Shown here piece by piece: positions 1 through 64,000 of a stretch of 64,000 nt of DNA (the first letter of the stretch is position 1; the number at the start of each line of letters is the position of its first letter). The notes beneath the pieces are model-generated. The model was not told the origin of the DNA. It did not search any database and saw only the letters and a list, made by a program, of their open reading frames with translations. This stretch comes from a virus. Lineage: Duplodnaviria > Caudoviricetes. Position numbers and translations under genes: made by a program. Location of the stretch: IMG/VR virus record IMGVR_UViG_3300023119_000004. The stretch is one strand, 5' to 3'.

Positions 1-1811
1 TGGTTTGTAACAACGTTTTGATCAACATAACCTTGTCCGCCATGTGAAATGTGTATTGTCCAAGTACTACCTTCAACAAGTTGTGGAGCCGCTGTTTTAT
101 AATCAGGACCAACAATAATAGTTTTAATAATATCCCATTTAGCACCAACTGATGTTTGACCAACTAGATCGACAGTTTGGTTAGTGTCAACTTGTTGTGT
201 ATATGTAGATTGGTAAAGATTTGTTTCTAGTGTATTAGTAATAATTTTTGCGTGTAACTGTTTTGCAAAGTTAAGAGAAGCAATAGTTTCTGTTAACTGA
301 GTTCTTCTTGCAATTTGACCACTTGCTGAACTGTAGTATCTTAAACCAGCATTTCTACTGTGGTAGTTTGCAAGTGTGCTATCAAGAACATCAAGAACAA
401 TACCATCTGCAATAAGTCCTAGGTCTCTGCGGCATAGTTCTCTATCATATAACAACGATGGATATGTTTCATCGAGATATGCAATAGTTTCTTCAATTAA
501 GAATTTTCTGTTTAGGTCTGTTAGAATTTTAACTTCTTCGTAACCGCTTGATGTAGTAACACCCGAATCTGTAACAAGACTTTTTCCTGCACCATTATTG
601 TATGTAATGTCTTGTACATATGGTCCAACGCCCAATGGTGAAGTATCAATAATTTCTTCTGCTTTAGCACAGGCCGCCGCCAGTGTTTTGTAAGCATAGT
701 TCCATGCTCTACCTTCTTGACCAACTGGAACATTAGCCATGCTGTCGTCACCACTTGTTGCAACATATAAATTAGCAACGGATGGAAACGCACTATTGTC
801 TACATAAAGTTTTGTAGCCGCTTGTAAATCTGTTTCACCATTTGGTGTACCTGCACCTGCAAATGAACCTGGATGATCATGTAATGTTAATGCACCAACC
901 ATTGTGTCGCCTTGTCTACGAACAACACTTTGTCTTGGCATTGCTTCTGTACTAATAAAGAAGCCTTGTAAACTTGAATCATACTCGGCATCAGTCATTG
1001 ACTGCGTACCAGTACCTGTTCCTGTAGTTAAACTAATTTTAACTCTAGTTTCGTCGTCGTTATTTTGTGCTTCATCAAGAGTTGTATGAACACTTAATTG
1101 TGTGTCACTTACAAAGCGTAAGTAATATGTATTACCACTAACTAAACCAGTTGCATCAGTTCCTGTTGAATTATACTTGTATGCAATACCATTTGATGTA
1201 GAAGTAAATCCGTGTCCACCATTAACAACAATATTACCATTTGCGTAACTGCTAATTACAAAAGTATAACTTGAAGCATCGGCAGGCTCTGTACGTACAC
1301 GAACTTGTCCTTCAGCACCTGGTGACCCAGCACTTCTTAAAAATCTACTATCTGCATACCCTTTGGTAATTACAAGATCATCAATATCAAAGTTAGTACC
1401 ATGTGCAGAGTTTAACGAGTTTACAGCGGCTTGTGAAACTGCCGCGTTAGCAATAGCCTGGTTTGCCGCATTTAGAGGACCACCTAAACTTGGAACACCG
1501 TCTGTACTAACAACTGAACTTGTATTTGAAATAACAATCTGTTCTGGACTTGTTGTTTGGATTGTCATACCTTGGCCAGCAACCAAAGTCTTCATTTCAA
1601 TTGCACTACCTTGTGCGTTTGCCATTGGTACTGTATATGGTGTTAATACTGACGGAACATCACTTAAACTTGTAAAGTTAATTTGTCCACCGATACCAAA
1701 TACTGCGTATAGTTCTGTAAAGTTTTCGTTTACTTTATTAAACGCTTCACGTATCGCGTCACCGGTATTATCGTTACCCTCTGTACCAATGTTAATAATC
1801 TGTTTTGCCAT
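1..1811 (-). CDS. Baseplate wedge/structural protein (T4 gp9/gp10-like N-terminus), truncated at left window edge
   Basis: Manual translation from ATG 1811: MAKQIINIGTEGNDNTGDAIREAFNKVNENFTELY, the typical IxIG..NDxTGD.R.AF.K.N.NF baseplate motif. Missed by the ORF track because it has no stop in the window. Confidence 0.75.
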   Translation of the reverse strand, partial: MAKQIINIGTEGNDNTGDAIREAFNKVNENFTELYAVFGIGGQINFTSLSDVPSVLTPYTVPMANAQGSAIEMKTLVAGQGMTIQTTSPEQIVISNTSSVVSTDGVPSLGGPLNAANQAIANAAVSQAAVNSLNSAHGTNFDIDDLVITKGYADSRFLRSAGSPGAEGQVRVRTEPADASSYTFVISSYANGNIVVNGGHGFTSTSNGIAYKYNSTGTDATGLVSGNTYYLRFVSDTQLSVHTTLDEAQNNDDETRVKISLTTGTGTGTQSMTDAEYDSSLQGFFISTEAMPRQSVVRRQGDTMVGALTLHDHPGSFAGAGTPNGETDLQAATKLYVDNSAFPSVANLYVATSGDDSMANVPVGQEGRAWNYAYKTLAAACAKAEEIIDTSPLGVGPYVQDITYNNGAGKSLVTDSGVTTSSGYEEVKILTDLNRKFLIEETIAYLDETYPSLLYDRELCRRDLGLIADGIVLDVLDSTLANYHSRNAGLRYYSSASGQIARRTQLTETIASLNFAKQLHAKIITNTLETNLYQSTYTQQVDTNQTVDLVGQTSVGAKWDIIKTIIVGPDYKTAAPQLVEGSTWTIHISHGGQGYVDQNVVTN

Positions 1812-1820
1812 TTGCTATTC

Positions 1821-2144
1821 CTAAAGTCCTATTGATTCCCCACAACCGCAACTTGATGTTGAAGCAGGATTTGTAATGTTGAAGTAAGATCCAAATAATT
1901 CTTTTTTGTAATCAACTGTTGATCCTATCAAATACATAATACTTGTACTATCTATAGCAAACTTGCCATTTTCTAGATCAATTACTTCATCGTTATCTTC
2001 TAGCGTGTCCTCTAATGACCAATCATACATGAATCCTGCACAGCCACCACCTTTTAAGGATAGTTTTACGGCTGGTTTTTGATGCTCTTTAAGCATACTG
2101 TTTAGATGTTCTTTTGCAGAATCAGTTAATGTTACTACTGTCAT
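1821..2144 (-). CDS. iscA: A-type Fe-S carrier (IscA/ErpA/HesB family)
   Basis: GGGCAG and SSCGCGES motifs, 107 aa. Confidence 0.92.
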   Translation of the reverse strand: MTVVTLTDSAKEHLNSMLKEHQKPAVKLSLKGGGCAGFMYDWSLEDTLEDNDEVIDLENGKFAIDSTSIMYLIGSTVDYKKELFGSYFNITNPASTSSCGCGESIGL

Positions 2145-2196
2145 TTTTAAAACCTCTCATTGTTATTTACCTTTATTTCTATAATCTTAATGTAAT

Positions 2197-2204
2197 TATA
2201 AATA
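2197..2204 (+). promoter_or_regulatory. T4-like late promoter TATAAATA
   Basis: Exact TATAAATA 9 nt upstream of ATG 2213. Confidence 0.65.
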
Positions 2205-2212
2205 TATGTGTT

Positions 2213-2503
2213 ATGTTTTTAAGAACCGAGCAAAAAATTCAGTACTACCTACGTAAAGGTAAGAAGGGTCAGCACCATCCTTATAAACGTAAGAAGACGA
2301 TTGTGTTCTTCGAATGTGATAATTGTCACGAAGAATTTACCCGTGACAAAGGACAAGTAGATCCTAAACGTTTAAATGATGATTATTCACACGTTTGCCC
2401 TAAGTGTGATCCTAAAAGATTTGCACAGAAAAAAGGTGTGCAACAACGAAAGAAATTAAACTTGCCTGTAGATAGTATGGACGTTGACATTAGCAGTCTA
2501 TAA
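2213..2503 (+). CDS. Hypothetical Zn-ribbon protein
   Basis: CDNC and CPKC pairs; start ATG 2213 after late promoter (ORF track start 2114 is too early). Confidence 0.65.
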   Translation: MFLRTEQKIQYYLRKGKKGQHHPYKRKKTIVFFECDNCHEEFTRDKGQVDPKRLNDDYSHVCPKCDPKRFAQKKGVQQRKKLNLPVDSMDVDISSL

Positions 2504-2531
2504 CTTTTTAATGCCAACTCCATTTAACTAA

Positions 2532-2696
2532 TTATTCGGACTTCCAAATAGTCCAAGCACCGTATGCGATTGCCCCGTATGCGAATAGAGCCGCGATAGG
2601 TTTAAAAATAAGAAAAGTTAGTCCGGCTACTACTAATACTACACCGTCTAATGTTGTACGCTCTTTTAAACGAGCATTAATCCATTTTTGTAACAT
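2532..2696 (-). CDS. Small membrane protein (54 aa)
   Basis: MLQKWINARLKERTTLDGVVLVVAGLTFLIF...; SD AAGGAGA and TATAAATA (2720-2727, minus) upstream. Confidence 0.65.
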   Translation of the reverse strand: MLQKWINARLKERTTLDGVVLVVAGLTFLIFKPIAALFAYGAIAYGAWTIWKSE

Positions 2697-2727
2697 AAGT
2701 ATCTCCTTTTGTGTAGAAATATTTATA

Positions 2728-3747
2728 TTAGATAGATTCGTACAATTTAATGCTGGCTAAGTTTTTGGCTTTAGATTCTACCATAATATCTGCACGATCA
2801 CGGAATGAAAGAGCCCATTCGTTAACTGCCGAATTCCACATAAAGTCGGAGTGAGCACGTAGTTTCTGCTTCTTATAACCGTTCATAAGCAGATATTCCA
2901 TATCAGGCATTTCATCTGTAGGCCATTCTGTAAGTAGATCTTCACGTGATACTGAGTAGTGAATAACAGGACGCACACCACGCCAACTATCAATTATGCG
3001 ATCAAATCTACGATCGGTGGGTTGAATGTATTCTCCACTAGCGACCCAGTGGTGGTGTATGTCAAGAACGAGTGCGACGTGGTTGGCAAGTTCCAGGCTG
3101 GCGTCGATGCCCCAGGACATTTCGTCATTTTCAATTGTAATACAGTTTCGTGCTTCTGGAGACAGTCTTGGAAGGACGTCGATGATACCGGCTGGACCTT
3201 GTCTGCCTGAGATGTGGACGTTACACTTGAAGTCTTGCCAATTGTTACCGTAACCCATCCACCTGGCGATGTCAATGTGATACTCAAATTCTTCTATGCT
3301 CCGTTCAACGATATCAGGATTATCTGACGCAAGTACAGTAAACTGACCAGGATGCATAGAAAGCCTAACATCCAGTTCACGAGCCTTTGCGCCGACGTGA
3401 GCCAAGTTCCTTTCACAATATTGTCGTACATCAGGCTTGCGCCAGAAATAACTCCAAGTAGGCTCAGTATAAACAGGTAGGACGTCACTTCCCAACCTAA
3501 CCATACGTAATTCATTCGGTAGTCCTCCTACATAGTTAACAAGGTTCCAATAACTTTGTATGTTATGAACCATAATGTCCCATAGACGCTGTTCAGCAAC
3601 ATCACGTGTTTGCCTATTCAACCAAGCAACAGTTGTTGCTTTTGTATTTAACGGTCGTTGAATCTCCTCTAGCAGTTTCTTCTTCTGCGTTTGATCAGGA
3701 TGCATATATTTGCAGGCAAAGCCTATACGTTTCGTAGTCGATTCCAT
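2728..3747 (-). CDS. uvsE: UV-damage endonuclease (UvsE/UVDE)
   Basis: RLSMHPGQF, IEND, LDIHHHW and HSDF motifs. Confidence 0.92.
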   Translation of the reverse strand: MESTTKRIGFACKYMHPDQTQKKKLLEEIQRPLNTKATTVAWLNRQTRDVAEQRLWDIMVHNIQSYWNLVNYVGGLPNELRMVRLGSDVLPVYTEPTWSYFWRKPDVRQYCERNLAHVGAKARELDVRLSMHPGQFTVLASDNPDIVERSIEEFEYHIDIARWMGYGNNWQDFKCNVHISGRQGPAGIIDVLPRLSPEARNCITIENDEMSWGIDASLELANHVALVLDIHHHWVASGEYIQPTDRRFDRIIDSWRGVRPVIHYSVSREDLLTEWPTDEMPDMEYLLMNGYKKQKLRAHSDFMWNSAVNEWALSFRDRADIMVESKAKNLASIKLYESI

Positions 3748-4424
3748 GTGTCTTCCCAGTTTTTAATATTATAGCAAATTCCTAGATCGTTGTCAATGAT
3801 TTGTTTTTTCAAAGGATAGTCATTTCCTTCAGGATACATAGCATCACCAAAAAAGTGTAGTGTATCATTTGGACTAAAATCTCTTAAGATTTGTGATTTG
3901 TCATTGCCTTTTGGAAAAACATCAATGCCTGTTTCACCGCCAACCTTAGCACTTATCTCTGGGAACATAGTTTCGAACGCTCTTGCTATTCTATCTCGTT
4001 CGTTTATCCTTAAATCATGCTCTACATATAGTTTACGTTCACCCACAGTAGCATTACGTCCTACTACACTAAAATTACACATACCAGGTCTATGCTCAAA
4101 GTGTAGTCCTGTACGTAGTGGGAATTCGCTTTCGTTCATGCATTGTGTTAAAAACTGTTCTGCTATTTCAGGTAATTTCCAATCTGTTGTATAAACATTA
4201 GTTCCTGCTTCGTAAACATCACTGCCTGAACAGTTGTAAACTTTTTTAACATTTTCGCAAATGTCAGAACCAATTTGTTCAACAGTTTTTTCGTAATCAC
4301 TGCCTGTTACAAGATATACATTATTTGAATATGTAAATTCTAAAAACCAACGTTGAAACTCAACGTTCATTTTTTGACGACTCGGAGTCAGAGTACCGTC
4401 CACGTCAAATATGAATCTTTCCAT
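3723..4424 (-). CDS. HAD-IIB phosphomannomutase-like hydrolase
   Basis: FDVDGTLT motif I, VTGSD, FGD...GND motif IV. Confidence 0.85.
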   Translation of the reverse strand: MERFIFDVDGTLTPSRQKMNVEFQRWFLEFTYSNNVYLVTGSDYEKTVEQIGSDICENVKKVYNCSGSDVYEAGTNVYTTDWKLPEIAEQFLTQCMNESEFPLRTGLHFEHRPGMCNFSVVGRNATVGERKLYVEHDLRINERDRIARAFETMFPEISAKVGGETGIDVFPKGNDKSQILRDFSPNDTLHFFGDAMYPEGNDYPLKKQIIDNDLGICYNIKNWEDTWNRLRNV

Positions 4425-4577
4425 TTACTGCTTTTTCCTTACTTGTGGCTTAGGTTTACGTTCTTGCGGTTTTTCTAAAATGTTACGAATTGTATAAAGT
4501 TGTTCAATAACATCTTCAACTAGGTCTATGTCACTTGGCTTGTCTGTATCAAGATCAAGTTCTATTTTAATTTTCAT
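4425..4577 (-). CDS. Small hypothetical protein (50 aa)
   Basis: MKIKIELDLDTDKPSDIDLVEDVIEQLYTIRN...; fills the gap between flanking genes. Confidence 0.55.
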   Translation of the reverse strand: MKIKIELDLDTDKPSDIDLVEDVIEQLYTIRNILEKPQERKPKPQVRKKQ

Positions 4578-5232
4578 TTTGTTGTCCGTCTAAATATATA
4601 TGAATTTTCTTTGCTCTATCTTTTACAAGTGTTGTATAATCAGGATTAGTACTCCACTTGTTTAAAAAATCTATTTGTTTATCTATATCAAAATTGTGAT
4701 CGTTAAATTGTTTTACACGTTCTGCTCTAAATTCTGTGTAAGCCGGATGGGTGTTAATAATTCTAATCATGTCTTTAACACTTGCACATTTACTTCTATA
4801 CTTTTTAACACCAAAGTCGGCATCAGGTAAGTCAATCGGTTTTAATTGAGGTACGTTAGGATCCCAGGTTCTAATGCCAAAAAGGTTATTTCCATCTCTT
4901 GCAAATCTACTTTTGCCATAGCCTGTTTCAAGCACAGCCATTGCTATAATAATATCTCTATGAATTCTTTCTCTAGGTTCAATACCTAAGTTCCAAAAGT
5001 CAACACAACGAGCAACACCTTTAACAAATTGTTCGTCGGTAGTATAATCAATTGCAGGTTCTAAAAATCCAAACTCAGACCATTCGTTTGCAAATGCTTT
5101 TTGCATTTTAGCAGTCCATTTGTCTGTAATCCAATGATTAGGAAACCAAGTGCCTAGCCCAAATGTAGAAATAATCACAACTACACCTGCAAGAAAATAT
5201 GTTATTTGTTTTTTGACTTTTTTACTAATCAT
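4567..5232 (-). CDS. Glucosaminidase/Bax-like peptidoglycan hydrolase with N-terminal TM anchor
   Basis: AMAVLETGYGKSRFARDGNNLFGIR and WSTNPDY, the GH73 signature. Confidence 0.85.
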   Translation of the reverse strand: MISKKVKKQITYFLAGVVVIISTFGLGTWFPNHWITDKWTAKMQKAFANEWSEFGFLEPAIDYTTDEQFVKGVARCVDFWNLGIEPRERIHRDIIIAMAVLETGYGKSRFARDGNNLFGIRTWDPNVPQLKPIDLPDADFGVKKYRSKCASVKDMIRIINTHPAYTEFRAERVKQFNDHNFDIDKQIDFLNKWSTNPDYTTLVKDRAKKIHIYLDGQQNEN

Positions 5233-5240
5233 ATGACTAT

Positions 5241-5269
5241 ATTATAACTAACTTTGTTTGAAAAGTCAA
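5241..5269 (-). promoter_or_regulatory. Sigma70-type early promoter TTGACT-N17-TATAAT
   Basis: Near-consensus hexamers with 17-nt spacer, upstream of the glucosaminidase gene. Confidence 0.75.
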
Positions 5270-5272
5270 GTC

Positions 5273-5974
5273 CTATTTCCAATTTTCTTTGCACCAAGGA
5301 TCAATGCAATCTTTTGGATTCGGATCACCATGAAAAACTGCAACACTTGTTTCGGGTAGAATTTTTGGTACGCCAGGAGAGACAAAGTTGCGTTTACCTG
5401 TAATACGTGTCATTTCGGGTCTGCCACGCATTTCCCATTTATAACTTTGTATCCATTCGTCAGGCCAAAAGTTAAATTCTGAACGAACATTTTCATATAG
5501 CCAATCTTGATCTCCATGATATCTTTTTGAATGATATCCAGGCTGTTCCATAAACCTTTGATATACAACCTTGTGTTGTCCTGTTTCTAATCTAAATATA
5601 CTAGAGTTCATTCGAGACCATGTCGATTGCATTGATCTATTAAAATCTCTAATAACACAGAACTCACCTGCCTTATATGTAAACAGTTTATCTATGTTAT
5701 CAAAGATAATAACATCTAGATCAATATAAAGTACTGTACCATGTATTCCTAAATTAGGATTAAAGAACATAGTCTTGTACCACCAACCATTAATTTCAGG
5801 ATGCTTTTGAATAGGCATAACTTGTATGCCCGGGTTAATTCCTGTAGCATCTTCTGTAAAGCAGACAAAGGTATGAGGTACTGTTAGATTACGACTAACC
5901 ATACTATGCAAAGTGTTTACATACTCAGCACTATATTTGTTACCGTATTTTAAGCAAACAACATAGTTAGCCAC
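5273..5974 (-). CDS. Glycosyltransferase-like protein (GT-A, DxD)
   Basis: VCLKYGNKY, GWWYK, LYIDLDV, NSS, GDQDW, FHGDPNP. Confidence 0.75.
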   Translation of the reverse strand: MANYVVCLKYGNKYSAEYVNTLHSMVSRNLTVPHTFVCFTEDATGINPGIQVMPIQKHPEINGWWYKTMFFNPNLGIHGTVLYIDLDVIIFDNIDKLFTYKAGEFCVIRDFNRSMQSTWSRMNSSIFRLETGQHKVVYQRFMEQPGYHSKRYHGDQDWLYENVRSEFNFWPDEWIQSYKWEMRGRPEMTRITGKRNFVSPGVPKILPETSVAVFHGDPNPKDCIDPWCKENWK

Positions 5975-5984
5975 TGTGCCCTCC

Positions 5985-6578
5985 TTACATTGATGTATTT
6001 ACTGGACCGTATGATTTAGTATTCATTGCTTTCATAGGATTAGCACCCAAACTTAACGTTACCCTTGGACCTATAATCATAGGTTTGTGATTTGTTAGTC
6101 TTGGTAATAAAATTGCATCACCCGGATTTAGTGTGTAGATTGTTTTTTCTTGAGTATCTTTATCAGTTACTAAGTAAGCAACCTGTCCGTATCCTTGAAT
6201 TAGTAATACAGTTTCATAGTCATTATGAAGCATTAAACTATTGTGTGTGTCACTCATGCTGTAAAATAAACTAGCATTGAAGTGAGTTTCAGTTTCGTGT
6301 CGATCATAGTTTGATTGGAAGTCAAGCATATACTTTTGCAATCTCTTATCAGATCCAACATCGGGCAAGTGCGATCCGCCTCTTGCTAATTCATCGACAT
6401 TAGTAATTGTTGCTTTGTATTGATTTACTTCTACAAGAGTTTCAAAATTAATATCGTTTTTTGCATCGGGAAAAGCATTACGATAAACAGCAACGTTTAG
6501 ATTTTTACGATCTTCGTTTACTTGACTCCAATCCATCTTACGCCTCGTAGATTGCAGAGTTAGCACCGTGTTCTGCAC
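5985..6578 (-). CDS. JmjC/cupin-like oxygenase
   Basis: LHND...LNPGDAILLPRLTNH (HxD...H); true start may be near 6535. Confidence 0.6.
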   Translation of the reverse strand: MQNTVLTLQSTRRKMDWSQVNEDRKNLNVAVYRNAFPDAKNDINFETLVEVNQYKATITNVDELARGGSHLPDVGSDKRLQKYMLDFQSNYDRHETETHFNASLFYSMSDTHNSLMLHNDYETVLLIQGYGQVAYLVTDKDTQEKTIYTLNPGDAILLPRLTNHKPMIIGPRVTLSLGANPMKAMNTKSYGPVNTSM

Positions 6579-6987
6579 ATTCTACCTTAACGCAATAACA
6601 ACGATTATCTGTCTTTTCTCTAATTAGTTTGTCTGCAAAATTAAATGCGTGTTCTGCAAACTTCTCTGCACCAACACCATCAAATATTCTTAGTTCTGCT
6701 AGACCCAGTGCTTCTAGTTTTTGTAATTCTTCTAAAAATGGATCTGCTCGATCTACTGCTACCTTGTGATCAAAACTATCTTCTAGCCAAGCCTTTAGTG
6801 GTTTTAGTCCTCCAAAGTCTACTGCCCAGTTTTTGTTATCTAGTTCATCACAACCAAATGTGAATGTAAATGCTAGACTGTAACCGTGTAGTAGATGGCA
6901 ATGTGAATGATCTGCGTTTGGTTGTCTAAAGACTGCCGATAGGCCAATATTATGACCATAATGTTTTGTACTGTAATGTTTACCCAT
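6538..6987 (-). CDS. queD: 6-pyruvoyl-tetrahydropterin synthase / QueD-like
   Basis: HCHLLHGY, VDFGGLK, FDH, GAEKFAE, VECAEH motifs. Confidence 0.88.
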   Translation of the reverse strand: MGKHYSTKHYGHNIGLSAVFRQPNADHSHCHLLHGYSLAFTFTFGCDELDNKNWAVDFGGLKPLKAWLEDSFDHKVAVDRADPFLEELQKLEALGLAELRIFDGVGAEKFAEHAFNFADKLIREKTDNRCYCVKVECAEHGANSAIYEA

Positions 6988-7007
6988 TATTAACTCCTAT
7001 ATATAAT

Positions 7008-7040
7008 GGCGGCAGAATTAGAAGGGGTGACGCCAAGTCC
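7008..7040 (-). promoter_or_regulatory. Candidate structured 5' leader of queD
   Basis: 33-nt segment with 20 G+C in AT-rich DNA; UGGCG/CGCCA and GAC/GUC pairings, just upstream of the SD. Confidence 0.4.
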
Positions 7041-7071
7041 TATATTAAACATATTGTATAGTATATACAAT

Positions 7072-7683
7072 TTATTTGCTTTTGTCAAGTCTTTTGTGGT
7101 ACGTATTAAAACTTATAGTTACTCGTTTTGTAGTTGTGTTTGGTGTTGAATAGTGATACAACCAACTAGGAAACAGTATTAACAGTTCGCTTCTAGGTTG
7201 AAACTCCATATTATTAGTTGTATAATACGTAGCCTTGTTGTGTATTTCAGCCATTTTAGGTCCAAGTATAGGACTTTCAAATACTAGTGGCGCACTACCT
7301 TCTTCAACAATTGGATAATATGCTCCGCTAATAATTGATAACTCGTGCCTGTGTTTGTTGATTACACCTTGTTCCTCTTGTATGTTAAGCCAACTCTTTC
7401 CAAGTTCTACAATGTCAAGACCTGCATCTTCACAATACTCGTCAAGACAATCCTGAATGCCTGTTCTTACTTTTGTTAATTCTTTCGAATGTAGAAAGTT
7501 CATTTCATGTTGGCTAGAAGTTTTACCATTGCCAATATCATCAGGCCATACAGTTAGGTCTTTGTAGTTGTTTAGATATTCTTTTTCTTCAGTGCCAAAA
7601 GGAACTTGGTACACCTGTACTAGTGTAGGAAAGATATCATATGTTGCTTTTCTAAACGTTCCGTCAACTATCGACGCTCTCAT
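7072..7683 (-). CDS. 2OG-Fe(II) oxygenase (TIGR02466-like)
   Basis: SWLN...HRH..ISGAYY...LFPSWLYH...RVTISFN. Confidence 0.85.
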   Translation of the reverse strand: MRASIVDGTFRKATYDIFPTLVQVYQVPFGTEEKEYLNNYKDLTVWPDDIGNGKTSSQHEMNFLHSKELTKVRTGIQDCLDEYCEDAGLDIVELGKSWLNIQEEQGVINKHRHELSIISGAYYPIVEEGSAPLVFESPILGPKMAEIHNKATYYTTNNMEFQPRSELLILFPSWLYHYSTPNTTTKRVTISFNTYHKRLDKSK

Positions 7684-8314
7684 GCTTTTCCATCCTATAA
7701 TCTCTTAGAGTAGAGTAGTAATCTCTGTCCATGTGTCGAACTGTATTAAAACTAATTGTATATCTTTTTTGTGTAGGATTTCTAGGAACACTATGTCGCA
7801 ACCAACTTGGGAAAATAACTAATAGTCCTGTCTTTGGCATACATTCAATTTCGTAACGATTATAATTTGTAAGGTTGATACTGTTAGTGTTCATAAAGTT
7901 TGCTTGAATAGGACTTTCAAGAATTAAAGGCGAACTGCCTGGATCAACATAAGGATAGTATGCTCCACTAATAACACTTCTTTCGTGTCTGTGAGCATCA
8001 ACTAAACCACCTTCATACAAACAATTAAACCAACTAGTACTAAGCAATGTATAATCAATACCTGCTTCTTGTGTATAAATGTCACAGCACTCTTGAATTG
8101 TTTTCCATAGGTCTGTTAGTCTTTTGTCATTTAGGAATTGTTCGTCACCTTTAATATAACTACTTTGGCCTTCGTGAACTAATCTATGATTTCCTGTTGC
8201 TTCGAACTTTTCGATTAATTCTAAAACTGTTTTTTCATCTTTGTGTCCTTCTAATTCAAAAGTTGAGATTAGAGTAGGAAAAGCCTGATGATGAACAAAA
8301 TCAATTGCTGACAT
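7664..8314 (-). CDS. 2OG-Fe(II) oxygenase (TIGR02466-like), paralogue of neighbour
   Basis: SWFN...HRH..ISGAYY...IFPSWLRH...RYTISFN. Confidence 0.85.
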   Translation of the reverse strand: MSAIDFVHHQAFPTLISTFELEGHKDEKTVLELIEKFEATGNHRLVHEGQSSYIKGDEQFLNDKRLTDLWKTIQECCDIYTQEAGIDYTLLSTSWFNCLYEGGLVDAHRHERSVISGAYYPYVDPGSSPLILESPIQANFMNTNSINLTNYNRYEIECMPKTGLLVIFPSWLRHSVPRNPTQKRYTISFNTVRHMDRDYYSTLRDYRMEKHESVDS

Positions 8315-8894
8315 TAAAAACTCCTATATCTAAATTCTTTAAGTTACTGTACTTATCGGGCCAGATTTTTTTATTGTAATTCCTGAACTTAATATTGGGA
8401 AAGTTCTCTATTACTTTGCCTATTTGGTAAATCCAATAACTTGGATCAACAGGCTTTTTGGTTTCGGCATCGTAGTTTTTAGTTCCTTTATAAATGTTGT
8501 TTACAAACTTTGTTTCGCTATAAAGATCAAATCCGATTAGATCTACAGTATCTTTGGTTAGCATAGCACCAAGCAATACTGCATAAGGTCCGCTACCCCA
8601 ATGCCACGGGTCATCTGGCCTAATCCATTCTGATCCACTATAAGGTAATTGCGGTAGTGTATGCACTTCATTAAATTGATTACTCCAGTCTTTCCTAGTC
8701 CAGATCACGCCTTTATAACCACCAGTTTGTGCTTCAATAACCATGCGTTTATCACAGCATACTAGATGATCAACAGCATAGTCTCGATATACTGCATTAC
8801 ATCCTACTTTAATACCAGTATATTGTCCTATGTCAATACCTTTTCTAGACTCTCCGTTGCCAATTACAAGCATAGCAATATTTAATAAATACAA
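8301..8894 (-). CDS. Hypothetical protein (Maf/DUF115-like; possible glycosylation accessory)
   Basis: VIGNGESR, GCNAVYRD, WGSGPYA, LIGFDL pattern; start probably near 8873. Confidence 0.5.
   Translation of the reverse strand: MYLLNIAMLVIGNGESRKGIDIGQYTGIKVGCNAVYRDYAVDHLVCCDKRMVIEAQTGGYKGVIWTRKDWSNQFNEVHTLPQLPYSGSEWIRPDDPWHWGSGPYAVLLGAMLTKDTVDLIGFDLYSETKFVNNIYKGTKNYDAETKKPVDPSYWIYQIGKVIENFPNIKFRNYNKKIWPDKYSNLKNLDIGVFNVSN
8884..8891 (+). promoter_or_regulatory. Late promoter AATAAATA for tail-fibre genes
   Basis: Motif 27 nt upstream of ATG 8918. Confidence 0.55.
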
Positions 8895-8917
8895 TAGTTA
8901 CAAGGAATAATACTGAA

Positions 8918-11038
8918 ATGACAGCGGCATATTACGATTTTTTTAGACAAATAAGACTCTTTAGTCAAGATGGTACTCTACTGCATACTATGGAAGCAGA
9001 TAGTACTACAGACTATGTAGATATCCTACCTGGTGAAGGTGTACGTTGGAACAACGTAAATGACTCAACAGTTGATGGGTTTGTTCTTGATGTCCAGTAT
9101 AACTTCGAAGTACCCCTTGCTTCAACTACTTTACGATTGTCAGATGTAAATGCAAATGCTAAAGATATTGAATTAGTTGCAGGAACTAATATTAGTATTG
9201 TTCGTAACAATAGTGGTAGATTAACATTTTCAGCACTAGTTGGTGGTGTTAGTAAAAGTATTCAAACTATTACCACAACAAATCCAGTTAGAATTACAAC
9301 AGTTAATCAACACGACTTTGCGGAAGGTACTCCGGTAACTATTGTAGATGTTGTTGGTACAACAGAATTGAACGGTAATGAATACTTTATGGACATTATC
9401 GATTCAACAACATTTGATTTATACACAGACGAAGATAGAACTGTTCCACTAGATGGTACAGCATTTACAGCATACGTTTCGGGTGGTGTTGCTACTGCTG
9501 ACTATGGTGGTGCAAAACAAGCATTTAAAACAATCGCTGTTACAGGGCAATCTCCTATAGTAGCAGACAACGTTCAAGACACGTTAACAATCACTGGCGG
9601 CGGAGGTATTGATATTACAACATTCCCCGGTAGTGATGCAATGACTATCGAAATTGACACAAACGTTATTACATCAACAGGTAGTCAAACACTAGTAAAC
9701 AAAACACTAGCATTCCAAAACAACACGATTACAATGTTGTTAAGTGAATTAAACACGGCAGTTACTGATACAGATGTTGTTGGTATTGATGAAACACAAA
9801 CACTTACAAACAAAACACTAACAGCACCAGTTATTTCAAGTATTAGTAATACAGGTACGTTAACACTTCCAACAGATACTGATACACTAGTTGGTAGAGC
9901 AACAACAGATACACTTACAAATAAAAGTATTGACTTTAATGATAATACTGTTACAATGACGTTTGCTCAGTTGAATACTGCAATAAGTGATGCAACAGTT
10001 GTTGATCTAGATGATTCTCAAACACTTACAAATAAGTCAATTGATGCAAGTAACAATACACTTTCAAACATTGCAAACTCGTCATTAACAAACAGCAGTA
10101 TTACTTTTAGTGACGGTACTACTACAGACGCAACAGCATTAGGCGGAACATTTACAGTTACCGGAGGTACAGGACTTACGTCAACTGTAAGCACTGGTGC
10201 AGTAACACTTGCTATTGATACTACAGTTGTTACATTAACAGGAACACAAACACTGACAAACAAATCAATTGATGCGAGTCAGTTAACAGGCACAGTTGAT
10301 AATGCTAGACTTGACCAACAATTACAAGATGTTGCAGGAATGACTCCAACAGACAGTAATTTTATTGTTGGTGACGGTACAAACTTTGTATTAGAATCTG
10401 GTGCAACAGCAAGAACAAGTTTAGGTTTAACTATTGGTACAGATGTACAAGCCTGGGACGCAGACCTTGATGCACTTGCTGGGTTAACTTCTGCGGCAGA
10501 TAAAGGAATTTATTGGACTGGTGCTAATACTGCTGGTACATTTGATTTTTATAACATTGGTAGAACATTCTTAGGTGCAACTAACGTAGGTAATGCCGCT
10601 GGTTCACAGCGTAAGTTATTAGGTTTAGATAATGACGACAATGTTACACACGGTAGTTTAGGTGTTGGTACTACAGCAAGTGGTACAGCAGGTGAGATTA
10701 GAGCCACAGATAACATCACAGCATACTATTCATCAGACATGGCACTAAAAGAAAATATAACAGTTATTGATAATGCACTTGATAAACTTAAACAGTTAAA
10801 CGGTGTGTTCTTTGACTGGACAAAAGAATATATGGATAAACGTGGAGGCGAAGATGGATACTTTGTCAAGAAGAAAGACACAGGTATTATTGCACAAGAC
10901 GTAGAAAAAGTATTACCTGAAATTGTAAGAACCAAACAAGACGGGTTCAAAGGCGTACAATACGAAAAACTTGCTGGATTACTAATCGAAGCAATTAAAG
11001 AACTAAACGAAAAAGTAGATAATTTGAGGAAGTCATAA
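8918..11038 (+). CDS. Tail fibre with C-terminal peptidase S74 intramolecular chaperone
   Basis: T/G-rich body; C-terminal YSSDMALKENI...W...GIIAQDVEKVLPEIV...VQYEKLAGLLIEAIKEL. Confidence 0.88.
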   Translation: MTAAYYDFFRQIRLFSQDGTLLHTMEADSTTDYVDILPGEGVRWNNVNDSTVDGFVLDVQYNFEVPLASTTLRLSDVNANAKDIELVAGTNISIVRNNSGRLTFSALVGGVSKSIQTITTTNPVRITTVNQHDFAEGTPVTIVDVVGTTELNGNEYFMDIIDSTTFDLYTDEDRTVPLDGTAFTAYVSGGVATADYGGAKQAFKTIAVTGQSPIVADNVQDTLTITGGGGIDITTFPGSDAMTIEIDTNVITSTGSQTLVNKTLAFQNNTITMLLSELNTAVTDTDVVGIDETQTLTNKTLTAPVISSISNTGTLTLPTDTDTLVGRATTDTLTNKSIDFNDNTVTMTFAQLNTAISDATVVDLDDSQTLTNKSIDASNNTLSNIANSSLTNSSITFSDGTTTDATALGGTFTVTGGTGLTSTVSTGAVTLAIDTTVVTLTGTQTLTNKSIDASQLTGTVDNARLDQQLQDVAGMTPTDSNFIVGDGTNFVLESGATARTSLGLTIGTDVQAWDADLDALAGLTSAADKGIYWTGANTAGTFDFYNIGRTFLGATNVGNAAGSQRKLLGLDNDDNVTHGSLGVGTTASGTAGEIRATDNITAYYSSDMALKENITVIDNALDKLKQLNGVFFDWTKEYMDKRGGEDGYFVKKKDTGIIAQDVEKVLPEIVRTKQDGFKGVQYEKLAGLLIEAIKELNEKVDNLRKS
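9684..10270 (+). repeat. Five (Q/D)TL(T/V)NK(T/S)(L/I) peptide repeats in tail fibre
   Basis: QTLVNKTL, QTLTNKTL, DTLTNKSI, QTLTNKSI, QTLTNKSI seen in translation. Confidence 0.75.
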
Positions 11039-12603
11039 TGCCCCTTCCTACCACCGGCGCACTATCACTAGACGACATTCAACAAGAATATAAACAGGCC
11101 GCAAGTGGCACTGAAGTTGCTCTTAATGATTATAGAGCCTACTATGACACATCAAAAATCTTTGTATTTTTAAGCCTTACAAATGGCAAACTAGCAATTG
11201 GTAGTTTTACCGCAGATCAAGATGTTTATTATCCATTTAATCGAATTGAAATAGTTATTAGAGCAGATTCTACACTTACAGGCATTCCGGTCAGGATTAG
11301 CAGTAGTGACGAAAATGGCAATGCTGATCTAATAAGTTCTACAAATGGTGTAACAAATAACAATGCAGACACAGGAAATACTATGATTGCTGTTGACGGA
11401 ACAAACAGTTATTTTGATAGTTTAACATCAGCCGGGCCAAGCACTAACTCTTTTTATGTAAAAACTGATACTGCTAGTCACGGATCTTTTAAATTTAGAT
11501 TTTATCCTGATGTTCCAAGTGGAAATTTAGTATATAGGCACTCACCTAGTTGTGTAATTAATATTCCAACAAACATTCTCGGAGGCAGTGAACTTACTTT
11601 AGCAAACAACGGTAATTATTTTGCTATTGATAGTAATACTAGTTTTGCTTCAATGTTAAAGAATGGAAGATCCTGGTCATTCCAGATGACGTGTGATCCT
11701 ATTCCTAGTTTATATAGTGGGGGATCATATCTTGCAGTATACATTGGACCATTCTATCTTGCGACAGCAACTGGCGCGGCACCATACACATACTCATTTG
11801 GCACAGCATTTAATATGGCTTGGCGACAAACAGGCAGTTATGTTGGGGGCGGCGGATTAGCCAACAACGCTAATAACGTAGCACAGGTTATTGCGGCTAA
11901 CACAGGCCAGGCAACACTCGGTGGTGCTGTTACTGGAATAACGCTATCATGGACGCGAAGCAACTCTTTATTAACCGGCACTATTACAAACAACAGTGGA
12001 AGTGATTACTTGGTTGGAAAATATACAGGAGGCGGCACTAATAGATTTATGCCTTGTACTGTTGCTTATACCGATGCAAACACAGCGAATACATTTACTA
12101 ATAGTAGTACTACTTGGGGAGACCCTCATGTTAGACAAGCATACGGAAGTTCTTTAAGTTTTCAAGTCCAATTAACATATACCGATCAAGGTAGTCAACA
12201 AACTCAGTATGTTAGAACAGTTAATTGTCCCCATGGTGCAACATTTGGTACTGTTAGAACAACTATTAAAGAAGCCCTTAAAGAAGTTTATTATACCGGT
12301 GATCCTAGATCAATAAATCCGCCACAAGCAGATTATCCTATTTTTGATTTTGAAGATGTAGCAGGTGGATTAAAAGTAACAAGAGTTGGTGGTAGAGGAA
12401 CACTAACAGGAACAATAACTTTTATTGATACAAGTCTTGCAACAGTACAACTTTCAAATGATGTAACAACAGGCGCGGCAAATACCGGCATTACTTACAC
12501 AGCCGCAGGAAGTCTACAAGCAGACGTTACCAATAACAATGTTGAAAGATCACTTTTAAATATGTCAGTTGAAGATTATAGGGGAGGTGCAATTGATGTA
12601 TAA
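11038..12603 (+). CDS. Tail-fibre-associated/receptor-binding protein
   Basis: MPLPTTGALSLDDIQQEY N-terminus typical of genes following S74 fibres; G/T/S/N-rich. Confidence 0.65.
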   Translation: MPLPTTGALSLDDIQQEYKQAASGTEVALNDYRAYYDTSKIFVFLSLTNGKLAIGSFTADQDVYYPFNRIEIVIRADSTLTGIPVRISSSDENGNADLISSTNGVTNNNADTGNTMIAVDGTNSYFDSLTSAGPSTNSFYVKTDTASHGSFKFRFYPDVPSGNLVYRHSPSCVINIPTNILGGSELTLANNGNYFAIDSNTSFASMLKNGRSWSFQMTCDPIPSLYSGGSYLAVYIGPFYLATATGAAPYTYSFGTAFNMAWRQTGSYVGGGGLANNANNVAQVIAANTGQATLGGAVTGITLSWTRSNSLLTGTITNNSGSDYLVGKYTGGGTNRFMPCTVAYTDANTANTFTNSSTTWGDPHVRQAYGSSLSFQVQLTYTDQGSQQTQYVRTVNCPHGATFGTVRTTIKEALKEVYYTGDPRSINPPQADYPIFDFEDVAGGLKVTRVGGRGTLTGTITFIDTSLATVQLSNDVTTGAANTGITYTAAGSLQADVTNNNVERSLLNMSVEDYRGGAIDV

Positions 12604-12707
12604 CAAAGAGCATGAAGAATTTTTAAAAGAAAGAAAAAGAATAGCAGAAGAATCTAAAAGAAATCAACCATTCCTTCCTCCATTGCTACTTCCTGATCAA
12701 GAAGAAT

Positions 12708-13004
12708 CTACTTCTTCTCTTCCCGCTTCAGATCTCGACGAATAGTTTTAAGTTCTTTAACAACTTCAAGAAATTTTAATCTATTATCTTCAAGCATATC
12801 TGTTAAACTTTTTACAGCATAGATAACCCACCACCACCAAGTAAAGGCAGTAACGCCAAATCCAACTGCTATAATGAGTAATACCCAATCGTAAAAATGT
12901 GCTATGTCAAAGATTAGTACTAGTATTAGTGCGAAAAGTGCTGTTAAAGGAAGCACCCGTCCCATCCACGCCCATATTTTGACGTGCTTTTCAAATTTGT
13001 TCAT
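12708..13004 (-). CDS. Membrane protein (2 TM)
   Basis: Two hydrophobic segments, WWWW. Confidence 0.65.
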   Translation of the reverse strand: MNKFEKHVKIWAWMGRVLPLTALFALILVLIFDIAHFYDWVLLIIAVGFGVTAFTWWWWVIYAVKSLTDMLEDNRLKFLEVVKELKTIRRDLKREEKK

Positions 13005-13005
13005 T

Positions 13006-14124
13006 CTATGCTCCTATTGTGCCAAATGGTTTCCATTCGCCTGGGGTTCCTTCGCGAATGCAAACCCAACCAACATATCCTGTTGGGGTTGGATGTTCAT
13101 TCCAAACAATATCGCCTCTTGCGTAGATACCAGTTGACGGAGCCTCATTTCCAATTTCGAATTTTTTACCTTGAAATTTAATAGGTCCACCTACACTTAG
13201 TGGAGCATCAGGATTGTTTACGCCAATCCCTAGTTTACCTTTTACAGTAACCTGTGCTTCTACATCTGTTCCTAGTTCAATCTTTCCGTTAGCCTTAACT
13301 TTAATTCTAACTTGATCGTCTGTAACTATTTCCAGATCGTGTGTTGTGTATGTTCCTGTTTTTACACTATTGTAATCAGGGTCGACAATGTATTCAACTT
13401 CATTGCTACAAACACTTAATTGACCGTTAGCGGCTTCAGTACCAATACCAAGACGCATACCATCTCCATCATAGAAGATAAATTGATCAATTATTAAGTT
13501 GCCTTCAGTTCTTAAGTTTCTTAGTGTGCCTACTGATCTTAGGCTACTGTCTTGAATAGACTCACCTAATGCTGTTTCACTAATTGCTGTTTTATTGTTA
13601 ATTTTGTATTCTTTACCCTCACGTAGATCAAAGTCTTCAGTAGACCATAATCTATCTGGGTGAGCCTGCATTACAAGTTGCCTAGTGTAATCTACTCCAG
13701 TCCACATAAGGCCCTTGCCGTATAAACTTTCTTCTTCACAGTTAAAAGTTAAAGGACTAGTTCTTTCATTACGGACGTCTGCTTGGAGTTCGTTTACTAT
13801 CATCTTCTGAGCGTGTACAGTACCTACAACGTTTAAGTTACGTTCTACTTGTACATCTCCAAGAAGTTTAACAGTATCAATACTGTCAACTGAAATCTTA
13901 CCATTCTCAACAATCAATGACTGCTGACTAGCACGGTCCTGAATACCTACACTAGTAAAATGGCTGATCATACCACCGTGTACCCAATCGCCACTAATTT
14001 CATCATTAGTGAACGTTGCCTTAGGTGGCTGTCTATTCGCTAGGGTGTCAATTGCTTGACCTAACTGCTGAAGGCCGTTTTTAACGGCTAGGATTTCTGT
14101 TTCTTGAAGATCATTATTGCTCAT
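13006..14124 (-). CDS. Virion structural/fibre-like protein
   Basis: 372 aa, RLGIGT and KLGIGVNNP fibre motifs; late promoter at 14130-14137. Confidence 0.6.
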   Translation of the reverse strand: MSNNDLQETEILAVKNGLQQLGQAIDTLANRQPPKATFTNDEISGDWVHGGMISHFTSVGIQDRASQQSLIVENGKISVDSIDTVKLLGDVQVERNLNVVGTVHAQKMIVNELQADVRNERTSPLTFNCEEESLYGKGLMWTGVDYTRQLVMQAHPDRLWSTEDFDLREGKEYKINNKTAISETALGESIQDSSLRSVGTLRNLRTEGNLIIDQFIFYDGDGMRLGIGTEAANGQLSVCSNEVEYIVDPDYNSVKTGTYTTHDLEIVTDDQVRIKVKANGKIELGTDVEAQVTVKGKLGIGVNNPDAPLSVGGPIKFQGKKFEIGNEAPSTGIYARGDIVWNEHPTPTGYVGWVCIREGTPGEWKPFGTIGA

Positions 14125-14144
14125 ATTATTATTTATCTAGATTG

Positions 14145-15452
14145 CTACAGTATGGCTTTTAGCAAAATAGTTTCAGCATTAATACGGCCGTTTAGTTTGA
14201 TGTCTACTGCATTGATTTCATCTAAGAATGTAACTATTTTACGTTTACCAGCATCTTGAAACTCTTTAAGTTTCTCTTCTGGTTTACGTAGTGTTTTTTG
14301 AATACTCTTTTCTTCATCAAAGTCTTGTATAGTAGTACCTTTAACACTTAATCCACTACCTTCTCTTCCTTGGTGTAATGGATCAATAACTCTAGCAACA
14401 TACTTGCCTAGTTTACGTGTTTTAATGTTAAACACCCACAACTCACTAGCACCAATAATATCCTGTGGATTGATACTTACTAGTTGGAACTTGTCATCAT
14501 TAACTGCATACTTCATTTTAGCAACCATCTTTTCCTTACTACGGATACGTTTACGTGGTTTTCTATTTGCTTTAGCAGTATTGATAATAACATCTAAAGC
14601 ACCGTTAAGTGAATCTAGTGCTTTAACTTTAACTTGAATTTGTTTTTTAGGATATACAGAGTATGCTTCACTAAGTTGATTCCAATCTTCTTGTTCATCT
14701 TCGCTTAGTTTAGCAATGGCCGCTTTGGTAGGAATATCTAATACTTTTTGTAATTCCTCTTGTTCAGGAATATAAAACTCTTTCATCTTACGAGCGTGTG
14801 CCTGTGTACAGTTTACTTCTCGCAAATGCTTGGCAATATCAAACCCTTTTGGATTAAACTTAGCAAAATCTTCTAACCACACTTCTAGCCATTCGTCAAT
14901 CTTTTCACTCATTTGATAAGACTGGAGTCGGATACGATCCTGTATGCTCATTTTTACAGGTGCTTCTTTCTTTTCTTTTTCTTCTTCTGCTTTTTTAACT
15001 TCTTCTACCATACTCTCCGCTTGTGTATATAACTCGCTAAGGAATTTATTTACCGATTCTGATAGCGGTTTAGGAGTACCCATAGTTCCTGCAAGGCTTT
15101 CCCAGTACTTATTGTATGCCTCGTGTACATCTGGACATCCTAATGTGAGCATATGACACAATCCACCAACTGTGGAACCAAAACGACTGTCAGGCAGTTT
15201 GGATAATGTTTTAGCCTTTGATTTCCATTGCTCGTTATTTTTACACCATTCAAGAACCCAACGTTTGTAGTCGCTACCCTTGTACTCCAAACGATAGTTG
15301 TCAAACGCAGATTGCTTTAGTCGACCATATGCTTCGCCACTAAGTTCGGCCGCACCAGAAAAATCAATATCAAAATTCTTATTGGCTCCGCGACGTGCAA
15401 CAGTTCTTTTTTTCTTCCTAGGGGATCCTTTTAATAGGTTCTTACCTGCCAT
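14145..15452 (-). CDS. Conserved myovirus hypothetical protein
   Basis: 435-aa ORF with SD and early promoter; C-terminal LWVFNIKTRKLGKY...KTLRKPEE. Confidence 0.65.
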   Translation of the reverse strand: MAGKNLLKGSPRKKKRTVARRGANKNFDIDFSGAAELSGEAYGRLKQSAFDNYRLEYKGSDYKRWVLEWCKNNEQWKSKAKTLSKLPDSRFGSTVGGLCHMLTLGCPDVHEAYNKYWESLAGTMGTPKPLSESVNKFLSELYTQAESMVEEVKKAEEEKEKKEAPVKMSIQDRIRLQSYQMSEKIDEWLEVWLEDFAKFNPKGFDIAKHLREVNCTQAHARKMKEFYIPEQEELQKVLDIPTKAAIAKLSEDEQEDWNQLSEAYSVYPKKQIQVKVKALDSLNGALDVIINTAKANRKPRKRIRSKEKMVAKMKYAVNDDKFQLVSINPQDIIGASELWVFNIKTRKLGKYVARVIDPLHQGREGSGLSVKGTTIQDFDEEKSIQKTLRKPEEKLKEFQDAGKRKIVTFLDEINAVDIKLNGRINAETILLKAIL

Positions 15453-15537
15453 TTCATCTCCAATACTGTGTGATTAGTTAAAACTATATAGCCTAATGTA
15501 AAAAAGTCAAGCAGAAAAAGAATGTTTTTTGTTCTTT

Positions 15538-16851
15538 TTATAATTTTTCACCTACATCAAAGCCGCGAAATGTTTTGAATCTTGGAAAACGCAAACTGTA
15601 AGTACCGTCCTGATTTTGTGTAATTGCGTCTGCTCGTACTTCTACAATATTGCCAATAAGTGTGCTACGATCATTCCAAAAATTATCACGATCGCTGTCG
15701 CTAAACCCACTCCCAACATTAACTTTGATATCTCTTCCGTCATCAAGTCCTTCACAAACGAGTGCACCAAGTTTACCAACATTCCGTCCTGTTCCTTCTT
15801 CGACATCTTTTACCTCCAATGATACCTCAATAAATGGTTTCATCTTTAACCAACTATGAGATCGTTTACATTCATAAGGAGCATCAACGTCCTTAATCAT
15901 AACTCCTTCATAACCACCGTCTACAGCCGCTTTATTTAGGTCTACAAAGCGTTTTTCGCCTTCAGGAGTACTTAGGTCTACCTCTTCCCAGTCCAACGCT
16001 TGTACGTGCTTTAAAACGCTACTATGCTGGTCTACCCAAGCCTTAACTGCTTGGCTTCTAAACGATTGTGGTTTGTCCCAGCCACCTTCCAAAAACTTAT
16101 CCAAAGGACACATATCAAATAAATGGAGAACTGCGTCTGTGGCATTGCCTCCACTCTTTCTGTGTACCTGCTTCATTAAGTCTTGGAAGTTAGCACTCAT
16201 TACTTCTCCGTCTAGCACAAGATCGTATGGTGCAGGGTTATCCTTTAATACTGTTTCAAGTTCTTCAATGATGTGTCCAAAGTTGTGAAACTGTTTACCA
16301 TTACGGCTAAACGTTTCAACTTTACCATTCTTGCATACTGCAAGAACCCTAACACCATCTAGTTTGATTTCGATCTGTTTCTTGCCAACCATTTTCTTTT
16401 CATGCTTGGCAGAGTCGTGTGCGAGTTGACAAGTAAACACAGGAACACAACCTGGTACTATTTTGTTTACTGTCTTTTCACTTACTCCACAACGTAAATC
16501 TTTGATAAGAATTCTACGATACCAACCATTCCATTGTTCTGCTGTTGCAACACTCATAGACAATTCAATAGCATCACGTGCCGCATGACCGGTTAGTTCT
16601 CGATTTTGTAATTTTTCAGCAAGTTCTTTAAACACATTCCAAGCAAGTCCTTGTGCTGATAATACTTCGTTCTCTGCTTTTTCTGGAACTTGTTTCACAC
16701 CAAATGTTACAAGTGCGTCAAGACACATACGTACACCATCAAAGAACTCTGGTAGTCCTTCATCGTGTGCTTTTTGTAGGATTGCTTCTTTGCCCAAACG
16801 TGAGTTGTCTGCTTCTAGTTGAGCGATAATATCTTGTGGTTGTGTTCTCAT
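15538..16851 (-). CDS. lig: ATP-dependent DNA ligase
   Basis: KLDGVR motif I, LDGE, YEGVMIK, WLKMK, VGSGFSD, SLRFPRF. Confidence 0.95.
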   Translation of the reverse strand: MRTQPQDIIAQLEADNSRLGKEAILQKAHDEGLPEFFDGVRMCLDALVTFGVKQVPEKAENEVLSAQGLAWNVFKELAEKLQNRELTGHAARDAIELSMSVATAEQWNGWYRRILIKDLRCGVSEKTVNKIVPGCVPVFTCQLAHDSAKHEKKMVGKKQIEIKLDGVRVLAVCKNGKVETFSRNGKQFHNFGHIIEELETVLKDNPAPYDLVLDGEVMSANFQDLMKQVHRKSGGNATDAVLHLFDMCPLDKFLEGGWDKPQSFRSQAVKAWVDQHSSVLKHVQALDWEEVDLSTPEGEKRFVDLNKAAVDGGYEGVMIKDVDAPYECKRSHSWLKMKPFIEVSLEVKDVEEGTGRNVGKLGALVCEGLDDGRDIKVNVGSGFSDSDRDNFWNDRSTLIGNIVEVRADAITQNQDGTYSLRFPRFKTFRGFDVGEKL

Positions 16852-16884
16852 ACTTGCCTCTCAGTTGCCTTATTAATAGTTTAT

Positions 16885-16913
16885 ATTATATATTAAACAC
16901 ATCTAAAAGTCAA
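16885..16913 (-). promoter_or_regulatory. Early promoter TTGACT-N17-TATAAT
   Basis: Consensus hexamers upstream of ligase. Confidence 0.75.
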
Positions 16914-17486
16914 CTAAAAATTATCCAAAAATTGTTCTTGCATTTTTATTTTAGCCTCTTTGTAGGATTCTACTTCTACATTTTGAATTTGGATATCACT
17001 TGGCAAAAACACATACGTAATAATTGAACTTGGTAATTTACTAGTTTTAAGTCCGTCACCTGCAGATATACAGTATTTGGTTAGTGTTTGTTTATCAATT
17101 ACTGCGGCACTATTATTATCGCATATAAGCAAGAAGTCTGCATAACTTTCTGGTAAATCTCTACCCTCACTTGATCCTCTGCTATTCATAAGTTGTAGAT
17201 CTGATACGTGCTTTTTTTGTTTCTGTGTTTTGCTGGTAAACAAACAATCTTGTGTGTATTTCATTTCAACTGTTGTACCGTCGGGCAATACATGATCAAT
17301 ACCTTCAACATTAATATAACGCATTTGACCATTGCTGAATTTTTCTAACGATTTTTCAAACAAGTCGCTTTTATCAAAACGTAACTTACGTTCATTTAGT
17401 TCATCACCGACTGTTGAAACAAGTGTGCAGAACCTACTCCACTCTATATTTGATCTAAGCCAATCTGCTAATTCATTAGTGTTCAT
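16914..17486 (-). CDS. PD-(D/E)xK restriction-endonuclease-like protein
   Basis: EGIDHVLPDGTTVEMK (D...ExK). Confidence 0.55.
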   Translation of the reverse strand: MNTNELADWLRSNIEWSRFCTLVSTVGDELNERKLRFDKSDLFEKSLEKFSNGQMRYINVEGIDHVLPDGTTVEMKYTQDCLFTSKTQKQKKHVSDLQLMNSRGSSEGRDLPESYADFLLICDNNSAAVIDKQTLTKYCISAGDGLKTSKLPSSIITYVFLPSDIQIQNVEVESYKEAKIKMQEQFLDNF

Positions 17487-17514
17487 TAACTACTCCATCC
17501 ACTAATTACTTATT

Positions 17515-17591
17515 TGGCGCACTCGAAGAGATTCGAACTCCTGGCCTCCAGTTCCGCAAACTGGCGTTCTATCCAACTGAACTACGAGTGC
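17515..17591 (-). tRNA. tRNA-Arg(GCG)
   Basis: Acceptor GCACTCG/CGAGTGC, G73, encoded CCA; anticodon arm CCAGT-TTGCGGA-ACTGG; T-loop GTTCGAATC. Confidence 0.93.
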
Positions 17592-17600
17592 GTAATTATT

Positions 17601-17629
17601 ATACTACAATATTCTTTGGTGAAAGTCAA
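17601..17629 (-). promoter_or_regulatory. Promoter TTGACT-N17-TAGTAT for tRNA-Arg
   Basis: Hexamers with 17-nt spacer, 10 nt upstream of tRNA. Confidence 0.7.
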
Positions 17630-17633
17630 GAGA

Positions 17634-17662
17634 AAAAAATAGGCGACATAAAGCCGCCTACT
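17634..17662 (-). terminator. Rho-independent terminator
   Basis: TAGGCGGC...GTCGCCTA hairpin followed by T7 on the minus strand. Confidence 0.7.
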
Positions 17663-17690
17663 TTCTTTAAGATTGAAATAAGGATTTAGA

Positions 17691-17933
17691 TTATACTAAA
17701 CCTTTTGCCATTGCTTTGTAACCAGCGGCTACAACTGCTCTTGACGGAGTACCTAATCTGTACTTCTTAACACCTTTTTTAGTGTTTAGGTACACAGGGT
17801 ATCCTGCAAATCTTAGTGATTGAATAACTGCTTGTGGGTTACCAGCACCAAATTTAGAAGCAATTTGCTCTGAAGTTAGTTCTTTACCGTTTTGTAAAGC
17901 AGTTAATACGCTATCTTGAATAGTAGTTTTCAT
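17691..17933 (-). CDS. Winged helix-turn-helix protein
   Basis: VLTALQNGKELTSEQIASKFGAGNPQAVIQSLRFAGYPVY; strong SD and own promoter at 17998-18026. Confidence 0.7.
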   Translation of the reverse strand: MKTTIQDSVLTALQNGKELTSEQIASKFGAGNPQAVIQSLRFAGYPVYLNTKKGVKKYRLGTPSRAVVAAGYKAMAKGLV

Positions 17934-18041
17934 TAATTTTCTCCTTAATTAAGTTTCAATTAGCAATGAACAGGGAAAGTCTCCATGTTCTTTATATATA
18001 ATACACTAAAAATTTAATAAAGTCAACGACTTATTTGCCAA

Positions 18042-18641
18042 TTACACAAAATCGGGTCCATGTACCCATCCAACTAATGACTTTCGGATGCCTTTAGTTA
18101 CAGGTGTTACTTTGTGTGGCAAATAACTTGGGAAGAAACAGATTTGATTGTATTGTAGATCACAGTTAATGCCTTTGTAGTCTACATCAAGAATTAGATC
18201 GCCACCTTCAAACTCGTTTGGATCGTTCAATAGCAAACTAAAACTTAGTTTTCGTGTATCACCATTTTGTCCTTTAAGGGCACCATCGCAATGTGTTACA
18301 TAATGACCTTTCTTTTCTGCGGTATATACACTATACTGGCAAGGTTCTAAATAGGTAATAGCAAATTTGTATAATGTATTATTTGCATAATGCACAGCAT
18401 CGCCTAACCTTGCATAAATTTCTGGAAAACGGTTTGTGTCAATCCAACTAATATCAGTTGATCGAACAGTATCGTTTGAGCCTACTGCATTGTCATCCTC
18501 GATAAATCCAGCGGGTTCTAATGGGTTCTCTTTGTTCACATAGTCAGCCAATTCTTGTATTTGTTCTGGTATTAGAACATTGTCTAACTTAAAATGCGGA
18601 AATGGATTGCTGTTAATTAATGGTGGAACTAAATTATACAT
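18042..18641 (-). CDS. PKHD-type 2OG-Fe(II) prolyl-hydroxylase-like oxygenase
   Basis: HCDG...RKLSFSLLL..FEGGDL...FPSYLPHKVTPVTKGIRKSLVGW. Confidence 0.9.
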   Translation of the reverse strand: MYNLVPPLINSNPFPHFKLDNVLIPEQIQELADYVNKENPLEPAGFIEDDNAVGSNDTVRSTDISWIDTNRFPEIYARLGDAVHYANNTLYKFAITYLEPCQYSVYTAEKKGHYVTHCDGALKGQNGDTRKLSFSLLLNDPNEFEGGDLILDVDYKGINCDLQYNQICFFPSYLPHKVTPVTKGIRKSLVGWVHGPDFV

Positions 18642-19155
18642 TTGTTGCTCTAATCTGTAGTGTTACTCTTGTCTGTTTTGCCCACGGAGTAATACTAGTA
18701 ACCGAGTGCATAACAGGCTTTTCCATTCTATTAATCAAGATCATTTTGTTGTAATTTGGTTCTTCGGCAATAATTTTTCCTAGTGTGCTATCTCTATATA
18801 AAAACAATCCACCATCGTTAAAATCCCAATCATGATTAAGATAAACTGTTGCACTAGCACCATACCCCATATCATCGTGCCAATCTAGCATACTGTTTCT
18901 ATTCCAAAGGTACACGTATGATTTAAAATCGTAATCTTTTAATCTTGGATCTACTTCAACAATAAGTTTTTTAAGTTCTTCGTTAAACTCGTCAATTAAA
19001 GTCATATTAAAACTAGTTGAGCCTTCGTGAACAATGTTATCAACACTATGGCTTGTCATCCAAGCAAATGAATTGCTTTGAATTTTTTCTTTGATATGAA
19101 GAGCAATATCTTCAATCATTTTTTGAGGTAGAAAGTTTTCTTTAATTGTAATCAT
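18634..19155 (-). CDS. 2OG-Fe(II) oxygenase
   Basis: WHDD..SATVYLN..GGLF...HSVT..RVTLQ. Confidence 0.85.
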   Translation of the reverse strand: MITIKENFLPQKMIEDIALHIKEKIQSNSFAWMTSHSVDNIVHEGSTSFNMTLIDEFNEELKKLIVEVDPRLKDYDFKSYVYLWNRNSMLDWHDDMGYGASATVYLNHDWDFNDGGLFLYRDSTLGKIIAEEPNYNKMILINRMEKPVMHSVTSITPWAKQTRVTLQIRATNV

Positions 19156-19442
19156 ATTATTGTTTTTATAAACCCTATTCCATCTATTCCTAAGTATATA
19201 ACATACATTAGTGTGAAGCCGAACGATTTCCGGCTATATGCGGCGGTCATTAACAATACACTAGCCAGTATAAAAAACAAGTAGGCCCAAAACATAGGTG
19301 GGTTTGGTGAGTACCACATTAAGATTAAACTAGCAATTAAATTGCTAACCATACCTACAACTTCGTAGGCAAATCGTTTTGGGTTTGATCTAAAGTCTTT
19401 CTTGATCCAGTTTAATGTATCCTTACGACCTATACGACTCAC
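19152..19442 (-). CDS. Membrane protein (3 TM)
   Basis: Hydrophobic segments; coupled to neighbours by overlaps. Confidence 0.65.
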   Translation of the reverse strand: MSRIGRKDTLNWIKKDFRSNPKRFAYEVVGMVSNLIASLILMWYSPNPPMFWAYLFFILASVLLMTAAYSRKSFGFTLMYVIYLGIDGIGFIKTII

Positions 19443-20173
19443 ACCTGCCTTTCTGCAATGTACTTGTTAGAGTTTACTTGAACAAAGTAACTTCTAGCAA
19501 TCATATCGCAAAAACGTTGGAATTCTAATCCAAGACGAGCAGTAGCAGTCATGTATCCTGCTCTTGTTGTTTTACTTTCGTTAATAATTTGATATTTGTA
19601 TCGAGGATTGATTAGATACACACCACCCTCAATCATTGGCATTGATCCGCAGTTTTCAACAACTAGTTTACAATCTTTGCCAGGCATTCTAACAGCACAA
19701 AGAATTGGTAATGCATCATCAAGAAAATCAAATGCATTGTTAATATTATATTCTTTATCCTGTCTTGGCTCTATTGAACTTTCAGCATCCAAAAATTCAT
19801 ATTTAATCCAACCAAATCTTTCAGATGGGAAACGTGTTTCCCACCATTCTCTTGTGTATGGAACTTCGTATGTTGTTGCAGGTCTATACTGTCCATTGGT
19901 TGCTAAGAACACTTCGTTTCGTCCTGGAAACTTTTGCTCAATCTTTTCTAGTTCAATACGTCCTCGGTAGTCTTGTCCTAATGGAATGAATTCTGGACTG
20001 TTAACAGATCGAACAGCAAGATTAATCCATCCAATGTCCTGCTTTATCATTTGTTCCAAATACCATTTAGCAACGTGAAATCCTTGATGTGGGTCAACGT
20101 CCTCAGGTAAAGGCGGAAAGATTATTTCTTTATCTTTATGTTCGTTATAAAAGTCTGTCATTTTTTCTAGCAC
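19439..20173 (-). CDS. Asp/Asn beta-hydroxylase-like cupin, metal ligands apparently degenerate
   Basis: IEPRQD in place of HxD and GGVYLIN..YKYQIIN in place of H. Confidence 0.4.
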   Translation of the reverse strand: MLEKMTDFYNEHKDKEIIFPPLPEDVDPHQGFHVAKWYLEQMIKQDIGWINLAVRSVNSPEFIPLGQDYRGRIELEKIEQKFPGRNEVFLATNGQYRPATTYEVPYTREWWETRFPSERFGWIKYEFLDAESSIEPRQDKEYNINNAFDFLDDALPILCAVRMPGKDCKLVVENCGSMPMIEGGVYLINPRYKYQIINESKTTRAGYMTATARLGLEFQRFCDMIARSYFVQVNSNKYIAERQV

Positions 20174-20318
20174 TTATAAGTTGCCTTTGCAACCTAAATA
20201 TTTCTTCCTTAACTAACTGTTGCTTCTGAAACTTAACATTACGCTTTTGCATTTTAGTAAGTTCATTAATCTTTTCTTGAATCCTTTTTTCAAGAGCGTT
20301 TATTAAGTTCTGATCCAT
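20145..20318 (-). CDS. Small coiled-coil protein (57 aa)
   Basis: MDQNLINALEKRIQEKINELTKMQKRN...; manual translation. Confidence 0.45.
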   Translation of the reverse strand: MDQNLINALEKRIQEKINELTKMQKRNVKFQKQQLVKEEIFRLQRQLISARKNDRLL

Positions 20319-20338
20319 ACTATATTTAATACAATGTT

Positions 20339-20412
20339 TGGTGCCCAGTGACAGAATCGAACTGCCAATAGATGATTACAAATCAACTGTTATACCATTT
20401 AACTAACCGGGC
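20339..20412 (-). tRNA. tRNA-Thr(TGT)
   Basis: Acceptor GCCCGGT/ACTGGGC, A73, CCA; loop TT-TGT-AA; T-loop GTTCGATTC. Confidence 0.9.
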
Positions 20413-20771
20413 AAAATTTGAACTGCTGTAATACGATCGTAGCGGAAACTACGGAAACCTTTTGATTCAGTGGCCCATACAGCAATTACTTTATCTGAAA
20501 TTTCTCGGACTTTCTTTTGAGTTAACGGCTCGTCTTTTTTAGCGGGTGGTAGCATACTAGGAATTAGTGTGCAAGGCATTACACGTTTATCGCCGTCTAG
20601 TTTAGTAAAGGTTACTTCAACTACGTTTTCCCTTAGCATTTTCAGAAGATCGTCCTTTGTCGGAATCCCCTTCATTTCTGCGATCTTTTTTTCCAAAGAT
20701 TCTGTCGTATCCTTCTGCGTATTTTGCATCGTCTGCACCTTTTCTTCTTCCACTACCTTTGCCTCCGTCAC
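20403..20771 (-). CDS. DUF2693 (WYL_2)-like protein
   Basis: VEVTFTKLDGDKRVMPCTL...VWATESKGFRSFRYDRI. Confidence 0.75.
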   Translation of the reverse strand: MTEAKVVEEEKVQTMQNTQKDTTESLEKKIAEMKGIPTKDDLLKMLRENVVEVTFTKLDGDKRVMPCTLIPSMLPPAKKDEPLTQKKVREISDKVIAVWATESKGFRSFRYDRITAVQILPG

Positions 20772-21032
20772 TCAATTCAACGTCCTCTTATTTTTAAGTT
20801 TATCTTCTTCTGGAATATCCCATGCCATCTGTTCTTCAATAGCATAACGAGCACCTTCGATATAATCTCGATCTTCGTCGTCTAACGCACTCCAAAACTT
20901 ACTTACTGTTTGAATGTGTTCTTCAACAACTTCAGGACGTTTTAAATGATAATTATCCTCCATCCACATTTGGAGAATATCCATACGTTGTTTAATTTTT
21001 TCTCTTACACTCAAATCAAAATCCTCGACCAT
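20772..21032 (-). CDS. Hypothetical protein
   Basis: MVEDFDLSVREKIKQRMDILQMWMEDNYHL...; start uncertain. Confidence 0.55.
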   Translation of the reverse strand: MVEDFDLSVREKIKQRMDILQMWMEDNYHLKRPEVVEEHIQTVSKFWSALDDEDRDYIEGARYAIEEQMAWDIPEEDKLKNKRTLN

Positions 21033-21249
21033 TTGTGATCTTGTATTCCTGTGGTCCAGGTGTTGTAAACTCCATGCCCATTTTATTTCCGACATAAACT
21101 TTACCATTCCATTGCATCTTGATTTGATTTTGCACCATGAATACTTCGACAAACTTTCCTTTTTCAAATCTGTCTACATCTGCTGTAATAGTCTTGTCAT
21201 TATCTGTACAAGTTACTACACACGTTTTATCATGTTCTGTTCTAATCAT
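21016..21249 (-). CDS. Hypothetical protein
   Basis: 77 aa, SD AAGGAGA; early promoter at 21269-21297. Confidence 0.65.
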   Translation of the reverse strand: MIRTEHDKTCVVTCTDNDKTITADVDRFEKGKFVEVFMVQNQIKMQWNGKVYVGNKMGMEFTTPGPQEYKITNGRGF

Positions 21250-21250
21250 G

Positions 21251-21436
21251 TTATCTCCTTTTTAAATTATTATATTGTAAGTAGATCAAAAAGTCAACTA
21301 TTAAAAAATTAAAAAACAATCCTGTAGTAGTAAGCATCACTCCAAAAAGCATAGGGATAATAATTAGGAACAATCCTAGTTTAATAAGATAATCAAAGGC
21401 TAATTCAACCGGAACTGTCCAAAACAACCAAGTCAT
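21251..21436 (-). CDS. Small membrane protein
   Basis: Hydrophobic 61 aa, ATGA-coupled. Confidence 0.55.
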   Translation of the reverse strand: MTWLFWTVPVELAFDYLIKLGLFLIIIPMLFGVMLTTTGLFFNFLIVDFLIYLQYNNLKRR

Positions 21437-21867
21437 ACAGTATACTCGAAATTATTTGATTCAGTGTTTTCACTGACCCATTCAGCACCATTGCGTAGAT
21501 GAAACTTCATTGCCATTTCAGTCTTAGGACTAAGAGTAACATATCGTTTAACATTCTTAGTGTTCTTAATATGATCCGCGGCACGTAATACCATGTCACG
21601 CCCTGCACCTTTTGCATAACTCCATACTGTATAGAATATTGCAATATCACCATCAACTGTACTAAACTCTGTTAGTTCTTGTTCATTAGTTGGAACTTTG
21701 TTTGCATAGGCAACACAAATAACCGCTTGTATTACACTATCTTCGTTTTCGAGTGCATAAACTTCTCTACCATTACTAATTCGATATGCTAACGGTAAGT
21801 GGCCTCGAACAGGATCGTCGGAACAGTGACCAATGTTCCAGTCATCTTGAATTTGAATTAATTCCAT
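21433..21867 (-). CDS. GNAT-fold acetyltransferase-like protein
   Basis: YTVWSYAKGAGR (motif A-like) and TLSPKTEMAMKFHLRNGA (motif B-like). Confidence 0.55.
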   Translation of the reverse strand: MELIQIQDDWNIGHCSDDPVRGHLPLAYRISNGREVYALENEDSVIQAVICVAYANKVPTNEQELTEFSTVDGDIAIFYTVWSYAKGAGRDMVLRAADHIKNTKNVKRYVTLSPKTEMAMKFHLRNGAEWVSENTESNNFEYTV

Positions 21868-22511
21868 TATTTGATTCCTAATATCAGTTTGACCCTGCGT
21901 AAATCACTTTCTGGATTGCACACAGGAATTCTATTGTACTTTTCGTAGTACTTAACCATCAAAGCCATCTCATGATCTTTGACCTGACTGCTATGCATTG
22001 GCAAGTATGCTTGATAGCAATGATCGATATCTGCTTTATCAAAGTTTTCTTTAAATGCTGTACCACAACCGTAAGGCGAAAGCCTTTCGTTTCGTACTGT
22101 GCCTTTAAAGTCTGTACGGCGACCGAGCATACAATTACGTGTTACTGCTCTACTTTCGCCAATATAAATTACACCTTCATGTAGGAAGTCTGCAGGACCA
22201 GTTGGAGGACCGTCCTTATATAATCCGTAAACATAACAACCAGCATCTTTTTTATCAAAACCCCAATTAGCACTCCAAGATTCGTCGATGTGATGCCATT
22301 TAGTAAACTCTAAACTCCAAGGGTCAACAAGTGTCATTTCTTGGGTACTAAATGCATCTAGGCCACTAGTTGTGAAAACTTTCTTGAACGTATAACATAG
22401 TTCTTCAAGTTTATCTTCGTGTTGTGTAAAAATGGACTCTAGTACTTCTTGTTTGAGTCCATGTCCTCCACTAGCCTTTGCAATGTTTTCTGCGAGTATC
22501 TTCGCTTTCAT
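21867..22511 (-). CDS. GIY-YIG nuclease-like protein
   Basis: GCYVYGLY...VIYIGES...GRR...E. Confidence 0.6.
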   Translation of the reverse strand: MKAKILAENIAKASGGHGLKQEVLESIFTQHEDKLEELCYTFKKVFTTSGLDAFSTQEMTLVDPWSLEFTKWHHIDESWSANWGFDKKDAGCYVYGLYKDGPPTGPADFLHEGVIYIGESRAVTRNCMLGRRTDFKGTVRNERLSPYGCGTAFKENFDKADIDHCYQAYLPMHSSQVKDHEMALMVKYYEKYNRIPVCNPESDLRRVKLILGIK

Positions 22512-22519
22512 GTTACACC

Positions 22520-22717
22520 TTACATCTTTGCTTCGCGTTCTTTACGAGCCTTGTTTGCTCTAGCAATACCACGCTTCTTGTCAAGTCTTTTTTGCTCACT
22601 TGGCTTAGTATAGTATTGACGTTCTTTAAGTTCAACTAGTAATCCGCTTTTTTTAATTTTACGTTTAAGTTGTCTTAATGCTTTTTCAACGTTATTATTT
22701 TTTACTATTACTTGCAT
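22520..22717 (-). CDS. rpsU: Ribosomal protein bS21 (copy 1)
   Basis: VEKALRQLKRKIKKSGLLVELKERQYYTKPSEQKR. Confidence 0.93.
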   Translation of the reverse strand: MQVIVKNNNVEKALRQLKRKIKKSGLLVELKERQYYTKPSEQKRLDKKRGIARANKARKEREAKM

Positions 22718-22733
22718 ACTCCTCCTTTCCGTG

Positions 22734-22955
22734 TTAATGGAGCGTTCTCATTGCTCCTTCATCATTTAAATCAATTCCAAAGTATTCTTCACAAATTGTA
22801 ACGATACTTTCTGGAACTAAATCTTCTTCTTTACCTGCTGGTATATACAAGCCTTTCAAATCTCCATCAGCACTAATAATTAGTGCCCAGTCATCATCTT
22901 CCATGGCTTCACCAAGTTCAAAATATTCTTGGTTGTCTTGCATTGTACACTCCAT
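22734..22955 (-). CDS. Acidic hypothetical protein
   Basis: 73-aa ORF with upstream promoter. Confidence 0.6.
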   Translation of the reverse strand: MECTMQDNQEYFELGEAMEDDDWALIISADGDLKGLYIPAGKEEDLVPESIVTICEEYFGIDLNDEGAMRTLH

Positions 22956-22985
22956 AACTAAATTATATACTATTACTATTTAATG

Positions 22986-23780
22986 TCAACCTATTTTTAC
23001 ATAATTGATCATTGTTTCGGGGTATTTGGTAATAAAGTTTTTACCGTGGCCTTTTACTTTGCCTTTTATTTTGAACGTAGTATCTACTTTTGGCAGTTGC
23101 TTAGTTTGATCAAAGTTTTTAAAGAAACTGACAAGGTTACCATCAAGTGATCCATTTAATACATGGCAACCGAAACGTTCTACAAAACGAATTTCATTAA
23201 GTGTAAACATACCAAACACTTGTTCACCAATACGCCCAATGTGTTTACTTTCACTAAAGTCGTTTTTAATCTTTTTCTTTAGTTCTTTCTTTTCGAAACT
23301 ATCAAAATATACTTTTGGAAGAACTGCTACAACACCAAAGTCGGAACGTTTCAAAGTACTTTTAGTAATAGATTCAAGTAGTGACTTCATAAAGTCGTTT
23401 AACGAATCAGCAATTACGGCAAATGCGTTTTCTTTGTGCAAATACTCTACACTTTTACGAGCATTCTCACGGTCTTCATCAATTACTGTAATAGGCTGGA
23501 AGTCCGGAGGGTTCATACCGTACGGTGCTAATTGGCATAACATTGATTCTTTATTAGAGAAAAGTGTAGGATTGTCTTCTGAAAACCTACGTGTATCTCT
23601 ATAATAGCCACCGTTGTGTCGATGTGTTGCAAATGCAACAGACAATACTTCTAGAGTATCGTATTCTTTTTTCTTTGTATTCGCCACGGGTTTTACCTTG
23701 CCTTCGTTTCTAAGTTCAAATGCTAGTTCTTGTGTTTTGAACTCTTTCTTTGTCATATCGCCTATCATTAGAAGCCTCAT
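22986..23780 (-). CDS. Hypothetical protein with C-terminal OB-like segment
   Basis: 264 aa; early promoter at 23801-23829. Confidence 0.6.
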   Translation of the reverse strand: MRLLMIGDMTKKEFKTQELAFELRNEGKVKPVANTKKKEYDTLEVLSVAFATHRHNGGYYRDTRRFSEDNPTLFSNKESMLCQLAPYGMNPPDFQPITVIDEDRENARKSVEYLHKENAFAVIADSLNDFMKSLLESITKSTLKRSDFGVVAVLPKVYFDSFEKKELKKKIKNDFSESKHIGRIGEQVFGMFTLNEIRFVERFGCHVLNGSLDGNLVSFFKNFDQTKQLPKVDTTFKIKGKVKGHGKNFITKYPETMINYVKIG

Positions 23781-23840
23781 TACCTAAGTGTTATAGTGTT
23801 ATAATAACACAAAGTATTATATTTGTCAACCAAAAAAATA

Positions 23841-24407
23841 TTAAAATATGTGATCTGCAATACCTAAATCAACCATTTGTTTGGCTGTGTAATATTGATC
23901 ACTTGGGTTCTTAATAAATTTGTTACGTACTTCTTGGATTGTCATTCCGCTGGCATCTTTTAATATTTGTAAACAACGCATTTCACAGTTTTGGTTTTCT
24001 TTCATCTGTGCTTTCATGTCGTGTACTTTGGCTTCCATTGAGTCGGAATGTTGATGATTCATTGAACCTGCATTTTTACCAACATAACGCTCACCCTGTT
24101 TGCCACTAGCAAAAATTAAAAAGCCAGCACTCATAACAGCACCAATACCGATAGTGCTAATGTTATGATAACTGTTCTTCATTACATCAATCAAAGCAAA
24201 TGCTTCGTATAGGTCTCCGCCATATGTGTTAATGTAAAGTTTAAGGGTACGTTTTGGTTTCTTGTTTAAGTTTGCAGAAAGAATCCATTTGATTGCTTCA
24301 CCTACATTTTCACTAGCAATGTCGCCGTGCAGATAATGGATATCACTGTCCAACAGACTTTTATCAATGGCGTCACTTGCAGTCCAATTATCGTATTTTG
24401 TAGGCAT
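23841..24407 (-). CDS. clpP: ClpP-family protease
   Basis: LYINTYGGD, GAVMSAG (Ser), MNHQ (His), DQYYTAKQMVDLGIAD (Asp). Confidence 0.88.
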   Translation of the reverse strand: MPTKYDNWTASDAIDKSLLDSDIHYLHGDIASENVGEAIKWILSANLNKKPKRTLKLYINTYGGDLYEAFALIDVMKNSYHNISTIGIGAVMSAGFLIFASGKQGERYVGKNAGSMNHQHSDSMEAKVHDMKAQMKENQNCEMRCLQILKDASGMTIQEVRNKFIKNPSDQYYTAKQMVDLGIADHIF

Positions 24408-24436
24408 ATTTTATTCTATTAGTTATGTACGTATAT

Positions 24437-24913
24437 TTATTCGATTGCCCAGGCTTTGTGACCAAGATCGTTTTGCTCGGCCCATCTAACAAATAGGCCT
24501 ATTTCACGACCCATTGCTTCAATTTCCCATGGATAATCCCAGTAACTCATTTTGTCACGGTTGTATTCTACTCCGTCAAATTTAACATATTGACGTCCTT
24601 TCATCAGATCCTTCATTTGACCTGTTGCGAACTGTTTGACGTGTACCATTTCGTGACACACTGATTCTAGTGCTTTACGTAGTGGTTGTGATTTGTCAAT
24701 TTCTATAGTAAATTCCTTAGGACGAGTATTATCATCTTCCCACATACAAGTACCGCACTCGTTGTGTTTTTCATACATATCTTTTGTGTATCGTACTGTA
24801 ACTTCTAGTGAGTTTGTCATTCGCTTAGACATAAGCATATATGCACAGAAATGAACTAGGCTTTCTGTGTATTTCTTTTGACTGCGATTAGCATTTACTA
24901 CGGTAACTTGCAC
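24437..24913 (-). CDS. HExxH metallopeptidase-like protein
   Basis: VCHEMVHVKQ...YPWEIEA. Confidence 0.75.
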   Translation of the reverse strand: MQVTVVNANRSQKKYTESLVHFCAYMLMSKRMTNSLEVTVRYTKDMYEKHNECGTCMWEDDNTRPKEFTIEIDKSQPLRKALESVCHEMVHVKQFATGQMKDLMKGRQYVKFDGVEYNRDKMSYWDYPWEIEAMGREIGLFVRWAEQNDLGHKAWAIE

Positions 24914-24915
24914 TA

Positions 24916-25110
24916 TTACTTTTCCTCTTGTTTAGTGTATGCACTTCTGTCTTGTGAAACCAGATAACAATCGGCTTGTATCTGTGCAATTAGATTATCA
25001 ATTTCTAAATTTGAACCCTTGACTGCACCATATTTTAGTTCTCTTAATCTGTCGGCATCTTTTTTAATACCATCAATCTTGTCGCACATTTGGCTAATTT
25101 TATGAAGCAT
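24916..25110 (-). CDS. Hypothetical protein
   Basis: 64 aa with SD AAGGAGG. Confidence 0.6.
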   Translation of the reverse strand: MLHKISQMCDKIDGIKKDADRLRELKYGAVKGSNLEIDNLIAQIQADCYLVSQDRSAYTKQEEK

Positions 25111-25168
25111 TGATCCCTCCTTATTTTTAAACTATAAATAGTTTAACAGAACGAAAGGCAAAAGTCAA

Positions 25169-25531
25169 GTGGAAATTTTCCTATTTTTAATGATAAAACA
25201 CGCTATTGTTGACCTTGGTTTTCAACCATTTGGTCTCGGTAGTTCCAAAAAATATTATTTTGGTTGGCCCGCTCACAAACAACATTATGTCCCACACGGA
25301 CTCTTAACCGTGCTTGTAATGGCGTCTTACACGCACATAAACGTCGCTGTAGCGTTGGGAATACTAGATTATATACTACACTGGCATACAGACTTTACTA
25401 AGACTAAAATACGTAATTATTTTGAATGGACTAGCAAAGACAGACAGTTTTGGATTTTGAATGCTGTAGATCAAATACTACACTTTACTGGATACTATAT
25501 AATTGTGTTGATTGCTACTTCACAAATTTAA
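25169..25531 (+). CDS. DUF3307-like membrane protein
   Basis: KHAIVD..Q...H...HWHTD...DQILH; TATAAATA at 25133-25140. Confidence 0.75.
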   Translation: MEIFLFLMIKHAIVDLGFQPFGLGSSKKYYFGWPAHKQHYVPHGLLTVLVMASYTHINVAVALGILDYILHWHTDFTKTKIRNYFEWTSKDRQFWILNAVDQILHFTGYYIIVLIATSQI

Positions 25532-26882
25532 ACGCAAACTTACCGCCAATACGTGAACTATAATAATTCTTAGAACCATCTAGTGCAACAGTACCTTGGA
25601 AGTTTGGAGGGTAAACAGCCTGGAAGCCAGTTACACGAATGTCGTCACCCTTCTTACCAACTTTGGTATAAAGTTGTATAATACTTGCTGTGTTTAATAA
25701 TGAAATTGCTTCTGTAGAAAATTTTGGATTTTCGTTTACCTTGAGTGCAACCTTTTTAGCCAACGCACTTGTGATAGCATATCCGGTATTAAACCCTTGA
25801 ACAGTCATATCAAAGTTAACACCTTCAACCATTTTAGTTGCTTCGTCACTCATGTTTTCAAAGTCTTGTTTACCTTGCTTCATATACTCGTCTGCTTCTT
25901 TTCTTAGTGCAGGAGTTGATAACTGAAACTTTTCGCCTAAATCAAAAGGTGCTTCTTTTGCACTCTTAGTTGCAATAGTTGTAACTATGTCTGCAACAAA
26001 CTTTGTATTTGACATTAGTTCGGCATTGTCTTTGTTCTTTTGTAAAGAGTCATACAAGTTCTTTGCACTAGCAGATGCACCAGCGCCACCTTTAGAACTA
26101 ATACCAATCTCTTTGCCGTCTGGAGCAAGGAACACGCTATCGACTAAGTTGTAGTTCATTGCCATAGGCCAAAAGATATTAAGGTCTTTCCAGTTAGCGC
26201 CACCGGCTAACTCTTGTCTTGCCTGTTCGGCGTCACCTTGTACAAGGCCACCCATCATAGCAACCGGACCCATAATTTCACCAAAGTAATCTCTAATAGA
26301 TTCTAGTTTTTCAATCTGCCCTGGGAACTCAGGCATTTGTCCATTAGATGCTGATTCAAGTGCAGTTACAAGAACTTCACCTTCCTGGCCAGCATTAGTT
26401 CTTACAGTTTGAATAATCTGTTCTGGACCTTTAAATTTGTTTTGAGATTTAATTAGTGTTTGTGGATCTAAACCAGTATCAATCTTTAACGCACCCTTGG
26501 TACCTAATTTCCAACCTGATGGAATTTGACTGTTACCCCAAACACCCATTAGGTCTGCACCTACTTGTCTAAGATATCTACCCCAGTAAATGTCTTTACC
26601 ATCGCTAGTTCTAATCTGTGCAATACCAAATGCTAGTGTTCCTGCGTTAGCAGTATTAACCCATTCAATTTTAGCATTGTTATTTTTTTCAAACTCTGCA
26701 ATGGCTTCGTCACGTTCTTCTGCTGTAGCAAATTTACCACCTTGTGAAAGATCTGGAATTGCAATCGCTTGTACGAACTCTGCCTTTTCGCCATTGTCGT
26801 GGATATATGGCTCTCCAGGTTTACGCCCGAAAATGCCTTTAGACTCTATTACTTGTGTTTGTTTAAATTCGAAAAACCTCAT
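25515..26882 (-). CDS. Late (probably head-packaged) protein with PD-(D/E)xK-like C-terminal domain
   Basis: MRFFEF leader; YFGEIMGP...NLVDSVF...IGISSKGG; late promoter at 26891-26898. Confidence 0.5.
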   Translation of the reverse strand: MRFFEFKQTQVIESKGIFGRKPGEPYIHDNGEKAEFVQAIAIPDLSQGGKFATAEERDEAIAEFEKNNNAKIEWVNTANAGTLAFGIAQIRTSDGKDIYWGRYLRQVGADLMGVWGNSQIPSGWKLGTKGALKIDTGLDPQTLIKSQNKFKGPEQIIQTVRTNAGQEGEVLVTALESASNGQMPEFPGQIEKLESIRDYFGEIMGPVAMMGGLVQGDAEQARQELAGGANWKDLNIFWPMAMNYNLVDSVFLAPDGKEIGISSKGGAGASASAKNLYDSLQKNKDNAELMSNTKFVADIVTTIATKSAKEAPFDLGEKFQLSTPALRKEADEYMKQGKQDFENMSDEATKMVEGVNFDMTVQGFNTGYAITSALAKKVALKVNENPKFSTEAISLLNTASIIQLYTKVGKKGDDIRVTGFQAVYPPNFQGTVALDGSKNYYSSRIGGKFAFKFVK

Positions 26883-26893
26883 AGCACTAGTAT

Positions 26894-27589
26894 TTATGCT
26901 ATTTTTGGAAATAATGCGTTAGTGCAGAATTCGTCAACATCTGCTTCATTAAGTCCTAATGACTTCATAACTCTAGGTGTATGTGGATTTTGTTGCTGGT
27001 TATGGCAGTAGTAGTTTTGAGCACCTGCTGTAATATCTACACTAGCATTGCCTGTATACTCAGGAACACTATCAAACCATACACGCAGGTTTTCTAAAGC
27101 AAGATCTACAATAGCAGTTGCTTCTTCTTCTGTGCGAACATTACCTGCGGCAACCATTCCTGGTGAAAAGATGTTCTGTGCCCATTCGGGTAGTTCACGT
27201 TGTTTACTAGGAATAAAATCTTTAACAGCATCTAAGTACCATTCTACAAGAGGATGTTCTTCACCGCCTGAACTTGCTGAAAAATCATGAAATGCACCTG
27301 TCATTTTATTCTTACCTGCAATAACATCAAAGCCGTAAATAGGACCATCATTTGATAACACAGGAAAACAACATACGTGCATCATCCACAGTCCGTGCGA
27401 GTCTCTTGCGTCTACAACATCAATGTGTGCTCTGCGTACATGATCATTTGCCCATACTCTGTTGATCCAACCGTTCTCAGGCTGATTAAATTTGTTTAAT
27501 CCTTTTTCTTCTATTTCAGTGGCTTTCTCATCAAAGATGTTTAATATTTCATTTTGGCATTCAATTAGTTTATCCCAAATGACACTCAT
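26894..27589 (-). CDS. pcyX: Ferredoxin-dependent bilin reductase, PcyX-type
   Basis: RAHIDVVD...WMMHVC-(17 aa)-GFDVI: His/Asp pair spaced as in PcyA/PcyX, Met two residues before the His, Asp 14 residues before it; ATG 27589 overlaps the halogenase TGA. Confidence 0.85.
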   Translation of the reverse strand: MSVIWDKLIECQNEILNIFDEKATEIEEKGLNKFNQPENGWINRVWANDHVRRAHIDVVDARDSHGLWMMHVCCFPVLSNDGPIYGFDVIAGKNKMTGAFHDFSASSGGEEHPLVEWYLDAVKDFIPSKQRELPEWAQNIFSPGMVAAGNVRTEEEATAIVDLALENLRVWFDSVPEYTGNASVDITAGAQNYYCHNQQQNPHTPRVMKSLGLNEADVDEFCTNALFPKIA

Positions 27590-29106
27590 GATCTGTTTCC
27601 CCAATCTCTATTATACATACCAGGTGTTGTCCAATCAACATCGTCTTTGTTCATCTTTTCTAAAAGTTCCATGGCTTTGTCTTTTTCTAATCCTGGTGAT
27701 GCTGTTTTAATTCCTGTTGTGTTAAGCCATAGTTTCCAATTCATCTCAGCAAAGATTTCTGTATTACGGGGGAAAAACTGATAGTCATCGTCCCACATAA
27801 CTGTAGGTGTATAGTTATGTTTAAAGTTTGTTGCAATCTCTGTAAGTTTATCTGTTTCCTTAAAGTTTTTATAAACGTGTTCCCAAAACTTACCTTTACG
27901 TGGATTATTAAAATAATGTAGTGCTACAAAGTTCATAGTATCTTCATAGACTGCTGTCATATCTTCGTTAAACTTTAATCTATCTTCTTCAGTATAACTT
28001 AGTTTTTCTAAAACTTTTAGGCCACTAGCACCAATTGTAAGTAATGCAAGTCCTGTTGATTCTAACGGTTCAATAAATCCACTAGCAAGTCCTACACTAA
28101 AACAGTTGCCTCTCCAGTTGTTTGCATTATATTCTGGCTTGAAAGGAACATGATTAAACTGTCCTGTTCTTAGTCTGTGTTCACCCCAATGCTGTACAAA
28201 GAAATCTTCTGCTTCTTGTTTAGTGGTAAGTTCACTGTTGTAACATAGTCCACTACCAATACGATCTTTAACAGGTGTTTTCCAAATCCAACCTAGGTCA
28301 CACGCCTGTGCAGTAACGTATGGAAGTTGTACTTCATCTTCTGTTTCGTAATCTATTTGACTTGCTACTGCGGCATTAGTAAACAGCATATGACTTCTGT
28401 CAATCCATTTACTGTCGGGCAATGCATTTGAAAGTAAACGTTTAAAGCCAGTACAGTCTACAAAAAAATCTGCTGTAACTTTTGTACCGTCATCTAATGT
28501 TACATATTCAATAACACCATCAGTAACCTTTGGAGCATCAATGTGTTTTTGAATATGTGTTAGTCTTGGATACTTCTTATTAAGATAATCAGATAAGAAG
28601 TTTGCTAGTTTAACAGCATCTAAATGATATCCTACATGAGCAGTACCACCGCAAGGTGTTGTGTTATTTGGAATCTTTTTATCTACAACAGAAACTTTAT
28701 GCCAAGCAATATATTTTTCTAATTCAACCTCATTAATGCCGCCGTCACGAGCAAGGTCAATGCTATCAAGTGTTCCGTGTTCTGTATGTGTTACAGGAAA
28801 AAAGAATGGTTGCCAAATGTTAATGCCGTCGCCCTTCCAGTTTGGAAAGTAAGTCCCTGTTTTAATAGTTGCGTCACAAGCCTTTGTCCATAGTTCTCTA
28901 GGAATATTACAATCGTCTAAAAAATGATCAAACCCTAAAATAGTTGCTTCACCTACGCCAACAATAGGAACATTAGGACTTTCAATAAGTGTGATTTGTG
29001 TTTCGGGTAAGTTTGATAATGCATAAGCGGCCGTAAGCCAACCAGCACTTCCTCCACCTACAATACAAATGGACCTAGCACGGCTACGACCTACTACTTC
29101 AGTCAT
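27586..29106 (-). CDS. Flavin-dependent (tryptophan) halogenase, PrnA/VirX1-like
   Basis: GGGSAG, VGEATI, CDATIK (catalytic Lys), GWIWKTP (WxWxIP-like), SGFIEPLESTG. Confidence 0.9.
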   Translation of the reverse strand: MTEVVGRSRARSICIVGGGSAGWLTAAYALSNLPETQITLIESPNVPIVGVGEATILGFDHFLDDCNIPRELWTKACDATIKTGTYFPNWKGDGINIWQPFFFPVTHTEHGTLDSIDLARDGGINEVELEKYIAWHKVSVVDKKIPNNTTPCGGTAHVGYHLDAVKLANFLSDYLNKKYPRLTHIQKHIDAPKVTDGVIEYVTLDDGTKVTADFFVDCTGFKRLLSNALPDSKWIDRSHMLFTNAAVASQIDYETEDEVQLPYVTAQACDLGWIWKTPVKDRIGSGLCYNSELTTKQEAEDFFVQHWGEHRLRTGQFNHVPFKPEYNANNWRGNCFSVGLASGFIEPLESTGLALLTIGASGLKVLEKLSYTEEDRLKFNEDMTAVYEDTMNFVALHYFNNPRKGKFWEHVYKNFKETDKLTEIATNFKHNYTPTVMWDDDYQFFPRNTEIFAEMNWKLWLNTTGIKTASPGLEKDKAMELLEKMNKDDVDWTTPGMYNRDWGNRS

Positions 29107-29638
29107 TATCGACCTCCATCATTTCTTTGAATGTTTCTGTAGCAAAGTCAAAACATATCTTTGCTTCTTCAGCCATATCATCGTTCAACTGTTCTCTTAT
29201 GGCTGTTTTCAGTTCGTCAACAGGAGCATCAAATTGATACAATCTTCCTTCTCCTGGAATTTTCTTTTTAATCATTTGTCCACCGCTTAGGTCACCCATG
29301 TGTCTAACATATACGTGAGCCATGACTTTATCTGGATCTCCCATAATTGTTCTCATATGTTCTAGATACTTTTCTGTTACTTTTAAAGTTTTAGGCATTT
29401 CTTGTTTAGGCCATAACTCTTTAAAATCATCTAGTATGCTCGGGGAACGTCTAATAGCAGGATGAGGCAATAAGCCATGTGTCATTGCTATTGCTTCTAA
29501 AATATTGTATTGAATATGTTGATTATATAAAAATGTTGCATAAAGTTCTTTGTCAATTTTACCTGACATTAAAACTTTTACAAATGCTTGGCGTTCTGCG
29601 TTCTTATGGTGTTCCCACGTTGCTTCTTTTAAGTTCAT
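29099..29638 (-). CDS. hemO: Heme oxygenase
   Basis: LKEATWEHHKNAE (proximal His), AHVYVRHMGDLSGGQMI, EAKICF. Confidence 0.92.
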   Translation of the reverse strand: MNLKEATWEHHKNAERQAFVKVLMSGKIDKELYATFLYNQHIQYNILEAIAMTHGLLPHPAIRRSPSILDDFKELWPKQEMPKTLKVTEKYLEHMRTIMGDPDKVMAHVYVRHMGDLSGGQMIKKKIPGEGRLYQFDAPVDELKTAIREQLNDDMAEEAKICFDFATETFKEMMEVDND

Positions 29639-29943
29639 TCTTTTTCCACTTTGATCTGCAATGGGAATCCGTTTGCTCTGCTCAAAGTGGTTGCTTCTAC
29701 GCTTTTTTGTTCTGCAATTTCAAATGCGTAAACGCCAACTACTGCACTTCCATCTTCATGAATTTGTAGAGTTAGATTTTTTGCTGTGTCAACAGAATGC
29801 TTAAAAGTAGTTACTAGCACATCGATCACGAAATCCATTGGTGTTTGGTCATCATTAATAAAAATAACTGAGTACCTTTCGGGCTCAGCAATTTTTATCT
29901 TAATCTTTTCGTCAATTTGTACATCCATATTATTACTTATCAT
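29635..29943 (-). CDS. clpS: N-end-rule adaptor ClpS
   Basis: YSVIFINDDQTPMDFVI...QIHEDGSAVVG..FEIAEQK...GFPL; SD AGGAGA before ATG 29943. Confidence 0.92.
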   Translation of the reverse strand: MISNNMDVQIDEKIKIKIAEPERYSVIFINDDQTPMDFVIDVLVTTFKHSVDTAKNLTLQIHEDGSAVVGVYAFEIAEQKSVEATTLSRANGFPLQIKVEKE

Positions 29944-29970
29944 TGTATGATCTCCTACCAGTAAATAATG

Positions 29971-29994
29971 ATAGTGGGGATTGCTCCCCACTAC
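29971..29994 (-). terminator. Strong GCAA-tetraloop hairpin between hsp20 and clpS (weak terminator or processing site)
   Basis: GTAGTGGGGA-GCAA-TCCCCACTAT, only a short U-tract. Confidence 0.55.
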
Positions 29995-30010
29995 CGACCT
30001 TTTAAGTGTA

Positions 30011-30460
30011 TTACTTAACTTCGATTGATCTTGCTTTTTTAGCCTCTGGAATAATTCTTTCCAAAGCAATTCTAAGCAAGCCATCTTTTAGTTCAGCACC
30101 TTGTACTACTACATCGTCTGCAATAGTAAATGATTTAGTAAAGTGCCTTTTACTAATACCTCTGTATTGTACACCATCCGCTTCATCGTCAGTTTTTGAC
30201 TCTTGGATTGATTTAACAGTTACCACACCGTCTTCGTATGATACGTCAATATCCTTTTTGCCAAAACCAGCAAGTGCTAATTCAATATCGTAAGTATAGT
30301 CGCCTGTTTTTACAATATTGTATGGCGGATAGTTAGTGTTAAAAGTAGGTGCATTGAAGAAGTCGTCTTCAATCATTCTTTCGAATCTATCAAAGATAGG
30401 ATCGAACCCTACTGATACGGGTCTTAGTTGGTTAAAGATTGATAGTGATTTGTTTGTCAT
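30011..30460 (-). CDS. hsp20: Small heat-shock protein Hsp20/IbpA
   Basis: YPPYNI...ELALAGF...YRGIS.R.F.KSF...A.LKDGLL.I.L. Confidence 0.95.
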   Translation of the reverse strand: MTNKSLSIFNQLRPVSVGFDPIFDRFERMIEDDFFNAPTFNTNYPPYNIVKTGDYTYDIELALAGFGKKDIDVSYEDGVVTVKSIQESKTDDEADGVQYRGISKRHFTKSFTIADDVVVQGAELKDGLLRIALERIIPEAKKARSIEVK

Positions 30461-30530
30461 TTGTTTTCTCCTTATTAAGCAAGTTGTTTGTCATGTAAGA
30501 CCTATCAAGCATCTTACAATCTTATTTATC
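30461..30530 (-). promoter_or_regulatory. hsp20 leader: late promoter, hairpin and AACTTGCTTAATAAGGAG motif
   Basis: GATAAATA, TGTAAGA-TGCTTGATAGG-TCTTACA, AACTTGCTTAATAAGGAGAAAA. Confidence 0.7.
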
Positions 30531-32414
30531 TACCTCTTCAAACTCGGCGTCTACAACGTTTTCATCTTTCTTAGATGTTGTTTCTGCTTCTTCTGAAGTG
30601 TTAGATTCTTGTTGTGCCTTGTAAACTGCTTCACCTAACTTCATTGCCACTTGTGATAGTGCTTCTGTTTTAGATTTAATATCTTCAACATTGTCACCTT
30701 TAAGTGCTTCTTGTAAGTTAGTCTTAGCATCTTCAATTGATGTTTTAATATCTTCCGATACTTTATCACCGTGTTCTTTTAACTGTGATTCAACTGAGTG
30801 TACAAGACCGTCAGCATTGTTTCTAGCATCTACGGCTTCTCTCTTTTGTTTGTCAGCCTCTTTATTTGCTTCTGCATCTTTGACCATTTGTTCAATTTCT
30901 GCATCACTCAAACCGCCGTCTGATTTAATAGAGATTGTTTGTTCTTTGCCTGTGCCTTTATCTTTTGCTGATACGTTAACAATACCGTTTGCGTCAATAT
31001 CAAATGTTACTTCAATTTGAGGCATACCTTTTGGTGCTGGTGCAATACCTTCTAGATTAAAGAGACCAAGTTCTTTATTATCTACAGCCATTTCACGCTC
31101 ACCTTGTAATACCTTAATAGTAACTGCTGATTGATTATCTTCCGCAGTACTAAACACTTGTGATTGTTTAGTTGGGATTGTTGTATTCTTTTCAATTAGT
31201 TTAGTAGTAACACCGCCTAGTGTTTCAATACCCAATGAAAGCGGAGTAACGTCAAGTAGCAATACATCTTTAACATCACCACTTAATACACCTGCTTGAA
31301 TTGCGGCACCTAGTGCTACAACTTCATCTGGGTTAACACCTTTGTTTGGATCTTTACCAAAGAATGTTTTAACAGTTTCTTGTACCTTAGGCATACGTGT
31401 CATACCACCTACTAGTACAACGTCTGTAATATCACCTTTGCTTACACCTGCGTCTTTAAGAGCAGTTTCACAAGGTTTAATTGAACGTTGGATTAGTTCG
31501 TCTACAAGACTTTCAAACTTAGCACGAGTAATTTTTAAATTCAAGTGCTTAGGTCCAGAAGCATCTGCTGTAATAAATGGTAGACTGATGTCAGTTTGTG
31601 TTGTGCTTGACAATTCAATCTTTGTTTTTTCAGCCGCTTCACGTACACGTTGTAGTGCTAGTTTGTCTGTTGAAATATCTACACCAGACTCTTTCTTAAA
31701 CTCGTCTACAATGTATTGTGTAAGAACAGCATCAAAGTCTTCACCACCTAATGCTGTGTCACCGTTTGTTGAAAGTACTTCAAATACTCCGTCACCGAGG
31801 TCAAGTACTGATACGTCAAATGTACCACCACCTAAGTCATACACAACAATCTTGCCTGACTCTTTTTTATCTAGTCCGTAAGCAAGTGCCGCCGCTGTTG
31901 GTTCATTTACAATACGTAAAACTTCTAGTCCTGCAATTTTACCTGCATCTTTAGTTGCTTGACGTTGTGCATCGTTAAAGTATGCTGGTACTGTAATAAC
32001 TGCTTGTGTTACAGTTGAGCCTGTATACTTTTCAGCAGTTTCTTTCATCTTGGTTAATACTTCTGCTGATACTTGTTGTGGGGAAAGTTCTTTACCTTTT
32101 GTTTCTACCCACGCATCACCGTTCTTTGCTTCTACAATTTTGTATGGAAGCGTTTTAGCATCACGTGTGATTTCTTTTGATTTAAACTTACGTCCAATTA
32201 GACGCTTTGACGCATAGATTGTGTTCTCTGCGTTAGTAACTGCTTGACGCTTTGCTGATACACCTACAAGTGTACCATCGTCAGTATAGGCTACAATACT
32301 AGGTGTAGTTCTATTACCTTCTACGTTTTCAATTACTTGGGGATCTTTGCCGCTTAGTATAGCAACACATGAATTTGTGGTACCCAAATCGATACCAATA
32401 ACTTTATTAGCCAT
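30522..32414 (-). CDS. dnaK: Chaperone DnaK (Hsp70)
   Basis: [33 protein letters not shown]; start ATG 32414 after SD. Confidence 0.97.
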
Positions 32415-32485
32415 TTTTTTCTCCTTATTAAGCAAGTTTTAATTACAAAACCTATTCAGCATTTTGTAACATATAAGTATTTATC
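32415..32485 (-). promoter_or_regulatory. dnaK leader: same architecture as hsp20 leader
   Basis: GATAAATA, TTACAAAA-TGCTGAATAGG-TTTTGTAA, AACTTGCTTAATAAGGAGAAAA. Confidence 0.7.
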
Positions 32486-32535
32486 ACTTATATAGTATAT
32501 ATAGTGTTAAATCGACTATTTTTCAAGTCTAAATG

Positions 32536-33096
32536 TTACCGATTTATAAAATAAAACTGATTGATACTATATCTACCACTTCCTATACACCTAGATACAC
32601 TATGTTGTAAAAAACTTGGAAATAATATAGTTGTATTATTTTTTAATGTAGGCTTATATCCAAAGTCTGTAAACTCTAAATCTCCACCTTCAAATGCTTT
32701 TGGTTCTTTCCATAAAACTGTCACGGCAGATAATGTGCCATGATCAGCATGATGATCATATACTGCTCCGTTTCCATAATAGTTTACCTGTGTTACATCA
32801 TGGTTAGTGTAAGGTAAGTATCCTGCAAACGGATTGTCTTTTAGTTGCTCTTGCAAATAAAATAGTTTCCTATTAAAGTTCAAGACGTAACTTTTTTCTC
32901 TGTTATCTTTATAGTGTGTATCCATGTGAATAGCACACATTTTATCATTTGCTCTAGGGTCGCCAGTTTCTGCTGACGGTCTAAAGTATGCGTCTAGTGA
33001 ATTAATCTCTACAAGGATTTCTTTTAGTTCCCACGGTTCGTAAAAATCGTAGATGATACTATGATGAAAAGGTTCATGTAGATTCTTAACAAGCAC
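32536..33096 (-). CDS. 2OG-Fe(II) oxygenase
   Basis: HHADH...FEGGDL..FPSFLQHSV...RYSI. Confidence 0.85.
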   Translation of the reverse strand: MLVKNLHEPFHHSIIYDFYEPWELKEILVEINSLDAYFRPSAETGDPRANDKMCAIHMDTHYKDNREKSYVLNFNRKLFYLQEQLKDNPFAGYLPYTNHDVTQVNYYGNGAVYDHHADHGTLSAVTVLWKEPKAFEGGDLEFTDFGYKPTLKNNTTILFPSFLQHSVSRCIGSGRYSINQFYFINR

Positions 33097-34247
33097 TAGT
33101 TACCTATTGTGTTTTTTTCGTATACAGTATTGTGTGTTTGTGTACAACGTACAAATGTAGCACATCTACTTAGATGTTTAAGTCTTATTGCGCCAGCATA
33201 AGTACAAGCAGAACGCAACCCACCCAAGATATCTTGAACAGTAGTAGCCACTGCTCCTCGGTAAGGCACAAGAATTTCTCTTCCTTCACTGCTTCTATAC
33301 TCCTTAAGGCCTCCAAAGTGTTTGTCGTTCGCGGCCTTCGAACTCATTCCGTAGAATTGTACAAACTTTTTTTCTTCAATTTTATTTTGTATACCACCTT
33401 GATCAAAAGTAACTTCATCTGTAGTATACATTTTAGTAATTACTTCTCCACCACCTTCATCGTGCCCGGCGAGCATTCCTCCAAGCATAACAAAATCTGC
33501 TCCTGCGGCAAAAGCCTTTGCAACATCTCCAGGCGATACGCATCCTCCATCGGCAATAATGTGTCCACCGAGACCGTGTGCGGCGTCGGCACATTCAATG
33601 ACTGCGGAGAGTTGTGGGAATCCAACCCCAGTTTGAATCCTAGTAGTACACACGCTCCCGGGACCAATACCCACCTTAACAATATCCGCTCCACTTAAAA
33701 TTAACTCCTCTGTCATTTCTCCGGTAACTACATTACCTGCAATAATTACAATATGTGGATATAAACGTCTAAACTCTGCAACAAAGTCACGGAAACGATT
33801 TGAATATCCGTTAGCAACATCGATACAAACATAACGTAACTTATCACCTGTTTGTTCATATACTTGACGAAACTTTTCATGATCGTGATCAGTAATACCA
33901 ATGCTCATTGCTACATACTGGGTACGTTCATCGTATTCACTATCAAAGTAACATACTAGATCATTTACACTATATGTCTTTTTAAGACAGGTAAACATTT
34001 TTACTTCAGCAAGTTTGTCTGCAACTTCAAATGTTCCTACACCATCCATGTTAGCGGCCATAATAGGAATACCCCGCCAGTGTCTATGATCAGGTCGGAT
34101 TTGCTCCATGCTCATATCTTGTGGCTTCCAGTTACGCCAAGTAAATCCTCTTTCAAGATCTACTTCTTTACGACTTCCTAAAGTTGAACGTTTAGGACGT
34201 AGTAATACATCTTTGTAGTCGAGTTTAATGTCTTGGTCGATTCGCAC
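33096..34247 (-). CDS. guaC: GMP reductase
   Basis: ANMDGVG, CIDVANGY, KVGIGPGSVCTTR, FYGMSS, GGLRSACTY; GTG start at 34247 after GGAG. Confidence 0.93.
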   Translation of the reverse strand: MRIDQDIKLDYKDVLLRPKRSTLGSRKEVDLERGFTWRNWKPQDMSMEQIRPDHRHWRGIPIMAANMDGVGTFEVADKLAEVKMFTCLKKTYSVNDLVCYFDSEYDERTQYVAMSIGITDHDHEKFRQVYEQTGDKLRYVCIDVANGYSNRFRDFVAEFRRLYPHIVIIAGNVVTGEMTEELILSGADIVKVGIGPGSVCTTRIQTGVGFPQLSAVIECADAAHGLGGHIIADGGCVSPGDVAKAFAAGADFVMLGGMLAGHDEGGGEVITKMYTTDEVTFDQGGIQNKIEEKKFVQFYGMSSKAANDKHFGGLKEYRSSEGREILVPYRGAVATTVQDILGGLRSACTYAGAIRLKHLSRCATFVRCTQTHNTVYEKNTIGN

Positions 34248-34845
34248 TTTTAACTCCGTAGTTAAACGATACTGCAATACGTTCGTTGTTGCTTTTGTTT
34301 TGTGTTACTTCATGTTTTGCCCAGCCAGGAAATATTGCTACCATGCCAGGTTTAGGCGGATATGTTGCCATTGTGCTTGTGATAGTATTATACTGACTTA
34401 GATTATCGGGAATATAATACTGTGCATCATCAGGACGATAAAATCTTAAATCACCCATATTCTCATCTGGTACATCAATGTAGAATACTCCACTTAGTAA
34501 TGCATCTTGATGATTGTGTAAAGTGTGATATGCTCCTGGTCCATTAATGTTAATCCAAAAGTTTTGAAATTCAACTTCTGGCAATCCGCAGACTTTAGAT
34601 ACATACGCCATAGCCTCATCTAATTCTGTTACAAATTTTCTAAGTACTGGAACGTACTGTGGATCTACTAGATCAACATTTTCAATACTACGACTGTGCC
34701 ACCCACCTTGATTGCTGTTACCATGCAAGTCTGGTTCTTTAGTTCTCCAGTCATGTGCAATATGTTTCATAGCATTTCTGTCTACCTTTTCTAAATAGCC
34801 GGCAAACACAAATTGCGGAAACCATAAGTCTGCTTTAAATTCCAT
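34225..34845 (-). CDS. 2OG-Fe(II) oxygenase (TIGR02466-like)
   Basis: WININ..HNH..LSGVFY...FPGWAKHEV...RIAVSFN. Confidence 0.88.
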   Translation of the reverse strand: MEFKADLWFPQFVFAGYLEKVDRNAMKHIAHDWRTKEPDLHGNSNQGGWHSRSIENVDLVDPQYVPVLRKFVTELDEAMAYVSKVCGLPEVEFQNFWININGPGAYHTLHNHQDALLSGVFYIDVPDENMGDLRFYRPDDAQYYIPDNLSQYNTITSTMATYPPKPGMVAIFPGWAKHEVTQNKSNNERIAVSFNYGVKSANRPRH

Positions 34846-35090
34846 TAATAACCAAATTCCCTTTCTTTACGGCGAACTTCTTTAAGCCAACGGGCACGAC
34901 CTGCCGCTTTTGCTTTCTTACGTCTTTCACTAGGTTTAATATAGTGTTGACGTTCACGTAGTTCTTGGAGTACTCCATCTTGTGAAACTTTTCTTTTGAA
35001 TGTTCGTAGTGCTTTATTAAAGTCGCCATTTTTTACTTCGACGGTTAACCCTTTGAAATGGTTATCGTCTTTCTTCCGTTGTCTTGACAA
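34845..35090 (-). CDS. rpsU: Ribosomal protein bS21 (copy 2, N-terminally extended)
   Basis: VEVKNGDFNKALRTFKRKV...ELRERQHYIKPSERRK. Confidence 0.92.
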   Translation of the reverse strand: MSRQRKKDDNHFKGLTVEVKNGDFNKALRTFKRKVSQDGVLQELRERQHYIKPSERRKKAKAAGRARWLKEVRRKEREFGY

Positions 35091-35466
35091 AATACTGTTC
35101 TCCTTCTGCTATCTGTCGAAGATCGTAGACTCTATTATTACTAATTAAATTATATGGTCTTTCGTTGTTACTTGTCAAGTAAAAAGTTTTAGATAATGGA
35201 AGAAGATATCCAATAAGCCAAACACAACTACTAGGCACATTATCTACATCAATAATAATGTAATCTACGTAATTAGAAACCTCAATAACCCAATCCTGTT
35301 CTTCTTTGCTATCAAAAAGGTACAGATTAATATCCGCTTTAATATTCTTTGCAACTTCATTAAACTGTTCTTTTATATTGTCGCTAGGATTAACCAAAAG
35401 AAAACTTAAATTATTATTCATAAGTTTATCTGGAGGTGTGATCAGATTAATAATAGGTTCACTCAT
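35062..35466 (-). CDS. Hypothetical protein
   Basis: 134-aa ORF, LITPPD N-terminus. Confidence 0.65.
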   Translation of the reverse strand: MSEPIINLITPPDKLMNNNLSFLLVNPSDNIKEQFNEVAKNIKADINLYLFDSKEEQDWVIEVSNYVDYIIIDVDNVPSSCVWLIGYLLPLSKTFYLTSNNERPYNLISNNRVYDLRQIAEGEQYFVKTTEERR

Positions 35467-35556
35467 AACAAAATTACTTATTTAATTATTTGTGGATCTT
35501 GTGCCAAACTGAATTATCAGTTTGTTCGGAATTTTGAACGTATGTGTCTGGTTCAA

Positions 35557-37257
35557 TTACTGTTGTGAAGTTGGGTCTTGTTCTTCCGGCTGTGTTTTCT
35601 TGCGGATTTGTTTGTTTTCTACTTTGGTTATGTACGAGGTTGCGTTCGCTCTTTTTTTTTGAAACTCTGGTGTTAACTCTTCTGCGTAAAAAATTCTATT
35701 CTTAGTATCTGGAATATCACTTTCTTCTGTTTCTTTTTCTGCTTCTTTGTTTGCGGCGTCAACCCATTCATTCCATTTGTCTAAGTCTGATGTCATATTA
35801 ACTTCAGGTTCAAGTTCTTTTTGTTCTTCTTCAAAGTTAGGTGGTTCGTTAACTGCTATCTTTTCAGCACGAATTTTTTCATACTCGTCAAAGTTTACTT
35901 CTTTATTGTCATCATCTTGTACTTCAACTTGTTCCATTCGCTGATCATGTTCAGTTGTGTTGGAAGTATCATCCTCTGGTACCACAGTTCCGTCATCTGC
36001 ATCTGCATCATAACTAGGGTCTTGTAAATCTCTATCATCGTCATTATCCTTGTTTGGACCTTCTGGGTCTGACTTTGGGGGCAAACTACCTCCTTTGTCC
36101 TCACGGTACCAATTGAATGTGTACTGTGATGCAATTAGAAGCAATACTGCTAATGGGTCAAACACAAAGATAATAATAATGATTACCCAACGTACTGCCG
36201 CTTCTAATAATGTTTGATCTGCTTGTTCACCGTAGATAAATTCTGCAATATACTTAATAGGTCCTACTTCTGCTTCTAGTTTACGATATTCGCCTTCAAT
36301 TTTATATTTCTGTTCTACTAGTGTATCTATTTCTGTATTAGCATTTTTAATTCTTAATGTTTGTGTATCTATTTCTGCGTCAATGCTATCTGCTTTATCT
36401 GTATTACCTAACTGCTTACGTAATCTGTCAATAAGAGCATTTGATTGTTTAACTTGATCTTCAGCAGTCTTACGTAGACGTTTAATTTCTTCAGCGGCCG
36501 CTTTAGCCTGTGGATTATTTGTTGCTTCTTCAATCTTTTTAATTAGTGCTAAACGTTCTTTCTGTTTTTCGTCTTGCCAGTCGCCAATTTTATCTGCTGT
36601 CTTTTTACCAAAGATGCCATCTGCACTAGCACCAATCATTTGTTGTGCTTTTTTAGTTTCGCCGTTGTCAATATAACCTTGTAGTGTTTCAATTTCGGCA
36701 TCTATTTTAGCAAGTTCACTACGCCATAATGATGCTTGGCTATCAATTATAGCCTGTTGTTCATCGATGGCAGGTTGAATTCTTTTATAAGCATTGTCGA
36801 TACGTTCTTGTTCTTTGTCAATTTGTGATTGTATGTTAGCGTCAGAACCTGTACCGCTTGATTCTAGTTTTTTAATTTGATTTTCTGCACGAACAATAAT
36901 ATCTTCGTTTCGTTTAATTTCGTTCTCAATACGTTCTACTTGTGCAATACTTTCTGTACCTGCACTAGTTTGTTCAATATGTGCTTTAGATAGGAATCCA
37001 AAAATACCCATACTTGTAATAAACATTAATACGAGTACTGCTATAGATAGATACGTCTTAAGCCACCATGCGGCTCTTTCCCAGTTTCGGTGTAACCATA
37101 CTGCTGTAACTAGTTTACCTACTTCTAAAGATACACCCATTACAATAATGGGAATTGCGGCCGCGGCAAATATAGCCACTAAGCCTGCGACACTATAATA
37201 TATTGCTACTGCTGAAATTGTCAGAGCAGAAAAGAATGTTAAAAAACCTAATACCAT
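35557..37257 (-). CDS. Multi-TM coiled-coil protein (DUF4407-like); -1 frameshift isoform ends at 35486
   Basis: N-terminal TMs, GIFGFLSKAH, long coiled coil, VGPIKYIAE, FVFDPLA, acidic tail. Confidence 0.75.
   Translation of the reverse strand: MVLGFLTFFSALTISAVAIYYSVAGLVAIFAAAAIPIIVMGVSLEVGKLVTAVWLHRNWERAAWWLKTYLSIAVLVLMFITSMGIFGFLSKAHIEQTSAGTESIAQVERIENEIKRNEDIIVRAENQIKKLESSGTGSDANIQSQIDKEQERIDNAYKRIQPAIDEQQAIIDSQASLWRSELAKIDAEIETLQGYIDNGETKKAQQMIGASADGIFGKKTADKIGDWQDEKQKERLALIKKIEEATNNPQAKAAAEEIKRLRKTAEDQVKQSNALIDRLRKQLGNTDKADSIDAEIDTQTLRIKNANTEIDTLVEQKYKIEGEYRKLEAEVGPIKYIAEFIYGEQADQTLLEAAVRWVIIIIIFVFDPLAVLLLIASQYTFNWYREDKGGSLPPKSDPEGPNKDNDDDRDLQDPSYDADADDGTVVPEDDTSNTTEHDQRMEQVEVQDDDNKEVNFDEYEKIRAEKIAVNEPPNFEEEQKELEPEVNMTSDLDKWNEWVDAANKEAEKETEESDIPDTKNRIFYAEELTPEFQKKRANATSYITKVENKQIRKKTQPEEQDPTSQQ
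35651..35663 (-). other. Slippery site TTC-A9-G (candidate -1 frameshift/transcriptional slippage)
   Basis: TTT CAA AAA AAA AGA; -1 frame open for 55 codons with no start codon of its own. Confidence 0.65.
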
Positions 37258-37318
37258 GCTGTTCCTTTTTATATACATTATATTTATCGACGCTTTTGAT
37301 ATTAGATAAGTGCTATTT

Positions 37319-37759
37319 TTATCGAATAAAACGCCAACCCTTATGTCCTGACTCTTTACAAGCCGTTTCTTTAAAGTTTCTAGTTTTGCCTTTATATAAC
37401 AATGTACTTGCTAGGGTACGACAATACCCGCTACCTTGCGGATAAGTGGATAGAACTAACACTTTGCCGTTAGTTCCTGTTTGATTATTGTACCATGATG
37501 ACTCTTCGCCATTCTCTAGTGTGTTAAGAGCAAAAAAGATAGATTGTTCTTGTTTTAATCTATCTTCTTGTGGAAGTCTATACCAATGCCACTTACCTAG
37601 ATTAACTAGGATACCTACATACCCGTTGGACGGTTGATATGTTGACTCTACACTAGATAGTGTGCTATCACTTCTATGATATGTATCTTGTGATGTTGTT
37701 GAACACGCCCCTAAAAAACTAGTAAGGACTATTAACAATATACCATCGCGAAGTTTCAT
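37319..37759 (-). CDS. Lipoprotein, RT0821/Lpp0805 (17-kDa antigen C-terminal) family
   Basis: Lipobox LGAC; W.N..TG..G.V......GSGYCR....Y.G.....TACK. Confidence 0.75.
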   Translation of the reverse strand: MKLRDGILLIVLTSFLGACSTTSQDTYHRSDSTLSSVESTYQPSNGYVGILVNLGKWHWYRLPQEDRLKQEQSIFFALNTLENGEESSWYNNQTGTNGKVLVLSTYPQGSGYCRTLASTLLYKGKTRNFKETACKESGHKGWRFIR

Positions 37760-38057
37760 AACTGTTACCCTTTACTAGACAAGCATAGCCTTTACGTTCG
37801 ACCATTTGTCCATTAATGTTAACTTCATACCAATGTTCTCTACAACTTTCTGCTAGACCCATTTTAGGCGGTAGCATCTTTTTAACTACATTGTCACTAC
37901 ATTGGACAATAGTATTACTAGATACTGTCTTACCATCCTTTATTTGGATTGTTTCGTCTGTTTGGCAGTATTGTGGTATATGACTTTTTGTTGCCACTTG
38001 ACCTGTACTGCTACACGCCGACATCAGAATTACAGATAGTAGAAGAACATACTTCAT
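37719..38057 (-). CDS. Cys-rich lipoprotein
   Basis: Lipobox MSAC; four further Cys. Confidence 0.7.
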   Translation of the reverse strand: MKYVLLLSVILMSACSSTGQVATKSHIPQYCQTDETIQIKDGKTVSSNTIVQCSDNVVKKMLPPKMGLAESCREHWYEVNINGQMVERKGYACLVKGNSYETSRWYIVNSPY

Positions 38058-38058
38058 A

Positions 38059-38550
38059 TTACTGAGCCTGCTTTGATTCTAGAATCAGTCTATCAAATAC
38101 CTCTAAAGGCATTTTAATACGAACGTATGTATGAACCCTATTAGTACTTGCTAACTGATAAGAGTACTTCTTAACTTCAAGATGTTCTCTAATAGTTGTG
38201 TCCTTAACAAGGTGTTCAACTCTTGTTGAATCGTTTCGTGTGTCGTTTTTAATGTCAACAACTGTAGATGAATTTACAGTTCCGTTGATTCTTTCTGCAA
38301 AGCCTTTTACTGCGAATGCATAAGCCTGTGATTCACTTGCTTGTTCGTATAGACTTTCGCCCATACCACACGCATAAGCATAATCAGTTTTCCAGAATAA
38401 AAATCCTTCTGCACCAATTTGCTCACAGTCAGCATACCAATTTGGATTTGCCTTTGTTTCTCTAACTTCGAGTGTCTTCATCGATGTACAAGCACCTAAC
38501 ATAGATGCAACTACACCAATTAGTAACACATTCTTTAATGTGCCTTTCAT
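38059..38550 (-). CDS. Lipoprotein (LPP20-like)
   Basis: Lipobox LGAC; P.WY..C...YACG.G.S...A...A. Confidence 0.7.
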   Translation of the reverse strand: MKGTLKNVLLIGVVASMLGACTSMKTLEVRETKANPNWYADCEQIGAEGFLFWKTDYAYACGMGESLYEQASESQAYAFAVKGFAERINGTVNSSTVVDIKNDTRNDSTRVEHLVKDTTIREHLEVKKYSYQLASTNRVHTYVRIKMPLEVFDRLILESKQAQ

Positions 38551-38637
38551 AAATTTAAGCCTCCTTAGCCTATTCGTTTAATTTACTATTACAGTATATA
38601 CAAATATAAATCAAAAGTCAAGTGGAAATTTGCCAAT

Positions 38638-39096
38638 TTAATTTCGACGCATTTGTGCGATTTCTGTGGCTTGTTTCTTACCATTACCGCTATCGTCTTC
38701 AAAAATTGGAACCATATTACTTTTGTGCATTGTAGCAATGCCCAAAAGTTTTCTTTCACCTGTGTACTGCATTGGTTCCTTTTTAGTACAGGGTGAAAAA
38801 CTTGCTGACGTTTGTAAACTTGGAATGTGTTTTGTTTCACGGGTAACAGTTGGGCCACTATAGTGCCACGGTGTATTGATAACAGTTTCTGTTTTGGTTT
38901 TTGGTTTGTATTCTCCGTGAATGTAATCAATGTACTCGTCCAAAGTCATCATTAGTTTATGAAGTCCTTGTTTCTTGTATTCTTTATTTCGAATACGTAA
39001 ATCTTCTTTCCAACGATCTAACTTTGCCTGTGTAATTTTACGCTTCTTCTTAGTTGTGTTAAGAGTAGTTAAGCCTCGAGCCAAATGCATTGTCAT
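38638..39096 (-). CDS. Conserved phage hypothetical protein
   Basis: YTGERKLLGIATMHKSNMVPIF C-terminus; early promoter at 39128-39156. Confidence 0.7.
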   Translation of the reverse strand: MTMHLARGLTTLNTTKKKRKITQAKLDRWKEDLRIRNKEYKKQGLHKLMMTLDEYIDYIHGEYKPKTKTETVINTPWHYSGPTVTRETKHIPSLQTSASFSPCTKKEPMQYTGERKLLGIATMHKSNMVPIFEDDSGNGKKQATEIAQMRRN

Positions 39097-39169
39097 ATTG
39101 TCACCTTTATGTTACATTAACACACTTATTGTAGTATATAGATGACAAAAAGTCAAGTGAAATTTAGCC

Positions 39170-39193
39170 AAAAAAATAGGGCCCGAAGGCCCC
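39170..39193 (-). terminator. Rho-independent terminator after porin
   Basis: GGGGCC-TTCG-GGCCCT hairpin followed by T7. Confidence 0.8.
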
Positions 39194-39209
39194 ATCTTTT
39201 ATTTTAGTA

Positions 39210-40259
39210 TTAGAATTTGTATTTGACGCTTGCCAATACTTGCTGTGTTTCAGCGTGTTCGGCACCAGTAAATACGGAACGTCCACCTTTATCGTGGTAG
39301 TAAAGTCCCATTTCCAACCCGTCCTGTTTGTCAGAACGTTTTGAAGGATCGTAGTTTGTTGCTAGGTTATATACTACACCGTAGTAGTTACCATCATATC
39401 CTAAGTCATCATTTTCAGTTCTGTGTGCTGTAACATAAACGTTTTTGTTTACGTTATACATTACACCGTAATCTAAACGATCGTCTTTTGTATATGTGCC
39501 TGTATTCTTATCGTCCCACAGTTCAACACCCCAAACTAATGGAACGTTCCATCTGTATAAACTACCACCAATTGAATAACCTTCTTGGTCACCTTTGCCT
39601 GAATCTTCAGGAGAAGTAATACGCATATAAGATACATCTGCATAACCCATTAAACTAATTGTACCTGTTGCATAACCTACGTTTCCGTCGTTATCCCAAC
39701 CAAGTGAAACACCCCAAGGCTGTTCTTTCTTTAGTCTATATGAATCAAAATCAAATTCGTTGTCATATTCCCAACCACCAAATGTTAACACAGTTTTTTC
39801 TCTGTGATCAATTCTGTAGTTTGTTTCTGTATAGATTAGTGGAACAGAAATTTTAGGAGTCTTTGCGAATCCCATTCTTTGTGCGTCAGTTTCACCAATG
39901 TACCATCTTGCTACATCATTACCAAAACCTAATTGCTTTTCTTGAACAGTATTGTTTAATGTTGTATCTAATGAATAGTGAGTGTCGTACTTCATTGATG
40001 CCCCAATCCAATCCACTGAAAGTGTTTCAGGAATGTTTGTTGAAATACCTAGTTGCAATTCTGCACGTGAGTCCCAACCTGAATCATAGGTTTTGTCATC
40101 ATAGTAACCTTCTACTTCACCATTTACAAAAAAGCCTTGCGGCAAGTTTGGAATATTATTTTCTAAAGCCTCTACTCTTTCTTCAAGACTTTTGTCATTA
40201 GCCAATGCACCTGTTGCAAATCCAAACAGGATGGCTAACACTAATGTTAGTTGTTTCAT
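39210..40259 (-). CDS. Outer-membrane porin (beta-barrel)
   Basis: Signal peptide ..GALA, short coiled coil, alternating aromatic beta pattern, C-terminal VKYKF beta-signal; late promoter at 40321-40328. Confidence 0.75.
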   Translation of the reverse strand: MKQLTLVLAILFGFATGALANDKSLEERVEALENNIPNLPQGFFVNGEVEGYYDDKTYDSGWDSRAELQLGISTNIPETLSVDWIGASMKYDTHYSLDTTLNNTVQEKQLGFGNDVARWYIGETDAQRMGFAKTPKISVPLIYTETNYRIDHREKTVLTFGGWEYDNEFDFDSYRLKKEQPWGVSLGWDNDGNVGYATGTISLMGYADVSYMRITSPEDSGKGDQEGYSIGGSLYRWNVPLVWGVELWDDKNTGTYTKDDRLDYGVMYNVNKNVYVTAHRTENDDLGYDGNYYGVVYNLATNYDPSKRSDKQDGLEMGLYYHDKGGRSVFTGAEHAETQQVLASVKYKF

Positions 40260-40358
40260 TTTATTTGTTTTTCCTTATCTTTATTCGAATAAAAAAGACA
40301 CCTAGAGTGTCTTCTGCTTTTATTTATGCACTCAAAGAGTGCAGTTGTTTATTTCTGG

Positions 40359-40817
40359 CTAATCCCACAAATTTTCGTAGTACTTGCCAAAAAGTCGGAA
40401 GCCATTTGAAATACGTTTCTGTTCTTTATCTATTTCTTTTTTATCTTCAAGACGCATCCATACATCGTCTTTGTTTGCTTTACAATCGAACGCATATATC
40501 ATTTCGTCAAGGACCCAATCCCAACGCTTAAAATGATTGTCATCTGTTTGGCCTTGATACATTGCACTAATCTGTTCTTTCGGTGGCCACAGTTCTTTTG
40601 GAACATCTTTTTCATCTACATAAGGAGCGCCGTGTTTTGTTTCCTTTAATTGTTTGAGCATAGGTAAGATAATTGGAGCAAGTGTATGATCCATACTCCA
40701 AGTATCCCACTTGTCAATATGTACTTTTACTTTTTGTTCTGGACTGTATCCAAACTTGTCATACAGCCAATTGCTCCACGGCCAATGATCCGGGTACTTT
40801 CCAATTTTAACCTTCAT
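40359..40817 (-). CDS. Conserved phage hypothetical protein
   Basis: DTWSMDHTLAPIILPML...RWDWVLDEMI. Confidence 0.7.
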   Translation of the reverse strand: MKVKIGKYPDHWPWSNWLYDKFGYSPEQKVKVHIDKWDTWSMDHTLAPIILPMLKQLKETKHGAPYVDEKDVPKELWPPKEQISAMYQGQTDDNHFKRWDWVLDEMIYAFDCKANKDDVWMRLEDKKEIDKEQKRISNGFRLFGKYYENLWD

Positions 40818-40995
40818 AACTTACCACCTTTACGTTTTGTTCTTTGCCGGGCAAAGTAAATCCTCCTGCATATTCAAATGCTGTTTCTACATCTTCAAAT
40901 AGAACAGGCTTAAGATTCCAATCGCATTTACCTGTATTCTCTGTTACAAAAATCCAATCGTCTTTACCATCAAGGCAAATCATTATAGCGTACAC
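40807..40995 (-). CDS. Hypothetical protein
   Basis: Tightly packed small ORF. Confidence 0.6.
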   Translation of the reverse strand: MYAIMICLDGKDDWIFVTENTGKCDWNLKPVLFEDVETAFEYAGGFTLPGKEQNVKVVSYEG

Positions 40996-41186
40996 TAGTA
41001 ATCTACCTCTTCAAAACTTTCCTTAATATATGCCATATTGTATTTGGAGGGATAATGTTTTAACAATCTACTTGCTTCTTCTCTAACTGCTCGTGGCACC
41101 CGTGGATACTTCTTAGGATCTCGCAGGTCCATTAGAAATCGTTCTACGTTTAATACTGCATTTGTTCTTTCAATTGGTAATGTCAT
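40995..41186 (-). CDS. Hypothetical protein
   Basis: MTLPIER...VPRAVREEASRLLKHYP. Confidence 0.7.
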   Translation of the reverse strand: MTLPIERTNAVLNVERFLMDLRDPKKYPRVPRAVREEASRLLKHYPSKYNMAYIKESFEEVDY

Positions 41187-41497
41187 AGTTCTACAATCTC
41201 TACACCGTCGCCAAACTTTTCTTTAAGTTCGTTGTAAACGCCAGCATTGCTCATACGCAATCCTTGATAATCTTTACGCAGATTATACACACTTCCGCTG
41301 TCAGTTTCAACTGTGATGTAGTCTTTTTCAACATCAATGTTCATTGTTTTAATAGGACTGCTCATACGCCAACTGTCACCGTATAGATACGAACCACTCC
41401 AGCCTGCGAGAATTTTTTGAAACTGTTCGCCGTTGTGTTTGATTTCTAATACTACCCAAGTATCTGGGGATATACCTTGTTCTGGTTCTAGTTTCAT
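41183..41497 (-). CDS. Hypothetical protein
   Basis: KILAGWSGSYLYGDSWRMSS. Confidence 0.7.
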   Translation of the reverse strand: MKLEPEQGISPDTWVVLEIKHNGEQFQKILAGWSGSYLYGDSWRMSSPIKTMNIDVEKDYITVETDSGSVYNLRKDYQGLRMSNAGVYNELKEKFGDGVEIVEL

Positions 41498-41769
41498 TCT
41501 ATCTCTGCTCCAAAGCCATTTTCAGTAGCGTACAACTTCTTAATTTTTCTACCATCAATTTCCATTCCTAATGCTACAAATGGTCCACCACTTGGATCAA
41601 ACATTCCTAAGTCTAAAGTGTCTATACCTTCAACACCTTCTCGTCCACCATAACGGCAGTATTTCAAACTATCGCCTTCCATAGTAAATTCATATGTGCT
41701 TTCTGATACTTTTGTCCAAGTATAAGAATCACTATATCTATTTGTATATTTTACATCAGATTTAAACAT
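41494..41769 (-). CDS. Hypothetical protein
   Basis: Coupled ORF, DPSGGPF. Confidence 0.65.
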   Translation of the reverse strand: MFKSDVKYTNRYSDSYTWTKVSESTYEFTMEGDSLKYCRYGGREGVEGIDTLDLGMFDPSGGPFVALGMEIDGRKIKKLYATENGFGAEIE

Positions 41770-41953
41770 CGTCTTTTTTCTTTAGGCTCCAATTACCATT
41801 GTCTAATTCTTCCCAGATAAGTGTATCGCCAATGTCCCAACCTACTTGGGCTAATGCTTCTGGGGGGAGTTCTAAATATAATTCTTTTGTCTTGCCATCT
41901 TCTTGAACTTGAACAGTCCAAGAATTTTCACCGGTCTGTATTGGATTTCGTAT
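41762..41953 (-). CDS. AbrB/MazE-like swapped-hairpin small protein
   Basis: LYLELPPEALAQVGWDIGDTLIW. Confidence 0.55.
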   Translation of the reverse strand: MRNPIQTGENSWTVQVQEDGKTKELYLELPPEALAQVGWDIGDTLIWEELDNGNWSLKKKDDV

Positions 41954-41974
41954 CATTGCTGTCACCTTTGATAA

Positions 41975-42296
41975 TTAAAAAGTGCAACTTTTCTGTTGCT
42001 AGGGAAGTTGCCACCCCCGAGTGATTATGCCGCTAGGGCAAAATCCTCAGAAAGACGAACGTCTTTTTGCTCACCGAAGTTTACAAAAGAAACGTTGTCC
42101 AATGCTTTATCGTTTGCATCTATAACGTTTGCTTGATTTACGGTCATCGCCTACCGGTAACTCCACGTTCTCTAGTACATCAGTCGATCCCGATCACCCC
42201 CTCAAAGCACACTCTGTGAATGTGTTTTAAGTGAATGGTGGAGGTGGGGGGAATTGAACCCCCGTCCTGCCTGTGTTCGATTGGCTTCATCGTTAC
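41975..42296 (-). ncRNA. ssrA: Circularly permuted two-piece tmRNA
   Basis: Acceptor piece first (T-arm GGGGG-TTCAATT-CCCCC, CACCTCC-A-CCA ending 42236), 34-nt spacer, then coding piece starting GGGGGTG at 42201. G3:U70 Ala determinant; tag ANDKALDNVSFVNFGEQKDVRLSEDFALAA* at 42117-42025; terminator hairpin near 41975-42010. Confidence 0.92.
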
Positions 42297-42303
42297 AATA
42301 CTT

Positions 42304-42332
42304 ATTTAACTACATTTTAACGCACTTGTCAA
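42304..42332 (-). promoter_or_regulatory. tmRNA promoter TTGACA-N17-TTAAAT (overlaps TAAATA)
   Basis: Hexamer spacing. Confidence 0.6.
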
Positions 42333-42426
42333 CCGATATGACTTCATTAAGTGCTACTTTTTTAAATTTTGGATAAGTAAAATATATTTCAAACCATAAT
42401 TCTAACAATGCGAAAGGATTAATGTT

Positions 42427-42573
42427 ATGGCGAAGTTAGCAAAATCATACGTAAAACACGTAAGAACTCCAAAGAAAACAAGTCAAAGTTCTAGACGTAA
42501 ATCATGTAAAATGAGTTCTATGAACAAACACAAAAAACGTAATCATAAGTTTAATGTGGGACAAGGACGTTAA
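42427..42573 (+). CDS. Small basic protein (48 aa)
   Basis: MAK...PKKTSQ...KMSSMNKHKKRNHKFNVGQGR; SD AAAGGA; TAATG-coupled to next gene. Confidence 0.7.
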   Translation: MAKLAKSYVKHVRTPKKTSQSSRRKSCKMSSMNKHKKRNHKFNVGQGR

Positions 42574-42767
42574 TGGCGGTTAAAAAAATAAAAGGTGTAA
42601 AATCACACAATTACAAAAGATATATTAATGATGTAGAAGTTAAACCAATTAGGTTTGTATTTACTGGTGGTCGTAATTTACTTGCAGGAGCAGTTGATGG
42701 CGAGATAGTTATGGATCAAAATGGAAACCCAGTTCCTTTTCATAATATAGATTGTGATTTTAGATAA
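42573..42767 (+). CDS. Hypothetical protein
   Basis: 64 aa. Confidence 0.65.
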   Translation: MAVKKIKGVKSHNYKRYINDVEVKPIRFVFTGGRNLLAGAVDGEIVMDQNGNPVPFHNIDCDFR

Positions 42768-42769
42768 AA

Positions 42770-42997
42770 TTACTTATTAAAGTTTTCAGGGCGAGTTAAA
42801 TTGCCTGCAATCATTCTGCCTCTATTGTCAACAAGTTCATACTCAAGCATCATCTTATTTTGAATTGCTGTTATATGAGCATCGTTAAAGGCACTGATAT
42901 GAACAAAAACGTCCTGACCACCTTCGACAGGTGTTATAAAGCCATAACCCTTCTTCGAGTCAAACCATTTAAGTTTACCAGTATGTCGTTCTGCCAT
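42770..42997 (-). CDS. cspA: Cold-shock protein
   Basis: GKLKWFDSKKGYGFI (RNP1), DVFVHIS (RNP2). Confidence 0.93.
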   Translation of the reverse strand: MAERHTGKLKWFDSKKGYGFITPVEGGQDVFVHISAFNDAHITAIQNKMMLEYELVDNRGRMIAGNLTRPENFNK

Positions 42998-43121
42998 TTA
43001 TATATTCCTAATTCTCTGTTAAATTATTTAACAAAGTATTTATGCTCTATGCTGGACATTTAAATGCGTAGATACGGCACAGGACGAGCCTGTGCAGTAA
43101 CTACAATTAATAAAGATTGAA

Positions 43122-43301
43122 TTAAAGTGCGTTCTTACGCTCTTGAATTTCAGCACGTCTAGACTTCGCAAGTTTACCAATATTACCTAGTGCTTTTCTT
43201 GCTCTTGCCGCCGCGGCTTTCACGTTTTTTGAATCAAACGCTTCTGCTTCTTTTAAGTAAGCCTCATATTCGGCTACGATTTGTTCATGAATTGAAGACA
43301 T
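43122..43301 (-). CDS. Histone H1-like Hc1-family protein
   Basis: KNVKAAAARARKALGNIGKLAKSRRAEIQ; start ATG 43301 after AAGGAGA. Confidence 0.75.
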   Translation of the reverse strand: MSSIHEQIVAEYEAYLKEAEAFDSKNVKAAAARARKALGNIGKLAKSRRAEIQERKNAL

Positions 43302-43389
43302 AATTTTCTCCTTGTCTATTATAATTATCGCCATATTAAAATCATACTCGCAGATCTGGCGTTACGATGTCTAAAATGGTGAAATTGTT

Positions 43390-43713
43390 TTATTTGGTTT
43401 TTAACATATCGCCTAGTCCTGCTGGTGCAGTTACTAAGCCACTCATCTGCTGTGAGTATCCGTCAGCAAATTCTTTTTTGGTAATTGTAACTAACGTGAT
43501 AGCAGATTGTTTAATACGATATGACTTTTCTAGTTCAGCAGTAAACAAGAATGGCTGTAAGCCAATGCCTTGCTGACTAGCAACAAGAGTCAACGGTGTT
43601 TTAACTTTAATATGCTGATCGTTTTCTTCTTCAAGTTTACCAACTAACTCTTCTCCAGATACCATTTTAATAGTAATAATATCTCCAACTTTGTATGGTG
43701 CTTCGATTAACAT
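43390..43713 (-). CDS. Sm-like fold phage protein
   Basis: GDIITIKMVSGEELVGKL...P. Confidence 0.6.
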   Translation of the reverse strand: MLIEAPYKVGDIITIKMVSGEELVGKLEEENDQHIKVKTPLTLVASQQGIGLQPFLFTAELEKSYRIKQSAITLVTITKKEFADGYSQQMSGLVTAPAGLGDMLKTK

Positions 43714-43985
43714 TATATTGTATGTCCTGTTCCGTTAAATCCTGTATCTTCGATATATTTGACTAACTCTTGATAGCCGCCAATATATTTTCCTTGTAGA
43801 ATAATCTGTGGTACTGACCTTGGTTGTGGTAAGCCATTTACTTCAAATTCTTCTGTAAGTTTCTGTACTGAAATGTCAGTACCAACTTGAATTGTTTCAA
43901 ATTTTACATCTAAGTTTTTCAATACTGCCTTTGCTTTGTCGCAATAAGGACACATTGGTTTTGAGTATACTACTGTTCTGCTCAT
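43713..43985 (-). CDS. grx: Glutaredoxin
   Basis: CPYC, RSVPQI, IGGY. Confidence 0.93.
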   Translation of the reverse strand: MSRTVVYSKPMCPYCDKAKAVLKNLDVKFETIQVGTDISVQKLTEEFEVNGLPQPRSVPQIILQGKYIGGYQELVKYIEDTGFNGTGHTI

Positions 43986-45085
43986 AGTTTAAATCCTTTA
44001 AGTGATTCTTTATTAACGTCTTGCTTGATGCCTCCAACAATATAACTTTCAACTTCTGTTTCCTGTGGAGCAACTTGCAATCCACTACTACTTAACCAGT
44101 GCTGGGTCCATGGTAGCGGGTTCTGAGTTGATGATGCGTCAAAAATAGGATCGTAACCTAAAGCCTTTAATCTTCTATTTGCGATGTACTCGACGTAGTC
44201 ACCTAACAATCTTTCGTTAAGTCCAATAATTGATCCGTCCTTCATCAAGTGTTTTGCCCATGCTTTTTCTTCTTCTACACAATTACGCCACATATCATAA
44301 ACTTCGTCTGTACATGATTTTGCGATCTTTGCCATTTCGGCATCGTCATCACCACGTAGCCAGTTTTTAATAACGTGAGAACTAAGTGCTAAATGTTGTG
44401 CTTCGTCACGAGCAATAAGTGAAATAATTTTAGCAGAACCTTCCATTAGTTTCAATTCACCAAACGCAAACGTACAAGCAAATGAAACATAGAAACGTAG
44501 TCCTTCTAAAATATTAACATTCATCATAGCAAGGAACATTTGCTTTTTAACATCTTGTAGTGTTCCTTTCTTATGATGGAAGTACTGTTCAGCAGTTTCT
44601 GTAAAACTATCATAGTTTTTAGTTACAGAAGTTGCTCTTTTAATAATTTCTTTATCGTCTAAAATTTTGTCTAATACTTCACTTGGATCTGGATACACGT
44701 TTTTCATAATGTGTGTATAAGAACGTGAGTGAATAGTTTCAAAGAAGTCCCAAGTAACAATACAGCCTTCTAGTTCAGGTAGTGAACAATAAGGCAAGAA
44801 AGCCAAACAAGGTCCGCGACCCTGTACACTATCTAATAGTGTTTGATACTTTAGGTTAGAAGTAAAAATATGTTTTTGCTCTGGACGGAAATTAGCATAA
44901 TCTGCTCTGTCTTTTTGTAGACTTACTTCTTCTGGTCTCCAGAAATATCCAAGCATGGTTTGATTTAATTTATCAAACACAGGGAACTTGAATACATCAT
45001 ATCGTTGTGTATTCTGATCTGCTCCAAAAAACATATTCTGTTTTGTGAAGTCTACTTTATCTTTATTAAAGACAGTTTTTGCCAT
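43982..45085 (-). CDS. nrdB: Ribonucleotide reductase class Ia beta subunit
   Basis: FWRPEE, ETIHSRSYT, LEGLRFYVSF, RDEAQH. Confidence 0.97.
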   Translation of the reverse strand: MAKTVFNKDKVDFTKQNMFFGADQNTQRYDVFKFPVFDKLNQTMLGYFWRPEEVSLQKDRADYANFRPEQKHIFTSNLKYQTLLDSVQGRGPCLAFLPYCSLPELEGCIVTWDFFETIHSRSYTHIMKNVYPDPSEVLDKILDDKEIIKRATSVTKNYDSFTETAEQYFHHKKGTLQDVKKQMFLAMMNVNILEGLRFYVSFACTFAFGELKLMEGSAKIISLIARDEAQHLALSSHVIKNWLRGDDDAEMAKIAKSCTDEVYDMWRNCVEEEKAWAKHLMKDGSIIGLNERLLGDYVEYIANRRLKALGYDPIFDASSTQNPLPWTQHWLSSSGLQVAPQETEVESYIVGGIKQDVNKESLKGFKL

Positions 45086-45158
45086 TTTCCTTTATACCTC
45101 TTTCATAACCCAAGTATTATAGTTATCTTATTATACTTGAGAATTAATTTTTGTCAAC

Positions 45159-47489
45159 CTAAATTGTACAACTTTCGCAATGCTCTTCGTCCAAATCTCC
45201 ATTAACCTGAAGTTCTGGTTCAAAACCATTTGGTGTACCTTCAACTCTTGGCTCTTCTTCAATCTCACTTGGATCAGTTTTAAAGTCGTAAGTGTTTTGG
45301 TAGTAACTTGTTTTCCAACCTAGTTTATATGTGGTTAGCATATCTTGTAACATAACACTCATAGGAACTTCATTGTTCTCAAAGTGTGTTGGATTGTATG
45401 ACCAATTACCACTAATTGCTTGATCAAAGAACTTTTGCATAACAGCAACAACATTAATATAACCTTCGTTGCTTGGCATATCCCAAAGCAATGTGTAATA
45501 GTTTTTTAGAGTTTGGTACTGCGGAACAATCTGCTTAAGAGGCCCTTTCTTTGACTTCTTAACGGACAAGTAACCTCTAGGTGGCTCGATGCCATTTGTT
45601 GCGTTCGACACAATGGAACTGCTCTCTGAAGGCATCTGTGCGGACAACGTTGAGTGCCGTAATCCGTGTTCCTTAATATATCTTCTAAGATCTTCCCAAT
45701 CATATTTTAATGTAATATTACATACCTCGTCTAAATCTTTCTTATAATGATCAATTGGAAGTAAGCCGTCTGCATACTTTGTTCTTTCAAAATACTCACA
45801 CTGACCTTTTTCTTTAGCAAGTGTTGCCGAAGCATGAAGCAAGTAATATTGAAATGCTTCTGTTAACTCGTGTACTTTAGTTAGTGCTTTTTTGTCACTA
45901 TATTTAACTTGATTCTTTGCAAGGTAATGTGCTAATCCAATGTATCCAATACCTAATGAACGTCTTGCTTTAGTAGATTTTTCAGCCGCTTCTACTGGAT
46001 AACGTTGATAGTCAATAATTTCATCTAGTGAACGTACAGCAAGATCACATAGGTCTTCTAAGTCATCTAAATTTTTCAATACACCAACGTTAATAGCACT
46101 AAGAATACATAATGCAATTTCACCTTCCTTGTCATCAATATGCTGTAAAGGTTTGGTTGGTAGTGTAATTTCTTGACATAGGTTACTCATGTAAACTGTG
46201 TCTTTAAATGAACTATGTGTGTTAGCATGGTCGACATTCATGATGTAGATACGTCCTGTTTCTGCACGTTCTTTAATCAATGCAGAAAATAAATCCATTG
46301 CTGAAATCTTCTTTTTGCGAAGTGATGTTTTACGCTCATACTTTTCGTATAGTTCTTTAAACTTGTCTTGGTCTGCAAAAAATGCTTCGTACAAATCAGG
46401 TACTTCATGTGGCGAGAAAAGAGTAATATCGCCGTCGGACAATAACCTTTCGTACATTAATTTGTTAAGTTGAATTGAATAATCTAATCTACGTACACGG
46501 TTATCTTCTGTACCTTTGTTATTTTTTAGCACTAGAATATCTTCAATTTCATAATGCCAAATAGGGAAGTGGGTAGTTGCATTACCGCCACGCACTCCGT
46601 TCTGTGTACAACATCTTACAGTTGATTCAAACTTCTTTAGGAACGGAACTACTCCCGTATGTGCAACTTCGCCTCCTCTGATCTTCGAATTGATCGCTCT
46701 AATTCTTCCTGCGTTGATTCCAATACCTGCTCTTTGGGCAGTATAACGTCCAATAGCCATATCACTGCTAAAAATGGAATTGAGAGTATCATCGCTGTCA
46801 ACAAGAACACAAGAAGCAAACTGACGAAGAGGAGTTCGTACACCTGCCATAACAGGGGTGGGGATGTTGATTTTAAAAAGTGAGGTCGCATCGTAATATC
46901 TCCTTACATATGATAGCCTTGTTTCCTTAGGGTATTCAGCAAATAGTGTTGCCGCAATCATCATATACATCATTTGTGGAGATTCAAAAATTTCACCACT
47001 ACTTCTATCTTGTACTAGATACTTGTCAACTACTTGACGCAAACCTGCATAGGTAAAGTTTTCATCACGTTTGTGTTTGATGTATTTGTTAAGTTGTTTA
47101 ATTTCATCTTCAGAATACTTTTCAAGGATAGCAGGATCATACACACCTCTTTCAATATTTTTGTTAATCATTTCTTGTAAAGTGATTGCATTGTATTGAC
47201 CAAAAGATTCTTTATAGATAGGATATAATAAAAGTCTTGCCGCCGCAAATTGATAGTTAGGTGCGTCTAACGAAATAAGATCGTTAGCACTCTTGATTAA
47301 AATTTCTTGAATTTCCGCAGTACTCATACCATCGTAAAACTGAATATTTGCATTCATTTCAATTTGTGAACTACTTACATGAGCAAGTCCTTCACAAGCC
47401 TCTTCCACTACAAAATGAATTTTATTCACGTCGAGTGGCATTAACGATCCATCACGCTTACGAATGTGGATACCTGCGCCGTTTGACAT
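45159..47489 (-). CDS. nrdA: Ribonucleotide reductase class Ia alpha subunit with ATP cone
   Basis: QFASCVL, SNLCQEI, ALCIL, C-terminal CESCTI. Confidence 0.97.
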   Translation of the reverse strand: MSNGAGIHIRKRDGSLMPLDVNKIHFVVEEACEGLAHVSSSQIEMNANIQFYDGMSTAEIQEILIKSANDLISLDAPNYQFAAARLLLYPIYKESFGQYNAITLQEMINKNIERGVYDPAILEKYSEDEIKQLNKYIKHKRDENFTYAGLRQVVDKYLVQDRSSGEIFESPQMMYMMIAATLFAEYPKETRLSYVRRYYDATSLFKINIPTPVMAGVRTPLRQFASCVLVDSDDTLNSIFSSDMAIGRYTAQRAGIGINAGRIRAINSKIRGGEVAHTGVVPFLKKFESTVRCCTQNGVRGGNATTHFPIWHYEIEDILVLKNNKGTEDNRVRRLDYSIQLNKLMYERLLSDGDITLFSPHEVPDLYEAFFADQDKFKELYEKYERKTSLRKKKISAMDLFSALIKERAETGRIYIMNVDHANTHSSFKDTVYMSNLCQEITLPTKPLQHIDDKEGEIALCILSAINVGVLKNLDDLEDLCDLAVRSLDEIIDYQRYPVEAAEKSTKARRSLGIGYIGLAHYLAKNQVKYSDKKALTKVHELTEAFQYYLLHASATLAKEKGQCEYFERTKYADGLLPIDHYKKDLDEVCNITLKYDWEDLRRYIKEHGLRHSTLSAQMPSESSSIVSNATNGIEPPRGYLSVKKSKKGPLKQIVPQYQTLKNYYTLLWDMPSNEGYINVVAVMQKFFDQAISGNWSYNPTHFENNEVPMSVMLQDMLTTYKLGWKTSYYQNTYDFKTDPSEIEEEPRVEGTPNGFEPELQVNGDLDEEHCESCTI

Positions 47490-47541
47490 CTATCTTCTCC
47501 TTAAATTTAATCCTGTTAATCTTTATGATGTTGTAGTGTAT

Positions 47542-47970
47542 TTATTGTAGTGGTATCATTGGATATATGCGTTGTGAAACAATATTAGAGGGTAAATCCG
47601 TCTTTTGGCAAACCTCATTTAGTTTGTAACATAATACATATTGATCGTCAATAATGACCGGGTACATTACCTCATCGTTTATTGTATCTGTACAGATATG
47701 TATCTCAAATTTGCTTTGAGAAAACCTATCAGTTAATTGTAAACTATAACACACTCCAAGGCTATTTGTAAAGTCACAAATTTTATTTTGGCAAAGTAGT
47801 TCCCAAGGATCAGGCCAAGTCTTTTGATCCCAAGGATCAACACTTAATTTACACTTATTAAGTGTGTTATAATGTTTTATCACATCTTCAAAGGGAGTCG
47901 CACTTGTTTCTAAACGTTTTCTAAAGTTTATCCAACTGGAGAGTTTGGTTTCGAAATTTTCTTCTTGCAT
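47542..47970 (-). CDS. Hypothetical protein
   Basis: WPDPWEL conserved-looking motif. Confidence 0.65.
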   Translation of the reverse strand: MQEENFETKLSSWINFRKRLETSATPFEDVIKHYNTLNKCKLSVDPWDQKTWPDPWELLCQNKICDFTNSLGVCYSLQLTDRFSQSKFEIHICTDTINDEVMYPVIIDDQYVLCYKLNEVCQKTDLPSNIVSQRIYPMIPLQ

Positions 47971-49599
47971 TTACGACTTATATTTTACTTTAAAAAGGAT
48001 TGAACCAGTATCACTAGTTGTAGTGTTAATCATTTCGATAACGATTGTATCAGTATTACCATCGCCATCTTCATCCGAAAGAACAGATCTAAACTGTAGA
48101 TTATTTCGAACTGTATCATCACCTAAGAAAGTAAAGTCGTCGCTTGTAGTTGTTGTTCCGTCTGCTCTGTTAACCAAAATGTCCAAGACACCTTCACGTA
48201 GTGCATTCACGTGTGTTGATTTATAAATGTATTCAACTTCAATATTTTTAGATACTTCACCGGATGCTCTTAAAATTCTTACATAACTGTTCTGTTGTGT
48301 AATAGGAATTCTATAAGAAAATCCGTTTTCAAACACCCCTGGACCTTCAATGTCTGGAGTATATTTGTAACCTGAAATTAATGTTTGGTTAAATGACAAG
48401 TCACTTGTTCTATCAAAGAAGTCATTGTTACTGCTGTTCGAAAGAGCAGTACCTTCTGTAAACTTGATAGTTGAATGAATAGCGTTTGCATTAGCGCCAC
48501 CTAAGTTACCAACATTTACAAAACTATTGTTTGAACTAGTATTGTAATTACCAATATTAACTAGGATACCGTGTTGGTCAATATCTCTAAATTTACTATT
48601 TGTTATAAGGTTACGTTGTGGACCATGTAGTTGTCCTTGTGATCCAATAATTGTATTCAAGCCAAGTACAACACCGTGACCTAATGTAACAAAGTCGACA
48701 TTTGAAAATGTATTGTCTACAACATCAAAGTCGGAAAACACACCATAAGCAAAACCTTCGATTAAAACATTATTAATATAGTTGTCGTTAGTGCTTACAC
48801 TTGTCGATAAACTGTTTAACCTAATGCCAATTTGGTCTGCGCCAAGAGCATTGTTTGCTTCCCAGATACCTTTAATTGCTAAATCTTCAAAATGACTGCT
48901 ACGACAACTTTGCAATTTTAATCCTGTGTTAGTCGTTTGTTGTAGTAGTGTTAATCCTTTAATTGTAATCTTTTTTGCTTGATTATTAAATGTACTTGTT
49001 GCATCAAGAGCATAACTGTTTGGACTACTTGCTTCATTAACTGTTTCCATGATAGGAGCATTTGCTGTTTGTACAATAACAGTCTTTTCACTACCTTCAC
49101 CAATAATGTTTGCATTAGGTGGAATTCTTAATGGAGAAGAAAGGTTATATGTTCCTGCTGGAATCACTAACGCAATTCTACTAGGTACACTACCTTTACT
49201 TGCTGGGTTTAAATATAATTCATCAATTGCTCTTTGAAGAAATACTGTTTGATCTGACCCGTCGCCTGTTGCGCCAAAACTTTTAACACTAACTGACTCG
49301 TCTAATCTTTCTTGTAAGGAACGTGTAACAGGATTTGTAATCGTTGGTCCTGTTTGGATAGTATCAATTTCTGCTTTATATTCATAAGTGTCTGCAAAGT
49401 TAAAAAGATTGTCATGTTCAGTAATAACTTTAGTATTACCAACTGCTGGCGATCCTTCTGAAACAGAGCCATTACCAATGTAAAGTTCTCTTGTGTCTAC
49501 TGCCCAACCAAACTCGCCACCTGCTAATTGCGGTACTCCCGAGCCTTGGTTCTTTTGTCCTCTACGGACTTGAATACGTGATATTTGTACTATTGCCAC
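47971..49599 (-). CDS. Virion structural protein (Mtd-N-like N-terminus, pectin-lyase-like beta-helix)
   Basis: MAIVQISRIQVRRG..PQLAGGEFGWAVDTRELYIGNG; VKSFGATGDG; late promoter at 49621-49628. Confidence 0.75.
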   Translation of the reverse strand: MAIVQISRIQVRRGQKNQGSGVPQLAGGEFGWAVDTRELYIGNGSVSEGSPAVGNTKVITEHDNLFNFADTYEYKAEIDTIQTGPTITNPVTRSLQERLDESVSVKSFGATGDGSDQTVFLQRAIDELYLNPASKGSVPSRIALVIPAGTYNLSSPLRIPPNANIIGEGSEKTVIVQTANAPIMETVNEASSPNSYALDATSTFNNQAKKITIKGLTLLQQTTNTGLKLQSCRSSHFEDLAIKGIWEANNALGADQIGIRLNSLSTSVSTNDNYINNVLIEGFAYGVFSDFDVVDNTFSNVDFVTLGHGVVLGLNTIIGSQGQLHGPQRNLITNSKFRDIDQHGILVNIGNYNTSSNNSFVNVGNLGGANANAIHSTIKFTEGTALSNSSNNDFFDRTSDLSFNQTLISGYKYTPDIEGPGVFENGFSYRIPITQQNSYVRILRASGEVSKNIEVEYIYKSTHVNALREGVLDILVNRADGTTTTSDDFTFLGDDTVRNNLQFRSVLSDEDGDGNTDTIVIEMINTTTSDTGSILFKVKYKS

Positions 49600-49623
49600 T
49601 TTGCTATACTCCTTACATAGTAT

Positions 49624-50304
49624 TTATGCAAAACGGTCATAGTACATATATACCCTATCCCACCATTTTGATTCCCAGTGTTTAAATTCGTCTGGTGTTA
49701 GATCAAACTGCTGGTATTGTAGGTCTCTACTGCACATAAACACATGGCCTTCTTTAATGTCGGTGCCATACACTTCGTTGTGTGCAAGAGCATAGGCTAC
49801 AAGTTGTAGGTAATAATCTTCAACCCATTCTTTTTTCTTGGGTTTGTTAGTTTGTTTAAAGTCCATGATAGCCGGCTGGCCTTTGTATGTTCCTACAAGA
49901 TCAGTCGTTCCTGCGTAAATTTGAGGGTGATACAGGTTGATTTCACTACCCCATATTTCGTCTACATCTACCATAGCATTTTCTTTAACTTGCTCAGCCA
50001 TCTTATGTGCTTGTTGCGAATAAGGATTACTTCCTGGGTGTCCCCATTCACCTGTGTCAATATAATCTTCTAAAAATTTGTGCATACGTGTTCCAACACT
50101 TGCGGCTTCAGTAACAATCTCTTGTGCTTTTTGTTCGCCTACACGTTTCTTCCAAGCAATTAGATGTGTCTTGTCTTTTGTTTTATCAAGTATAGTTGTA
50201 ACACTTGCAACAGCATTGCCGTCTGGACAAGCATACAATCGTTTGCCGTCTACTTGCTGTCGTTTGATTTCTTGGTAATCGTATCTATTAGTAATTAAAC
50301 TCAT
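49624..50304 (-). CDS. PD-(D/E)xK exonuclease (lambda-exo/Cas4-like)
   Basis: SVTTIL, GTRMH, YAGTTDL..IMDFKQ, QLVAYA. Confidence 0.88.
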   Translation of the reverse strand: MSLITNRYDYQEIKRQQVDGKRLYACPDGNAVASVTTILDKTKDKTHLIAWKKRVGEQKAQEIVTEAASVGTRMHKFLEDYIDTGEWGHPGSNPYSQQAHKMAEQVKENAMVDVDEIWGSEINLYHPQIYAGTTDLVGTYKGQPAIMDFKQTNKPKKKEWVEDYYLQLVAYALAHNEVYGTDIKEGHVFMCSRDLQYQQFDLTPDEFKHWESKWWDRVYMYYDRFA

Positions 50305-50312
50305 AATTTATC

Positions 50313-50846
50313 CTATTGGGCAGGTTTCCACTTTGCTTCAAAATTAATAACCAAACAACGCCTCTTGTGTTTATAAGGATAAGTTCCGTGATTAACATTA
50401 CCATTCATGATAATTGTTTTGCCAGGTGCTGGTGGAAATTCGTGGAATTCTATTTGTGTATTCGGGTGTGCCATCATGGTATATAGACACCCATCTTGTT
50501 TGAACATTTCATCCTGTTCTTTATGATCAAAGTACATAACTGTACTAATTAGATTTTCTTTGCCTGTATGATTATGAATGCCTTGGTAGCCATAAGGTTT
50601 GTATTCAATATACCAAGATTGATCTGGTTTAATTGATTCTATTGGAATATTTAGGTTTTGTACTTTGTCTAACACCCAGGAAATATATTCAGATGATATC
50701 GAATTAAGATCAATGTCGTGCTGTATTCTATCTGGGTATGTTACAGTTTCTTTAAAACTATCAATCATAATCCTATGCATAATTTCATAGTTATGATATT
50801 CAGTTTCAATTAAAAACTGTCCTTCAGCAAAGTAGTTATTATCCAT
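50313..50846 (-). CDS. 2OG-Fe(II) oxygenase-like
   Basis: SW..Y...GYQGIHNH...HGTYP..RR.LVINF. Confidence 0.7.
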   Translation of the reverse strand: MDNNYFAEGQFLIETEYHNYEIMHRIMIDSFKETVTYPDRIQHDIDLNSISSEYISWVLDKVQNLNIPIESIKPDQSWYIEYKPYGYQGIHNHTGKENLISTVMYFDHKEQDEMFKQDGCLYTMMAHPNTQIEFHEFPPAPGKTIIMNGNVNHGTYPYKHKRRCLVINFEAKWKPAQ

Positions 50847-51660
50847 TCGGAGTGTCCGGATTTAGTTGAGTTTGCATTCCTGGAATTGCTTCGTCTGGTT
50901 TGTAGTATTCAAAATCAAAATCAACAACAAAACTTCTTCTAGGTGCTTTACATGGATATACTCCATGCCATACTCTGCCATCCATTAAGATAGTACGTCC
51001 TGGATACGGACCAAATTGATTGTATAACATAGTACCATCTGGATGTGGCATTAGTGTATAAAGCATTCCGTTCTGAGGAGTCATGCCGTTCTGTGTGCCT
51101 GACACTTCTTGTTGGTCATCCATAAACATAACCATACTAATACATAACGGTCCATGATGATGTATTGCTTGATATCCGTAATCATAATAATCAACACACC
51201 AAGTCTTACTTACTTTAATACTTTTAATAGGTAGCATATATTTACGGATATTTTTCATAACCCATTCACCTAGTTTATTCCAATTAATATCGTCAAACTT
51301 TTCTTTATCAATTGGCGGAAAGTTAGATGCTACTGAAGGTTCAAATTTTGTTTCTTTAAGTGTTTCACTGCTAGGAAAGCCTGCAACCTCTGGACTGTCA
51401 GGATTTAGTTTGTCTGAGCGTACTACTGAACCGCCAAACTGTGGAAGTATAGCAGGTGTAATATCGTATTGGTAACCATTAAACGTTGTTTTGATTTCAC
51501 TTTCATCTTCGCCTCTAAACTTTTCATTTTCAAACAACGGCAAAAACTCTTCGTAGAAAGGACACTTTGCATCAATAATCCACTGATTATTTGCACTATG
51601 GAAATTAGGATCAATACTAAAATCTCTTTGTATATTCTGTCCAACTTTTTTAAATGTCAT
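50839..51660 (-). CDS. 2OG-Fe(II) oxygenase-like, paralogue of neighbour
   Basis: TW..Y...GYQAIHHH...HGVYP..RRSFVVDF. Confidence 0.7.
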   Translation of the reverse strand: MTFKKVGQNIQRDFSIDPNFHSANNQWIIDAKCPFYEEFLPLFENEKFRGEDESEIKTTFNGYQYDITPAILPQFGGSVVRSDKLNPDSPEVAGFPSSETLKETKFEPSVASNFPPIDKEKFDDINWNKLGEWVMKNIRKYMLPIKSIKVSKTWCVDYYDYGYQAIHHHGPLCISMVMFMDDQQEVSGTQNGMTPQNGMLYTLMPHPDGTMLYNQFGPYPGRTILMDGRVWHGVYPCKAPRRSFVVDFDFEYYKPDEAIPGMQTQLNPDTPNG

Positions 51661-51672
51661 TAACTTAACTCC

Positions 51673-52266
51673 TTAAATGCGGAAATAACTTCTGTTCCGT
51701 CCTTCTAGATTAATAGTAAACACAATTCTATCTTCATCTGTTTCATTCTTTTGGGTTTGGTGTGTAAGCCATCCAGGGAAGATTAAAACGTCATTTGTTT
51801 TTACACTAACTTCTCGCCAGTAGTCGTGTATAGTGCTTTTAGGAATACGACTGTATGCTACCCACTTATCTCTTAATAGTTGTTCAAACTCAATATTACC
51901 ACCATTAGGAGGATTAACAACGTATGTGCTTACTACCAAACTTGACGATCCATGATCGTGTGGCATAGTCCATGCACCTTGTTTATGTAGGTTAGTCCAA
52001 CTACCTGTAATAACAATGTCTGAAAAATCAACGTCCCATTCACGTAGAGCAATTTCTAACTTTGGATATAACCATCTAATAAAGTCTTGGTTACATTCCC
52101 ATTCGTGTGGAGGGTTTAGATGTCCTGCTGATGAACGTCCGCCATCTGCTTCAGTCTGATGTAGTTCTGCTTCTTTATCAATATAGGATTTGAACTGTTC
52201 GATGTCGAATCCTGGTTCATAATGATATTTGTATACCAAATTTGGTACTATTGAAACTTCTGACAT
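51673..52266 (-). CDS. 2OG-Fe(II) oxygenase (TIGR02466-like)
   Basis: SWTN..PHDH...FPGWLTH...RIVFTIN; early promoter at 52286-52314. Confidence 0.85.
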   Translation of the reverse strand: MSEVSIVPNLVYKYHYEPGFDIEQFKSYIDKEAELHQTEADGGRSSAGHLNPPHEWECNQDFIRWLYPKLEIALREWDVDFSDIVITGSWTNLHKQGAWTMPHDHGSSSLVVSTYVVNPPNGGNIEFEQLLRDKWVAYSRIPKSTIHDYWREVSVKTNDVLIFPGWLTHQTQKNETDEDRIVFTINLEGRNRSYFRI

Positions 52267-52319
52267 TCTTTACTCCTTGTGCTATAGTATATAACAAAAG
52301 TTACAAGTTGTCAAGTAAA

Positions 52320-52670
52320 TTATGAGAGTGCGTTATCTGTTGCTCTTTGAGCCATTTGGTCAACTTCGCCGTCTGCAGGCTCTTCACCACCTGTCATTGG
52401 TTCTTCGGAGTCTGTTTTAGTTGCAAGTGTTAATCCCTTATCGTCAAAGTTTTTGATAAGTGGTTGAATATCTGGATTAGCATCATAAATCATTTTGAAA
52501 CCATCAAAGTCAAACTGTGGTGCTTTCATATTACGCATGATTTGGTTTAGTGCGTCCCAAGATAGATAGGCAGGCTGATCTTGATTGTCAGCACTACCTA
52601 TCATGTTTCTTAAAACTTTAATGAGAATGTTTTTGGAAGGTTCTTCTTCCTCAGATAACGTTAGGCCTTT
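52320..52670 (-). CDS. -1-frame extension of the scaffold-like protein (ORF track calls it from ATG 52604)
   Basis: Frame open from TTC at 52679 to stop at 52320; no SD before ATG 52604. Confidence 0.6.
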   Translation of the reverse strand, partial: KGLTLSEEEEPSKNILIKVLRNMIGSADNQDQPAYLSWDALNQIMRNMKAPQFDFDGFKMIYDANPDIQPLIKNFDDKGLTLATKTDSEEPMTGGEEPADGEVDQMAQRATDNALS

Positions 52671-53560
52671 TTTTTTGAATCAGTTAATAACTGACCTAAT
52701 CTTCTGCTTCTTAGTACGCTTTCTCGTTTGGCCCTGTCTGCCGTTTCTTCTCCGCCTGTTGCTGGTTCACTTGCGGCAAATTCGTCTGCTACTGGTTCTT
52801 CAGCACCGGCTTCTTGATCAACTGTAGGTTCCATTGCTGGTTCCTCTGCTGGAGCCTCACCTTCTGCTCCTGGCATAGTTTCTGGTCCGCCTTCGCCTGT
52901 TACAATGGCTACGCCACTTGTTAGTGCATCACGAGTTGTTTCGAATGTTGTGTAAAGAGATTCAAGTGCTGGTTTTACAGTATTAACAAATTGCTCACTT
53001 ACTTCTGAACCTAGTTCGTCTCTAATCTTGTCGCCTAGTTCTAGCATTGATTCTGTTTGCATTTCTGCTGTATCTTCCATCCAGCCTGTAATTCTGTCAA
53101 CCATGTCCTTAGCGGCCATGACCAAAGTTGCTTCTTCTTCAGCACCTTCTTTTACTACAGACTCATCTTTCTTGCCAAAGTATTTCTTTTGCTTGTCTGA
53201 CATACCTGAGTCTTTGCCTGATTCTTTATCTTTGATAGCCTTCTTCATAGGCTCTTTTTTGTCACCATCTTTGTCCATATCAAGGAAGTCTGGTTTTGCT
53301 TCATTAGTTTCACGTTCAGAAATTTCAGCGTTAATAACATCAAGGAACATTTTTGCTTTCTGATAAGTGTCGCTAGTGTTTACAGATTCAAACTTTTCAC
53401 TCATTTCAACTTGACTAAGTTGTGTACGTAATCTATTACGTGCATCTTCGAGTTGTTCATTAGTAAACTTCTCTATTGCAATACGTTGTCCAAAGGTCTT
53501 AGCAAGGCTCTCATTTAGCGCCTTTGCTGTTAATGGTTTTCTAAGTTCTTTTAATTTCAT
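52661..53560 (-). CDS. Prohead core/scaffold-like acidic coiled-coil protein
   Basis: E/A-rich; KPDFLDMDKDGDKKEPMKKA motif; late promoter at 53586-53593. Confidence 0.55.
   Translation of the reverse strand: MKLKELRKPLTAKALNESLAKTFGQRIAIEKFTNEQLEDARNRLRTQLSQVEMSEKFESVNTSDTYQKAKMFLDVINAEISERETNEAKPDFLDMDKDGDKKEPMKKAIKDKESGKDSGMSDKQKKYFGKKDESVVKEGAEEEATLVMAAKDMVDRITGWMEDTAEMQTESMLELGDKIRDELGSEVSEQFVNTVKPALESLYTTFETTRDALTSGVAIVTGEGGPETMPGAEGEAPAEEPAMEPTVDQEAGAEEPVADEFAASEPATGGEETADRAKRESVLRSRRLGQLLTDSKKKA
52667..52679 (-). other. Slippery site TTC-A9-G containing A AAA AAG
   Basis: GAT TCA AAA AAA AAG GCC TAA. Confidence 0.7.
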
Positions 53561-53594
53561 AGTTTTTGTTCCTTACGCTTAATGTTATTTATCA

Positions 53595-54020
53595 TTATTC
53601 ATCAAATATATAGTGATCAATCTGGTCCATAGTATCGAACGTTTTGTCCTTAGCAATCTCAAATCGTGTAATAATTGCTTCTTTACGCCATTCATCTTCT
53701 GTTTTTTCGATAACATTCTTATGAAACAGGCTATCCATATAGTGTTTACATAGCAAATTATCCAAACTTAATATGTGATCGCAGTCGTGATCACGGTTCT
53801 TTTCACGTGCTTTTGCGTATGCTATAGCACCCCTTTTACTAAAGGTTTCTGCTACCCTTTGATGTGTTTTAACATCAAATACTAAAAAGCCATCTCTCGA
53901 CTTGCGTATAACAGTATTACGTATTCTAATGCTTTTACCTTTTGCATAAGGCAAATGTACTTCTTGCAATCCTTTTTCCATGATTGCATTAAGTTCTTTA
54001 ATTATTTCGTGGTTTTTCAT
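53595..54020 (-). CDS. Hypothetical late protein
   Basis: MKNHEI leader. Confidence 0.65.
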   Translation of the reverse strand: MKNHEIIKELNAIMEKGLQEVHLPYAKGKSIRIRNTVIRKSRDGFLVFDVKTHQRVAETFSKRGAIAYAKAREKNRDHDCDHILSLDNLLCKHYMDSLFHKNVIEKTEDEWRKEAIITRFEIAKDKTFDTMDQIDHYIFDE

Positions 54021-54213
54021 TTGCGATCACCATAGTCATACCGTTATTGCGTATTTTAGTTACCAAAGCCTTGCGGATAAGGTTTTCAATAATGAACTGT
54101 TCATTCTCTGGAAATGCTATTAAAGGAGTAACGTTTTGTAGTCTTTCTAATATTCGAAATTCATCGTTACTCATTTGCATAGTAAAACCTTTAAAGATTT
54201 CTTTAATCTTCAT
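53998..54213 (-). CDS. Hypothetical late protein
   Basis: MKIKEI leader. Confidence 0.65.
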   Translation of the reverse strand: MKIKEIFKGFTMQMSNDEFRILERLQNVTPLIAFPENEQFIIENLIRKALVTKIRNNGMTMVIANEKPRNN

Positions 54214-54668
54214 TATACTACCTTCTTTGCCGCTGGTGTACCAACTGCCTGATCTGCTTTTTGTTTTACTACACTATCTAAATCTTTTTTAGTGTATACA
54301 AATGCATTAGGCTCGCCTGGTCCTGGTTTTGGATTCTTCAATATAACTTGATCGCCCTTGACATCATCAATGTCGAATTCTTCTTCGCCTGCCCCTCCTT
54401 GTTTAGGCAAAGATAATTTATTTCCTTTTTTGAGAACACTTTGAGCAATATTATTTTGTGATTTTTGTATTGCTTTAACTGCTTGTTTCCCTAAGCCTTG
54501 TGCAACATTGGCCGCTTTGCCCATTGCTTTAGTACCTAACTTAGCACCTGCTTTAGCCGCCGCACTTCCCATTGAAGCACCAACACGACCAACAGCCGCC
54601 GCAATAGCAGGAACCACTTCTACTACTACTTCTTCTTCTACTGGCTTAGTAAAGTCTTTTGCTCTCAT
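54213..54668 (-). CDS. Ala/Lys-rich late protein
   Basis: MRAKDF leader, EEEVVVE then A/G/K-rich. Confidence 0.65.
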   Translation of the reverse strand: MRAKDFTKPVEEEVVVEVVPAIAAAVGRVGASMGSAAAKAGAKLGTKAMGKAANVAQGLGKQAVKAIQKSQNNIAQSVLKKGNKLSLPKQGGAGEEEFDIDDVKGDQVILKNPKPGPGEPNAFVYTKKDLDSVVKQKADQAVGTPAAKKVV

Positions 54669-55006
54669 TATTTTTTAGTCCTTTTTCCAGATCTAAAGTT
54701 TTTCTTTAAGTGAGACTTTTTATAACGTCTCTGTGTTAATGGCTTATTCGCTTTAGTCAAACGTTTTGTTAAACCGCCTGCTCTCTTAGTACGAGCAGTT
54801 TTAACTTTCATTACACTACTGCGTCTTGCTTTTGCTCTCTTAATATTTAACGAACTTCCAACTTTTTTAGTTGCTGAACAAGTGCTAGGTTTTGCAACAA
54901 TACGTCCTTTACGTGTACCAGAGGTGCAACGATACTTACGAGTAAGTTTACCTTTGTCTCTCCCCCAAATTTGAACAACACCTTCTGTAAGTTCAGCAAA
55001 TCTCAT
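54668..55006 (-). CDS. Highly basic putative internal head protein (paralogue A)
   Basis: MRFAELTE; QIW.R..K..RKYRCT.G.RKGRIV. Confidence 0.7.
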   Translation of the reverse strand: MRFAELTEGVVQIWGRDKGKLTRKYRCTSGTRKGRIVAKPSTCSATKKVGSSLNIKRAKARRSSVMKVKTARTKRAGGLTKRLTKANKPLTQRRYKKSHLKKNFRSGKRTKK

Positions 55007-55007
55007 T

Positions 55008-55187
55008 TTACATCTTCACACAATTATCAACGGTCTTGCCGTTTTTCTTTTTGGTGCCCATTCTTTTGTAGCCTTTCCAGCATACTTTGCCGTCAACACC
55101 TTTTTGCTTTTCTTCTGAAACAAAACGCCAATTTGGATTTCCGCATTCGGAACAAACATAGTTGCTATCTACTTCATAAATTTTCAT
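55008..55187 (-). CDS. Small CWKGY-motif protein (59 aa)
   Basis: MKIYEVDSNYVCSECGNPNW...VCWKGYKRMGTKKKNGKTVDNCVKM; not in ORF track. Confidence 0.75.
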   Translation of the reverse strand: MKIYEVDSNYVCSECGNPNWRFVSEEKQKGVDGKVCWKGYKRMGTKKKNGKTVDNCVKM

Positions 55188-55188
55188 A

Positions 55189-55476
55189 CTATCTTCCTCT
55201 TGATGCTTTATTTAATGCTTGTACTCTGCGTGAAGCAGGGTTAATACGTTTTGTTCTACGTGCTTTACGCATCATCTTACCGCCTATTCTTGCACGAGTC
55301 TTTTTCATAGTAATACGTGCTTTCATATTAGGTGCGGCAAAACACTGAGCCATGCTTTTAACAATACGACCTTTGCGTCTTCCAGTTGTACAACGAAACT
55401 TGCGTACAACCTTCTTGCCAGATCTTGCCCAAATCTGCTTTTCTGATAATGATTCTGTGATTTCTCGTACTAGCAT
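55189..55476 (-). CDS. Highly basic putative internal head protein (paralogue B)
   Basis: MLVREITE; QIWAR..K..RKFRCT.G.RKGRIV; late promoter at 55482-55489. Confidence 0.7.
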   Translation of the reverse strand: MLVREITESLSEKQIWARSGKKVVRKFRCTTGRRKGRIVKSMAQCFAAPNMKARITMKKTRARIGGKMMRKARRTKRINPASRRVQALNKASRGR

Positions 55477-55500
55477 AACAGTATTTATGCCAGTTAAACG

Positions 55501-55737
55501 TTAGTTTGCGTTCATTAGGATGACAACAATAGTGGAAAGTAGTCCTGCTACGATAGTGCCAGTTGCACCAATTAGTACTTTAATCATGGACTTGTTGCCG
55601 TGTGTAATATCTTCGTGGAGATGCTCGACCTTTTCTTCGATCTTCGCTAAACGTCCTTCTAGGACTTCATATCTTTGAGCACATAAATCAACGTGTGCTT
55701 CTAAGTTTTCTTTTTCTAAGTCAGTGGCTCTTGCCAT
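55501..55737 (-). CDS. Coiled-coil protein with C-terminal TM
   Basis: LEAHVDLCAQRY...C-terminal hydrophobic helix. Confidence 0.7.
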   Translation of the reverse strand: MARATDLEKENLEAHVDLCAQRYEVLEGRLAKIEEKVEHLHEDITHGNKSMIKVLIGATGTIVAGLLSTIVVILMNAN

Positions 55738-55828
55738 CTTTATCTCTCCGTTCCTTAGTTTATCGTGGAAGGGGCCTAATAATTGTAACCTATGTTAAGA
55801 TGTAATGTTTGCCTTATACTATTATTTA

Positions 55829-56263
55829 TTATACATCCAGGCTAATATTATCTGCTAACATAAAAACTATGTTAGTTGCTTCACTATCTTTAGTTCTGAA
55901 TGCACTATTATTTATCGTGATTGTCTCTGTTAACCCAGCAATTACAGGTATTAAATTGAAATCCTCTTTTAGAGCATCAACACTTGTAGCACCTTCTTGT
56001 TCAACAGTAAACTCAAAAGTCCAAATACGTTGCTTACCTGTAAAGTTTGTACCAAACCCTAGTCCGTCTATATCTGCGTCTACTGAAACAGGATCATTTT
56101 GAAAGTATGGGTTTGCTCTCATACCTAACACTTGTAGAAATGTATTCCAATTTGCCTGTTGATTAATTGCTTGTCTATCCTCAGACTTAAATTTGGTTAG
56201 GCCAGTTTTGGTAATGTCAATTAATGTAATAACTTTGAAGTTCATACACTTACTTATAGTCAT
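55829..56263 (-). CDS. Hypothetical late protein
   Basis: TLIDIT.TG...QQANWNTFLQVLGMRANP. Confidence 0.65.
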   Translation of the reverse strand: MTISKCMNFKVITLIDITKTGLTKFKSEDRQAINQQANWNTFLQVLGMRANPYFQNDPVSVDADIDGLGFGTNFTGKQRIWTFEFTVEQEGATSVDALKEDFNLIPVIAGLTETITINNSAFRTKDSEATNIVFMLADNISLDV

Positions 56264-56296
56264 AAAAAAAGGGCCCGAATAAATCCGAGCCCTTTT
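56264..56296 (-). terminator. Rho-independent terminator
   Basis: AAAAGGGCTCGG...TTCGGGCCCTTTTTTT. Confidence 0.8.
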
Positions 56297-56320
56297 CGAT
56301 AGTTTCTTCTAAACTATTAA

Positions 56321-56662
56321 TTAAGCAACAGTTACTGAAGAAGCCGCTGTTACAGTAGCCGCTGAAAGGTCAAAGTTATTTGGACCAACTGCGTCACCTA
56401 ATGCACGGATTCTAGCCTGTAAAGAAGCCGCGTCATCTTTGTGACCGTCTACGATTACAGAAACTGTTTGTGCTGAACCTGCTGAGTAGTACATTAAAGG
56501 TGCTACTTCGCGGATGATTGCTTCCATTGCTTCGTTAGCGCCATCGTCTTCAGTTGTTAATGCCGCTTGTGCGTCGATTACGAACGCCGCAATTTGTGCT
56601 GTTGAATACACAGTACCCTGTGCATATTGGCCGAAGCCATTTACTCTTGTTACGCCTGCCAT
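56321..56662 (-). CDS. Probable abundant virion protein (decoration-like)
   Basis: Ala-rich 113 aa, strong SD, structured leader, own terminator. Confidence 0.5.
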   Translation of the reverse strand: MAGVTRVNGFGQYAQGTVYSTAQIAAFVIDAQAALTTEDDGANEAMEAIIREVAPLMYYSAGSAQTVSVIVDGHKDDAASLQARIRALGDAVGPNNFDLSAATVTAASSVTVA

Positions 56663-56785
56663 TTTATTTCTCCTATAAATGTGAGTAAAAATAAACGTTA
56701 TTCTTACTCGGCTCTAATGGCCACGCATCGTTCTCTTGATGCTTTGTGGTTACTATTATTTAGTCTTTTTTGGAAAAATATAGGA

Positions 56786-57727
56786 TTAACGGCTCTTTTT
56801 GGCTCGATTATGTAATGCTCTTAGCATTTGAACAAATCCCGGTCCTGCTTTAACAATATCATCTACCATTTTAACTACAGGTGCGTATGCTTGAACGTAA
56901 GGTGCTGGTACAGCCTTGCCGTCTTTTGCTTGGTCTAAAAACTTCTTAGTTCCTACTAGACCTTTTGCACCAACTAGGTATCTATAATATTGTAACTCAG
57001 GACCGGTTGGAGTAGCCAAGTCAGGTAAACTTACAGTTGGCTCGTTGTCTTTAATTCTTGCATTTTCTAAATCTTTAGTACGAGCAAGTTCTTCAATGTA
57101 AACAATAATATCACTGCTTCTTAGTTTTGCTCTAACAGCAAGTAACAATCGTGTAACTGTATTTTGTTTTTCTTGTGTGCTAAGGGAGTTGTAGTTAAAC
57201 AAATTACGTCTAATTGCTTTGTAGTCAGTGTTAGTAATGTTTAGTCCGCCTTCTAAACGGATAAGTGTTTCAGTAGGTCTTATTGCTGTGTTGTTACCTA
57301 CTGCACTCAAATATCTATTTAAACCCATTGTAGGCAAGTTAGTTCTCATACGTACTGCTTTTGCACTTTCAGGGTCTTTAAGTTTTGCTAAGGCTTTGTC
57401 GTCACCTATAACAAAATAGATAAAGTTATATAGATCTGTACCAACCATTCTAAACTGTTGGTATGGACCATATGATGTTGTTTTCTTTGCGTAGCCTGCC
57501 GCATAACCTCTAGTGCTAGGAAATAGTCTTAGAAGTTCTAAACTTAATACAATTAAGTATAGTCGTTCACAACAATCTGTATAAGACAACTTGGCCTGAT
57601 CAGATGAGTTGCGAGTCATTCTCGCTTCTGCTAGGTCATTAAGGAATGAAAACTTTTCTTCCGTAACTGGAAGTTCGTGTCCACCTTCCATGGTTGCCCA
57701 CTCCATTGCTGTAAACTTTTCTGCCAT
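56786..57727 (-). CDS. Hypothetical late protein
   Basis: 313-aa ORF in coupled late operon. Confidence 0.65.
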   Translation of the reverse strand: MAEKFTAMEWATMEGGHELPVTEEKFSFLNDLAEARMTRNSSDQAKLSYTDCCERLYLIVLSLELLRLFPSTRGYAAGYAKKTTSYGPYQQFRMVGTDLYNFIYFVIGDDKALAKLKDPESAKAVRMRTNLPTMGLNRYLSAVGNNTAIRPTETLIRLEGGLNITNTDYKAIRRNLFNYNSLSTQEKQNTVTRLLLAVRAKLRSSDIIVYIEELARTKDLENARIKDNEPTVSLPDLATPTGPELQYYRYLVGAKGLVGTKKFLDQAKDGKAVPAPYVQAYAPVVKMVDDIVKAGPGFVQMLRALHNRAKKSR

Positions 57728-59277
57728 TATGCGTAGTTACTCTTTTCAACACTTTGTGGTTGATACTTTTTCAAAAATGCGGCGACCATTTCTTTTTGTC
57801 CGCCTGCACCTAGTAGCATACCTAGTGTATCTGCGTTTTGTACATCTTTAGTAAACTGACGTTTAATATCAGGCTTAACTCTGTCTGTAGTTAATAGCAT
57901 TTTAATAACAGTGGCTTGTTCAGCATTAATTTCATGCTGTTTGCCATCGTCTGTTGTTACAGCCTTAACTGGATTTGGATTGCCTCTTGAGTCAAGTACT
58001 TTACCTACTTGTACAATCATAGGTGTTTGTTTGAAGTCTGGATCAAGACCAGCGTCATCGCTGTCTGCTGGATCCATTTGTTTCTTCATATCTGCAAAAT
58101 CATCGTCCATATCTGAATCAATGATAAAGTCTGTTGCTTTCATAGTATTCTCCCTTTTTACTGCTCTGTTTGCTTTACTAAAACCTGAGCGATTTACTAG
58201 TTTAATATCACCACCAGGGTGTGCCAACACATAACCTTCACCACCTGGGGTATCACCAATACTTGCTTTAATGTCTGTGTCTTGCTGTTCTAGTTGATTA
58301 ATAATATCATCTTTAACTGACATTATACTTGAAACAGTTTCCCACATAACTGAAAACGCTTTAATGTTTTCTTTAACGTATTGAGTAATCTTTTCTTGTT
58401 TAGGCTTACTAACTTTACTACTGCTTAACCATTGAATAAAGTCTTTACCTAAATTAGTTAATCCCGAGTCAACTTTGCTGTTCATATACGTATAAAGTAT
58501 TTTGTCAAAGTCTGACACTTTCATTGCTGTTAGTTTATTTCTATCTAATAAACTATCAATAGCACCTGCATTTTGAGTTACAAGATTTTTAAGTTTATCA
58601 ATTCTTGTAGTATCAATCTGTGGTGATTCTTGTGGTGTTATTGGAGGAAACACTAACAAGTTATTTCCTTCAAACATACCGTAATCTTTTAATGGTGTTT
58701 CACTACCATCTTCGTCTACTTCTCTATGAATAACTACACCAACTTTACTTGCACCAATACGCTTACCAATGTCGCTCTTAGCGTCAACTGTATAAGTTAC
58801 AAGTTGTGGTTTAAAAACGTAACGTCCGTCTTTAACAGGCGGTGTGTCAAAATATAACATATCACCTTTAAAGTATCCTTTGTGTGATAAAGGAACAGCC
58901 TTCTCAGCAACAGTATAAGCATTTTTCATATTAGCCGCTAACTGAGCAAAGCCTTCTGGATTCTTTTGTGCGCCTGGACGATTTAAAAACATTTTTTCAA
59001 CATCATCTGCTGATTTAGTTTTGCCGTCATATCCTTTTGCACTAAAGCCTGACTTGTCGGTAAACACAAAGTCGCCATCTTCATTGCGTCCAAAGATAAC
59101 TGCTGGCGAGCCGTCCCACTTAATAGTAGTAGCACCACGTCCTTCGTCATTAGCCATACTAGCCAATGCATCAACAACACGTAGAGCACCTTTACTACCA
59201 TTAAAGAATATTTCATCTTCTGCGTGTTGAATACGTGCTGGCGCTTCTGTAACTATTTTTATTTCGTCAAATCTCAT
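57727..59277 (-). CDS. RNA-ligase-like nucleotidyltransferase (DUF6267-like) with in-frame C-terminal domain/internal start at 58143
   Basis: TIKWDGSP (motif I KxDG), FKGDML (III), GEGYVL (IV), IKLVNR (V). Confidence 0.65.
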   Translation of the reverse strand: MRFDEIKIVTEAPARIQHAEDEIFFNGSKGALRVVDALASMANDEGRGATTIKWDGSPAVIFGRNEDGDFVFTDKSGFSAKGYDGKTKSADDVEKMFLNRPGAQKNPEGFAQLAANMKNAYTVAEKAVPLSHKGYFKGDMLYFDTPPVKDGRYVFKPQLVTYTVDAKSDIGKRIGASKVGVVIHREVDEDGSETPLKDYGMFEGNNLLVFPPITPQESPQIDTTRIDKLKNLVTQNAGAIDSLLDRNKLTAMKVSDFDKILYTYMNSKVDSGLTNLGKDFIQWLSSSKVSKPKQEKITQYVKENIKAFSVMWETVSSIMSVKDDIINQLEQQDTDIKASIGDTPGGEGYVLAHPGGDIKLVNRSGFSKANRAVKRENTMKATDFIIDSDMDDDFADMKKQMDPADSDDAGLDPDFKQTPMIVQVGKVLDSRGNPNPVKAVTTDDGKQHEINAEQATVIKMLLTTDRVKPDIKRQFTKDVQNADTLGMLLGAGGQKEMVAAFLKKYQPQSVEKSNYA

Positions 59278-59972
59278 TGTGGTAGTACCAATCCTTCTTT
59301 TTCAAAAAAGTCTTTAGCATCTTTTACAAGTGCTTCATAGTTTGGATCGCTTTTAATTTTTGCATTGATAGTTTCAACACTTTTTAAATCACCAGCGTTT
59401 GAACCATCACCTAATAAAATCTTAGCAACTTCATCAGGGTCTTTAGTAACTTCTTTGTTTGTTAATCTATCAACTAGTCCATTAGTCGGAGACCATTTGT
59501 AACCTAATGCTTTTGCAATAGATGCCATCATGATCATTCTATGTTGTCCTTTAAATTCGCTCTTCTCATCACCTCTTAAAGCAAACTGCATAAACTTAGG
59601 ATCACCAAACATTAAATCAGTTTGTACAAACCCAAGTTTCTCATTGCCGTTAATAGGAGTTTTAAAATGTACACTTATACCACTCTTTGCAATCCATTGT
59701 TTAGTATCATCGTCTGGGTGATTCTTTTGTACCCATGCACTTAATTTTGATACAAGTCCGTCTTTGTCAACACTTGCTTTATCAACAGCAACATCAAGGT
59801 CACCACTAGTTGGTTTAAGTCCTGTACTACCGAGCATATTGTTTACATGATCAAGACCTGTAATTTTTTCAAGCCATTTAAGTGTAGGCTCAACATCTGC
59901 TTTGTTAATACGTTGTGTTGCTGGTTCACCTTCTGGTGACTTAAAAACGTTTCCACCCTCGTTTAAGATCAT
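59274..59972 (-). CDS. Pol-beta superfamily nucleotidyltransferase
   Basis: LGSTG...SGDLDVAVD...VQTDLMF (hGS, DxD, third D). Confidence 0.75.
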   Translation of the reverse strand: MILNEGGNVFKSPEGEPATQRINKADVEPTLKWLEKITGLDHVNNMLGSTGLKPTSGDLDVAVDKASVDKDGLVSKLSAWVQKNHPDDDTKQWIAKSGISVHFKTPINGNEKLGFVQTDLMFGDPKFMQFALRGDEKSEFKGQHRMIMMASIAKALGYKWSPTNGLVDRLTNKEVTKDPDEVAKILLGDGSNAGDLKSVETINAKIKSDPNYEALVKDAKDFFEKEGLVLPQ

Positions 59973-60226
59973 TTCTTTTCCTTGGATTCAATTATTTTAT
60001 CAACGCCACGTTTGAATTTACGAGGATCGCCACTTCGGATACTATTAATAAACCTGCGTTCAAGTTCATTAGCCGTTTCGGTATCATAACTTTCAGCAAT
60101 ACGATTAAGCAAATTAATACTGCTTTCAATAAGATTATTACCAGTGGTCTGGATCAGATGGTCGTTGTTACCAGTCTGCCTAAAACTACTAAGTTCCTCT
60201 AGGATTGATCGTGTACGTTTTCTCAT
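59969..60226 (-). CDS. Hypothetical late protein
   Basis: MRKRTRSILEEL...RRFINSIRSGDPRKF. Confidence 0.7.
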   Translation of the reverse strand: MRKRTRSILEELSSFRQTGNNDHLIQTTGNNLIESSINLLNRIAESYDTETANELERRFINSIRSGDPRKFKRGVDKIIESKEKK

Positions 60227-60283
60227 TTTCTTTTCCTTATGTTGTATTTAGTGTATTAAATAACTTTGTTGTCGTCAAATAGG

Positions 60284-60312
60284 TTGACAGCCATTATAAT
60301 AGGTTGTATACT
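60284..60312 (+). promoter_or_regulatory. Promoter TTGACA-N17-TATACT for tRNA pair
   Basis: Near-perfect sigma70 consensus. Confidence 0.8.
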
Positions 60313-60330
60313 AAGCAAACAATATAAAAA

Positions 60331-60404
60331 GCGGGTGTAGCATAATGGTAATGCACTGGCCTTCCAAGCCATGTATGGGAGTTCGATTCTCCTCACCCGC
60401 TCCA
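60331..60404 (+). tRNA. tRNA-Gly(TCC)
   Basis: GCGGGTG/CACCCGC, U73, CCA; loop CT-TCC-AA. Confidence 0.92.
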
Positions 60405-60410
60405 AACAAT

Positions 60411-60484
60411 GCAGGAATGGTGTAGTGGTAACACGACAGTCTCCAAAACTGTAAACTGAGGTTCGATTCCTTGTTCCTGTGCCA
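60411..60484 (+). tRNA. tRNA-Trp(CCA)
   Basis: GCAGGAA/TTCCTGT, G73, CCA; ACAGT-CTCCAAA-ACTGT. Confidence 0.9.
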
Positions 60485-60538
60485 ACCCTCTTTTTGCCTC
60501 CATAATATAATAAATACACATATTATAGGAGGGCAAAA

Positions 60539-61321
60539 ATGGGTATTTCTGCATTTAATTTTAAAGAGCGTAGTCTTTTATTTGCTAGACTGGCGCAAAT
60601 AGCATATTCTAATATAGATGTTGCTAAGAAACAAGCAAAGAAGTTAGGGTTTACTACAGTAGAGTTTTACGAAAAAGACGGAGCACAAGCATATCGCTTT
60701 ATGAATAAAGAGGATCTTGTTATTGCTTGTAGAGGAACAGAACCAACAGAGTTTAACGATATTAAAGCAGATGCAAATGCCCTTCCTGTTATTGCTGAAA
60801 CTATTTCAAGAGTACACAGAGGATTTAAAGCAGAAGTAGATGAACTATGGCCAATGGTGCTAGAAGATTTACAACGTAAAGCCAATGACAAGAAAAAGAT
60901 TTGGTTCTGTGGACACTCACTTGGAGCGGCAATGGCTACTATTATGTCAAGTCGTTGCCACTTATACCCAGACGTAGAACCTGTGCAGGAACTTTACACA
61001 TACGGATCACCAAGAGTAGGCTGGCCTGGATATGTAAAGAGTCTTGGTGTAACACACCATCGTTGGGTTAACAATAACGACATTGTAACAAGAGTTCCAC
61101 TTGCTATTATGGGTTACAAGCATCACGGTGAACAACACTATCTAAATGCATACGGCAATGTTCGTAAACCTACAGGGTGGCAACTTGTTAAAGATCGATT
61201 CCGTGGAATGTGGATGGGGTTAAAGCAAGGCAAGATTGATAACTTTTCAGATCACAGTATGGTAAACTATTGTAACTATCTTGAAATGTACGTTTCAGGA
61301 AAAGAAAACAGTCAAAGTTAA
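60539..61321 (+). CDS. Class 3 lipase (alpha/beta hydrolase)
   Basis: ACRGTE, VHRGF, GHSLG, YGSPRVG, NDIVTRVP, DHS; AATAAATA at 60509-60516. Confidence 0.92.
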   Translation: MGISAFNFKERSLLFARLAQIAYSNIDVAKKQAKKLGFTTVEFYEKDGAQAYRFMNKEDLVIACRGTEPTEFNDIKADANALPVIAETISRVHRGFKAEVDELWPMVLEDLQRKANDKKKIWFCGHSLGAAMATIMSSRCHLYPDVEPVQELYTYGSPRVGWPGYVKSLGVTHHRWVNNNDIVTRVPLAIMGYKHHGEQHYLNAYGNVRKPTGWQLVKDRFRGMWMGLKQGKIDNFSDHSMVNYCNYLEMYVSGKENSQS

Positions 61322-62055
61322 TCTTTACGAATACGTTTATTATATTCAACTGCTTCTTTTAAAATAGACAGGTCAACATCATCACGTTGGCCTGTTTTTA
61401 TGAGTGCATTTATATCTTTAGGAAAACAATGTCCACCAAAGCCACGTTCTTCTGTGATGAAACTATGACTATCTCCTATACGTTCGTCCATTGTTGTATA
61501 GTGTGCTACAGCGTCATATTCGATGTCTAATGCATCACATAGATCATACATCTGATTAAAGAAACTAACCTTTAGTGCAAGGAAACTATTGCGAACATAC
61601 TTAGCAAGTATAAGTTCTCTAGGTTCTGCAATTTCGATGCCTACTCCAAACACATTTCCCCAGAAGCAGGTACTGGTACCACCGATTAACATTAGATCCA
61701 TTTTTGCTAGATCTTCTACTGCTGTTTTTGCCCTAAGAAACTCTGGAGAGAAGTTTAACATACGATTAGGAAATGTGTCTACCAACATATCCCAACCTTC
61801 TACCGAGATTGTGCTTTTGATTAGAATAGGTACATCAGGAGATGATTCAATTACTTCGTAAACATTTTCCATTTCACAACTGCCATCAGGTCTTTCAGGC
61901 GTTGAAACACAAATAATAACTGCATCTGTGTCTTGCGGAATTGGTTTATTGTATTCTGGCCAAGCAGGATCTACAATAGTAATGTCATGCTTGTCTTTTA
62001 ATACTTCTCGATGTGCTTTGCCTACAAAGCCATACCCTGCAATAGTAATTTTCAT
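61318..62055 (-). CDS. ugd: UDP-glucose/GDP-mannose dehydrogenase, lacking C-terminal domain
   Basis: GYGFVG, IKST, SPEFLR, KYVRNSFLA, GFGGHCFPKD; 245 aa. Confidence 0.8.
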   Translation of the reverse strand: MKITIAGYGFVGKAHREVLKDKHDITIVDPAWPEYNKPIPQDTDAVIICVSTPERPDGSCEMENVYEVIESSPDVPILIKSTISVEGWDMLVDTFPNRMLNFSPEFLRAKTAVEDLAKMDLMLIGGTSTCFWGNVFGVGIEIAEPRELILAKYVRNSFLALKVSFFNQMYDLCDALDIEYDAVAHYTTMDERIGDSHSFITEERGFGGHCFPKDINALIKTGQRDDVDLSILKEAVEYNKRIRKD

Positions 62056-62063
62056 AACTGTAG

Positions 62064-62444
62064 TTATTTTGCTTTGCTTTGTAAGTCTGCGATTGCGGCT
62101 TTTATGGCATCCTCTGCCAATACTGAGCAGTGAATCTTAACTGGCGGTAAAGCCAATTCTTCAGCGATGTCAGTGTTTTTAATTTGCTGTGCTTCTTCAA
62201 GCGTTCTACCTTTAACCCATTCGGTAAGTAGACTACTTGATGCAATGGCCGACCCACAACCGTATGTTTTAAATTTCGCATCACTAATCACTCCATCTTC
62301 GCCTACTTGTATCTGTAGACGCATAACATCTCCACAAGCAGGTGCTCCTACCATTCCTGTTCCTACGTTTTCTTTCTTGGGATCAAAACTACCTACGTTG
62401 CGAGGATTCTCATAATGATCCATTACCTTGTCGCTGTATGCCAT
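62064..62444 (-). CDS. iscU: Fe-S scaffold IscU
   Basis: APACGDVM, YGCGSAIASSS, LPPVKIHCSVLAEDA. Confidence 0.96.
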   Translation of the reverse strand: MAYSDKVMDHYENPRNVGSFDPKKENVGTGMVGAPACGDVMRLQIQVGEDGVISDAKFKTYGCGSAIASSSLLTEWVKGRTLEEAQQIKNTDIAEELALPPVKIHCSVLAEDAIKAAIADLQSKAK

Positions 62445-62694
62445 CTTTCTCTCCTATTTCACAATATTTTTCTTGCTGGGTAAAGAAGTCTTCTTCTTCC
62501 CAGTCGGGTGCTTGTCTAAACTGTAAGGGATTGCCAGTGCGTTTTGAATACGCTCCACTGTATTTAACAACAATTTGATCATCTTCATATAGTATTTCCT
62601 CTGCGTAGGCCGGGTGTAATGCAAACGTGTTCAGGACAAACGCATATATCAATACTGCAATCAGTACGCCTACTTTTTCTTTGATGTTACCCAT
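62410..62694 (-). CDS. Hypothetical secreted protein
   Basis: Signal-like N-terminus ..HPAYA; 3' end overlaps iscU. Confidence 0.45.
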   Translation of the reverse strand: MGNIKEKVGVLIAVLIYAFVLNTFALHPAYAEEILYEDDQIVVKYSGAYSKRTGNPLQFRQAPDWEEEDFFTQQEKYCEIGEKDGIQRQGNGSL

Positions 62695-62810
62695 TTGTGA
62701 CTGCACTCTGGTGAACAGAATAATTTGCTTCGATCGGGTGTGTGATAGATTAGACTAAGAAACCTTTTGTTGCACGTTGCACAAATAAAAATTGCACTTA
62801 CACTAGACAT
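62670..62810 (-). CDS. Small TRASH/YHS-like metal-binding protein (46 aa)
   Basis: ICATCNK...LFCSPECS; TAAATG-adjacent to upstream ORF. Confidence 0.55.
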   Translation of the reverse strand: MSSVSAIFICATCNKRFLSLIYHTPDRSKLFCSPECSHKWVTSKKK

Positions 62811-62978
62811 TTACTTTTCCGGTGCAAGTTGCCAACATTCTAAATATTCTCCTGTTGGCTGAAGATGAGGTTGTAGTTCTATTTGCTTCACCAAACACTC
62901 CTGATGTGTATCATAAGTTCCTATCAACTTTATTATGGGCACATCTCCTACAAGTAGGAAGAATATGAGCCCATACAT
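62811..62978 (-). CDS. Small hypothetical protein (55 aa)
   Basis: MYGLIFFLLVGDVPIIKLIGTYDTHQEC...ECW; TAATG-coupled. Confidence 0.55.
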   Translation of the reverse strand: MYGLIFFLLVGDVPIIKLIGTYDTHQECLVKQIELQPHLQPTGEYLECWQLAPEK

Positions 62979-63148
62979 TATTCAACTATACGCAAATGAT
63001 TTCTTTTCTCTATTACGTGTTCTTGATATGCTAAACATATCATTCTTGTGTTAGTGAGACTCCTTCCATACATTTGACCAAACCAAACCTTGTTAGTCAT
63101 AGGAAGTTTGTCCCACCAAGTAAATGCTCTTTTTTGAATAGTATTCAA
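62978..63148 (-). CDS. Small hypothetical protein (56 aa, TTG start)
   Basis: MNTIQKRAFTWWDKLPMTNKVW...; starts right after the dsrA stop. Confidence 0.5.
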   Translation of the reverse strand: MNTIQKRAFTWWDKLPMTNKVWFGQMYGRSLTNTRMICLAYQEHVIEKRNHLRIVE

Positions 63149-64000
63149 TTATACAGCCTCTTTCTCTGCTTTGTTCTCAAACCATTTGGTTGCTTCTTCA
63201 TCCCAACGGTCCATACGAACATAAGACATATAACGAGGTGAGTTAACCATATTAGGATCAACGTCAAGTCCAATGCCTTCGAGGAAATTAACGATACCAA
63301 TACGCTCAATCATCTCTCCTGTACGCTCGTGTTCCAATGCGTTCTCAGCAAAGAAGTCAATCATCTCGCCTGCTAGTTCCTCTATGTATTCATAGTCCTC
63401 AGCAGTTTCTACTTTTAGGAATGGAACAACAACTGTTCCAAACAAGTCTCCAATCTTAAGTGTACGTTTGCCCCCTACACATATTGTTACGCCTTTGTCG
63501 TCTCCTGGCGCAAGTATTGGAGCATCTGTTAGTTCTTCAATGTACTTGTGAGTAAGTGGAGAAGTAACATTCAAGCAATGCATACACTTGACACAATTTG
63601 AATTGTCGATGGTAAGTTCACTTGTATTAGTATCCAATCGCATTGCGTTAGTAGGACAACGGCTAGTGATGTTGTCGATAACATAGTCTACCCCTTTATC
63701 CTCAACCATTTTCTTCCATGCTGTTTGGTTGATTTTTATGTCGTCCCTCCATGTGCCTATCGTACTCATATCCGAACGTTCTATTGAGTTCATACAGTCG
63801 TTAGCACAACCTGACACTTTAAACTTAAACTTGTAAGGAAGTGCTGGTCTATGCATATCGTCTAGGAAGGCATTAACCAAAGTTCTAAGTATTGCTTGTT
63901 CATTAGCGTTTGACATTTCGCATCGTGCCGCTCCCACACAAGACATTCCAGTTCGTACAGCAGGACCAGCACCGCCCAAATCAAAACCGTAGTCGTTAAG
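63149..64000 (-). CDS. dsrA: Dissimilatory sulfite reductase alpha subunit, oxidative (reverse) type; 5' part outside window
   Basis: GGAGPAVRT; CX5C (CVGAARC) and CX3C (SGCANDC) siroheme/4Fe-4S motif; HRPALPYKFKFK; ferredoxin CPT/CVKCMHC; GGKRTLKIGD; EHERTGEMIERIG. Confidence 0.96.
   Translation of the reverse strand, partial: LNDYGFDLGGAGPAVRTGMSCVGAARCEMSNANEQAILRTLVNAFLDDMHRPALPYKFKFKVSGCANDCMNSIERSDMSTIGTWRDDIKINQTAWKKMVEDKGVDYVIDNITSRCPTNAMRLDTNTSELTIDNSNCVKCMHCLNVTSPLTHKYIEELTDAPILAPGDDKGVTICVGGKRTLKIGDLFGTVVVPFLKVETAEDYEYIEELAGEMIDFFAENALEHERTGEMIERIGIVNFLEGIGLDVDPNMVNSPRYMSYVRMDRWDEEATKWFENKAEKEAV

Follow-up and report, generated by a model that had tools for sequence, protein, structure and literature searches.

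The window that we analysed is a stretch of 64,000 nucleotides of viral DNA (Duplodnaviria; Caudoviricetes; IMG/VR record IMGVR_UViG_3300023119_000004). On its minus strand, four genes follow one another in the order clpS, hemO, a gene for a flavin-dependent halogenase (FDH) and pcyX, with successive overlaps of 4, 8 and 4 nt. These genes and the features around them are as follows:

29635..29943, minus strand: clpS, Clp protease adaptor (PF02617, 5e-27), head of the coupled run
29099..29638, minus strand: hemO, heme oxygenase of 179 aa (PF01126, 1.2e-22)
27586..29106, minus strand: flavin-dependent halogenase of 506 aa, Trp-halogenase-like family (PF04820, Trp_halogenase, 1.7e-89)
28861..28863, minus strand: codon of Lys82, the putative catalytic lysine (position computed from the start at 29106)
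26894..27589, minus strand: pcyX, PcyX-type ferredoxin-dependent bilin reductase (FDBR), 231 aa from the ATG at 27589 (PF05996, Fe_bilin_red, 2.9e-17)
25515..26882, minus strand: orf455, conserved in position and fast-evolving, 11 nt downstream of pcyX
23841..24407, minus strand: clpP-like protease (PF00574, 1.4e-26), the downstream part of the proteostasis neighbourhood
29970..29995, minus strand: terminator-like hairpin with an 11-bp stem, between hsp20 and clpS, as seen in the sequence
30011..30460, minus strand: hsp20, a conserved upstream neighbour (PF00011, 9e-16; phrog_432, 3e-40)
30522..32435, minus strand: dnaK (Hsp70; PF00012, 2e-271)
18042-19155, 32536-33096 and 34225-34845: 2OG oxygenases

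Direct reading of the junctions places a shared ATGA at the stop of clpS and the start of hemO (29635-29638), the stretch ATGACTGA at the passage from hemO to the halogenase gene (29099-29106), with a GGAGG 9 nt upstream, and a further shared ATGA where the halogenase gene meets pcyX (27586-27589). The initial annotation had described an overlap at each junction, and had named the products HemO, halogenase and PcyX; the former is confirmed by this reading, the latter by Pfam, PDB alignments and catalytic residues. The frame of clpS is open up to 30084, and an AGGAGA precedes its ATG at 29943. hemO and pcyX are not directly adjacent in the window: the 1521-nt halogenase gene lies between them. 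The short overlaps are not peculiar to the hemO-halogenase-pcyX trio, because clpS, whose function is unrelated, has just such an overlap with hemO and orf455 follows pcyX almost as closely. The clpS-hemO-halogenase-pcyX unit may have its 5' boundary at the hairpin; a scan for sigma-70 promoters was uninformative, since matches were no more numerous than in shuffled sequence.

HemO aligns to HO-1 and HO-2, and keeps both the proximal-histidine motif ATxxxH and the distal-helix motif GDLSGGQ. PcyX aligns to the solved PcyX 5OWG (E = 6.6e-82), with identical equivalents of Asp55 and of two residues whose numbers we take to be His69 and Asp86. Judged by these residues, both enzymes look fully functional. 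Asp55 is named in PMC11480375, where the occurrence of hemO-pcyX in phages of apparently heterotrophic hosts is called enigmatic. The window PcyX is 52.6% identical to that of Pelagibacter phage Mosig, and hsp20 has 71% nucleotide identity to the Mosig gene; from such similarity to pelagimyophages, the host would be non-photosynthetic. Phage cassettes of two genes (hemO-pcyX) and of three (hemO-pcyA/X-alaS) were reportedly described by Ledermann et al. in 2016. Our locus shares with the two-gene form the same HemO and PcyX-type FDBR, in pelagimyophage-like T4-type contigs, but here 1.5 kb of halogenase gene separates the two; in contrast to the three-gene form, no alaS is seen in the annotated stretch of the window. 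PMC11480375 and its supplements make no mention of a halogenase, and the hemO-halogenase-pcyX layout is unreported in the literature that we searched.

Residues and predicted fold indicate that the inserted gene encodes an apparently active FDH of PF04820. The initial annotation was right that this protein keeps GxGxxG, the catalytic lysine and the motif WIWKTP: the FAD-binding motif is GGGSAG (residues 17-22; GxGxxG is present in 33 of 34 sequences of the clade described below), Lys82 aligns with the catalytic lysine (Lys79 of PrnA, RebH and Thal) in a HMMER alignment to Thal, and WIWKTP (273-278) represents WxWxIP with Thr in place of Ile. The conserved (F/V)EPLES segment is present as EPLES (346-350), one glutamate of which presumably corresponds to E346 of PrnA. 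Lys82 and E349 are invariant in 65 homologues, and E346 of the window protein is >90% conserved. The PDB sequence matches are Thal, RebH, VirX1 and PrnA (E 1e-61 to 1e-53). The AF2 model (pLDDT 93.5) has the two-module FDH fold, and Foldseek superposes it on Thal, PrnA, RebH and Xcc4156 (TM 0.85-0.88, E ~1e-40), with identity of only 24-27% in the structural alignment to Thal, RebH and PrnA. Could such a protein have lost halogenation, surviving as a flavin monooxygenase or as an inactive relic? Many proteins of the Trp-halogenase family are without demonstrated activity, and the annotated neighbours include no flavin reductase, but FDHs usually borrow the flavin reductase of the host. Moreover, the reading frame is intact, its GC content is that of its surroundings, and Lys82, the EPLES glutamates, GxGxxG and Trp273 are invariant or nearly so in 65 sequences of 32-72% identity, which points to purifying selection on the halogenation machinery. 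We regard such a loss as highly improbable.

Another observation concerns the substrate. Thal, RebH and PrnA match the window enzyme best in both structure and sequence, but it has none of the three tryptophan-contact motifs. Trp1, AT(I/V/F)(P/S), is replaced by ATILG and is matched by none of 22 members of clades A and B (see below); Trp2 (HxFG) and Trp4 (YYxxF..EF(R/K)NFW.N..YY or (Y/H)YHG(L/F)(P/E)PYS) are each matched by none of the 34 slot-clade members. On these grounds we reject its identity as a canonical tryptophan halogenase. The C-terminal residues 385-506 (122 aa), searched alone, matched no solved halogenase at E<=1. According to PMC8269204, this pattern of motif absence is that of indole-type, non-tryptophan enzymes, Trp1 and Trp2 occurring in enzymes of groups A and B and, in analogous form, in metagenomic enzymes that lack Trp4. 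FDHs of group C or BrvH type act on indole, not tryptophan (PMC8269204; PMC5945002); the window halogenase likewise lacks Trp4 and keeps the flavin and halide machinery, but additionally has no recognisable Trp1 or Trp2. The viral comparison is VirX1, the FDH of cyanophage Syn10 (PDB 6QGM; Gkotsi et al. 2019, cited in PMC10452541). It shares Pfam family, fold and a catalytic Lys and Glu with the window enzyme (sequence match E 1.5e-53); on the other hand, the window halogenase is only ~31% identical to the Syn10 gene and belongs to a different clade, and cyanophage halogenase genes do not adjoin those for heme oxygenase or bilin reductase.

We then have the distribution of this layout, with locus contexts drawn from PcyX-based surveys and exact-protein look-ups (a locus search by halogenase alone gave one locus). 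The order hsp20-clpS-hemO-pcyX is near-universal among ~160 related phage loci. A halogenase stands between hemO and pcyX in just 13 of the 79 nearest marine loci and 1 of the 79 nearest freshwater loci, and is thus missing from ~84% and ~99% of them, respectively. The initial annotation had suggested a bilin or pyrrole as substrate, and held that absence from most hemO-pcyX loci, together with inactivity on biliverdin, phycoerythrobilin (PEB) and pyrroles, would speak against it; the first half of this is what the survey found. In 141 of 166 loci, hemO and pcyX are adjacent or leave a gap of <=315 nt that holds at most a small ORF, and the PcyX tree needs at least five gains or losses of the halogenase. 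The layout recurs in a minority of related phages.

The slot between hemO and pcyX has other occupants. Many loci have a 70-90-aa ORF there; others have a 2OG-FeII_Oxy_3 gene (L054), two 305-aa paralogues (L050), a CN_hydrolase with an HO-like gene and a 2OG oxygenase (L019), or a halogenase accompanied by a CN_hydrolase (L016, L020, L036 and L082). The slot thus tolerates insertions, and the junction is a hot spot for enzyme genes, of which we found no description in the literature searched. Also of interest is that these other occupants are of an oxidative or tailoring type as well; this would fit a variable bilin-modifying module, and counts against the explanation that we favour below, in which the halogenase is independent of the heme-to-PEB route.

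The slot-resident halogenases form one clade (A+B+C; 44-72% identity) of marine and freshwater phages. Wherever context was examined (~12 distinct contexts), its members occupy precisely the position between the hemO and FDBR genes, and no other, and the phages that carry them have PcyX proteins ~55% identical across marine and freshwater. Translational coupling on both sides of the halogenase is found in clades A, B and C; in clade B, the halogenase overlaps the CN_hydrolase by 4 nt, and the Glu-Lys-Cys triad of the latter looks intact. In another phage lineage (L161 and L175), an unrelated halogenase (26% identity) lies upstream of hemO with a 4-nt overlap. All halogenases detected within +/-6 kb of ~166 hemO-pcyX loci directly abut hemO. 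This pattern, and the exclusive residence of clade A+B+C in the slot, are likewise awkward for our favoured explanation. As for the unrelated insertion that the initial annotation had offered as its alternative, one part stands, in that the slot takes unrelated enzymes; a one-off random event does not, because the slot halogenases constitute a single old clade, seen only in this slot, and an unrelated halogenase independently abuts hemO.

Sister halogenase clades (the nearest 43-45% identical) occupy other genome regions, beside 2OG-Fe(II) oxygenases or other genes and with no hemO. Pelagibacter phage HTVC008M has a halogenase that adjoins a 2OG-Fe(II) oxygenase, and has no pcyX, whereas Mosig has hemO-pcyX and no halogenase; in a relative with an empty slot (the record of L013), three further halogenase paralogues lie outside the slot. 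Among cellular homologues, even the nearest do not exceed 34% identity, and no hemO or FDBR gene neighbours any of the 80 nearest. With regard to co-adaptation, PcyX has no alignment column with convergent changes that follow the presence of the halogenase. In HemO, a few weak substitutions track it: residue 87 is Val in 21 of 22 halogenase-bearing loci and mixed elsewhere, a bias that does not sit easily with an independent halogenase.

One reading of the position between hemO and pcyX is that the three enzymes act together. The target would then be a molecule of the heme/bilin route, either biliverdin or PEB (halogenated at a vinyl group or a methine bridge) or porphobilinogen (at its free alpha-carbon), and the product a halogenated tetrapyrrole or an inhibitor of the pathway. 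We judge this to be unlikely. It draws on the confinement of clade A+B+C to the slot in marine and freshwater phages despite the divergence of both halogenases and PcyX, on the coupling in all three clades, on the second, independent association in L161 and L175, on the apparently functional HemO and PcyX, and on the missing Trp motifs, from which it follows that the substrate is other than tryptophan. However, most of the nearest hemO-pcyX loci do without the halogenase, the slot accepts unrelated genes too, and the conserved T4-like gene order accounts for retention in the slot without any function; there are only about two independent association events (rough chance ~0.05), and the cellular homologues show no such association. 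Furthermore, every pyrrole ring carbon of biliverdin and PEB is substituted, which leaves a typical FDH no site there, and neither a halogenated bilin from nature nor an FDH acting on bilins is known to us. What stands of the bilin or pyrrole proposal in the initial annotation is the gene identities, the coupling and the catalytic residues, against absence from most loci. That the slot-resident clade is a dedicated tetrapyrrole enzyme, making a halogenated bilin with HemO and PcyX or halogenating porphobilinogen so as to throttle host tetrapyrrole synthesis, receives little credence from us, because the junction is a hot spot, sister halogenases reside elsewhere, PcyX is not co-adapted and the two bilins offer no free ring carbon. 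Were it true, the 2OG oxygenases, CN-hydrolase and HO-like protein of the slot would be alternative bilin-tailoring enzymes, and the product the first natural halogenated open-chain tetrapyrrole, or the activity a new viral control of heme metabolism.

HemO and PcyX might instead be bystanders to a variable tailoring set, in which the halogenase and 2OG-Fe(II) oxygenases (with the CN-hydrolase in clade B) modify a shared non-tetrapyrrole substrate such as an amino acid, a peptide or a protein side chain; we hold this as a tentative, rather doubtful prospect. Sister halogenases, and that of HTVC008M, do adjoin 2OG-Fe(II) oxygenases, three 2OG oxygenases are encoded in the window, and the overlap of the clade B halogenase with a seemingly intact CN_hydrolase points the same way. 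Yet adjacency to a 2OG oxygenase is barely informative in phages where such genes abound, and the slot holds no oxygenase or hydrolase partner in the window or in clades A and C; nor did the annotated stretch near the halogenase contain a gene for a carrier protein, a precursor peptide or adenylation. The pairs of halogenase and 2OG-Fe(II) oxygenase in T4-like aquatic phages belong to the same phage group and to sister clades, but sit in other regions without hemO or pcyX.

On balance, we lean towards an accessory phage halogenase of a small electron-rich aromatic, independent of the heme-to-PEB route and lodged in an insertion-tolerant junction. We hypothesize that this predicted, catalytically competent FDH is an accessory auxiliary metabolic gene (AMG) in the conserved dnaK-hsp20-clpS-hemO-pcyX block of a group of large aquatic phages, T4-like and akin to pelagimyophages. 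It may stem from one or a few acquisitions out of the phage halogenase paralogues whose usual place is next to 2OG-Fe(II) oxygenases; the conserved gene order of such phages would then hold it in the slot, and it would have been lost repeatedly. During infection, the halogenase would be translated together with its neighbours and, supplied with host-reduced FADH2, O2 and ambient halide, would halogenate a small electron-rich aromatic metabolite. The substrate, probably a non-bilin aromatic, may be of indole type rather than free tryptophan, and this chemistry would be separate from the conversion of heme to PEB by HemO and PcyX. A clade confined to this cassette bears both on what the widespread phage halogenases act upon natively and on why phages of apparently heterotrophic hosts have hemO-pcyX. 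If the halogenase acts on a bilin, it represents new tetrapyrrole chemistry; if it does not, tight and deeply conserved coupling in these phages need not mean a shared pathway, which calls for caution in AMG annotation.

At the downstream end of the locus, orf455 had no Pfam, PHROG or Foldseek PDB match; its AF2 model (pLDDT 84.7) gave weak matches only, to restriction-endonuclease-like (Z 5.0, MspI) and Tudor/KOW-like (Z<=5) folds. We rejected it as a candidate bilin acceptor on this weak evidence of restriction-endonuclease-like and Tudor-like matches. Most surveyed loci have a large ORF ~15 nt after pcyX, amounting to 74 distinct sequences.

The window has a GC content of about 37%, its genes lie nearly all on the minus strand, and the genes around the halogenase follow one another in transcription order with descending coordinates:

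30522-32435, minus strand: dnaK
30011-30460, minus strand: hsp20
29970-29995, minus strand: strong terminator-like hairpin between hsp20 and clpS (11-bp stem with 6 GC pairs, then a T-rich tail)
29635-29943, minus strand: clpS
29099-29638, minus strand: hemO
27586-29106, minus strand: flavin-dependent halogenase (FDH)
26894-27589, minus strand: pcyX
25515-26882, minus strand: orf455, starting 11 nt past pcyX, with no Pfam or PHROG match
23841-24407, minus strand: clpP, farther along the run
18042-19155, 32536-33096, 33096-34277, 34225-34845: four 2OG-Fe(II) oxygenase genes (Oxy_3, Oxy_3/Oxy_4 and Oxy_5 types) and an IMPDH/GMP-reductase gene; 2OG oxygenases at 18042-19155, 32536-33096 and 34225-34845

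The genes from clpS to pcyX overlap exactly as the initial annotation gave them: read from the sequence, the clpS/hemO and halogenase/pcyX overlaps are both ATGA, and that between hemO and the halogenase is ATGACTGA, with a Shine-Dalgarno GGAGG 9 nt upstream. The hairpin is a possible terminator or attenuator directly before this coupled four-gene run, and the 2OG oxygenase and IMPDH/GMP-reductase genes flank the whole block from dnaK-hsp20-clpS-hemO-halogenase-pcyX to clpP. Relative to the known hemO-pcyX cassette, this arrangement adds a halogenase between the two genes; in the papers searched we found no mention of a halogenase within hemO-pcyX cassettes and no description of the hemO-halogenase-pcyX order. 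In most surveyed hemO-pcyX loci the position of orf455 is taken by a large ORF of 300-636 aa that evolves fast (mean column identity 19%); the AF2 model of orf455, though confident (pLDDT 84.7), gave only weak matches to restriction-endonuclease-like folds (MspI, Z 5.0) and to an N-terminal Tudor/KOW-like barrel.

Both neighbours of the halogenase appear intact. HemO matches PF01126, aligns with human and cyanobacterial heme oxygenases, and retains both the proximal histidine (ATxxxH) and the distal-helix motif GDLSGGQ. PcyX, a ferredoxin-dependent bilin reductase (FDBR), aligns with the solved structure of phage PcyX (5OWG) at E 6.6e-82 and has identical residues at the positions of Asp55, His69 and Asp86. 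Asp55 has been named as PcyX-specific (PMC11480375).

The halogenase itself matches PF04820 (1.7e-89, Pfam), aligns to Thal, RebH, VirX1 and PrnA with E values of 1e-61 to 1e-53, and yields a confident model (pLDDT 93.5) whose TM scores against Thal, PrnA and RebH are 0.85-0.88. The GxGxxG, catalytic Lys and WIWKTP noted at first reading are all recognizable, as GGGSAG, Lys82 (aligned with the catalytic Lys) and WIWKTP, alongside EPLES; Lys82 and Glu349 are invariant across 65 homologues diverged to 32-72% identity. The conserved motifs and the confident FDH-like model together argue that the halogenase is very probably active, and loss of halogenating activity is unlikely. It is a genuine FDH of a phage-only clade, and probably active. 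It does not belong to the canonical tryptophan halogenases: the Trp1 (AT[IVF][PS]), Trp2 (HxFG) and Trp4 motifs, which touch tryptophan in characterised enzymes (PMC8269204), occur in none of 22 clade A and B sequences (see below), and the C-terminal 122 residues, searched alone, matched no solved halogenase. The Trp4-less enzymes of that study take indole, not tryptophan (PMC8269204).

How often the halogenase accompanies the cassette was surveyed in related phage loci (L-numbers): 80 IMG/VR loci fetched with the window's PcyX as query (69-83% identity, among 244 found), and 79 further loci fetched with a freshwater FDBR. Nearly all of them keep the order hsp20-clpS-hemO-pcyX, and dnaK usually precedes it. 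Among the loci fetched, 13 of 79 marine and 1 of 79 freshwater ones carry a halogenase between hemO and pcyX; the marine frequency is probably too high, since relatives of the window are over-represented in the set. Pelagibacter phage Mosig carries the hemO-pcyX pair and no halogenase; in Pelagibacter phage HTVC008M a halogenase (27% identity) adjoins a 2OG-Fe(II) oxygenase and pcyX is absent. The initial annotation, which proposed a halogenated tetrapyrrole pathway, had named absence from most hemO-pcyX loci as one half of what would count against it; the synteny survey found that absence, and the halogenase is therefore dispensable for the cassette.

Where the halogenase does occur in this slot, it is not a one-off insertion. 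Database searches recovered marine homologues in clades A (64-72% identity) and B (49-57%), and clade C (44-48%) on contigs with freshwater-type neighbours (CsgF/CsgG); the three form a single clade (SH-aLRT 99, maximum-likelihood tree). About twelve different contexts could be read (the window, L002-L012, L081, L016/20/36/41, L082/83, L084/85/88/89/91 and one ENA contig), and in all of them the halogenase gene lies exactly between hemO and the FDBR gene and overlaps both neighbours. Halogenases of the clades that branch next (43-45% identity) are placed elsewhere: between clpP and DNA ligase (L090), in the tail region (L086), or adjoining 2OG-FeII_Oxy_3/Oxy_5 genes (L170, L171). In the PcyX tree, the clade A loci make up a single group within a set of halogenase-free loci, those of clade B cluster with the halogenase-free L019, and those of clade C fall at three scattered places among halogenase-free freshwater loci, which requires at least five gains or losses. 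Such a distribution would be expected if the gene was acquired long ago and then lost many times, and also if the insert moved by recombination between homologous flanks.

The junction between hemO and pcyX is an insertion hot spot. In some halogenase-free loci it is empty and the two genes overlap; elsewhere it holds other cargo:

L071:5787-6014, L023:1111-1320, L050:3939-4193 (examples): conserved 70-90-aa ORF in about two dozen marine loci; no Pfam match in the single copy scanned (L050)
L054: 2OG-FeII_Oxy_3 oxygenase
L050:4193-5999: two paralogous ~305-aa proteins, without Pfam match, next to the small ORF of that locus
L019:1707-3923 (IMGVR_UViG_3300032820_003406): CN_hydrolase, a second, divergent heme-oxygenase-like protein and a 2OG-FeII_Oxy_3 oxygenase
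L016:5102-5887, L020:3989-4756, L036:3990-4763, L082:3010-3771: clade B CN_hydrolase, apparent Glu-Lys-Cys triad retained

In both L050 paralogues an H(T)D...H pattern recalls cupins or 2OG oxygenases. The heme-oxygenase-like protein of L019 (208 aa, PF01126 at 6e-7) has neither the ATxxxH His nor GDLSGGQ, and could instead be a di-iron oxidase of the heme-oxygenase-like type. The clade B hydrolase follows the halogenase, translationally coupled by a 4-nt overlap, in L016, L020, L036 and L082/83 and is missing from L041; a conserved 35-aa hydrophobic peptide stands just before pcyX in L016, L041 and L082. The strongest competitor of the reading that we favour is a tailoring role shared with oxygenases or hydrolases encoded nearby, which we consider possible if rather doubtful. 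With moderate confidence, we read the halogenase as an accessory auxiliary metabolic gene that has settled in a junction tolerant of inserts and whose product would act on an aromatic, probably indole-like substrate. A hypervariable region between replication and structural modules has been described in pelagimyophages (PMC7029224).

A tetrapyrrole-linked role, as first proposed, is a live minority possibility that we hold to be improbable. The slot clade's exclusive residence between hemO and the FDBR gene speaks for it, as does a second, independent halogenase-hemO adjacency in a different freshwater T4-like lineage (L161/L175; order PhoH ... orf199 - halogenase - hemO - pcyX - orf89 - gp59 - gp32). 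There, a 499-aa halogenase, 26% identical to the window's, stands directly upstream of hemO with a 4-nt overlap (L175:4512-7214 and L161:2-2215, 4-nt overlaps); in L110 this context recurs, minus the halogenase. Wherever a halogenase was detected in the roughly 166 loci with flanks of +/-6 kb, it directly abuts hemO. With only about two independent events and about three adjacent positions among about 13 gene positions, the probability of chance adjacency is on the order of 0.05, a rough estimate that is suggestive rather than decisive.

Bilin chemistry, on the other hand, lowers the prior for this role. FDHs normally substitute aromatic C-H on indoles, pyrroles and phenols, whereas all pyrrole ring carbons of biliverdin IXa and phycoerythrobilin (PEB) are already substituted, leaving only methine bridges and vinyl groups as sites that could react, and we know of no natural halogenated bilin; porphobilinogen has a free alpha-carbon. 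The tests of functional coupling were empty: when the five groups with a halogenase were each compared with their closest sisters lacking it, no PcyX column shifted in the same direction in at least three of the groups (the same comparison gave a few weak convergent HemO columns, e.g. residue 87, Val in 21/22), and none of the 80 nearest cellular halogenase homologues (34% identity or less) has hemO or an FDBR gene within 6 kb. A scan of about 20 neighbouring ORFs in the window found no flavin reductase or ferredoxin.

Similarities of hsp20, PcyX and the halogenase point to pelagimyophage-like T4-type phages. Since 100-kb relatives are only about 30% complete (CheckV), the genome is large, probably >300 kb. 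L013, a related locus with an empty slot, comes from a record in which three other halogenase paralogues, 29-31% identical to the window's, lie elsewhere (G002:C1:9231-12069 and 25939-27180), two of them in tandem. CsgF/CsgG curli-secretion homologues lie shortly downstream of the FDBR gene in the clade C contigs L084, L085, L088, L089 and ERZ1426855; such genes are reported from every pelagimyophage group but the freshwater fonsimyophages (PMC7029224).

Follow-up and report, generated by a model that had tools for sequence, protein, structure and literature searches.

The leaders of the dnaK and hsp20 genes, which are both encoded on the minus strand of the window (the entire 64,000-nucleotide stretch of phage DNA analysed here), probably each form a short two-hairpin RNA thermometer of the ROSE-like type. 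ROSE-like elements are defined by a U(U/C)GCU sequence that is imperfectly paired with the Shine-Dalgarno sequence (SD) and leaves a bulged G, by the location of the SD in the 3' hairpin and by an unpaired AUG (PMC3669281, PMC11182007). Two hairpins, an SD situated in hairpin 2, U(U/C)GCU/SD pairing and the bulged G are found in both leaders, and both form the 5' UTR of a heat-shock gene, lying directly upstream of hsp20 and of dnaK. The features of this region are as follows, where ROSE_3 is an Rfam family and R1 is a covariance model of the leader built in this analysis:

32478..32485, minus strand: dnaK leader box GATAAATA, a putative T4-type late-promoter-like element
32442..32470, minus strand: dnaK leader hairpin 1, from the predicted fold, the ROSE_3 and R1 alignments and covariation
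32421..32436, minus strand: dnaK leader hairpin 2, the candidate thermosensor CUU[G]CUU-AAU-AAGGAG, from a reading of the sequence and the ROSE_3 alignment
30522..32414, minus strand: dnaK (Hsp70) coding sequence, with a translation of 630 aa and an ATG at 32414
30523..30530, minus strand: hsp20 leader box GATAAATA, overlapping the last codons and the stop codon of dnaK
30494..30518, minus strand: hsp20 leader hairpin 1, from the fold, the ROSE_3 alignment and covariation
30468..30483, minus strand: hsp20 leader hairpin 2, the same CUU[G]CUU-AAU-AAGGAG as in dnaK, with the SD AGGAG at 30472-30468
30011..30460, minus strand: hsp20 (IbpA-type small heat-shock protein) coding sequence, 149 aa, with an ATG at 30460
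29970..29995, minus strand: terminator-like GC-rich hairpin directly 3' of the hsp20 stop codon, from a consensus scan (11 pairs, six of them G-C)

The phage DnaK shares 72-73% identity with SAR11 DnaK and up to 83% with the DnaK proteins of uncultured phage contigs, while the hsp20 product, a member of the Pfam HSP20 family (E = 8.7e-16), is 55-57% identical to SAR11 IbpA. The hairpin at 29970..29995 is likely the 3' end of the dnaK-hsp20 unit, although its tail is only moderately T-rich. The genes flanking this unit code for ClpS, a heme oxygenase, a halogenase, a bilin reductase and 2OG oxygenases.

Each leader consists of the GATAAATA box, a hairpin whose complementary stems differ between the two genes and an identical SD-holding segment, AACUUGCUUAAUAAGGAG. 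The initial annotation had described differing stems around a near-identical loop, followed by an identical SD segment, and all of these elements were recovered on the minus strand. In the dnaK leader the stem UUACAAAA/UUUUGUAA encloses UGCUGAAUAGG, and hairpin 1 is made up of a 10-bp lower stem, a bulged G (32460), C:G and U:A pairs and a GAAU tetraloop. The hsp20 counterpart has a 7-bp stem, UGUAAGA/UCUUACA, that encloses UGCUUGAUAGG and is topped by a U.G pair, a bulged G (30510), C:G and U:A pairs and a UGAU tetraloop. A 22-nt segment, AACUUGCUUAAUAAGGAGAAAA, which includes the SD and starts at 32438 in the dnaK leader and at 30485 in the hsp20 leader, is the same in both. Within hairpin 2 of dnaK, the anti-SD UUGCU pairs with the SD AGGAG (32425-32421), with a bulged G at 32433; the start codons of dnaK (ATG, 32414) and hsp20 (ATG, 30460) are both located outside hairpin 2. 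In both leaders, the core of the SD hairpin recurs in the hairpin 1 apex (U.G, bulged G, C:G and U:A). The initial annotation had noticed a motif that occurs twice per leader, and this duplication is borne out at the structural level: hairpin 1, too, has a bulged G followed by C:G (AUGC...GGU). The 18-mer AACTTGCTTAATAAGGAG has exactly two sites in the 64 kb, even when three mismatches are allowed (0.13 expected), and R1, which covers the whole leader, gave 72.0 and 70.8 bits at the two leaders, with the next best hit in the window scoring 9.8 bits.

The identity of the 22-nt 3' segment could be taken to reflect a recent local duplication or gene conversion that left the two leaders alike without any selected function. 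The hairpin 1 stems, however, differ at most positions and yet each pairs perfectly, and the same design, with compensatory changes, recurs in well over 100 viral contigs and in SAR11, making such an origin of the likeness exceedingly improbable.

A permissive Rfam scan returned ROSE_3 (RF02523) as the sole plausible family for both leaders, with scores of 32.3 bits (E = 3e-4) and 25.5 bits (E = 0.018), neither of which reaches the 43 bits set as the gathering score of ROSE_3. The alignments are full-length for both leaders (model positions 1-69 of 69) and match the consensus at AUGC...GGU in hairpin 1 and ACUyGCU...AGGAG in hairpin 2, the Rfam consensus itself having a two-hairpin shape. We take ROSE_3 to be the family of the Pseudomonas ibpA elements of Krajewski et al. 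2013. None of the other Rfam ROSE models matched the leaders at E <= 10. The initial annotation, which had proposed a new thermosensor co-regulating the phage chaperones, regarded a match to a known Rfam family as evidence against its reading; such a match exists in part, being full-length but sub-threshold. The proposal is supported as to the kind of element, a thermosensor, but given the ROSE-like anatomy and the ROSE_3 matches the leaders do not represent a new RNA class. The type of leader RNA is known and its use in a phage is what is new, the novelty residing in the setting, namely T4-like marine phages, the location on dnaK and groES as the genes to be regulated, and a counterpart in SAR11 that lacks annotation. 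Among the relatives of the leaders, only one (L002, 29.5 bits) was scored by ROSE_3 at permissive thresholds, and the SAR11 ibpA leaders went undetected even at these thresholds, so that Rfam is unusable for annotating this leader family.

Several other structures were considered and rejected. Even when three mismatches are allowed, the window does not contain the CIRCE/HrcA operator, TTAGCACTC-N9-GAGTGCTAA, and no CIRCE-like inverted repeat occurs in the 64 kb, in agreement with the earlier statement that the motif is not CIRCE. The anti-SD reads CUUGCUU and not UUUU, as a fourU thermometer would have it. Hairpin 1 is not followed by a T-run that would make it a dnaK terminator, and the same hairpin precedes host ibpA and dnaK itself.

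Relatives of the phage Hsp20 were found at 62 IMG/VR loci, and the leader is present in approximately 57 of these (35 distinct leaders), across Hsp20 identities of 43-85%. In these relatives, [G/T]ATAAATA is followed by hairpin 1, variable in its stem but conserved in its bulged-G top, and then by AACUYGCUUAA...AGGAG. The cultured Pelagibacter phage Mosig carries the same leader behind TATAAATA, while in a more distant phage group (L040-L062) a third, middle hairpin is inserted; a DNA search of the phage collection gave no match for this three-hairpin group. When 48 distinct phage and SAR11 leaders were aligned to R1, 97.3% of cells were paired and double-sided changes were observed in nine of the ten pairs of hairpin 1. 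The covariation score of this set was 0.443, as opposed to 0.181 for shuffles (0 of 500 reached the observed value) and at most 0.11 for slid controls. Although the alignments were fitted to R1, which favours its structure, the effect is real, since the slid controls and the raw sequences show it. A second set, anchored on dnaK loci and sharing a few contigs with the first, comprised leaders directly upstream of dnaK together, at many loci, with that of the neighbouring hsp20; here 97.7% of cells were paired and all ten hairpin 1 pairs covary. The conservation of a covarying hairpin in related phages, as claimed in the initial annotation, is thus upheld by both sets, and R1 finds the leader at phage hsp20 and at phage dnaK.

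Across the 48 distinct leaders, hairpin 2 is paired throughout (100%) and hardly varies in sequence. Its one variable pair, in both sets, is a change from U.G to C:G, corresponding to the UUGCU/UCGCU alternative of the U(U/C)GCU motif. Being invariant, this hairpin is supported by conservation rather than covariation, and its conservation could partly reflect the SD itself. By contrast, the hairpin 1 loop letters vary among relatives (UGAU, GAAU, GAAA, GUAA and AAAA), as does the linker adjoining the anti-SD, in both sequence and length (7-22 nt). The positions that remain invariant are those building the bulged-G helices.

In the short ibpA thermometers of Pseudomonas, hairpin II alone senses temperature, a stable hairpin I is located at the 5' end of the mRNA and the AUG is unpaired (PMC3669281). 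By analogy, a temperature response is predicted for the phage leaders. At low temperature the weak 3' hairpin would limit binding of the 30S subunit, and on warming this hairpin would melt, allowing more translation of the phage DnaK and Hsp20. Hairpin 1, which is predicted to be more stable and would be located at, or a few nucleotides from, the 5' end of a transcript started at GATAAATA, may help folding and/or protect the mRNA 5' end. A possible rationale is that a phage which redirects transcription to promoters of its own could not make use of the sigma-32 heat-shock control of its host, and that a cis-acting RNA would keep its chaperone output responsive to temperature.

Nearest-neighbour folding reproduces hairpin 1 with its bulged G. 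AGGAG is predicted to be unpaired with a mean probability of 0.36-0.46 at 4-15 C, which climbs gradually with temperature and reaches 0.57-0.71 at 42 C; the predicted masking of the SD is weak and falls in the mid-range among the 38 SD-bearing genes of the window. On its own, hairpin 2 has a predicted energy of approximately -2.5 kcal/mol at 15 C. This places it with the weakest hairpins of the family, owing to an SD that in this phage reads GGAGA and not GGAGG. The energy model omits the non-canonical pairs known in ROSE hairpins, and folding is therefore just weak evidence against thermosensing. An SD masking that is unexceptional relative to the other genes of the window, a very weak hairpin 2 with an AAU triloop and a GGAGA rather than GGAGG SD, and the lack of covariation in this hairpin would also suit leaders that do not respond to temperature in the phage, in which hairpin 1 serves as a 5' mRNA stabiliser and the 3' segment as an efficient, inherited ribosome-binding region. 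This account is unlikely: the anti-SD half CUUGCU, which lies outside the SD, is invariant across phages over the whole range of Hsp20 divergence, and its invariance beside a freely varying linker would be left unexplained, while it is the whole two-hairpin unit, and not the SD alone, that has been placed on dnaK and groES.

The phage leaders have a counterpart in the chromosomes of SAR11, which are among the most abundant bacteria known. When R1 was run against 121 Pelagibacterales genomes, one site per genome was found in 51 (23-56 bits, mostly 37-56), or in 50 of 120 if G113, an unpublished genome of which no sequence enters this account, is excluded. The genomes with a site belong to Candidatus Pelagibacter or Pelagibacteraceae. 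In all 20 host loci that were read, the site is located directly upstream of the chromosomal hsp20/ibpA gene and downstream of a CTTGAAA-N16-CCCATATA box resembling the sigma-32 consensus. The host copies came to light through the R1 RNA model and not through hsp20 similarity; in an hsp20 search of bacterial genomes, the only close relatives were two MAG contigs, apparently binned phage DNA. The SAR11 ibpA leaders have no Rfam annotation because ROSE_3 misses them. Phage and host leaders have in common the two hairpins, the invariant AACUUGCUUAA...AGGAG and the bulged-G apex of hairpin 1. They differ in that the host element follows the sigma-32-like box, contains a loop of 4-6 nt and in most cases GGAGG, and is confined to ibpA, whereas the phage element follows [G/T]ATAAATA and is also present on dnaK. 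The SAR11 dnaK genes sampled have a sigma-32-like box and a short leader from which the element is absent. The phage leader thus matches the SAR11 chromosomal ibpA leader, with a phage-type box in place of the sigma-32-like promoter, suggesting that hsp20 and its 5' UTR entered the phage lineage as one piece.

The SAR11 copies also bear on the proposal in the initial annotation that the leaders are translational operators bound by a phage or host protein. According to this alternative, a protein such as a RegA-like phage repressor, Csp, phage bS21 or another factor binds UGCY...RGG in both hairpins and co-represses dnaK and hsp20. The bulged-G core does occur twice per leader, the bulged G and the next C:G pair are invariant in the 48 distinct leaders, which exceeds the need of a purely stabilising stem, the same AUGC...GGU is found in the hairpin 1 consensus of ROSE_3, and a putative translational repressor is encoded close by in the related phage Mosig. 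However, the same leader is located at the chromosomal ibpA of SAR11, in one copy per genome and without phage proteins, so that there is no need for a phage-specific binder; the nucleotides of the loop are free to change, elements of this same architecture have been shown to function without any protein (PMC3669281) and no candidate binder was identified. Control by such a protein is accordingly considered quite unlikely, and the part of the proposal that invoked a phage protein is not supported in view of the SAR11 ibpA leaders and the variable loop letters of hairpin 1.

In T4-type late promoters, the transcript start is preceded at a distance of a few nucleotides by a TATAAATA-like -10 element. 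Neither GATAAATA (6 found, 4.6 expected) nor TATAAATA (3 found, 7.2 expected) is enriched in the window, so that the promoter reading of GATAAATA relies on its conservation in relatives. In 33 of the 35 distinct leaders of phage hsp20, a [G/T/A]ATAAATA sequence is located 4 to approximately 12 nt 5' of hairpin 1; none of the host ibpA leaders that were read contains it. The late promoter assigned to both leaders in the initial annotation is therefore retained as a putative one: the box is present and its position is conserved in relatives, but it is not enriched in the window.

Beyond hsp20, an R1 match is situated immediately upstream of dnaK in approximately 34 of 80 phage dnaK loci, and many phage dnaK loci have a second match on a neighbouring hsp20, in either gene order. 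A subgroup of the phage dnaK genes has a sigma-70-like promoter only, without the thermometer. An exact 19-mer is present in at least 120 viral contigs, where the downstream gene is hsp20 in 107, dnaK in three and groES in one (Cpn10, E = 1e-32); in the remaining contigs it is followed by truncated ORFs or by two small unknown proteins. As the genes downstream of the 19-mer are mostly hsp20, dnaK and groES, the element is chaperone-specific. Its presence on dnaK and, in one contig, on groES is phage-specific, the sampled SAR11 dnaK genes being without it. As a regulated gene, dnaK is atypical for the ROSE-like class.

The phage leaders resemble the Pseudomonas ibpA ROSE-like elements in their two hairpins, in the imperfect U(U/C)GCU/SD pairing, in the bulged G of both hairpins, in the unpaired AUG, in the stable hairpin at the 5' end and in preceding ibpA/hsp20, the element of bacteria being located behind a sigma-32 promoter. 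They differ in being AT-rich, with a much weaker SD hairpin, in being without the flanking G-C clamp pairs that were important in the Pseudomonas study (PMC3669281), in having a phage-type box where the bacterial elements have a sigma-32 promoter, and in occurring on dnaK as well. The SD/anti-SD core and the class of regulated gene are also shared with the classical ROSE elements, such as Bradyrhizobium ROSE1 and E. coli ibpA (PMC3669281), which differ in having three to four hairpins and longer thermosensing stems. The RNA thermometers counted in phage genomes in 2024 are lambda cIII, a fourU element of SPbeta blyA and a single gut-phage sigma-70 fourU (PMC11182007, PMC10586365). Like the leaders described here, these are cis-acting temperature sensors on phage genes, and the gut-phage fourU is likewise common to phage and host. 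They are, however, of the switch or fourU type and none is ROSE-like, and lambda and SPbeta are temperate, whereas the present leaders are ROSE-like and are found on chaperone genes of T4-like marine phages. A literature search, which was not exhaustive, retrieved no report of ROSE-like thermometers in phages or SAR11, no prior description of RNA thermometers in cyanophages, pelagimyophages or Pelagibacter and no paper describing the SAR11 ibpA leader.

Taken further, T4-like marine phages may run a heat-shock regulon that is independent of sigma-32, in which the SAR11 ibpA thermometer, placed behind phage promoters and copied onto dnaK (and onto groES in some), lets the chaperone supply track temperature through cis-acting RNA alone. 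The invariant bulged-G apex of hairpin 1 would then do more than stabilise: as a further functional module it might nucleate folding, bind a factor or offer a standby or decoy SD site. This broader model, in both its parts, is put forward tentatively, its chances being judged slightly short of even.

Very few RNA thermometers have been reported in phage genomes (PMC11182007). In the present case, a probable ROSE-like thermometer has been kept on host-derived chaperone genes, both in the cultured SAR11 phage Mosig and in more than 100 contigs of uncultured marine phages. It appears that a host gene was taken up by the phage lineage along with its 5' UTR regulator, that the promoter was swapped and that the regulator was moved onto dnaK and groES, which the host controls by transcription. 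The corresponding putative thermometer in SAR11 is itself unannotated and is missed by current Rfam models. The leaders may thereby provide a testable link between ocean temperature and the protein-folding capacity of phages.

Upstream of the GATAAATA box of dnaK, the window contains the element CTTGAAA-N17-TATATA (32486-32530, minus strand), which was not called in the consensus scan of the window. Relatives carry a clearer version, TTGAYW-N17-TATAAT. The element may represent a sigma-70-like early promoter, and the chaperone genes would hence have two promoters. At the other end of the locus, the window hsp20 gene overlaps by 74 nt with a long open reading frame:

30084-29635, minus strand: long ORF (ClpS), with the Pfam ClpS match beginning at residue 67

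A terminator-like hairpin (29970-29995, minus strand) falls inside this ORF. As the Pfam match begins only at residue 67 and the ATG at 29943 (minus strand) is preceded by an SD, the latter is probably the true ClpS start. Directly 3' of hsp20 on one related viral contig (L027:3500-3550, plus strand), Rfam RF01739, the glutamine riboswitch, is matched at 67.3 bits, which exceeds the cut-off.

A three-hairpin version of the leader precedes hsp20 in a distant phage group (loci L040-L062), comprising a conserved middle hairpin, GAUGGGUA..ACCAUC, as well as AUCUUGCUUAAUAGGAG. The Hsp20 proteins of this group are 43-47% identical to the phage Hsp20 of the window, and a DNA search of the phage isolate collection yielded no match to the group. 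On one related contig, a tRNA gene (70 bits; L040:2804-2876, plus strand) precedes the hsp20 leader and ends approximately 10 nt 5' of its TATAAATA box.

A two-hairpin ROSE-like leader is also found in SAR11 chromosomes, downstream of a sigma-32-like box of the host hsp20 gene, ibpA (L072-L091, around position 1500 of each locus). Of the Pelagibacterales genomes sampled, no more than roughly half (51/121) gave a match. The leader was undetected with the Rfam ROSE_3 family, and no description of it was found in the literature. Phage-type hsp20 genes with phage-type leaders further occur on contigs of two MAGs:

L064 and L066-L071: genome G002, a MAG that carries a Parcubacteria title
L065 and L067: genome G001, a MAG of Alphaproteobacteria

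The covariance model of the whole leader (R1) has five matches in G002. The contigs of both MAGs appear to be of phage origin and to have been binned with bacterial genomes.

Beyond dnaK and hsp20, phage leaders precede three further genes:

L372:2763-3053, plus strand: groES (Pfam Cpn10, E = 1e-32), on one viral contig
L066:1564-1773, plus strand: small protein of 70 aa
L315:2644-2868, plus strand: small protein of 75 aa

The same hairpin 1 and AACUUGCUUAACAAAGGAG leader as on dnaK and hsp20 lies just upstream of groES, and the phage thermometer set therefore reaches a third chaperone gene. Both small proteins, for which no Pfam family was found, are encoded behind a late-promoter-like box and a ROSE-like leader, and could represent additional phage genes under temperature control.

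Follow-up and report, generated by a model that had tools for sequence, protein, structure and literature searches.

Evidence for a conserved nine-adenine slip site that gives a phage membrane coiled-coil protein two alternative C-terminal tails

A run of nine adenines (A9) near the 3' end of a gene for a membrane coiled-coil protein, the source of which is an uncultured giant marine phage, is well supported as a conserved and selected one-base-slip site that gives two alternative short tails. Both conservation and selection are seen at the site, in its frames and in the two tails, and we infer that the shift happens and yields protein. In the scheme that we propose, one late gene would yield two proteins via the A9, which would share the membrane and coiled-coil body along with most of a disordered tail and would differ only at the C-terminus. 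With no shift, the protein would terminate in a basic motif (module X); with a -1 shift at the run, X would become a spacer and the product would terminate in an acidic module, Y, that is in frame in most relatives. A set ratio of Y-less to Y-bearing subunits would result. A two-tail slip at this site is also well supported as a new example of an already known recoding trick.

The window, i.e. the whole 64,000-nucleotide stretch of viral DNA analyzed here, carries the gene on the minus strand (Table 1). The first-pass annotation had proposed a slippery site, TTT CAA AAA AAA AGA, followed by a 31-residue continuation in frame 0 and a 55-residue continuation in a start-less -1 frame that fills the gap before the next gene. 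The site is present on the minus strand, and both continuations were borne out: past the A9, frame 0 runs for 31 codons (RANATSYITKVENKQIRKKTQPEEQDPTSQQ), and the -1 frame runs for 55 codons past the Lys run, ending in ...YVQNSEQTDNSVWHKIHK, with 19 nt remaining before the next ATG. The upstream TAG that closes the -1 frame is likewise in place, and ATG, GTG and TTG are all absent from that frame between the TAG and the run. The +1 frame past the A9 meets a stop after 10 codons. The nucleotides of module X, when read in the -1 frame, form an unconserved linker.

Table 1. Coordinates of the A9 site, its reading frames and the neighboring features in the window
Feature	Position	Strand	Remarks
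Membrane coiled-coil protein gene, frame 0	35557..37278	minus	573 aa from ATG 37278
GATAAATA, T4-type late-promoter-like	37281..37288	minus	24 nt ahead of probable start
TAG closing the -1 frame upstream of the run	35696..35698	minus	
A9 run, candidate recoding site	35652..35660	minus	frame 0 CAA AAA AAA AGA, phase class II
Module X, basic frame-0 tail motif SYITKVENKQIRKK (SYITK..QIRKK)	35596..35637	minus	
Frame-0 stop TAA	35557..35559	minus	lies within the -1 codons for V-I of module Y
-1 extension, 57 codons from the first Lys codon in the run	35489..35659	minus	without a start codon of its own
Module Y, acidic conserved -1 tail RTRPNFTTVIEPDTYVQNSEQTDNSVWHKIHK (TVIEP..YxQNSEQ..W)	35489..35584	minus	alignment, pN/pS
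-1 product stop TAA	35486..35488	minus	19 nt ahead of next gene
Downstream syntenic gene, 134 aa, ITPPD motif	35062..35466	minus	ATG at 35466

The true start of the gene is probably ATG 37257, which lies behind AAAGGAA, rather than ATG 37278; the product would then be 566 aa long, which matches the 566 aa of its database copies. In AF2 models the hydrophobic segments at the N-terminus are helical, a confident coiled coil spans residues 110-340, another hydrophobic helix occupies residues 355-394 and the tail (390-573) is disordered, with a whole-protein pTM of 0.30; this tail is probably cytoplasmic. The protein has more than 8000 homologs, all of them unnamed. Searches for its family returned only sub-threshold matches to Tetraspanin and TssO in Pfam, nothing usable in PHROGs and solely unnamed viral clusters in the ESM Atlas, while a near-identity DNA search of deposited phage genomes gave no match. 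Only distant or partial relatives were recovered by tblastn, the best named one being from Pelagibacter phage Mosig EXVC030M, whose 326-aa homolog is without the tail; no cultured phage with the split X/Y arrangement was found in this search.

Relatives were gathered from IMG/VR and metagenomes by their N-terminal domain or by the Y motif, blind to A-runs, and comprised 165 loci, 117 distinct sequences and 67 clusters at 85% nucleotide identity. Y is in frame with the main ORF in 67 of the 117 distinct relatives and out of frame in 50, where, two odd contigs aside, it sits in the -1 frame. The first-pass annotation had asked whether relatives conserve the -1 peptide and whether an A-run always precedes it out of frame; the outcome is in its favor, with an A8-A10 run directly before X in 49 of the 50 (A9 in 44); all 24 split clusters have such a run just before X. 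Among the 67 in-frame-Y relatives, no run longer than A6 occurs at the homologous place, bar one frame-swapped relative (L050), in which frame 0 leads into Y and X lies in the +1 frame behind the same A9. Two lineages (L046 and L086) have lost X and retained both the A9 and the split, and six relatives (L024, L025, L028, L057, P0113 and P0010) carry X and then Y in a single frame. The A9-X-stop-Y cassette is scattered across the tree of the N-terminal domain, as if moving by recombination. A second A8-A10 site is also found upstream in the same gene family, L017 and L048 being examples, followed by a conserved -1 peptide of the form R-I-x-G-R-I/V-K. About one-fifth of the genes sampled (11 among 54 distinct N-terminal domains) are misannotated, their end being set at the frame-0 stop, which hides Y.

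The point at which the -1 frame opens in relatives ranges from 66 nt ahead of the run to 2 nt within it, and the stretch open in both frames, which is at least 43 nt long, always includes the run; one lineage has the opening TAA of the -1 frame overlapping the run's first A. We also considered a frame change at the frame-0 stop, which would restore the ancestral X-then-Y order, and rejected it: that stop has no slippery sequence, the A-run is a conserved feature, stops are kept out of the -1 frame across X, and there are lineages where this frame does not open until the run.

Purifying selection acts on both tails. In split genes Y shows a pN/pS of 0.25 in the -1 frame, as opposed to at least 1.2 in the other frames, and X shows 0.35 in frame 0 versus 1.27 in the -1 frame (37 distinct sequences), lending support to the two isoforms that the first-pass annotation had put forward. 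The -1 reading across X is unconstrained in its residues and yet is kept open, being stop-free in all 37 sequences, whereas the +1 frame is so in just one. These values bear directly on the possibility that the frame-0 protein alone is made, with Y being either a decaying ancestral remnant or a product translated separately by reinitiation past the frame-0 stop. The relatives that carry X and Y in one frame show how a frameshift mutation could have detached Y, and some relatives offer a TTG (the Leu of PDLTEV) close to the frame-0 stop at which reinitiation might occur. Nevertheless, we consider this very improbable: the pN/pS of Y in split genes compares with 0.19 where Y is in frame, no stop interrupts it in 49 sequences from 24 clusters, and the -1 frame, as opposed to the +1, stays open across X. 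Further, 20 of 47 sequences offer Y no start codon of any kind and just 2 offer an ATG, and neither version accounts for the conserved A-run and its length. A protein with the fused -1 junction or linker was absent from a collection of 5.8 billion proteins, which is weak evidence against the scheme proposed above.

The run itself is real in the DNA. A/T runs in the 64 kb include 16 of length 7, none of length 8, where about six would be expected by geometric extrapolation, and two of length 9 (35652-35660 and 52668-52676), which are the only ones of 8 or more. Moreover, none of the 11 Lys-Lys-Lys stretches in the ORFs of the window is written AAA AAA AAA, although an AAA usage of 71% would predict 4.0; elsewhere in the window, A/T runs of 8 or more have been purged. 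The A9 was recovered again, at a word depth of about 82 and without gaps, in a DNA run from outside any sample flagged as the likely source, and contigs from two RNA libraries carry A9 only, again without gaps, although contigs cannot reveal a minority of A10. The run counts, the avoidance of AAA AAA AAA and this independent reproduction place the site beyond chance, and the agreement of independent DNA and RNA-library contigs on A9 argues against the homopolymer miscall that had been named as a refuting outcome.

Homopolymers are nonetheless classic spots for miscalls and indels, and in one contig, L182, the L017 lineage appears with an A8 and with neither X nor Y in frame. Hence, one might suppose that the A9 is an assembly miscall, or one state of an A9/A10 phase variation by replication slippage, and that the true gene has Y in frame. 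We hold this to be extremely improbable: exactly nine A's recur in 44 distinct sequences from many independent projects, the independent DNA run shows the same gapless A9, the frame-0 protein is encoded on 28+8+1+1 contigs, and none of the 165 contigs places Y in frame through an A10. In addition, the purifying selection on X in frame 0, up to a conserved stop, would be unexpected if A10 were the real state.

As to how the slip might come about, we posit that the A9 is a programmed recoding site on which RNA polymerase, rather than the ribosome, is the likeliest to slip, a reading that we rank first and give an even chance of being correct. Here, the host RNA polymerase would stutter on the nine A's and insert one extra A in a fraction of the mRNAs, and the resulting A10 mRNAs would then be translated normally. 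A stretch of 9 A/T, in keeping with the 9-10 bp hybrid of bacterial RNA polymerase, makes that enzyme slip efficiently (PMC5009743). Run length rather than codon phase is the conserved feature: the length is 9 in 44 of 49 sequences (range 8-10), and two codon phases, NAA AAA AAA AGN and NNA AAA AAA AAG, are seen among the relatives. Further, in the phase-I set (29 sequences, 14 clusters) the codon ahead of the Lys codons is TCA, CTA, CCA or TTA, such that the residue varies between S, L and P and the third-base A is constant, even though it lies outside the X_XXY_YYZ heptamer. Across 17 lineages the RNA structure around the run has a mean z of -0.44 on the 3' side and +0.20 on the 5' side (0.42 for the window itself), no common downstream fold was found (MFE -0.5 to -10.6 kcal/mol), and the site matches no Rfam frameshift element. 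The polymerase is favored because no stimulatory structure accompanies the run, its ninth A is kept synonymously outside the heptamer and long runs are purged elsewhere.

The chief competitor is a -1 ribosomal frameshift, in which the mRNA stays A9 and the Lys-tRNAs in the P and A sites slip on A_AAA_AAA in the window or on A_AAA_AAG in most relatives; this we regard as a substantial possibility, albeit one clearly short of an even chance. An in-phase heptamer is present in every observed run, i.e. in 49 of the 49 distinct split sequences (A_AAA_AAG in 34 of them and A_AAA_AAA in the class of the window), A_AAA_AAG is the most shift-prone bacterial heptamer (PMC5009743), and a ribosomal -1 shift would make the same protein, all of which count against the polymerase. 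The A9-only contigs of the RNA libraries are also consistent with an unaltered mRNA. The retention of the 3' phase by the A8 and A10 variants might seem to point the same way, but is weightless, since these variants arose through substitutions at the run's 5' edge. On the other hand, for a ribosomal site 6 or 7 A's would do, yet no run is shorter than 8 and 44 of 49 are exactly 9; nor would it be expected to use two codon phases or to conserve a synonymous-site A outside the heptamer. No stable or conserved downstream hairpin or pseudoknot, such as stimulates ribosomal sites from 5-9 nt past the heptamer, no upstream structure and no Rfam element accompanies it. Finally, in the frame-swapped L050, passing from frame 0 into X takes the loss of a base, and a ribosome would have to make a +1 event at the same run; however, it is a single lineage, whose +1 X could be a recent relic.

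A literature search found no paper joining transcriptional slippage or programmed frameshifting with cyanophages, pelagiphages or the membrane coiled-coil family, but several known systems offer parallels. Slippage by RNA polymerase has a close counterpart in dnaX of Thermus thermophilus, where tau and gamma arise by productive transcriptional slippage on nine A/T (PMC5009743). Like the phage site, it has exactly nine A's within the coding region and needs no stimulatory structure, and, as is proposed for the phage, it gives two products in a fixed ratio with a common N-terminal body and a different C-terminus (PMC5009743). However, both of its alternative frames stop at once, so that slippage only truncates, whereas each of the two frames in the phage encodes a conserved tail of its own, the one in -1 being 57 codons long; the phage gene moreover codes for a membrane protein, with the slippage predicted from sequence. 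The -1 ribosomal frameshift of Escherichia coli dnaX, like the shift proposed here, occurs near the 3' end and yields two isoforms; its slippery site is made of Lys codons, and its A_AAA_AAG is also in phase in most of the phage relatives. It has an upstream SD-like element and a downstream hairpin. At the phage site no such hairpin was found, and by eye the contexts before the run (for example tagatct, cagaccc and cagagtttc) share no GGAG or AGGA. The phage run has 8-10 A's rather than 6, the phase in the window is A_AAA_AAA and the shifted product would be the longer one. As is proposed for the phage, slippage on an A/T run in spa13 and mxiE of the Shigella type III secretion system adds a C-terminal extension, encoded by an ORF without a start codon that adjoins or overlaps the gene behind it, in an envelope-associated machinery (PMC5009743). 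Those are other proteins in other organisms, and in the phage the tail read without a shift is a conserved motif in its own right and the arrangement recurs across a very large gene family. The lambda G/GT and T7 gene 10A/10B cases are comparable as conserved phage recoding that produces a minor C-terminal variant of a late protein at fixed stoichiometry. They are nevertheless ribosomal, use G_GGA_AAG-type or similar sites and lie in tail-chaperone or capsid genes, unlike the polytopic membrane protein in an envelope gene cluster described here.

The genomic neighborhood includes three lipoprotein genes, which sit upstream of the membrane coiled-coil gene, one outer-membrane-protein-like gene and the small ITPPD-motif gene, the ATG of which overlaps the stop of the Y frame in many relatives; a Pfam search of these neighbors recovered no family. 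The predicted complex of the Y peptide with the downstream 134-aa protein scored 0.00, a value that speaks neither way on binding. TATAAATA/NATAAATA is the late-promoter motif of T4-like phages. With GATAAATA before its own start and ATAAATA within 70 nt of the start in 17 of 42 distinct relatives (background 0.002), the assignment of the gene to the late class in the first-pass annotation is plausible. The accompanying suggestion of a lysis or assembly role is a guess. G/GT tail assembly chaperone pairs lie directly upstream of the tape-measure gene. An identity of this type was rejected in light of the lipoprotein, outer-membrane-protein-like and ITPPD-motif neighbors and of a protein built of hydrophobic helices and a coiled coil. 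Spanins have a single N-terminal membrane helix, a periplasmic coiled coil and a paired small lipoprotein, embedded or adjacent, and belong to a lysis cassette. The present protein, with several N-terminal hydrophobic helices, one more past the coiled coil and a 180-aa disordered tail, was not taken for one; no holin or endolysin was identified in the window beside its gene.

The second A9 of the window (52668-52676) shares the TTC-A9-G context and leads into a start-less -1 ORF as well, albeit in an unrelated gene and in a different codon phase. We accordingly leave open, at a little less than an even chance, that polymerase slippage on about nine A's may serve this phage lineage as a general, bidirectional means of expressing late proteins. 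This is because TTC-A9-G is common to two unrelated genes while runs of 8 or more are otherwise purged, because the same gene family has the second upstream A8-A10 site with its conserved -1 peptide, and because L050 swaps the frames of X and Y and the cassette is scattered over the tree.

In practical terms, an A8-A10 run close to a 3' end should alert virome gene callers to a possible recoding site. The gene further offers a clean natural system for comparing polymerase and ribosomal slippage in a phage that uses the host RNA polymerase, and existing metatranscriptome reads could separate the two. With over 8000 database members, the family is among the larger unnamed ones of marine T4-like and jumbo phages. 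The occurrence of X and Y fused, of Y alone or of X alternating with Y in relatives would mark these motifs as functional docking sites on the cytoplasmic tail, and this idea provides a handle on the function of an envelope-spanning protein. If slippage is indeed a general device, a single property of the polymerase would fix the isoform ratios of several proteins together, and this would be the first ‘slippage regulon’ described for T4-like phages.

The membrane coiled-coil protein gene carries, near its 3' end, an A9 run at which the frame-0 and -1 reading frames lead to different tails. The first-pass annotation's account of this site is exact: on re-reading, the run, the upstream TAG, both tail lengths and both stops were as it had described, and the -1 frame has no start-like codon. 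The +1 frame, for its part, meets a stop 10 codons after the run. The frame-0 tail behind A9 holds a basic motif, X, and the -1 tail an acidic motif, Y, which lies behind the frame-0 stop. The true start of the gene is probably the second ATG, at 37257, behind AAAGGAA, and yields 566 aa, the length of the identical database copies of the protein.

Features of the recoding site and its surroundings
Feature	Position	Strand	Remarks
Frame-0 ORF of the membrane protein	35557-37278	minus	573 codons
A9 run	35660-35652	minus	context reads TTT CAA AAA AAA AGA; 101 nt before the ORF stop
TAG closing the -1 frame upstream of the run	35698-35696	minus
Frame-0 stop	35559-35557	minus	31 codons past the run
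TAA ending the -1 frame	35488-35486	minus	55 codons beyond the Lys run; the next gene begins after a further 19 nt
Envelope module	37319-40259	minus	three consecutive lipoprotein genes and a 349-aa protein; directly upstream of the membrane-protein gene
tmRNA and four tRNA genes	41934-42330	minus	phage-encoded
Only other A/T run of at least 8 in the window	52661-52680	minus	reads GAT TCA AAA AAA AAG GCC TAA

The family has more than 8000 database matches, all unnamed. In some relatives a single frame holds X and then Y; many have only Y, often with a further helical domain behind it, and many end in X. Their C-termini gave the consensus of X as a Lys run followed by Y-I/L-T/M-K-x4-Q-I/V-R-K, and that of Y as (R-I-K-)P-D-L-T-E-V-I-E-P-x2-Y-x-Q-N-x-E-Q-x3-S-x-W. 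Loci were gathered blind to A-runs, 80 by the conserved N-terminal domain and 31 from IMG/VR plus 80 from metagenomes by the Y motif; the 165 with Y reduced to 117 distinct sequences, which form 67 clusters when grouped at 85% nucleotide identity. In 50 of the distinct sequences Y does not share the frame of the main ORF (the split state), and in 49 of the 50 an A8-A10 run stands immediately 5' of X (A9 in 44, A8 in two or three, A10 in two or three), bearing out the proposal that the -1 peptide follows an out-of-frame A-run in relatives. Two odd contigs aside, every split relative has Y in the -1 frame. One of the two is L180, which carries an unrelated break upstream; the other is L182 (MDTB01143047.1), a member of the L017 lineage that has A8 where the lineage otherwise has A9, with neither motif in frame, its A8 being either an assembly homopolymer error or a rare DNA-level variant. 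The remaining 67 distinct sequences have Y in frame, and their runs do not exceed A6 over the 135 nt inspected, except in locus L050 (IMGVR_UViG_3300008963_000055), which keeps A9 about 136 nt before its stop. Here frame 0 leads into Y, and X, still intact, is in +1, where only base loss or a +1 shift could reach it.

Each tail bears the mark of purifying selection in its own frame, in keeping with the two isoforms proposed at first pass. The pN/pS of Y in split genes (34 sequences) is 0.25 in the -1 frame and at least 1.2 in the other two, with no stop in any of 49 sequences; for in-frame Y it is 0.19. For X in frame 0 (37 sequences) the value is 0.35. Given these low values, we infer that both tails are produced. 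The -1 reading of the X nucleotides has a pN/pS of 1.27, yet is stop-free in 37/37 sequences (+1: 1/37), as befits a mere spacer obliged to stay open.

Among relatives the point at which the -1 frame becomes open ranges from 66 nt upstream of the run to 2 nt within it, and the stretch with both frames open narrows to 43 nt, always with the run inside. Two lineages (L046, L086) have lost X and have a frame-0 tail of 8 codons; both retain A9 and the split. Independent initiation of Y is unlikely, because 20 of 47 sequences lack an ATG, GTG or TTG for it and only 2 have ATG. A homopolymer miscall, the artefact raised at first pass, is rejected on several grounds: 35000-35925 is covered without a gap, at a word depth of about 82, by a DNA run whose sample is not flagged as the source; contigs of two RNA libraries cross A9 gap-free, though contigs cannot reveal a minority A10; the frame-0 protein is present on 38 contigs; and none of the 165 loci has Y brought in frame by A10.

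These comparisons indicate that A9 is a real, conserved recoding site, a new example of an already known type; in the literature collection searched, no paper describes recoding for this family or for marine T4-like phages. Slippage by RNA polymerase and -1 frameshifting by the ribosome are not separable by product, since both give the same protein. We give about even chances to the former, by which RNA polymerase would slip at the run. Runs of 9 A/T, a length matching the 9-10 bp hybrid of bacterial RNA polymerase, make this enzyme slip efficiently (PMC5009743). A length of 9 in 44/49 sequences, never below 8, across two codon phases, favors the polymerase. So does the A_AAA_AAG phase, where the run begins at the third base of a TCA, CTA, CCA or TTA codon: the amino acid differs between sequences, yet this A, three bases outside the heptamer, is kept. 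Also counted on this side are the lack of a stimulatory RNA structure at the site, the opposite-direction shift that L050 would need at the same A9, and the genome's avoidance of long A-runs elsewhere (A/T runs of 8 in the window: 0 vs about 6 expected; KKK tripeptides written AAA AAA AAA: 0/11, 4.0 expected). These same features, except the last, speak against ribosomal frameshifting. However, every run contains an in-phase slippery heptamer, the classical A_AAA_AAG in 34/49 sequences, and phage frameshifting can work without strong stimulators; we hold this reading quite possible, if short of even odds. All other explanations together are improbable.

The window's other long run lies two codons before the stop of a 299-aa ORF (52661-53560); the two sites share the 13-mer TTC-A9-G in different codon phases. 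Separately, relatives, but not the window's gene, have a second A8-A10 run, located at the tail motif (E/Q/K)KK-E-S-S-E-E-S, for instance about 272 nt (L017) and 371 nt (L048) ahead of the frame-0 stop. Of 54 distinct tails, 26 have a -1 peptide, R-I/V-x-G-R-I/V-K, which terminates 5-12 codons further on and is always within 30 nt of an A8-A10 run. It looks selected, because its Gly overlaps a frame-0 TCG, CCG or TTG codon in the 22 sequences anchored on the motif: different residues are encoded there, but every codon has G in the third position. This run may be another recoding site, yielding a truncated, basic-ended isoform.

The window comes from a giant T4-like phage of marine (salt-marsh) origin, uncultured and with no close DNA match among deposited phages. 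In the protein, N-terminal hydrophobic helices are followed by a coiled coil of about 230 residues, predicted with confidence and containing a peptidoglycan-binding-like motif (DGIFGKKT), then by one more hydrophobic helix and a 180-residue tail, disordered in the AF2 model apart from one helix. The positive-inside rule would place the coiled coil in the periplasm and the tail in the cytoplasm. The protein's nearest named relative comes from Pelagibacter phage Mosig (EXVC030M, MT647606.1 115144-116124). Among homologues from cultured phages it is the only one with good coverage; it is a 326-aa short form that lacks the disordered tail, and is encoded directly behind a 'putative glucosaminidase' and five genes ahead of a GH108 gene. 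The upstream lipoproteins (146, 112 and 163 aa; lipoboxes LGAC, MSAC and LGAC) and the outer-membrane beta-barrel-like signal-peptide protein, ending ...VKYKF, have no Pfam family. GATAAATA lies 24 nt ahead of the probable start, and 17/42 distinct relatives have ATAAATA no more than 70 nt from the start (background 0.002 per 70 nt); this fits a T4-type late promoter. The tmRNA is of the permuted form, with a tag ending ...DFALAA, and the tRNA genes are Arg-gcg, Thr-tgt, Gly-tcc and Trp-cca; the window has no tRNA-Lys gene.

The tail of the family is a mosaic, since the split state is scattered over the N-terminal-domain tree (its 10 rows require at least 7 changes) and the window's nearest relative (L004, 86% identity) has in-frame Y plus a further domain. 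Either recombination has moved the homologous A9-X-stop-Y cassette, or many losses of it have occurred; L012 and L110 have the cassette behind, not ahead of, the PDLTEVIEP half of Y. Recoding sets the isoform ratio of the tau/gamma and G/GT complexes; similarly, a plausible role for the two tails is that recoding would fix the ratio of X-ended, Y-less to Y-bearing subunits in an envelope-spanning assembly.

Follow-up and report, generated by a model that had tools for sequence, protein, structure and literature searches.

The question raised by this locus is whether two copies of one A-rich 13-mer, each lying near the 3' end of a phage gene, act as a recoding signal through which two products are made from each gene, and whether the shift of frame is made by RNA polymerase or by the ribosome.

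Two A9 runs near the ends of two genes

In the window, by which we mean the whole 64-kb stretch of phage DNA that was analysed, TTCAAAAAAAAAG occurs exactly twice, at 35651-35663 and 52667-52679, in both cases on the minus strand; by dinucleotide shuffling 0.02 copies would be expected, and none of 100 shuffles contained two. An exhaustive scan of the window and five related contigs found that the two A9 runs within these copies are the only homopolymers of 8 nt or more in the window, A7 and T7 being the next longest. This bears out the by-eye impression of an earlier sequence-only reading, which had described the two longest homopolymers as the same 13-mer and every other A/T run as 7 nt or shorter, and had proposed such a scan. 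All genes at both sites are on the minus strand, and on the coding strand both runs read TTC-A9-G and open into the -1 frame. At site 1, in ORF 37278..35557, the codons read TTT CAA AAA AAA AGA with the stop 92 nt further on; ORF 53560..52661 closes at site 2 with GAT TCA AAA AAA AAG GCC TAA. The difference in codon phase noted by the same reading is thus real, as is the rescue of both frames by one added A (573 to 597 aa at site 1, 299 to 413 aa at site 2). A run of A8 or A11 at either site gives short tails only. The features of site 1 are as follows.

35652..35660, minus strand: slip run of site 1, coding-strand A9, codons CAA AAA AAA AGA
35557..37278, minus strand: site 1 gene, 0 frame, 573-aa membrane protein
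35486..35651, minus strand: putative alternative tail in the -1 frame (product 597 aa), from frame analysis and a conserved motif
37281..37288, minus strand: GATAAATA, T4-late-promoter-like (motif match only), just upstream of the site 1 gene

Besides three N-terminal transmembrane (TM) helices, the 573-aa protein has a fourth at 362-384, together with a long coiled coil and an acidic tail that ends ...SYITKVENKQIRKK...; its true start may be residue 8. Standard decoding would give this membrane protein with its YITKVENKQIR tail, while shifted decoding, with an additional A in effect read in some fraction of expression events, would replace that tail with VIEP..QNSEQ..SVW; the predicted shifted-frame tail is VIEPDTYVQNSEQTDNSVWHK and runs 70 nt past the 0-frame stop. 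The features of site 2 are the following.

52668..52676, minus strand: slip run of site 2, coding-strand A9, codons TCA AAA AAA AAG, with A_AAA_AAG in phase
52661..53560, minus strand: upstream ORF N, 299 aa, an all-helical acidic protein
52320..52667, minus strand: extension C in the -1 frame, 115 aa and a stop codon, winged-helix-like
53586..53593, minus strand: GATAAATA, T4-late-promoter-like (motif match only), 26 nt upstream of the N start codon

At this site standard decoding would give the short product N, and shifted decoding would join N to the 115-aa winged-helix-like domain in a product of 413 aa, with the predicted junction peptide ...DSKKKGLTLSEEEEPSK. N has a weak match to PHROG 14154, annotated as a virion structural protein, and at least 545 related stretches in IMG/VR. 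In fold searches the matches of N are uncharacterised phage proteins and C shows a weak likeness to winged-helix folds (E 0.07); Pfam and PHROGs say almost nothing on the function of either, and a sequence search of the PDB with N and C was empty. The idea that N and C are repeats of each other was ruled out by hhalign. Neither gene was found in the GenBank phage collection, and a look at Pelagibacter phage Mosig, P-TIM68 and S-SCSM1 gave one weak low-complexity match only. Blastn matches to cyanophages were short and uninformative. The sequence-only reading had spoken of late proteins, a label that gains no confirmation here: the late-promoter-like motif does precede both genes, but their neighbours are auxiliary and nucleotide-metabolism genes.

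Synonymous-codon shuffles of all 94 coding sequences in the window show that A9 itself is not in excess over chance (2 observed against 3.5 expected), while A7 (10 against 26), A8 (none against 8.7) and A10 or longer (none against 2.8) fall below expectation. Therefore, long A runs have been purged from the genes of the window, the two A9 sites excepted. Elsewhere in the window, A6 runs at the borders between genes are ordinary start/stop overlaps. The significance of the A9 sites comes from their conservation in relatives and not from their number.

Conservation of both junctions in related phages

The two sites belong to giant T4-like marine phages, uncultured and related to Kyanoviridae, which form a large clade. 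Among unique related loci at 44-79% amino acid identity, C lies in the -1 frame relative to N in 64 of 67, and in all 65 unique -1 loci, which come from independent metagenomes, an A run, mostly A9, falls within the overlap of the two frames, whose median length is 37 nt. In the 64 related loci the run is 9 nt long in 51, 10 in six, 8 in three and 6 in four. Conservation of the C protein begins directly after the run, upstream of the ATG that the window has in this frame. Recoding is also supported by a natural in-frame fusion of N and C, P0139 (376 aa), encoded at locus L107.

The site 1 A9 is retained by 21 of 23 unique relatives; in 20 of these its codon phase is unchanged, and in the remaining one (L138) it is shifted. 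The 0-frame tail carries the motif (S/T/N)YITKVxNKQ(I/V)R and the -1 tail the motif (RPDF)TxV(I/V)EPxxYxQNxEQ..SxW, and both motifs are conserved with synonymous changes, including TCC/AGC at a serine of the -1 tail. Judged from these alignments, both site 1 tails are under purifying selection, which fits a simultaneous use of both frames. On such comparative grounds, our analysis shows recoding at both sites, and the proposal of two isoforms per site through a -1 shift is supported by the retention of the runs in relatives of both genes.

The idea that the full 13-mer is a shared signal with conserved TTC and G flanks survives only in part. A 5' T-C flank followed by the A run is kept at both sites and in both codon phases, and at site 1 the flanking T sits at the wobble position of codons for Ala, Asp, Leu, Pro, Gly and Phe (joint P ~0.006). 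However, the 3' G at site 2 is part of a Lys codon (AAG), and of the 22 unique relatives in which the site 1 run persists, 17 have C as the base 3' of it, so that the full 13-mer identity in the window is partly coincidence and T-C-A9 is what both phases have in common. A possible third A-run site lies in another gene of the relative L094.

Which machinery makes the shift

Our preferred explanation, in which we have moderate confidence, is that selection maintains both A9 runs as sites of programmed -1 recoding, with the shift most likely made by RNA polymerase. We infer that the nascent RNA would realign on such a run, whose length equals that of the 9-bp RNA:DNA hybrid, with insertion of an extra A. 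The main competitor, which we take seriously but regard as less likely, is -1 ribosomal frameshifting of the dnaX type, in which tRNA-Lys would slip on A_AAA_AAG (site 2) or A_AAA_AAA (site 1), the mRNA would be a faithful copy of the DNA and the longer run would merely add slip positions. Both heptamers are of the X_XXY_YYZ form and in phase, and A_AAA_AAG is the proven shift site of E. coli dnaX (PMC3711429). At site 2, AAA AAG anchors the 3' end of the run in 58 of 64 loci, including the A6G and A8 variants: four relatives have only GGA AAA AAG and three have A8, with A_AAA_AAG always in phase. The heptamers and these variants speak for the ribosome and against slippage, and the embedded heptamers would probably add some ribosomal -1 shifting even under slippage by the polymerase.

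Several features of the runs themselves are better explained by RNA polymerase slippage. A run of 6-7 would be enough for the ribosome, yet about 53 of the 64 site 2 loci have A as the wobble base of the Ser codon, which makes the run 9, and this length dominates at both sites although they stand in different phases. Two site 2 relatives, L029 and L041, keep A9 with its phase shifted by one. The conserved T-C flank likewise occurs in two phases, for which there is no ribosomal rationale. A homopolymer of about 8-9 nt or more thus lies at both junctions, independent of phase as slippage would predict, between two coding frames of which the downstream part lacks an independent start.

RNA structure around the runs points in both directions. 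Directly upstream of site 2 we found the following element.

52678..52696, minus strand: 8-bp hairpin with a 3-nt loop, its 3' arm ending 1 nt before the site 2 A9

Compensatory changes occur in four of its eight pairs, 94.8% of cells are paired, and the covariation score was reached by none of 500 shuffles; a second subclade has a different hairpin at the same place. In the window's clade, site 2 therefore has a covarying stem-loop 5' of the slip motif, of the kind described for Roseiflexus IS630, and such a hairpin in the nascent RNA would aid slippage. To our knowledge, upstream hairpins in known programmed ribosomal frameshifting (PRF) act as attenuators and not as stimulators, and the position of this one thus weighs against the ribosome. 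Support for the hairpin comes from the position-specific test and from covariation, the MFE z-score of the 45 nt upstream of the run being weak (-0.36). Against slippage, the hairpin is clade-specific: just 42% of unique loci lie below the 10th percentile, and the window's site 1 lacks it. The window's site 2 has neither an upstream SD-like stimulator nor downstream structure (z = 0.04), which favours slippage over a ribosomal shift. Across the site 2 family, however, downstream structure is enriched (mean z -1.09; z below -2 in 14 of 55 loci), and all A6G loci have a strong downstream hairpin, resembling classical -1 PRF; an SD-like tetramer lies within 25 nt in 13 of the 55 loci.

Assembled contigs offer a further hint; the window is present in salt-marsh metatranscriptomes (X15-X20) and metagenomes (X1-X14). 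An RNA contig from run X17, one of three metatranscriptomes, has A10 at site 2, and this added A is the sole indel in 19 kb across four runs; the contigs of the two other RNA runs have A9, as does the X1 DNA contig, which shows no indel at min_share 1. Such an A10 RNA beside an A9 DNA is what slippage by the polymerase predicts and a faithful mRNA does not, although the contig may also stem from DNA carry-over, a strain variant or RT/PCR slippage. Words with A9 were found in ten RNA runs by word search. These run-length data come from assembled contigs and not from read counts, and a second, run-centred word search sampled three words only, from which no ratios can be formed.

It is very unlikely that the frames are instead switched at the DNA level by replication slippage between A9 (off) and A10 (on) in the phage population. 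Length variants do exist in DNA assemblies: L135 has A8 at site 1, and L107, the locus with the fusion P0139, has an in-frame A11 at site 2. The X17 contig would fit here as a strain variant. However, none of the 64 unique site 2 loci has an in-frame 'on' allele to coexist with the out-of-frame one, the six A10 loci still need a -1 shift, and a fusion with N was seen in one among the best 150 of 612 C-domain clusters. Neither the DNA contig with A9 only nor selection on both site 1 frames downstream of the run is what a switch would lead one to expect.

We give still slightly less credit to the view that there is no recoding, with C translated alone from a non-canonical or internal start, the site 1 extension not made and the A runs merely a result of Lys-rich coding. 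In five loci from four lineages (L055, L062, L066/L068 and L075) C does stand alone as a gene, with an ATG of its own and without a run, and the C frame of the window has its first ATG 21 codons in. This ATG is not conserved, however, and the conserved domain begins upstream of it; in 56 of 65 unique -1 loci the C frame has no ATG, GTG or TTG at all. Neither the -1 relation and run kept across such divergence, nor the synonymous-only changes in the site 1 tail beyond the stop, nor the purging of all other runs longer than 7 fits this view. Homopolymers are error-prone on some platforms, but a sequencing or assembly error hiding A10 and ordinary single genes is effectively refuted by the identical A9 and frame break in dozens of independent assemblies from different samples, and by the independent DNA contig.

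More tentatively, and with considerable doubt, we speculate that slippage by RNA polymerase uses one frame-independent cassette, T-C-A9 often with a hairpin directly upstream, by which the isoform ratios of unrelated genes, two at the least and perhaps three, would be fixed across the clade, other long A runs being purged, and that in some lineages the same junction has gone over to ribosomal shifting, with A6G and a downstream hairpin. If this is true, the family would be a natural series of interconversion between transcriptional and translational recoding at one site.

Comparison with known recoding systems

The slippage mechanism itself is already known, and its use in these phage genes would be a new observation; we found no report of recoding in them in the literature. 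The site 2 family, with well over 60 natural variants of one junction (A6G, A8, A9, A10, in-frame A11 and separate genes) and with hairpins upstream or downstream, lends itself unusually well to studying under what circumstances evolution adopts polymerase slippage or ribosomal frameshifting. Annotation pipelines split each of these loci into one gene and a small orphan ORF: the 612 C-domain clusters are nearly all called as orphan ORFs of 65-135 aa, and hundreds of marine phage contigs are therefore mis-annotated at this point. That two widespread proteins, one helical and acidic and the other a four-TM coiled-coil membrane protein, would each need two C-terminal forms provides a handle on their function.

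Runs of nine A or T are known to give efficient slippage in vivo, and 5'-adjacent nascent hairpins stimulate it (PMC5009743). The closest likeness is to Thermus thermophilus dnaX (tau/gamma), which has a 9-nt A/T run, two forms sharing their N-terminus and a model of heterogeneous mRNA that needs no ribosomal stimulators (PMC5009743, PMC3711429). The phage sites differ in that the genes are unrelated, that mRNA heterogeneity is here a candidate, and that the short form would come from standard decoding and the long form from the slip, as in the two-ORF dnaX of Chlorobi. E. coli dnaX shares with site 2 the identical A_AAA_AAG in phase, and the A6G relatives have a downstream hairpin as well, whereas the window has neither the upstream SD-like element nor the downstream stem-loop; moreover, the frameshift product is the short form in E. 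coli and would be the long form in the phage. As in Roseiflexus IS630, a stem-loop lies directly 5' of the slip motif (PMC5009743), the phage one having 8 bp, a 1-nt spacer and compensatory changes. In contrast to IS630, where the motif is T5C5 with a one-base deletion, the phage sites would use A9 with a one-base insertion, and their hairpin is found in some clades at site 2 only and not at the window's site 1. The conserved two-ORF arrangement with a minority C-terminal extension recalls the tail-assembly chaperones G/GT of lambda and HK97 (PMC5009743), but the present genes are unrelated to these, do not lie beside a tape-measure gene and have a homopolymer that is not of the G_GGA_AAG type. 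Finally, the T3SS genes of Shigella (spa13, spa33, mxiA and mxiE) show how one homopolymer-type signal can serve several unrelated genes of one replicon, setting isoform ratios or extending proteins (PMC5009743); the replicon here is a phage and not a virulence plasmid, with two putative sites in the window and a possible third in L094.

The two A9 runs of the window

Two copies of the 13-mer TTCAAAAAAAAAG, at 35651-35663 and 52667-52679, lie on the minus strand of the window, while none of 100 dinucleotide-preserving shuffles contains two copies (0.02 matches expected). Since the minus strand carries almost all genes around both runs, each is an A9 run in the mRNA sense. The genes that contain them are the following.

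Genes carrying the A9 runs
37278..35557, minus strand: site 1 gene, a 573-aa ORF with GAG TTT CAA AAA AAA AGA 92 nt ahead of its stop
53560..52661, minus strand: site 2 gene N, a 299-aa ORF with GAT TCA AAA AAA AAG GCC TAA at its very end

Addition of one A extends the product to 597 aa at site 1 and to 413 aa at site 2, where it joins N to C, a 115-aa segment in the -1 frame; loss of one A or addition of two at either site gives short tails only. The sequence-only reading had described an identical 13-mer in differing codon phases, rescued at both sites by one extra A, and this description is right throughout. A full homopolymer scan of the 64-kb window likewise finds no further run of 8 or more, the next longest being 7.

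The bare presence of A9 in the window is no more than chance would give, as 2 such runs are observed against 3.5 expected when synonymous codons are shuffled among the 94 window CDS. The same control gives a different picture for the other lengths.

A runs in window CDS, observed and expected under the synonymous-codon shuffle
A7: 10 observed, 26 expected
A8: 0 observed, 8.7 expected
A10 or longer: 0 observed, 2.8 expected

Long A runs are strongly purged from the coding strands of the window, and only the two A9 runs have thus escaped a general A-run avoidance. The preferred Lys codon is AAA despite this purge (1031 AAA vs 433 AAG). What the surviving runs mean depends on their conservation in relatives.

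As to the proteins, N is modelled as all-helical with two disordered acidic stretches (pLDDT 71), and its matches are limited to uncharacterised phage proteins and a weak one to PHROG 14154 'virion structural protein'. The model of C (pLDDT 76) has the order helix-strand-helix-helix-strand-strand and weakly resembles winged-helix domains (MCM8 WH, E 0.07). In the site 1 protein, three TM helices are followed by a coiled coil of ~250 residues, one more TM helix and an acidic tail; relatives of its N-terminal part are found in jumbo phages.

Conservation of run and reading frames in relatives

For N there are at least 545 related stretches in IMG/VR, of which the best 80 were analysed. Of 67 unique loci, 64 have C in frame -1 with respect to N (44-79% identity, tblastn), and the A run falls within the overlap of both open frames in all 65 unique -1 loci, window included, with a median overlap of 37 nt. 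In 56 of these 65 the C frame has no ATG, GTG or TTG from its opening to 11 codons past the run; the ATG at codon 21 of the window's C frame is not conserved, and the protein alignment is kept from immediately 3' of the run (V-x-E, then LxQVLR). Run lengths in 64 related loci are 9 (51 loci), 10 (6), 8 (3) and 6 (4). In a profile search over 1.84 billion proteins, the C domain turns up in 612 clusters, nearly all called as orphans of 65-135 aa, many from an internal Met. Two longer proteins, P0018 and P0005, carry C as an N-terminal domain. Among the best 150 clusters the one N-C fusion is P0139 (376 aa), whose DNA (L107:2290-2302) has CC-A11-T at site 2, which fuses N and C in frame. At 5 loci in 4 lineages (L055, L062, L066/L068, L075), the run is missing and C forms a gene by itself that starts at an ATG. 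Taken together, the sequences of these relatives bear the signature of programmed recoding.

Site 2 of the related loci L014/L015 (L090 context, ~1501-1533) has TC-A9-GACT in two tandem copies separated by 24 nt; a shift on the first copy runs into a stop 3 nt later, and only the second opens the C domain. In RNA run X17 the contig of a co-occurring relative diverges at window position 52694 and still has the plus-strand T9 (ACTTTTTTTTTGAAAG). More than one marsh strain keeps the site 2 run.

At site 1 an initial search gave 3 loci, and contig pattern scans with an alignment search of the C-terminal region brought these to 23 unique loci. A9 is kept in 21 of them, in 20 with CAA AAA AAA Axx as its phase. 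Synonymous changes (ACC/ACA, AAA/AAG, CGC/CGG/AGA) leave the motif (S/T/N)YITKVxNKQ(I/V)R of the 0-frame tail intact, and the -1 frame keeps (RPDF)TxV(I/V)EPxxYxQNxEQ..SxW, especially past the 0-frame stop, through others (GAA CCA/GAG CCT, TCC/AGC/TCA); the latter motif persists even in the distant L138, where the run is in another phase. Since both motifs are kept with synonymous changes, both tails are functional, and the overlap is, on these alignments, dual-coding, which production of both isoforms would predict. We regard recoding at both sites as very probable.

Two other variants were seen at this gene. In L135 (~1300-1400) an A8 breaks the normal 0 frame, and L086 has a second A9 (ATC-A9-C, 3808-3816) ~200 nt upstream of site 1, from which both shifted frames reach stops within ~12 codons, so that slips there would merely truncate the protein.

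In five related contigs (343 kb), 12 distinct homopolymers reach a length of 9 or more, 6 at site 2 (one being the extra member of a tandem pair) and 3 at site 1. Those in L102 and L106 show no obvious recoding, and at the L097 run the 0 frame stops 2 nt past the run while the -1 frame is open for 175 nt. Another of the 12, GTTC-A10-T on the contig of L048 (L094:1501-1510), is a possible third recoding site: a ~250-aa frame with a DxD motif, by eye resembling a glycosyltransferase, stops 13 nt later, and the -1 frame is open for 325 aa. No homologue is present in the window.

RNA polymerase or ribosome as the agent

Given recoding, we lean towards RNA polymerase slippage as the main agent, and hold ribosomal -1 frameshifting to be a less likely but serious alternative in that role; the two are not mutually exclusive. 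RNA polymerase would slip on A9, the dominant run length matching the 9-bp hybrid, and runs of 9 are known to slip efficiently in vivo (PMC5009743). A ribosomal shift would need a run of 7 only, yet site 2 runs are held at 9, with the Ser wobble base kept at A; in L029 and L041 A9 is retained with its phase shifted.

The sequence-only reading had given both sites the same flanks, and this held 5' of the run but failed 3' of it. The 3' G completes Lys AAG at the run end of site 2, whereas at site 1, of 22 unique relatives keeping the run, 17 have C there. T-C precedes both runs (35661-35662 and 52677-52678) in differing codon phases. At site 2 it is part of Ser TCA, which is used although Ser is more often encoded by AGT. 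The C of site 1 begins Gln CAA, and the T is a wobble base, always T in relatives L108-L136 whether in Ala, Asp, Leu, Pro, Gly or Phe codons by lineage (joint probability ~0.006 from window codon usage). That T-C-A9 is retained in both of these codon phases speaks for a reader that would be independent of frame.

In the window's clade an 8-bp hairpin stops 1 nt 5' of the site 2 run, with compensatory changes at 4 pairs and 94.8% of cells paired; none of 500 shuffles matches the observed covariation, and slid controls are 12-53% paired. A second subclade has a different stem at the same position (AAGTAGC-GAG-GCTACTT and variants). The known slippage stimulator of Roseiflexus IS630 is a 5'-adjacent nascent hairpin, and site 2 resembles it in having a stem-loop that adjoins the slip run on its 5' side. 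Such a hairpin is absent from the window's site 1.

We compared indels over 35000-54000 in three metatranscriptome runs and one metagenome run. The sole indel, a T added after 52667 that makes the mRNA-sense run A10, comes from RNA run X17, seen in one assembled contig without read counts; the DNA contig and the two other RNA runs have A9 at site 2. Words spanning the A9 are present in ten RNA runs.

Ribosomal frameshifting is favoured by the in-phase A_AAA_AAG at site 2 and A_AAA_AAA at site 1, the former retained in phase by the A8 and A6 variants of site 2, and by downstream structure, which is enriched across the site 2 family (mean z -1.09; 14 of 55 loci below -2), whereas in the window neither an SD-like element nor downstream structure was found. 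In one lineage (L052, L065, L071, L073; ~3900-3970) the site 2 run is no longer than A6 (GGA AAA AAG); a strong long-range downstream hairpin is predicted in the two of its four loci folded, L052 and L065 (-17.5 kcal/mol, z ~-2.6 to -3), and the upstream hairpin is absent in 3 of 3 folded loci (L052, L065, L073). By its sequence this lineage seems to have switched to classical ribosomal frameshifting.

Phase variation at the DNA level is unlikely: rare length variants exist (A8 in L135, A11 in L107), but none of 64 unique site 2 loci has an in-frame allele. Sequencing error at site 2 is ruled out by the conserved frame relation and run across relatives.

Gene setting and known systems

Among cultured phages the nearest relative is Pelagibacter phage Mosig (Kyanoviridae), whose match is partial only, and the same DNA is present in salt-marsh metagenomes and metatranscriptomes. 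The window encodes nrdA, 2OG-Fe(II) oxygenases, a tail fibre, ribosomal protein S21, tRNAs and a tmRNA. The S21 gene (34845-35090, minus strand) lies two genes downstream of the site 1 gene, and the tmRNA gene is at 41934-42330 (minus strand); both have to do with translation and might influence how efficient recoding is. GATAAATA, a T4-late-promoter-like motif match, stands upstream of both the site 1 and site 2 genes. The motif NATAAATA occurs 15 times on the minus strand of the window, 8 of them no more than 40 nt upstream of an ORF start.

Examples of NATAAATA, candidate T4-type late promoters by motif match
53593, 49628, 37288, 26898, 24441, 14137, 2727, minus strand

The site 1 and site 2 products are thus possibly late proteins, as the sequence-only reading proposed.

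Transcriptional slippage is known from Thermus dnaX, the two-ORF dnaX of Chlorobi, IS elements and Shigella T3SS genes (PMC5009743), and E. coli dnaX is a known case of the ribosomal alternative (PMC3711429). The mechanism class is therefore already known; our literature search found no paper describing recoding at site 1 or site 2 in phages, and these sites appear new. They stand out among the known systems by the depth of their conservation, by one cassette serving at least two unrelated genes in a single phage lineage, and by the natural series of variants at site 2.
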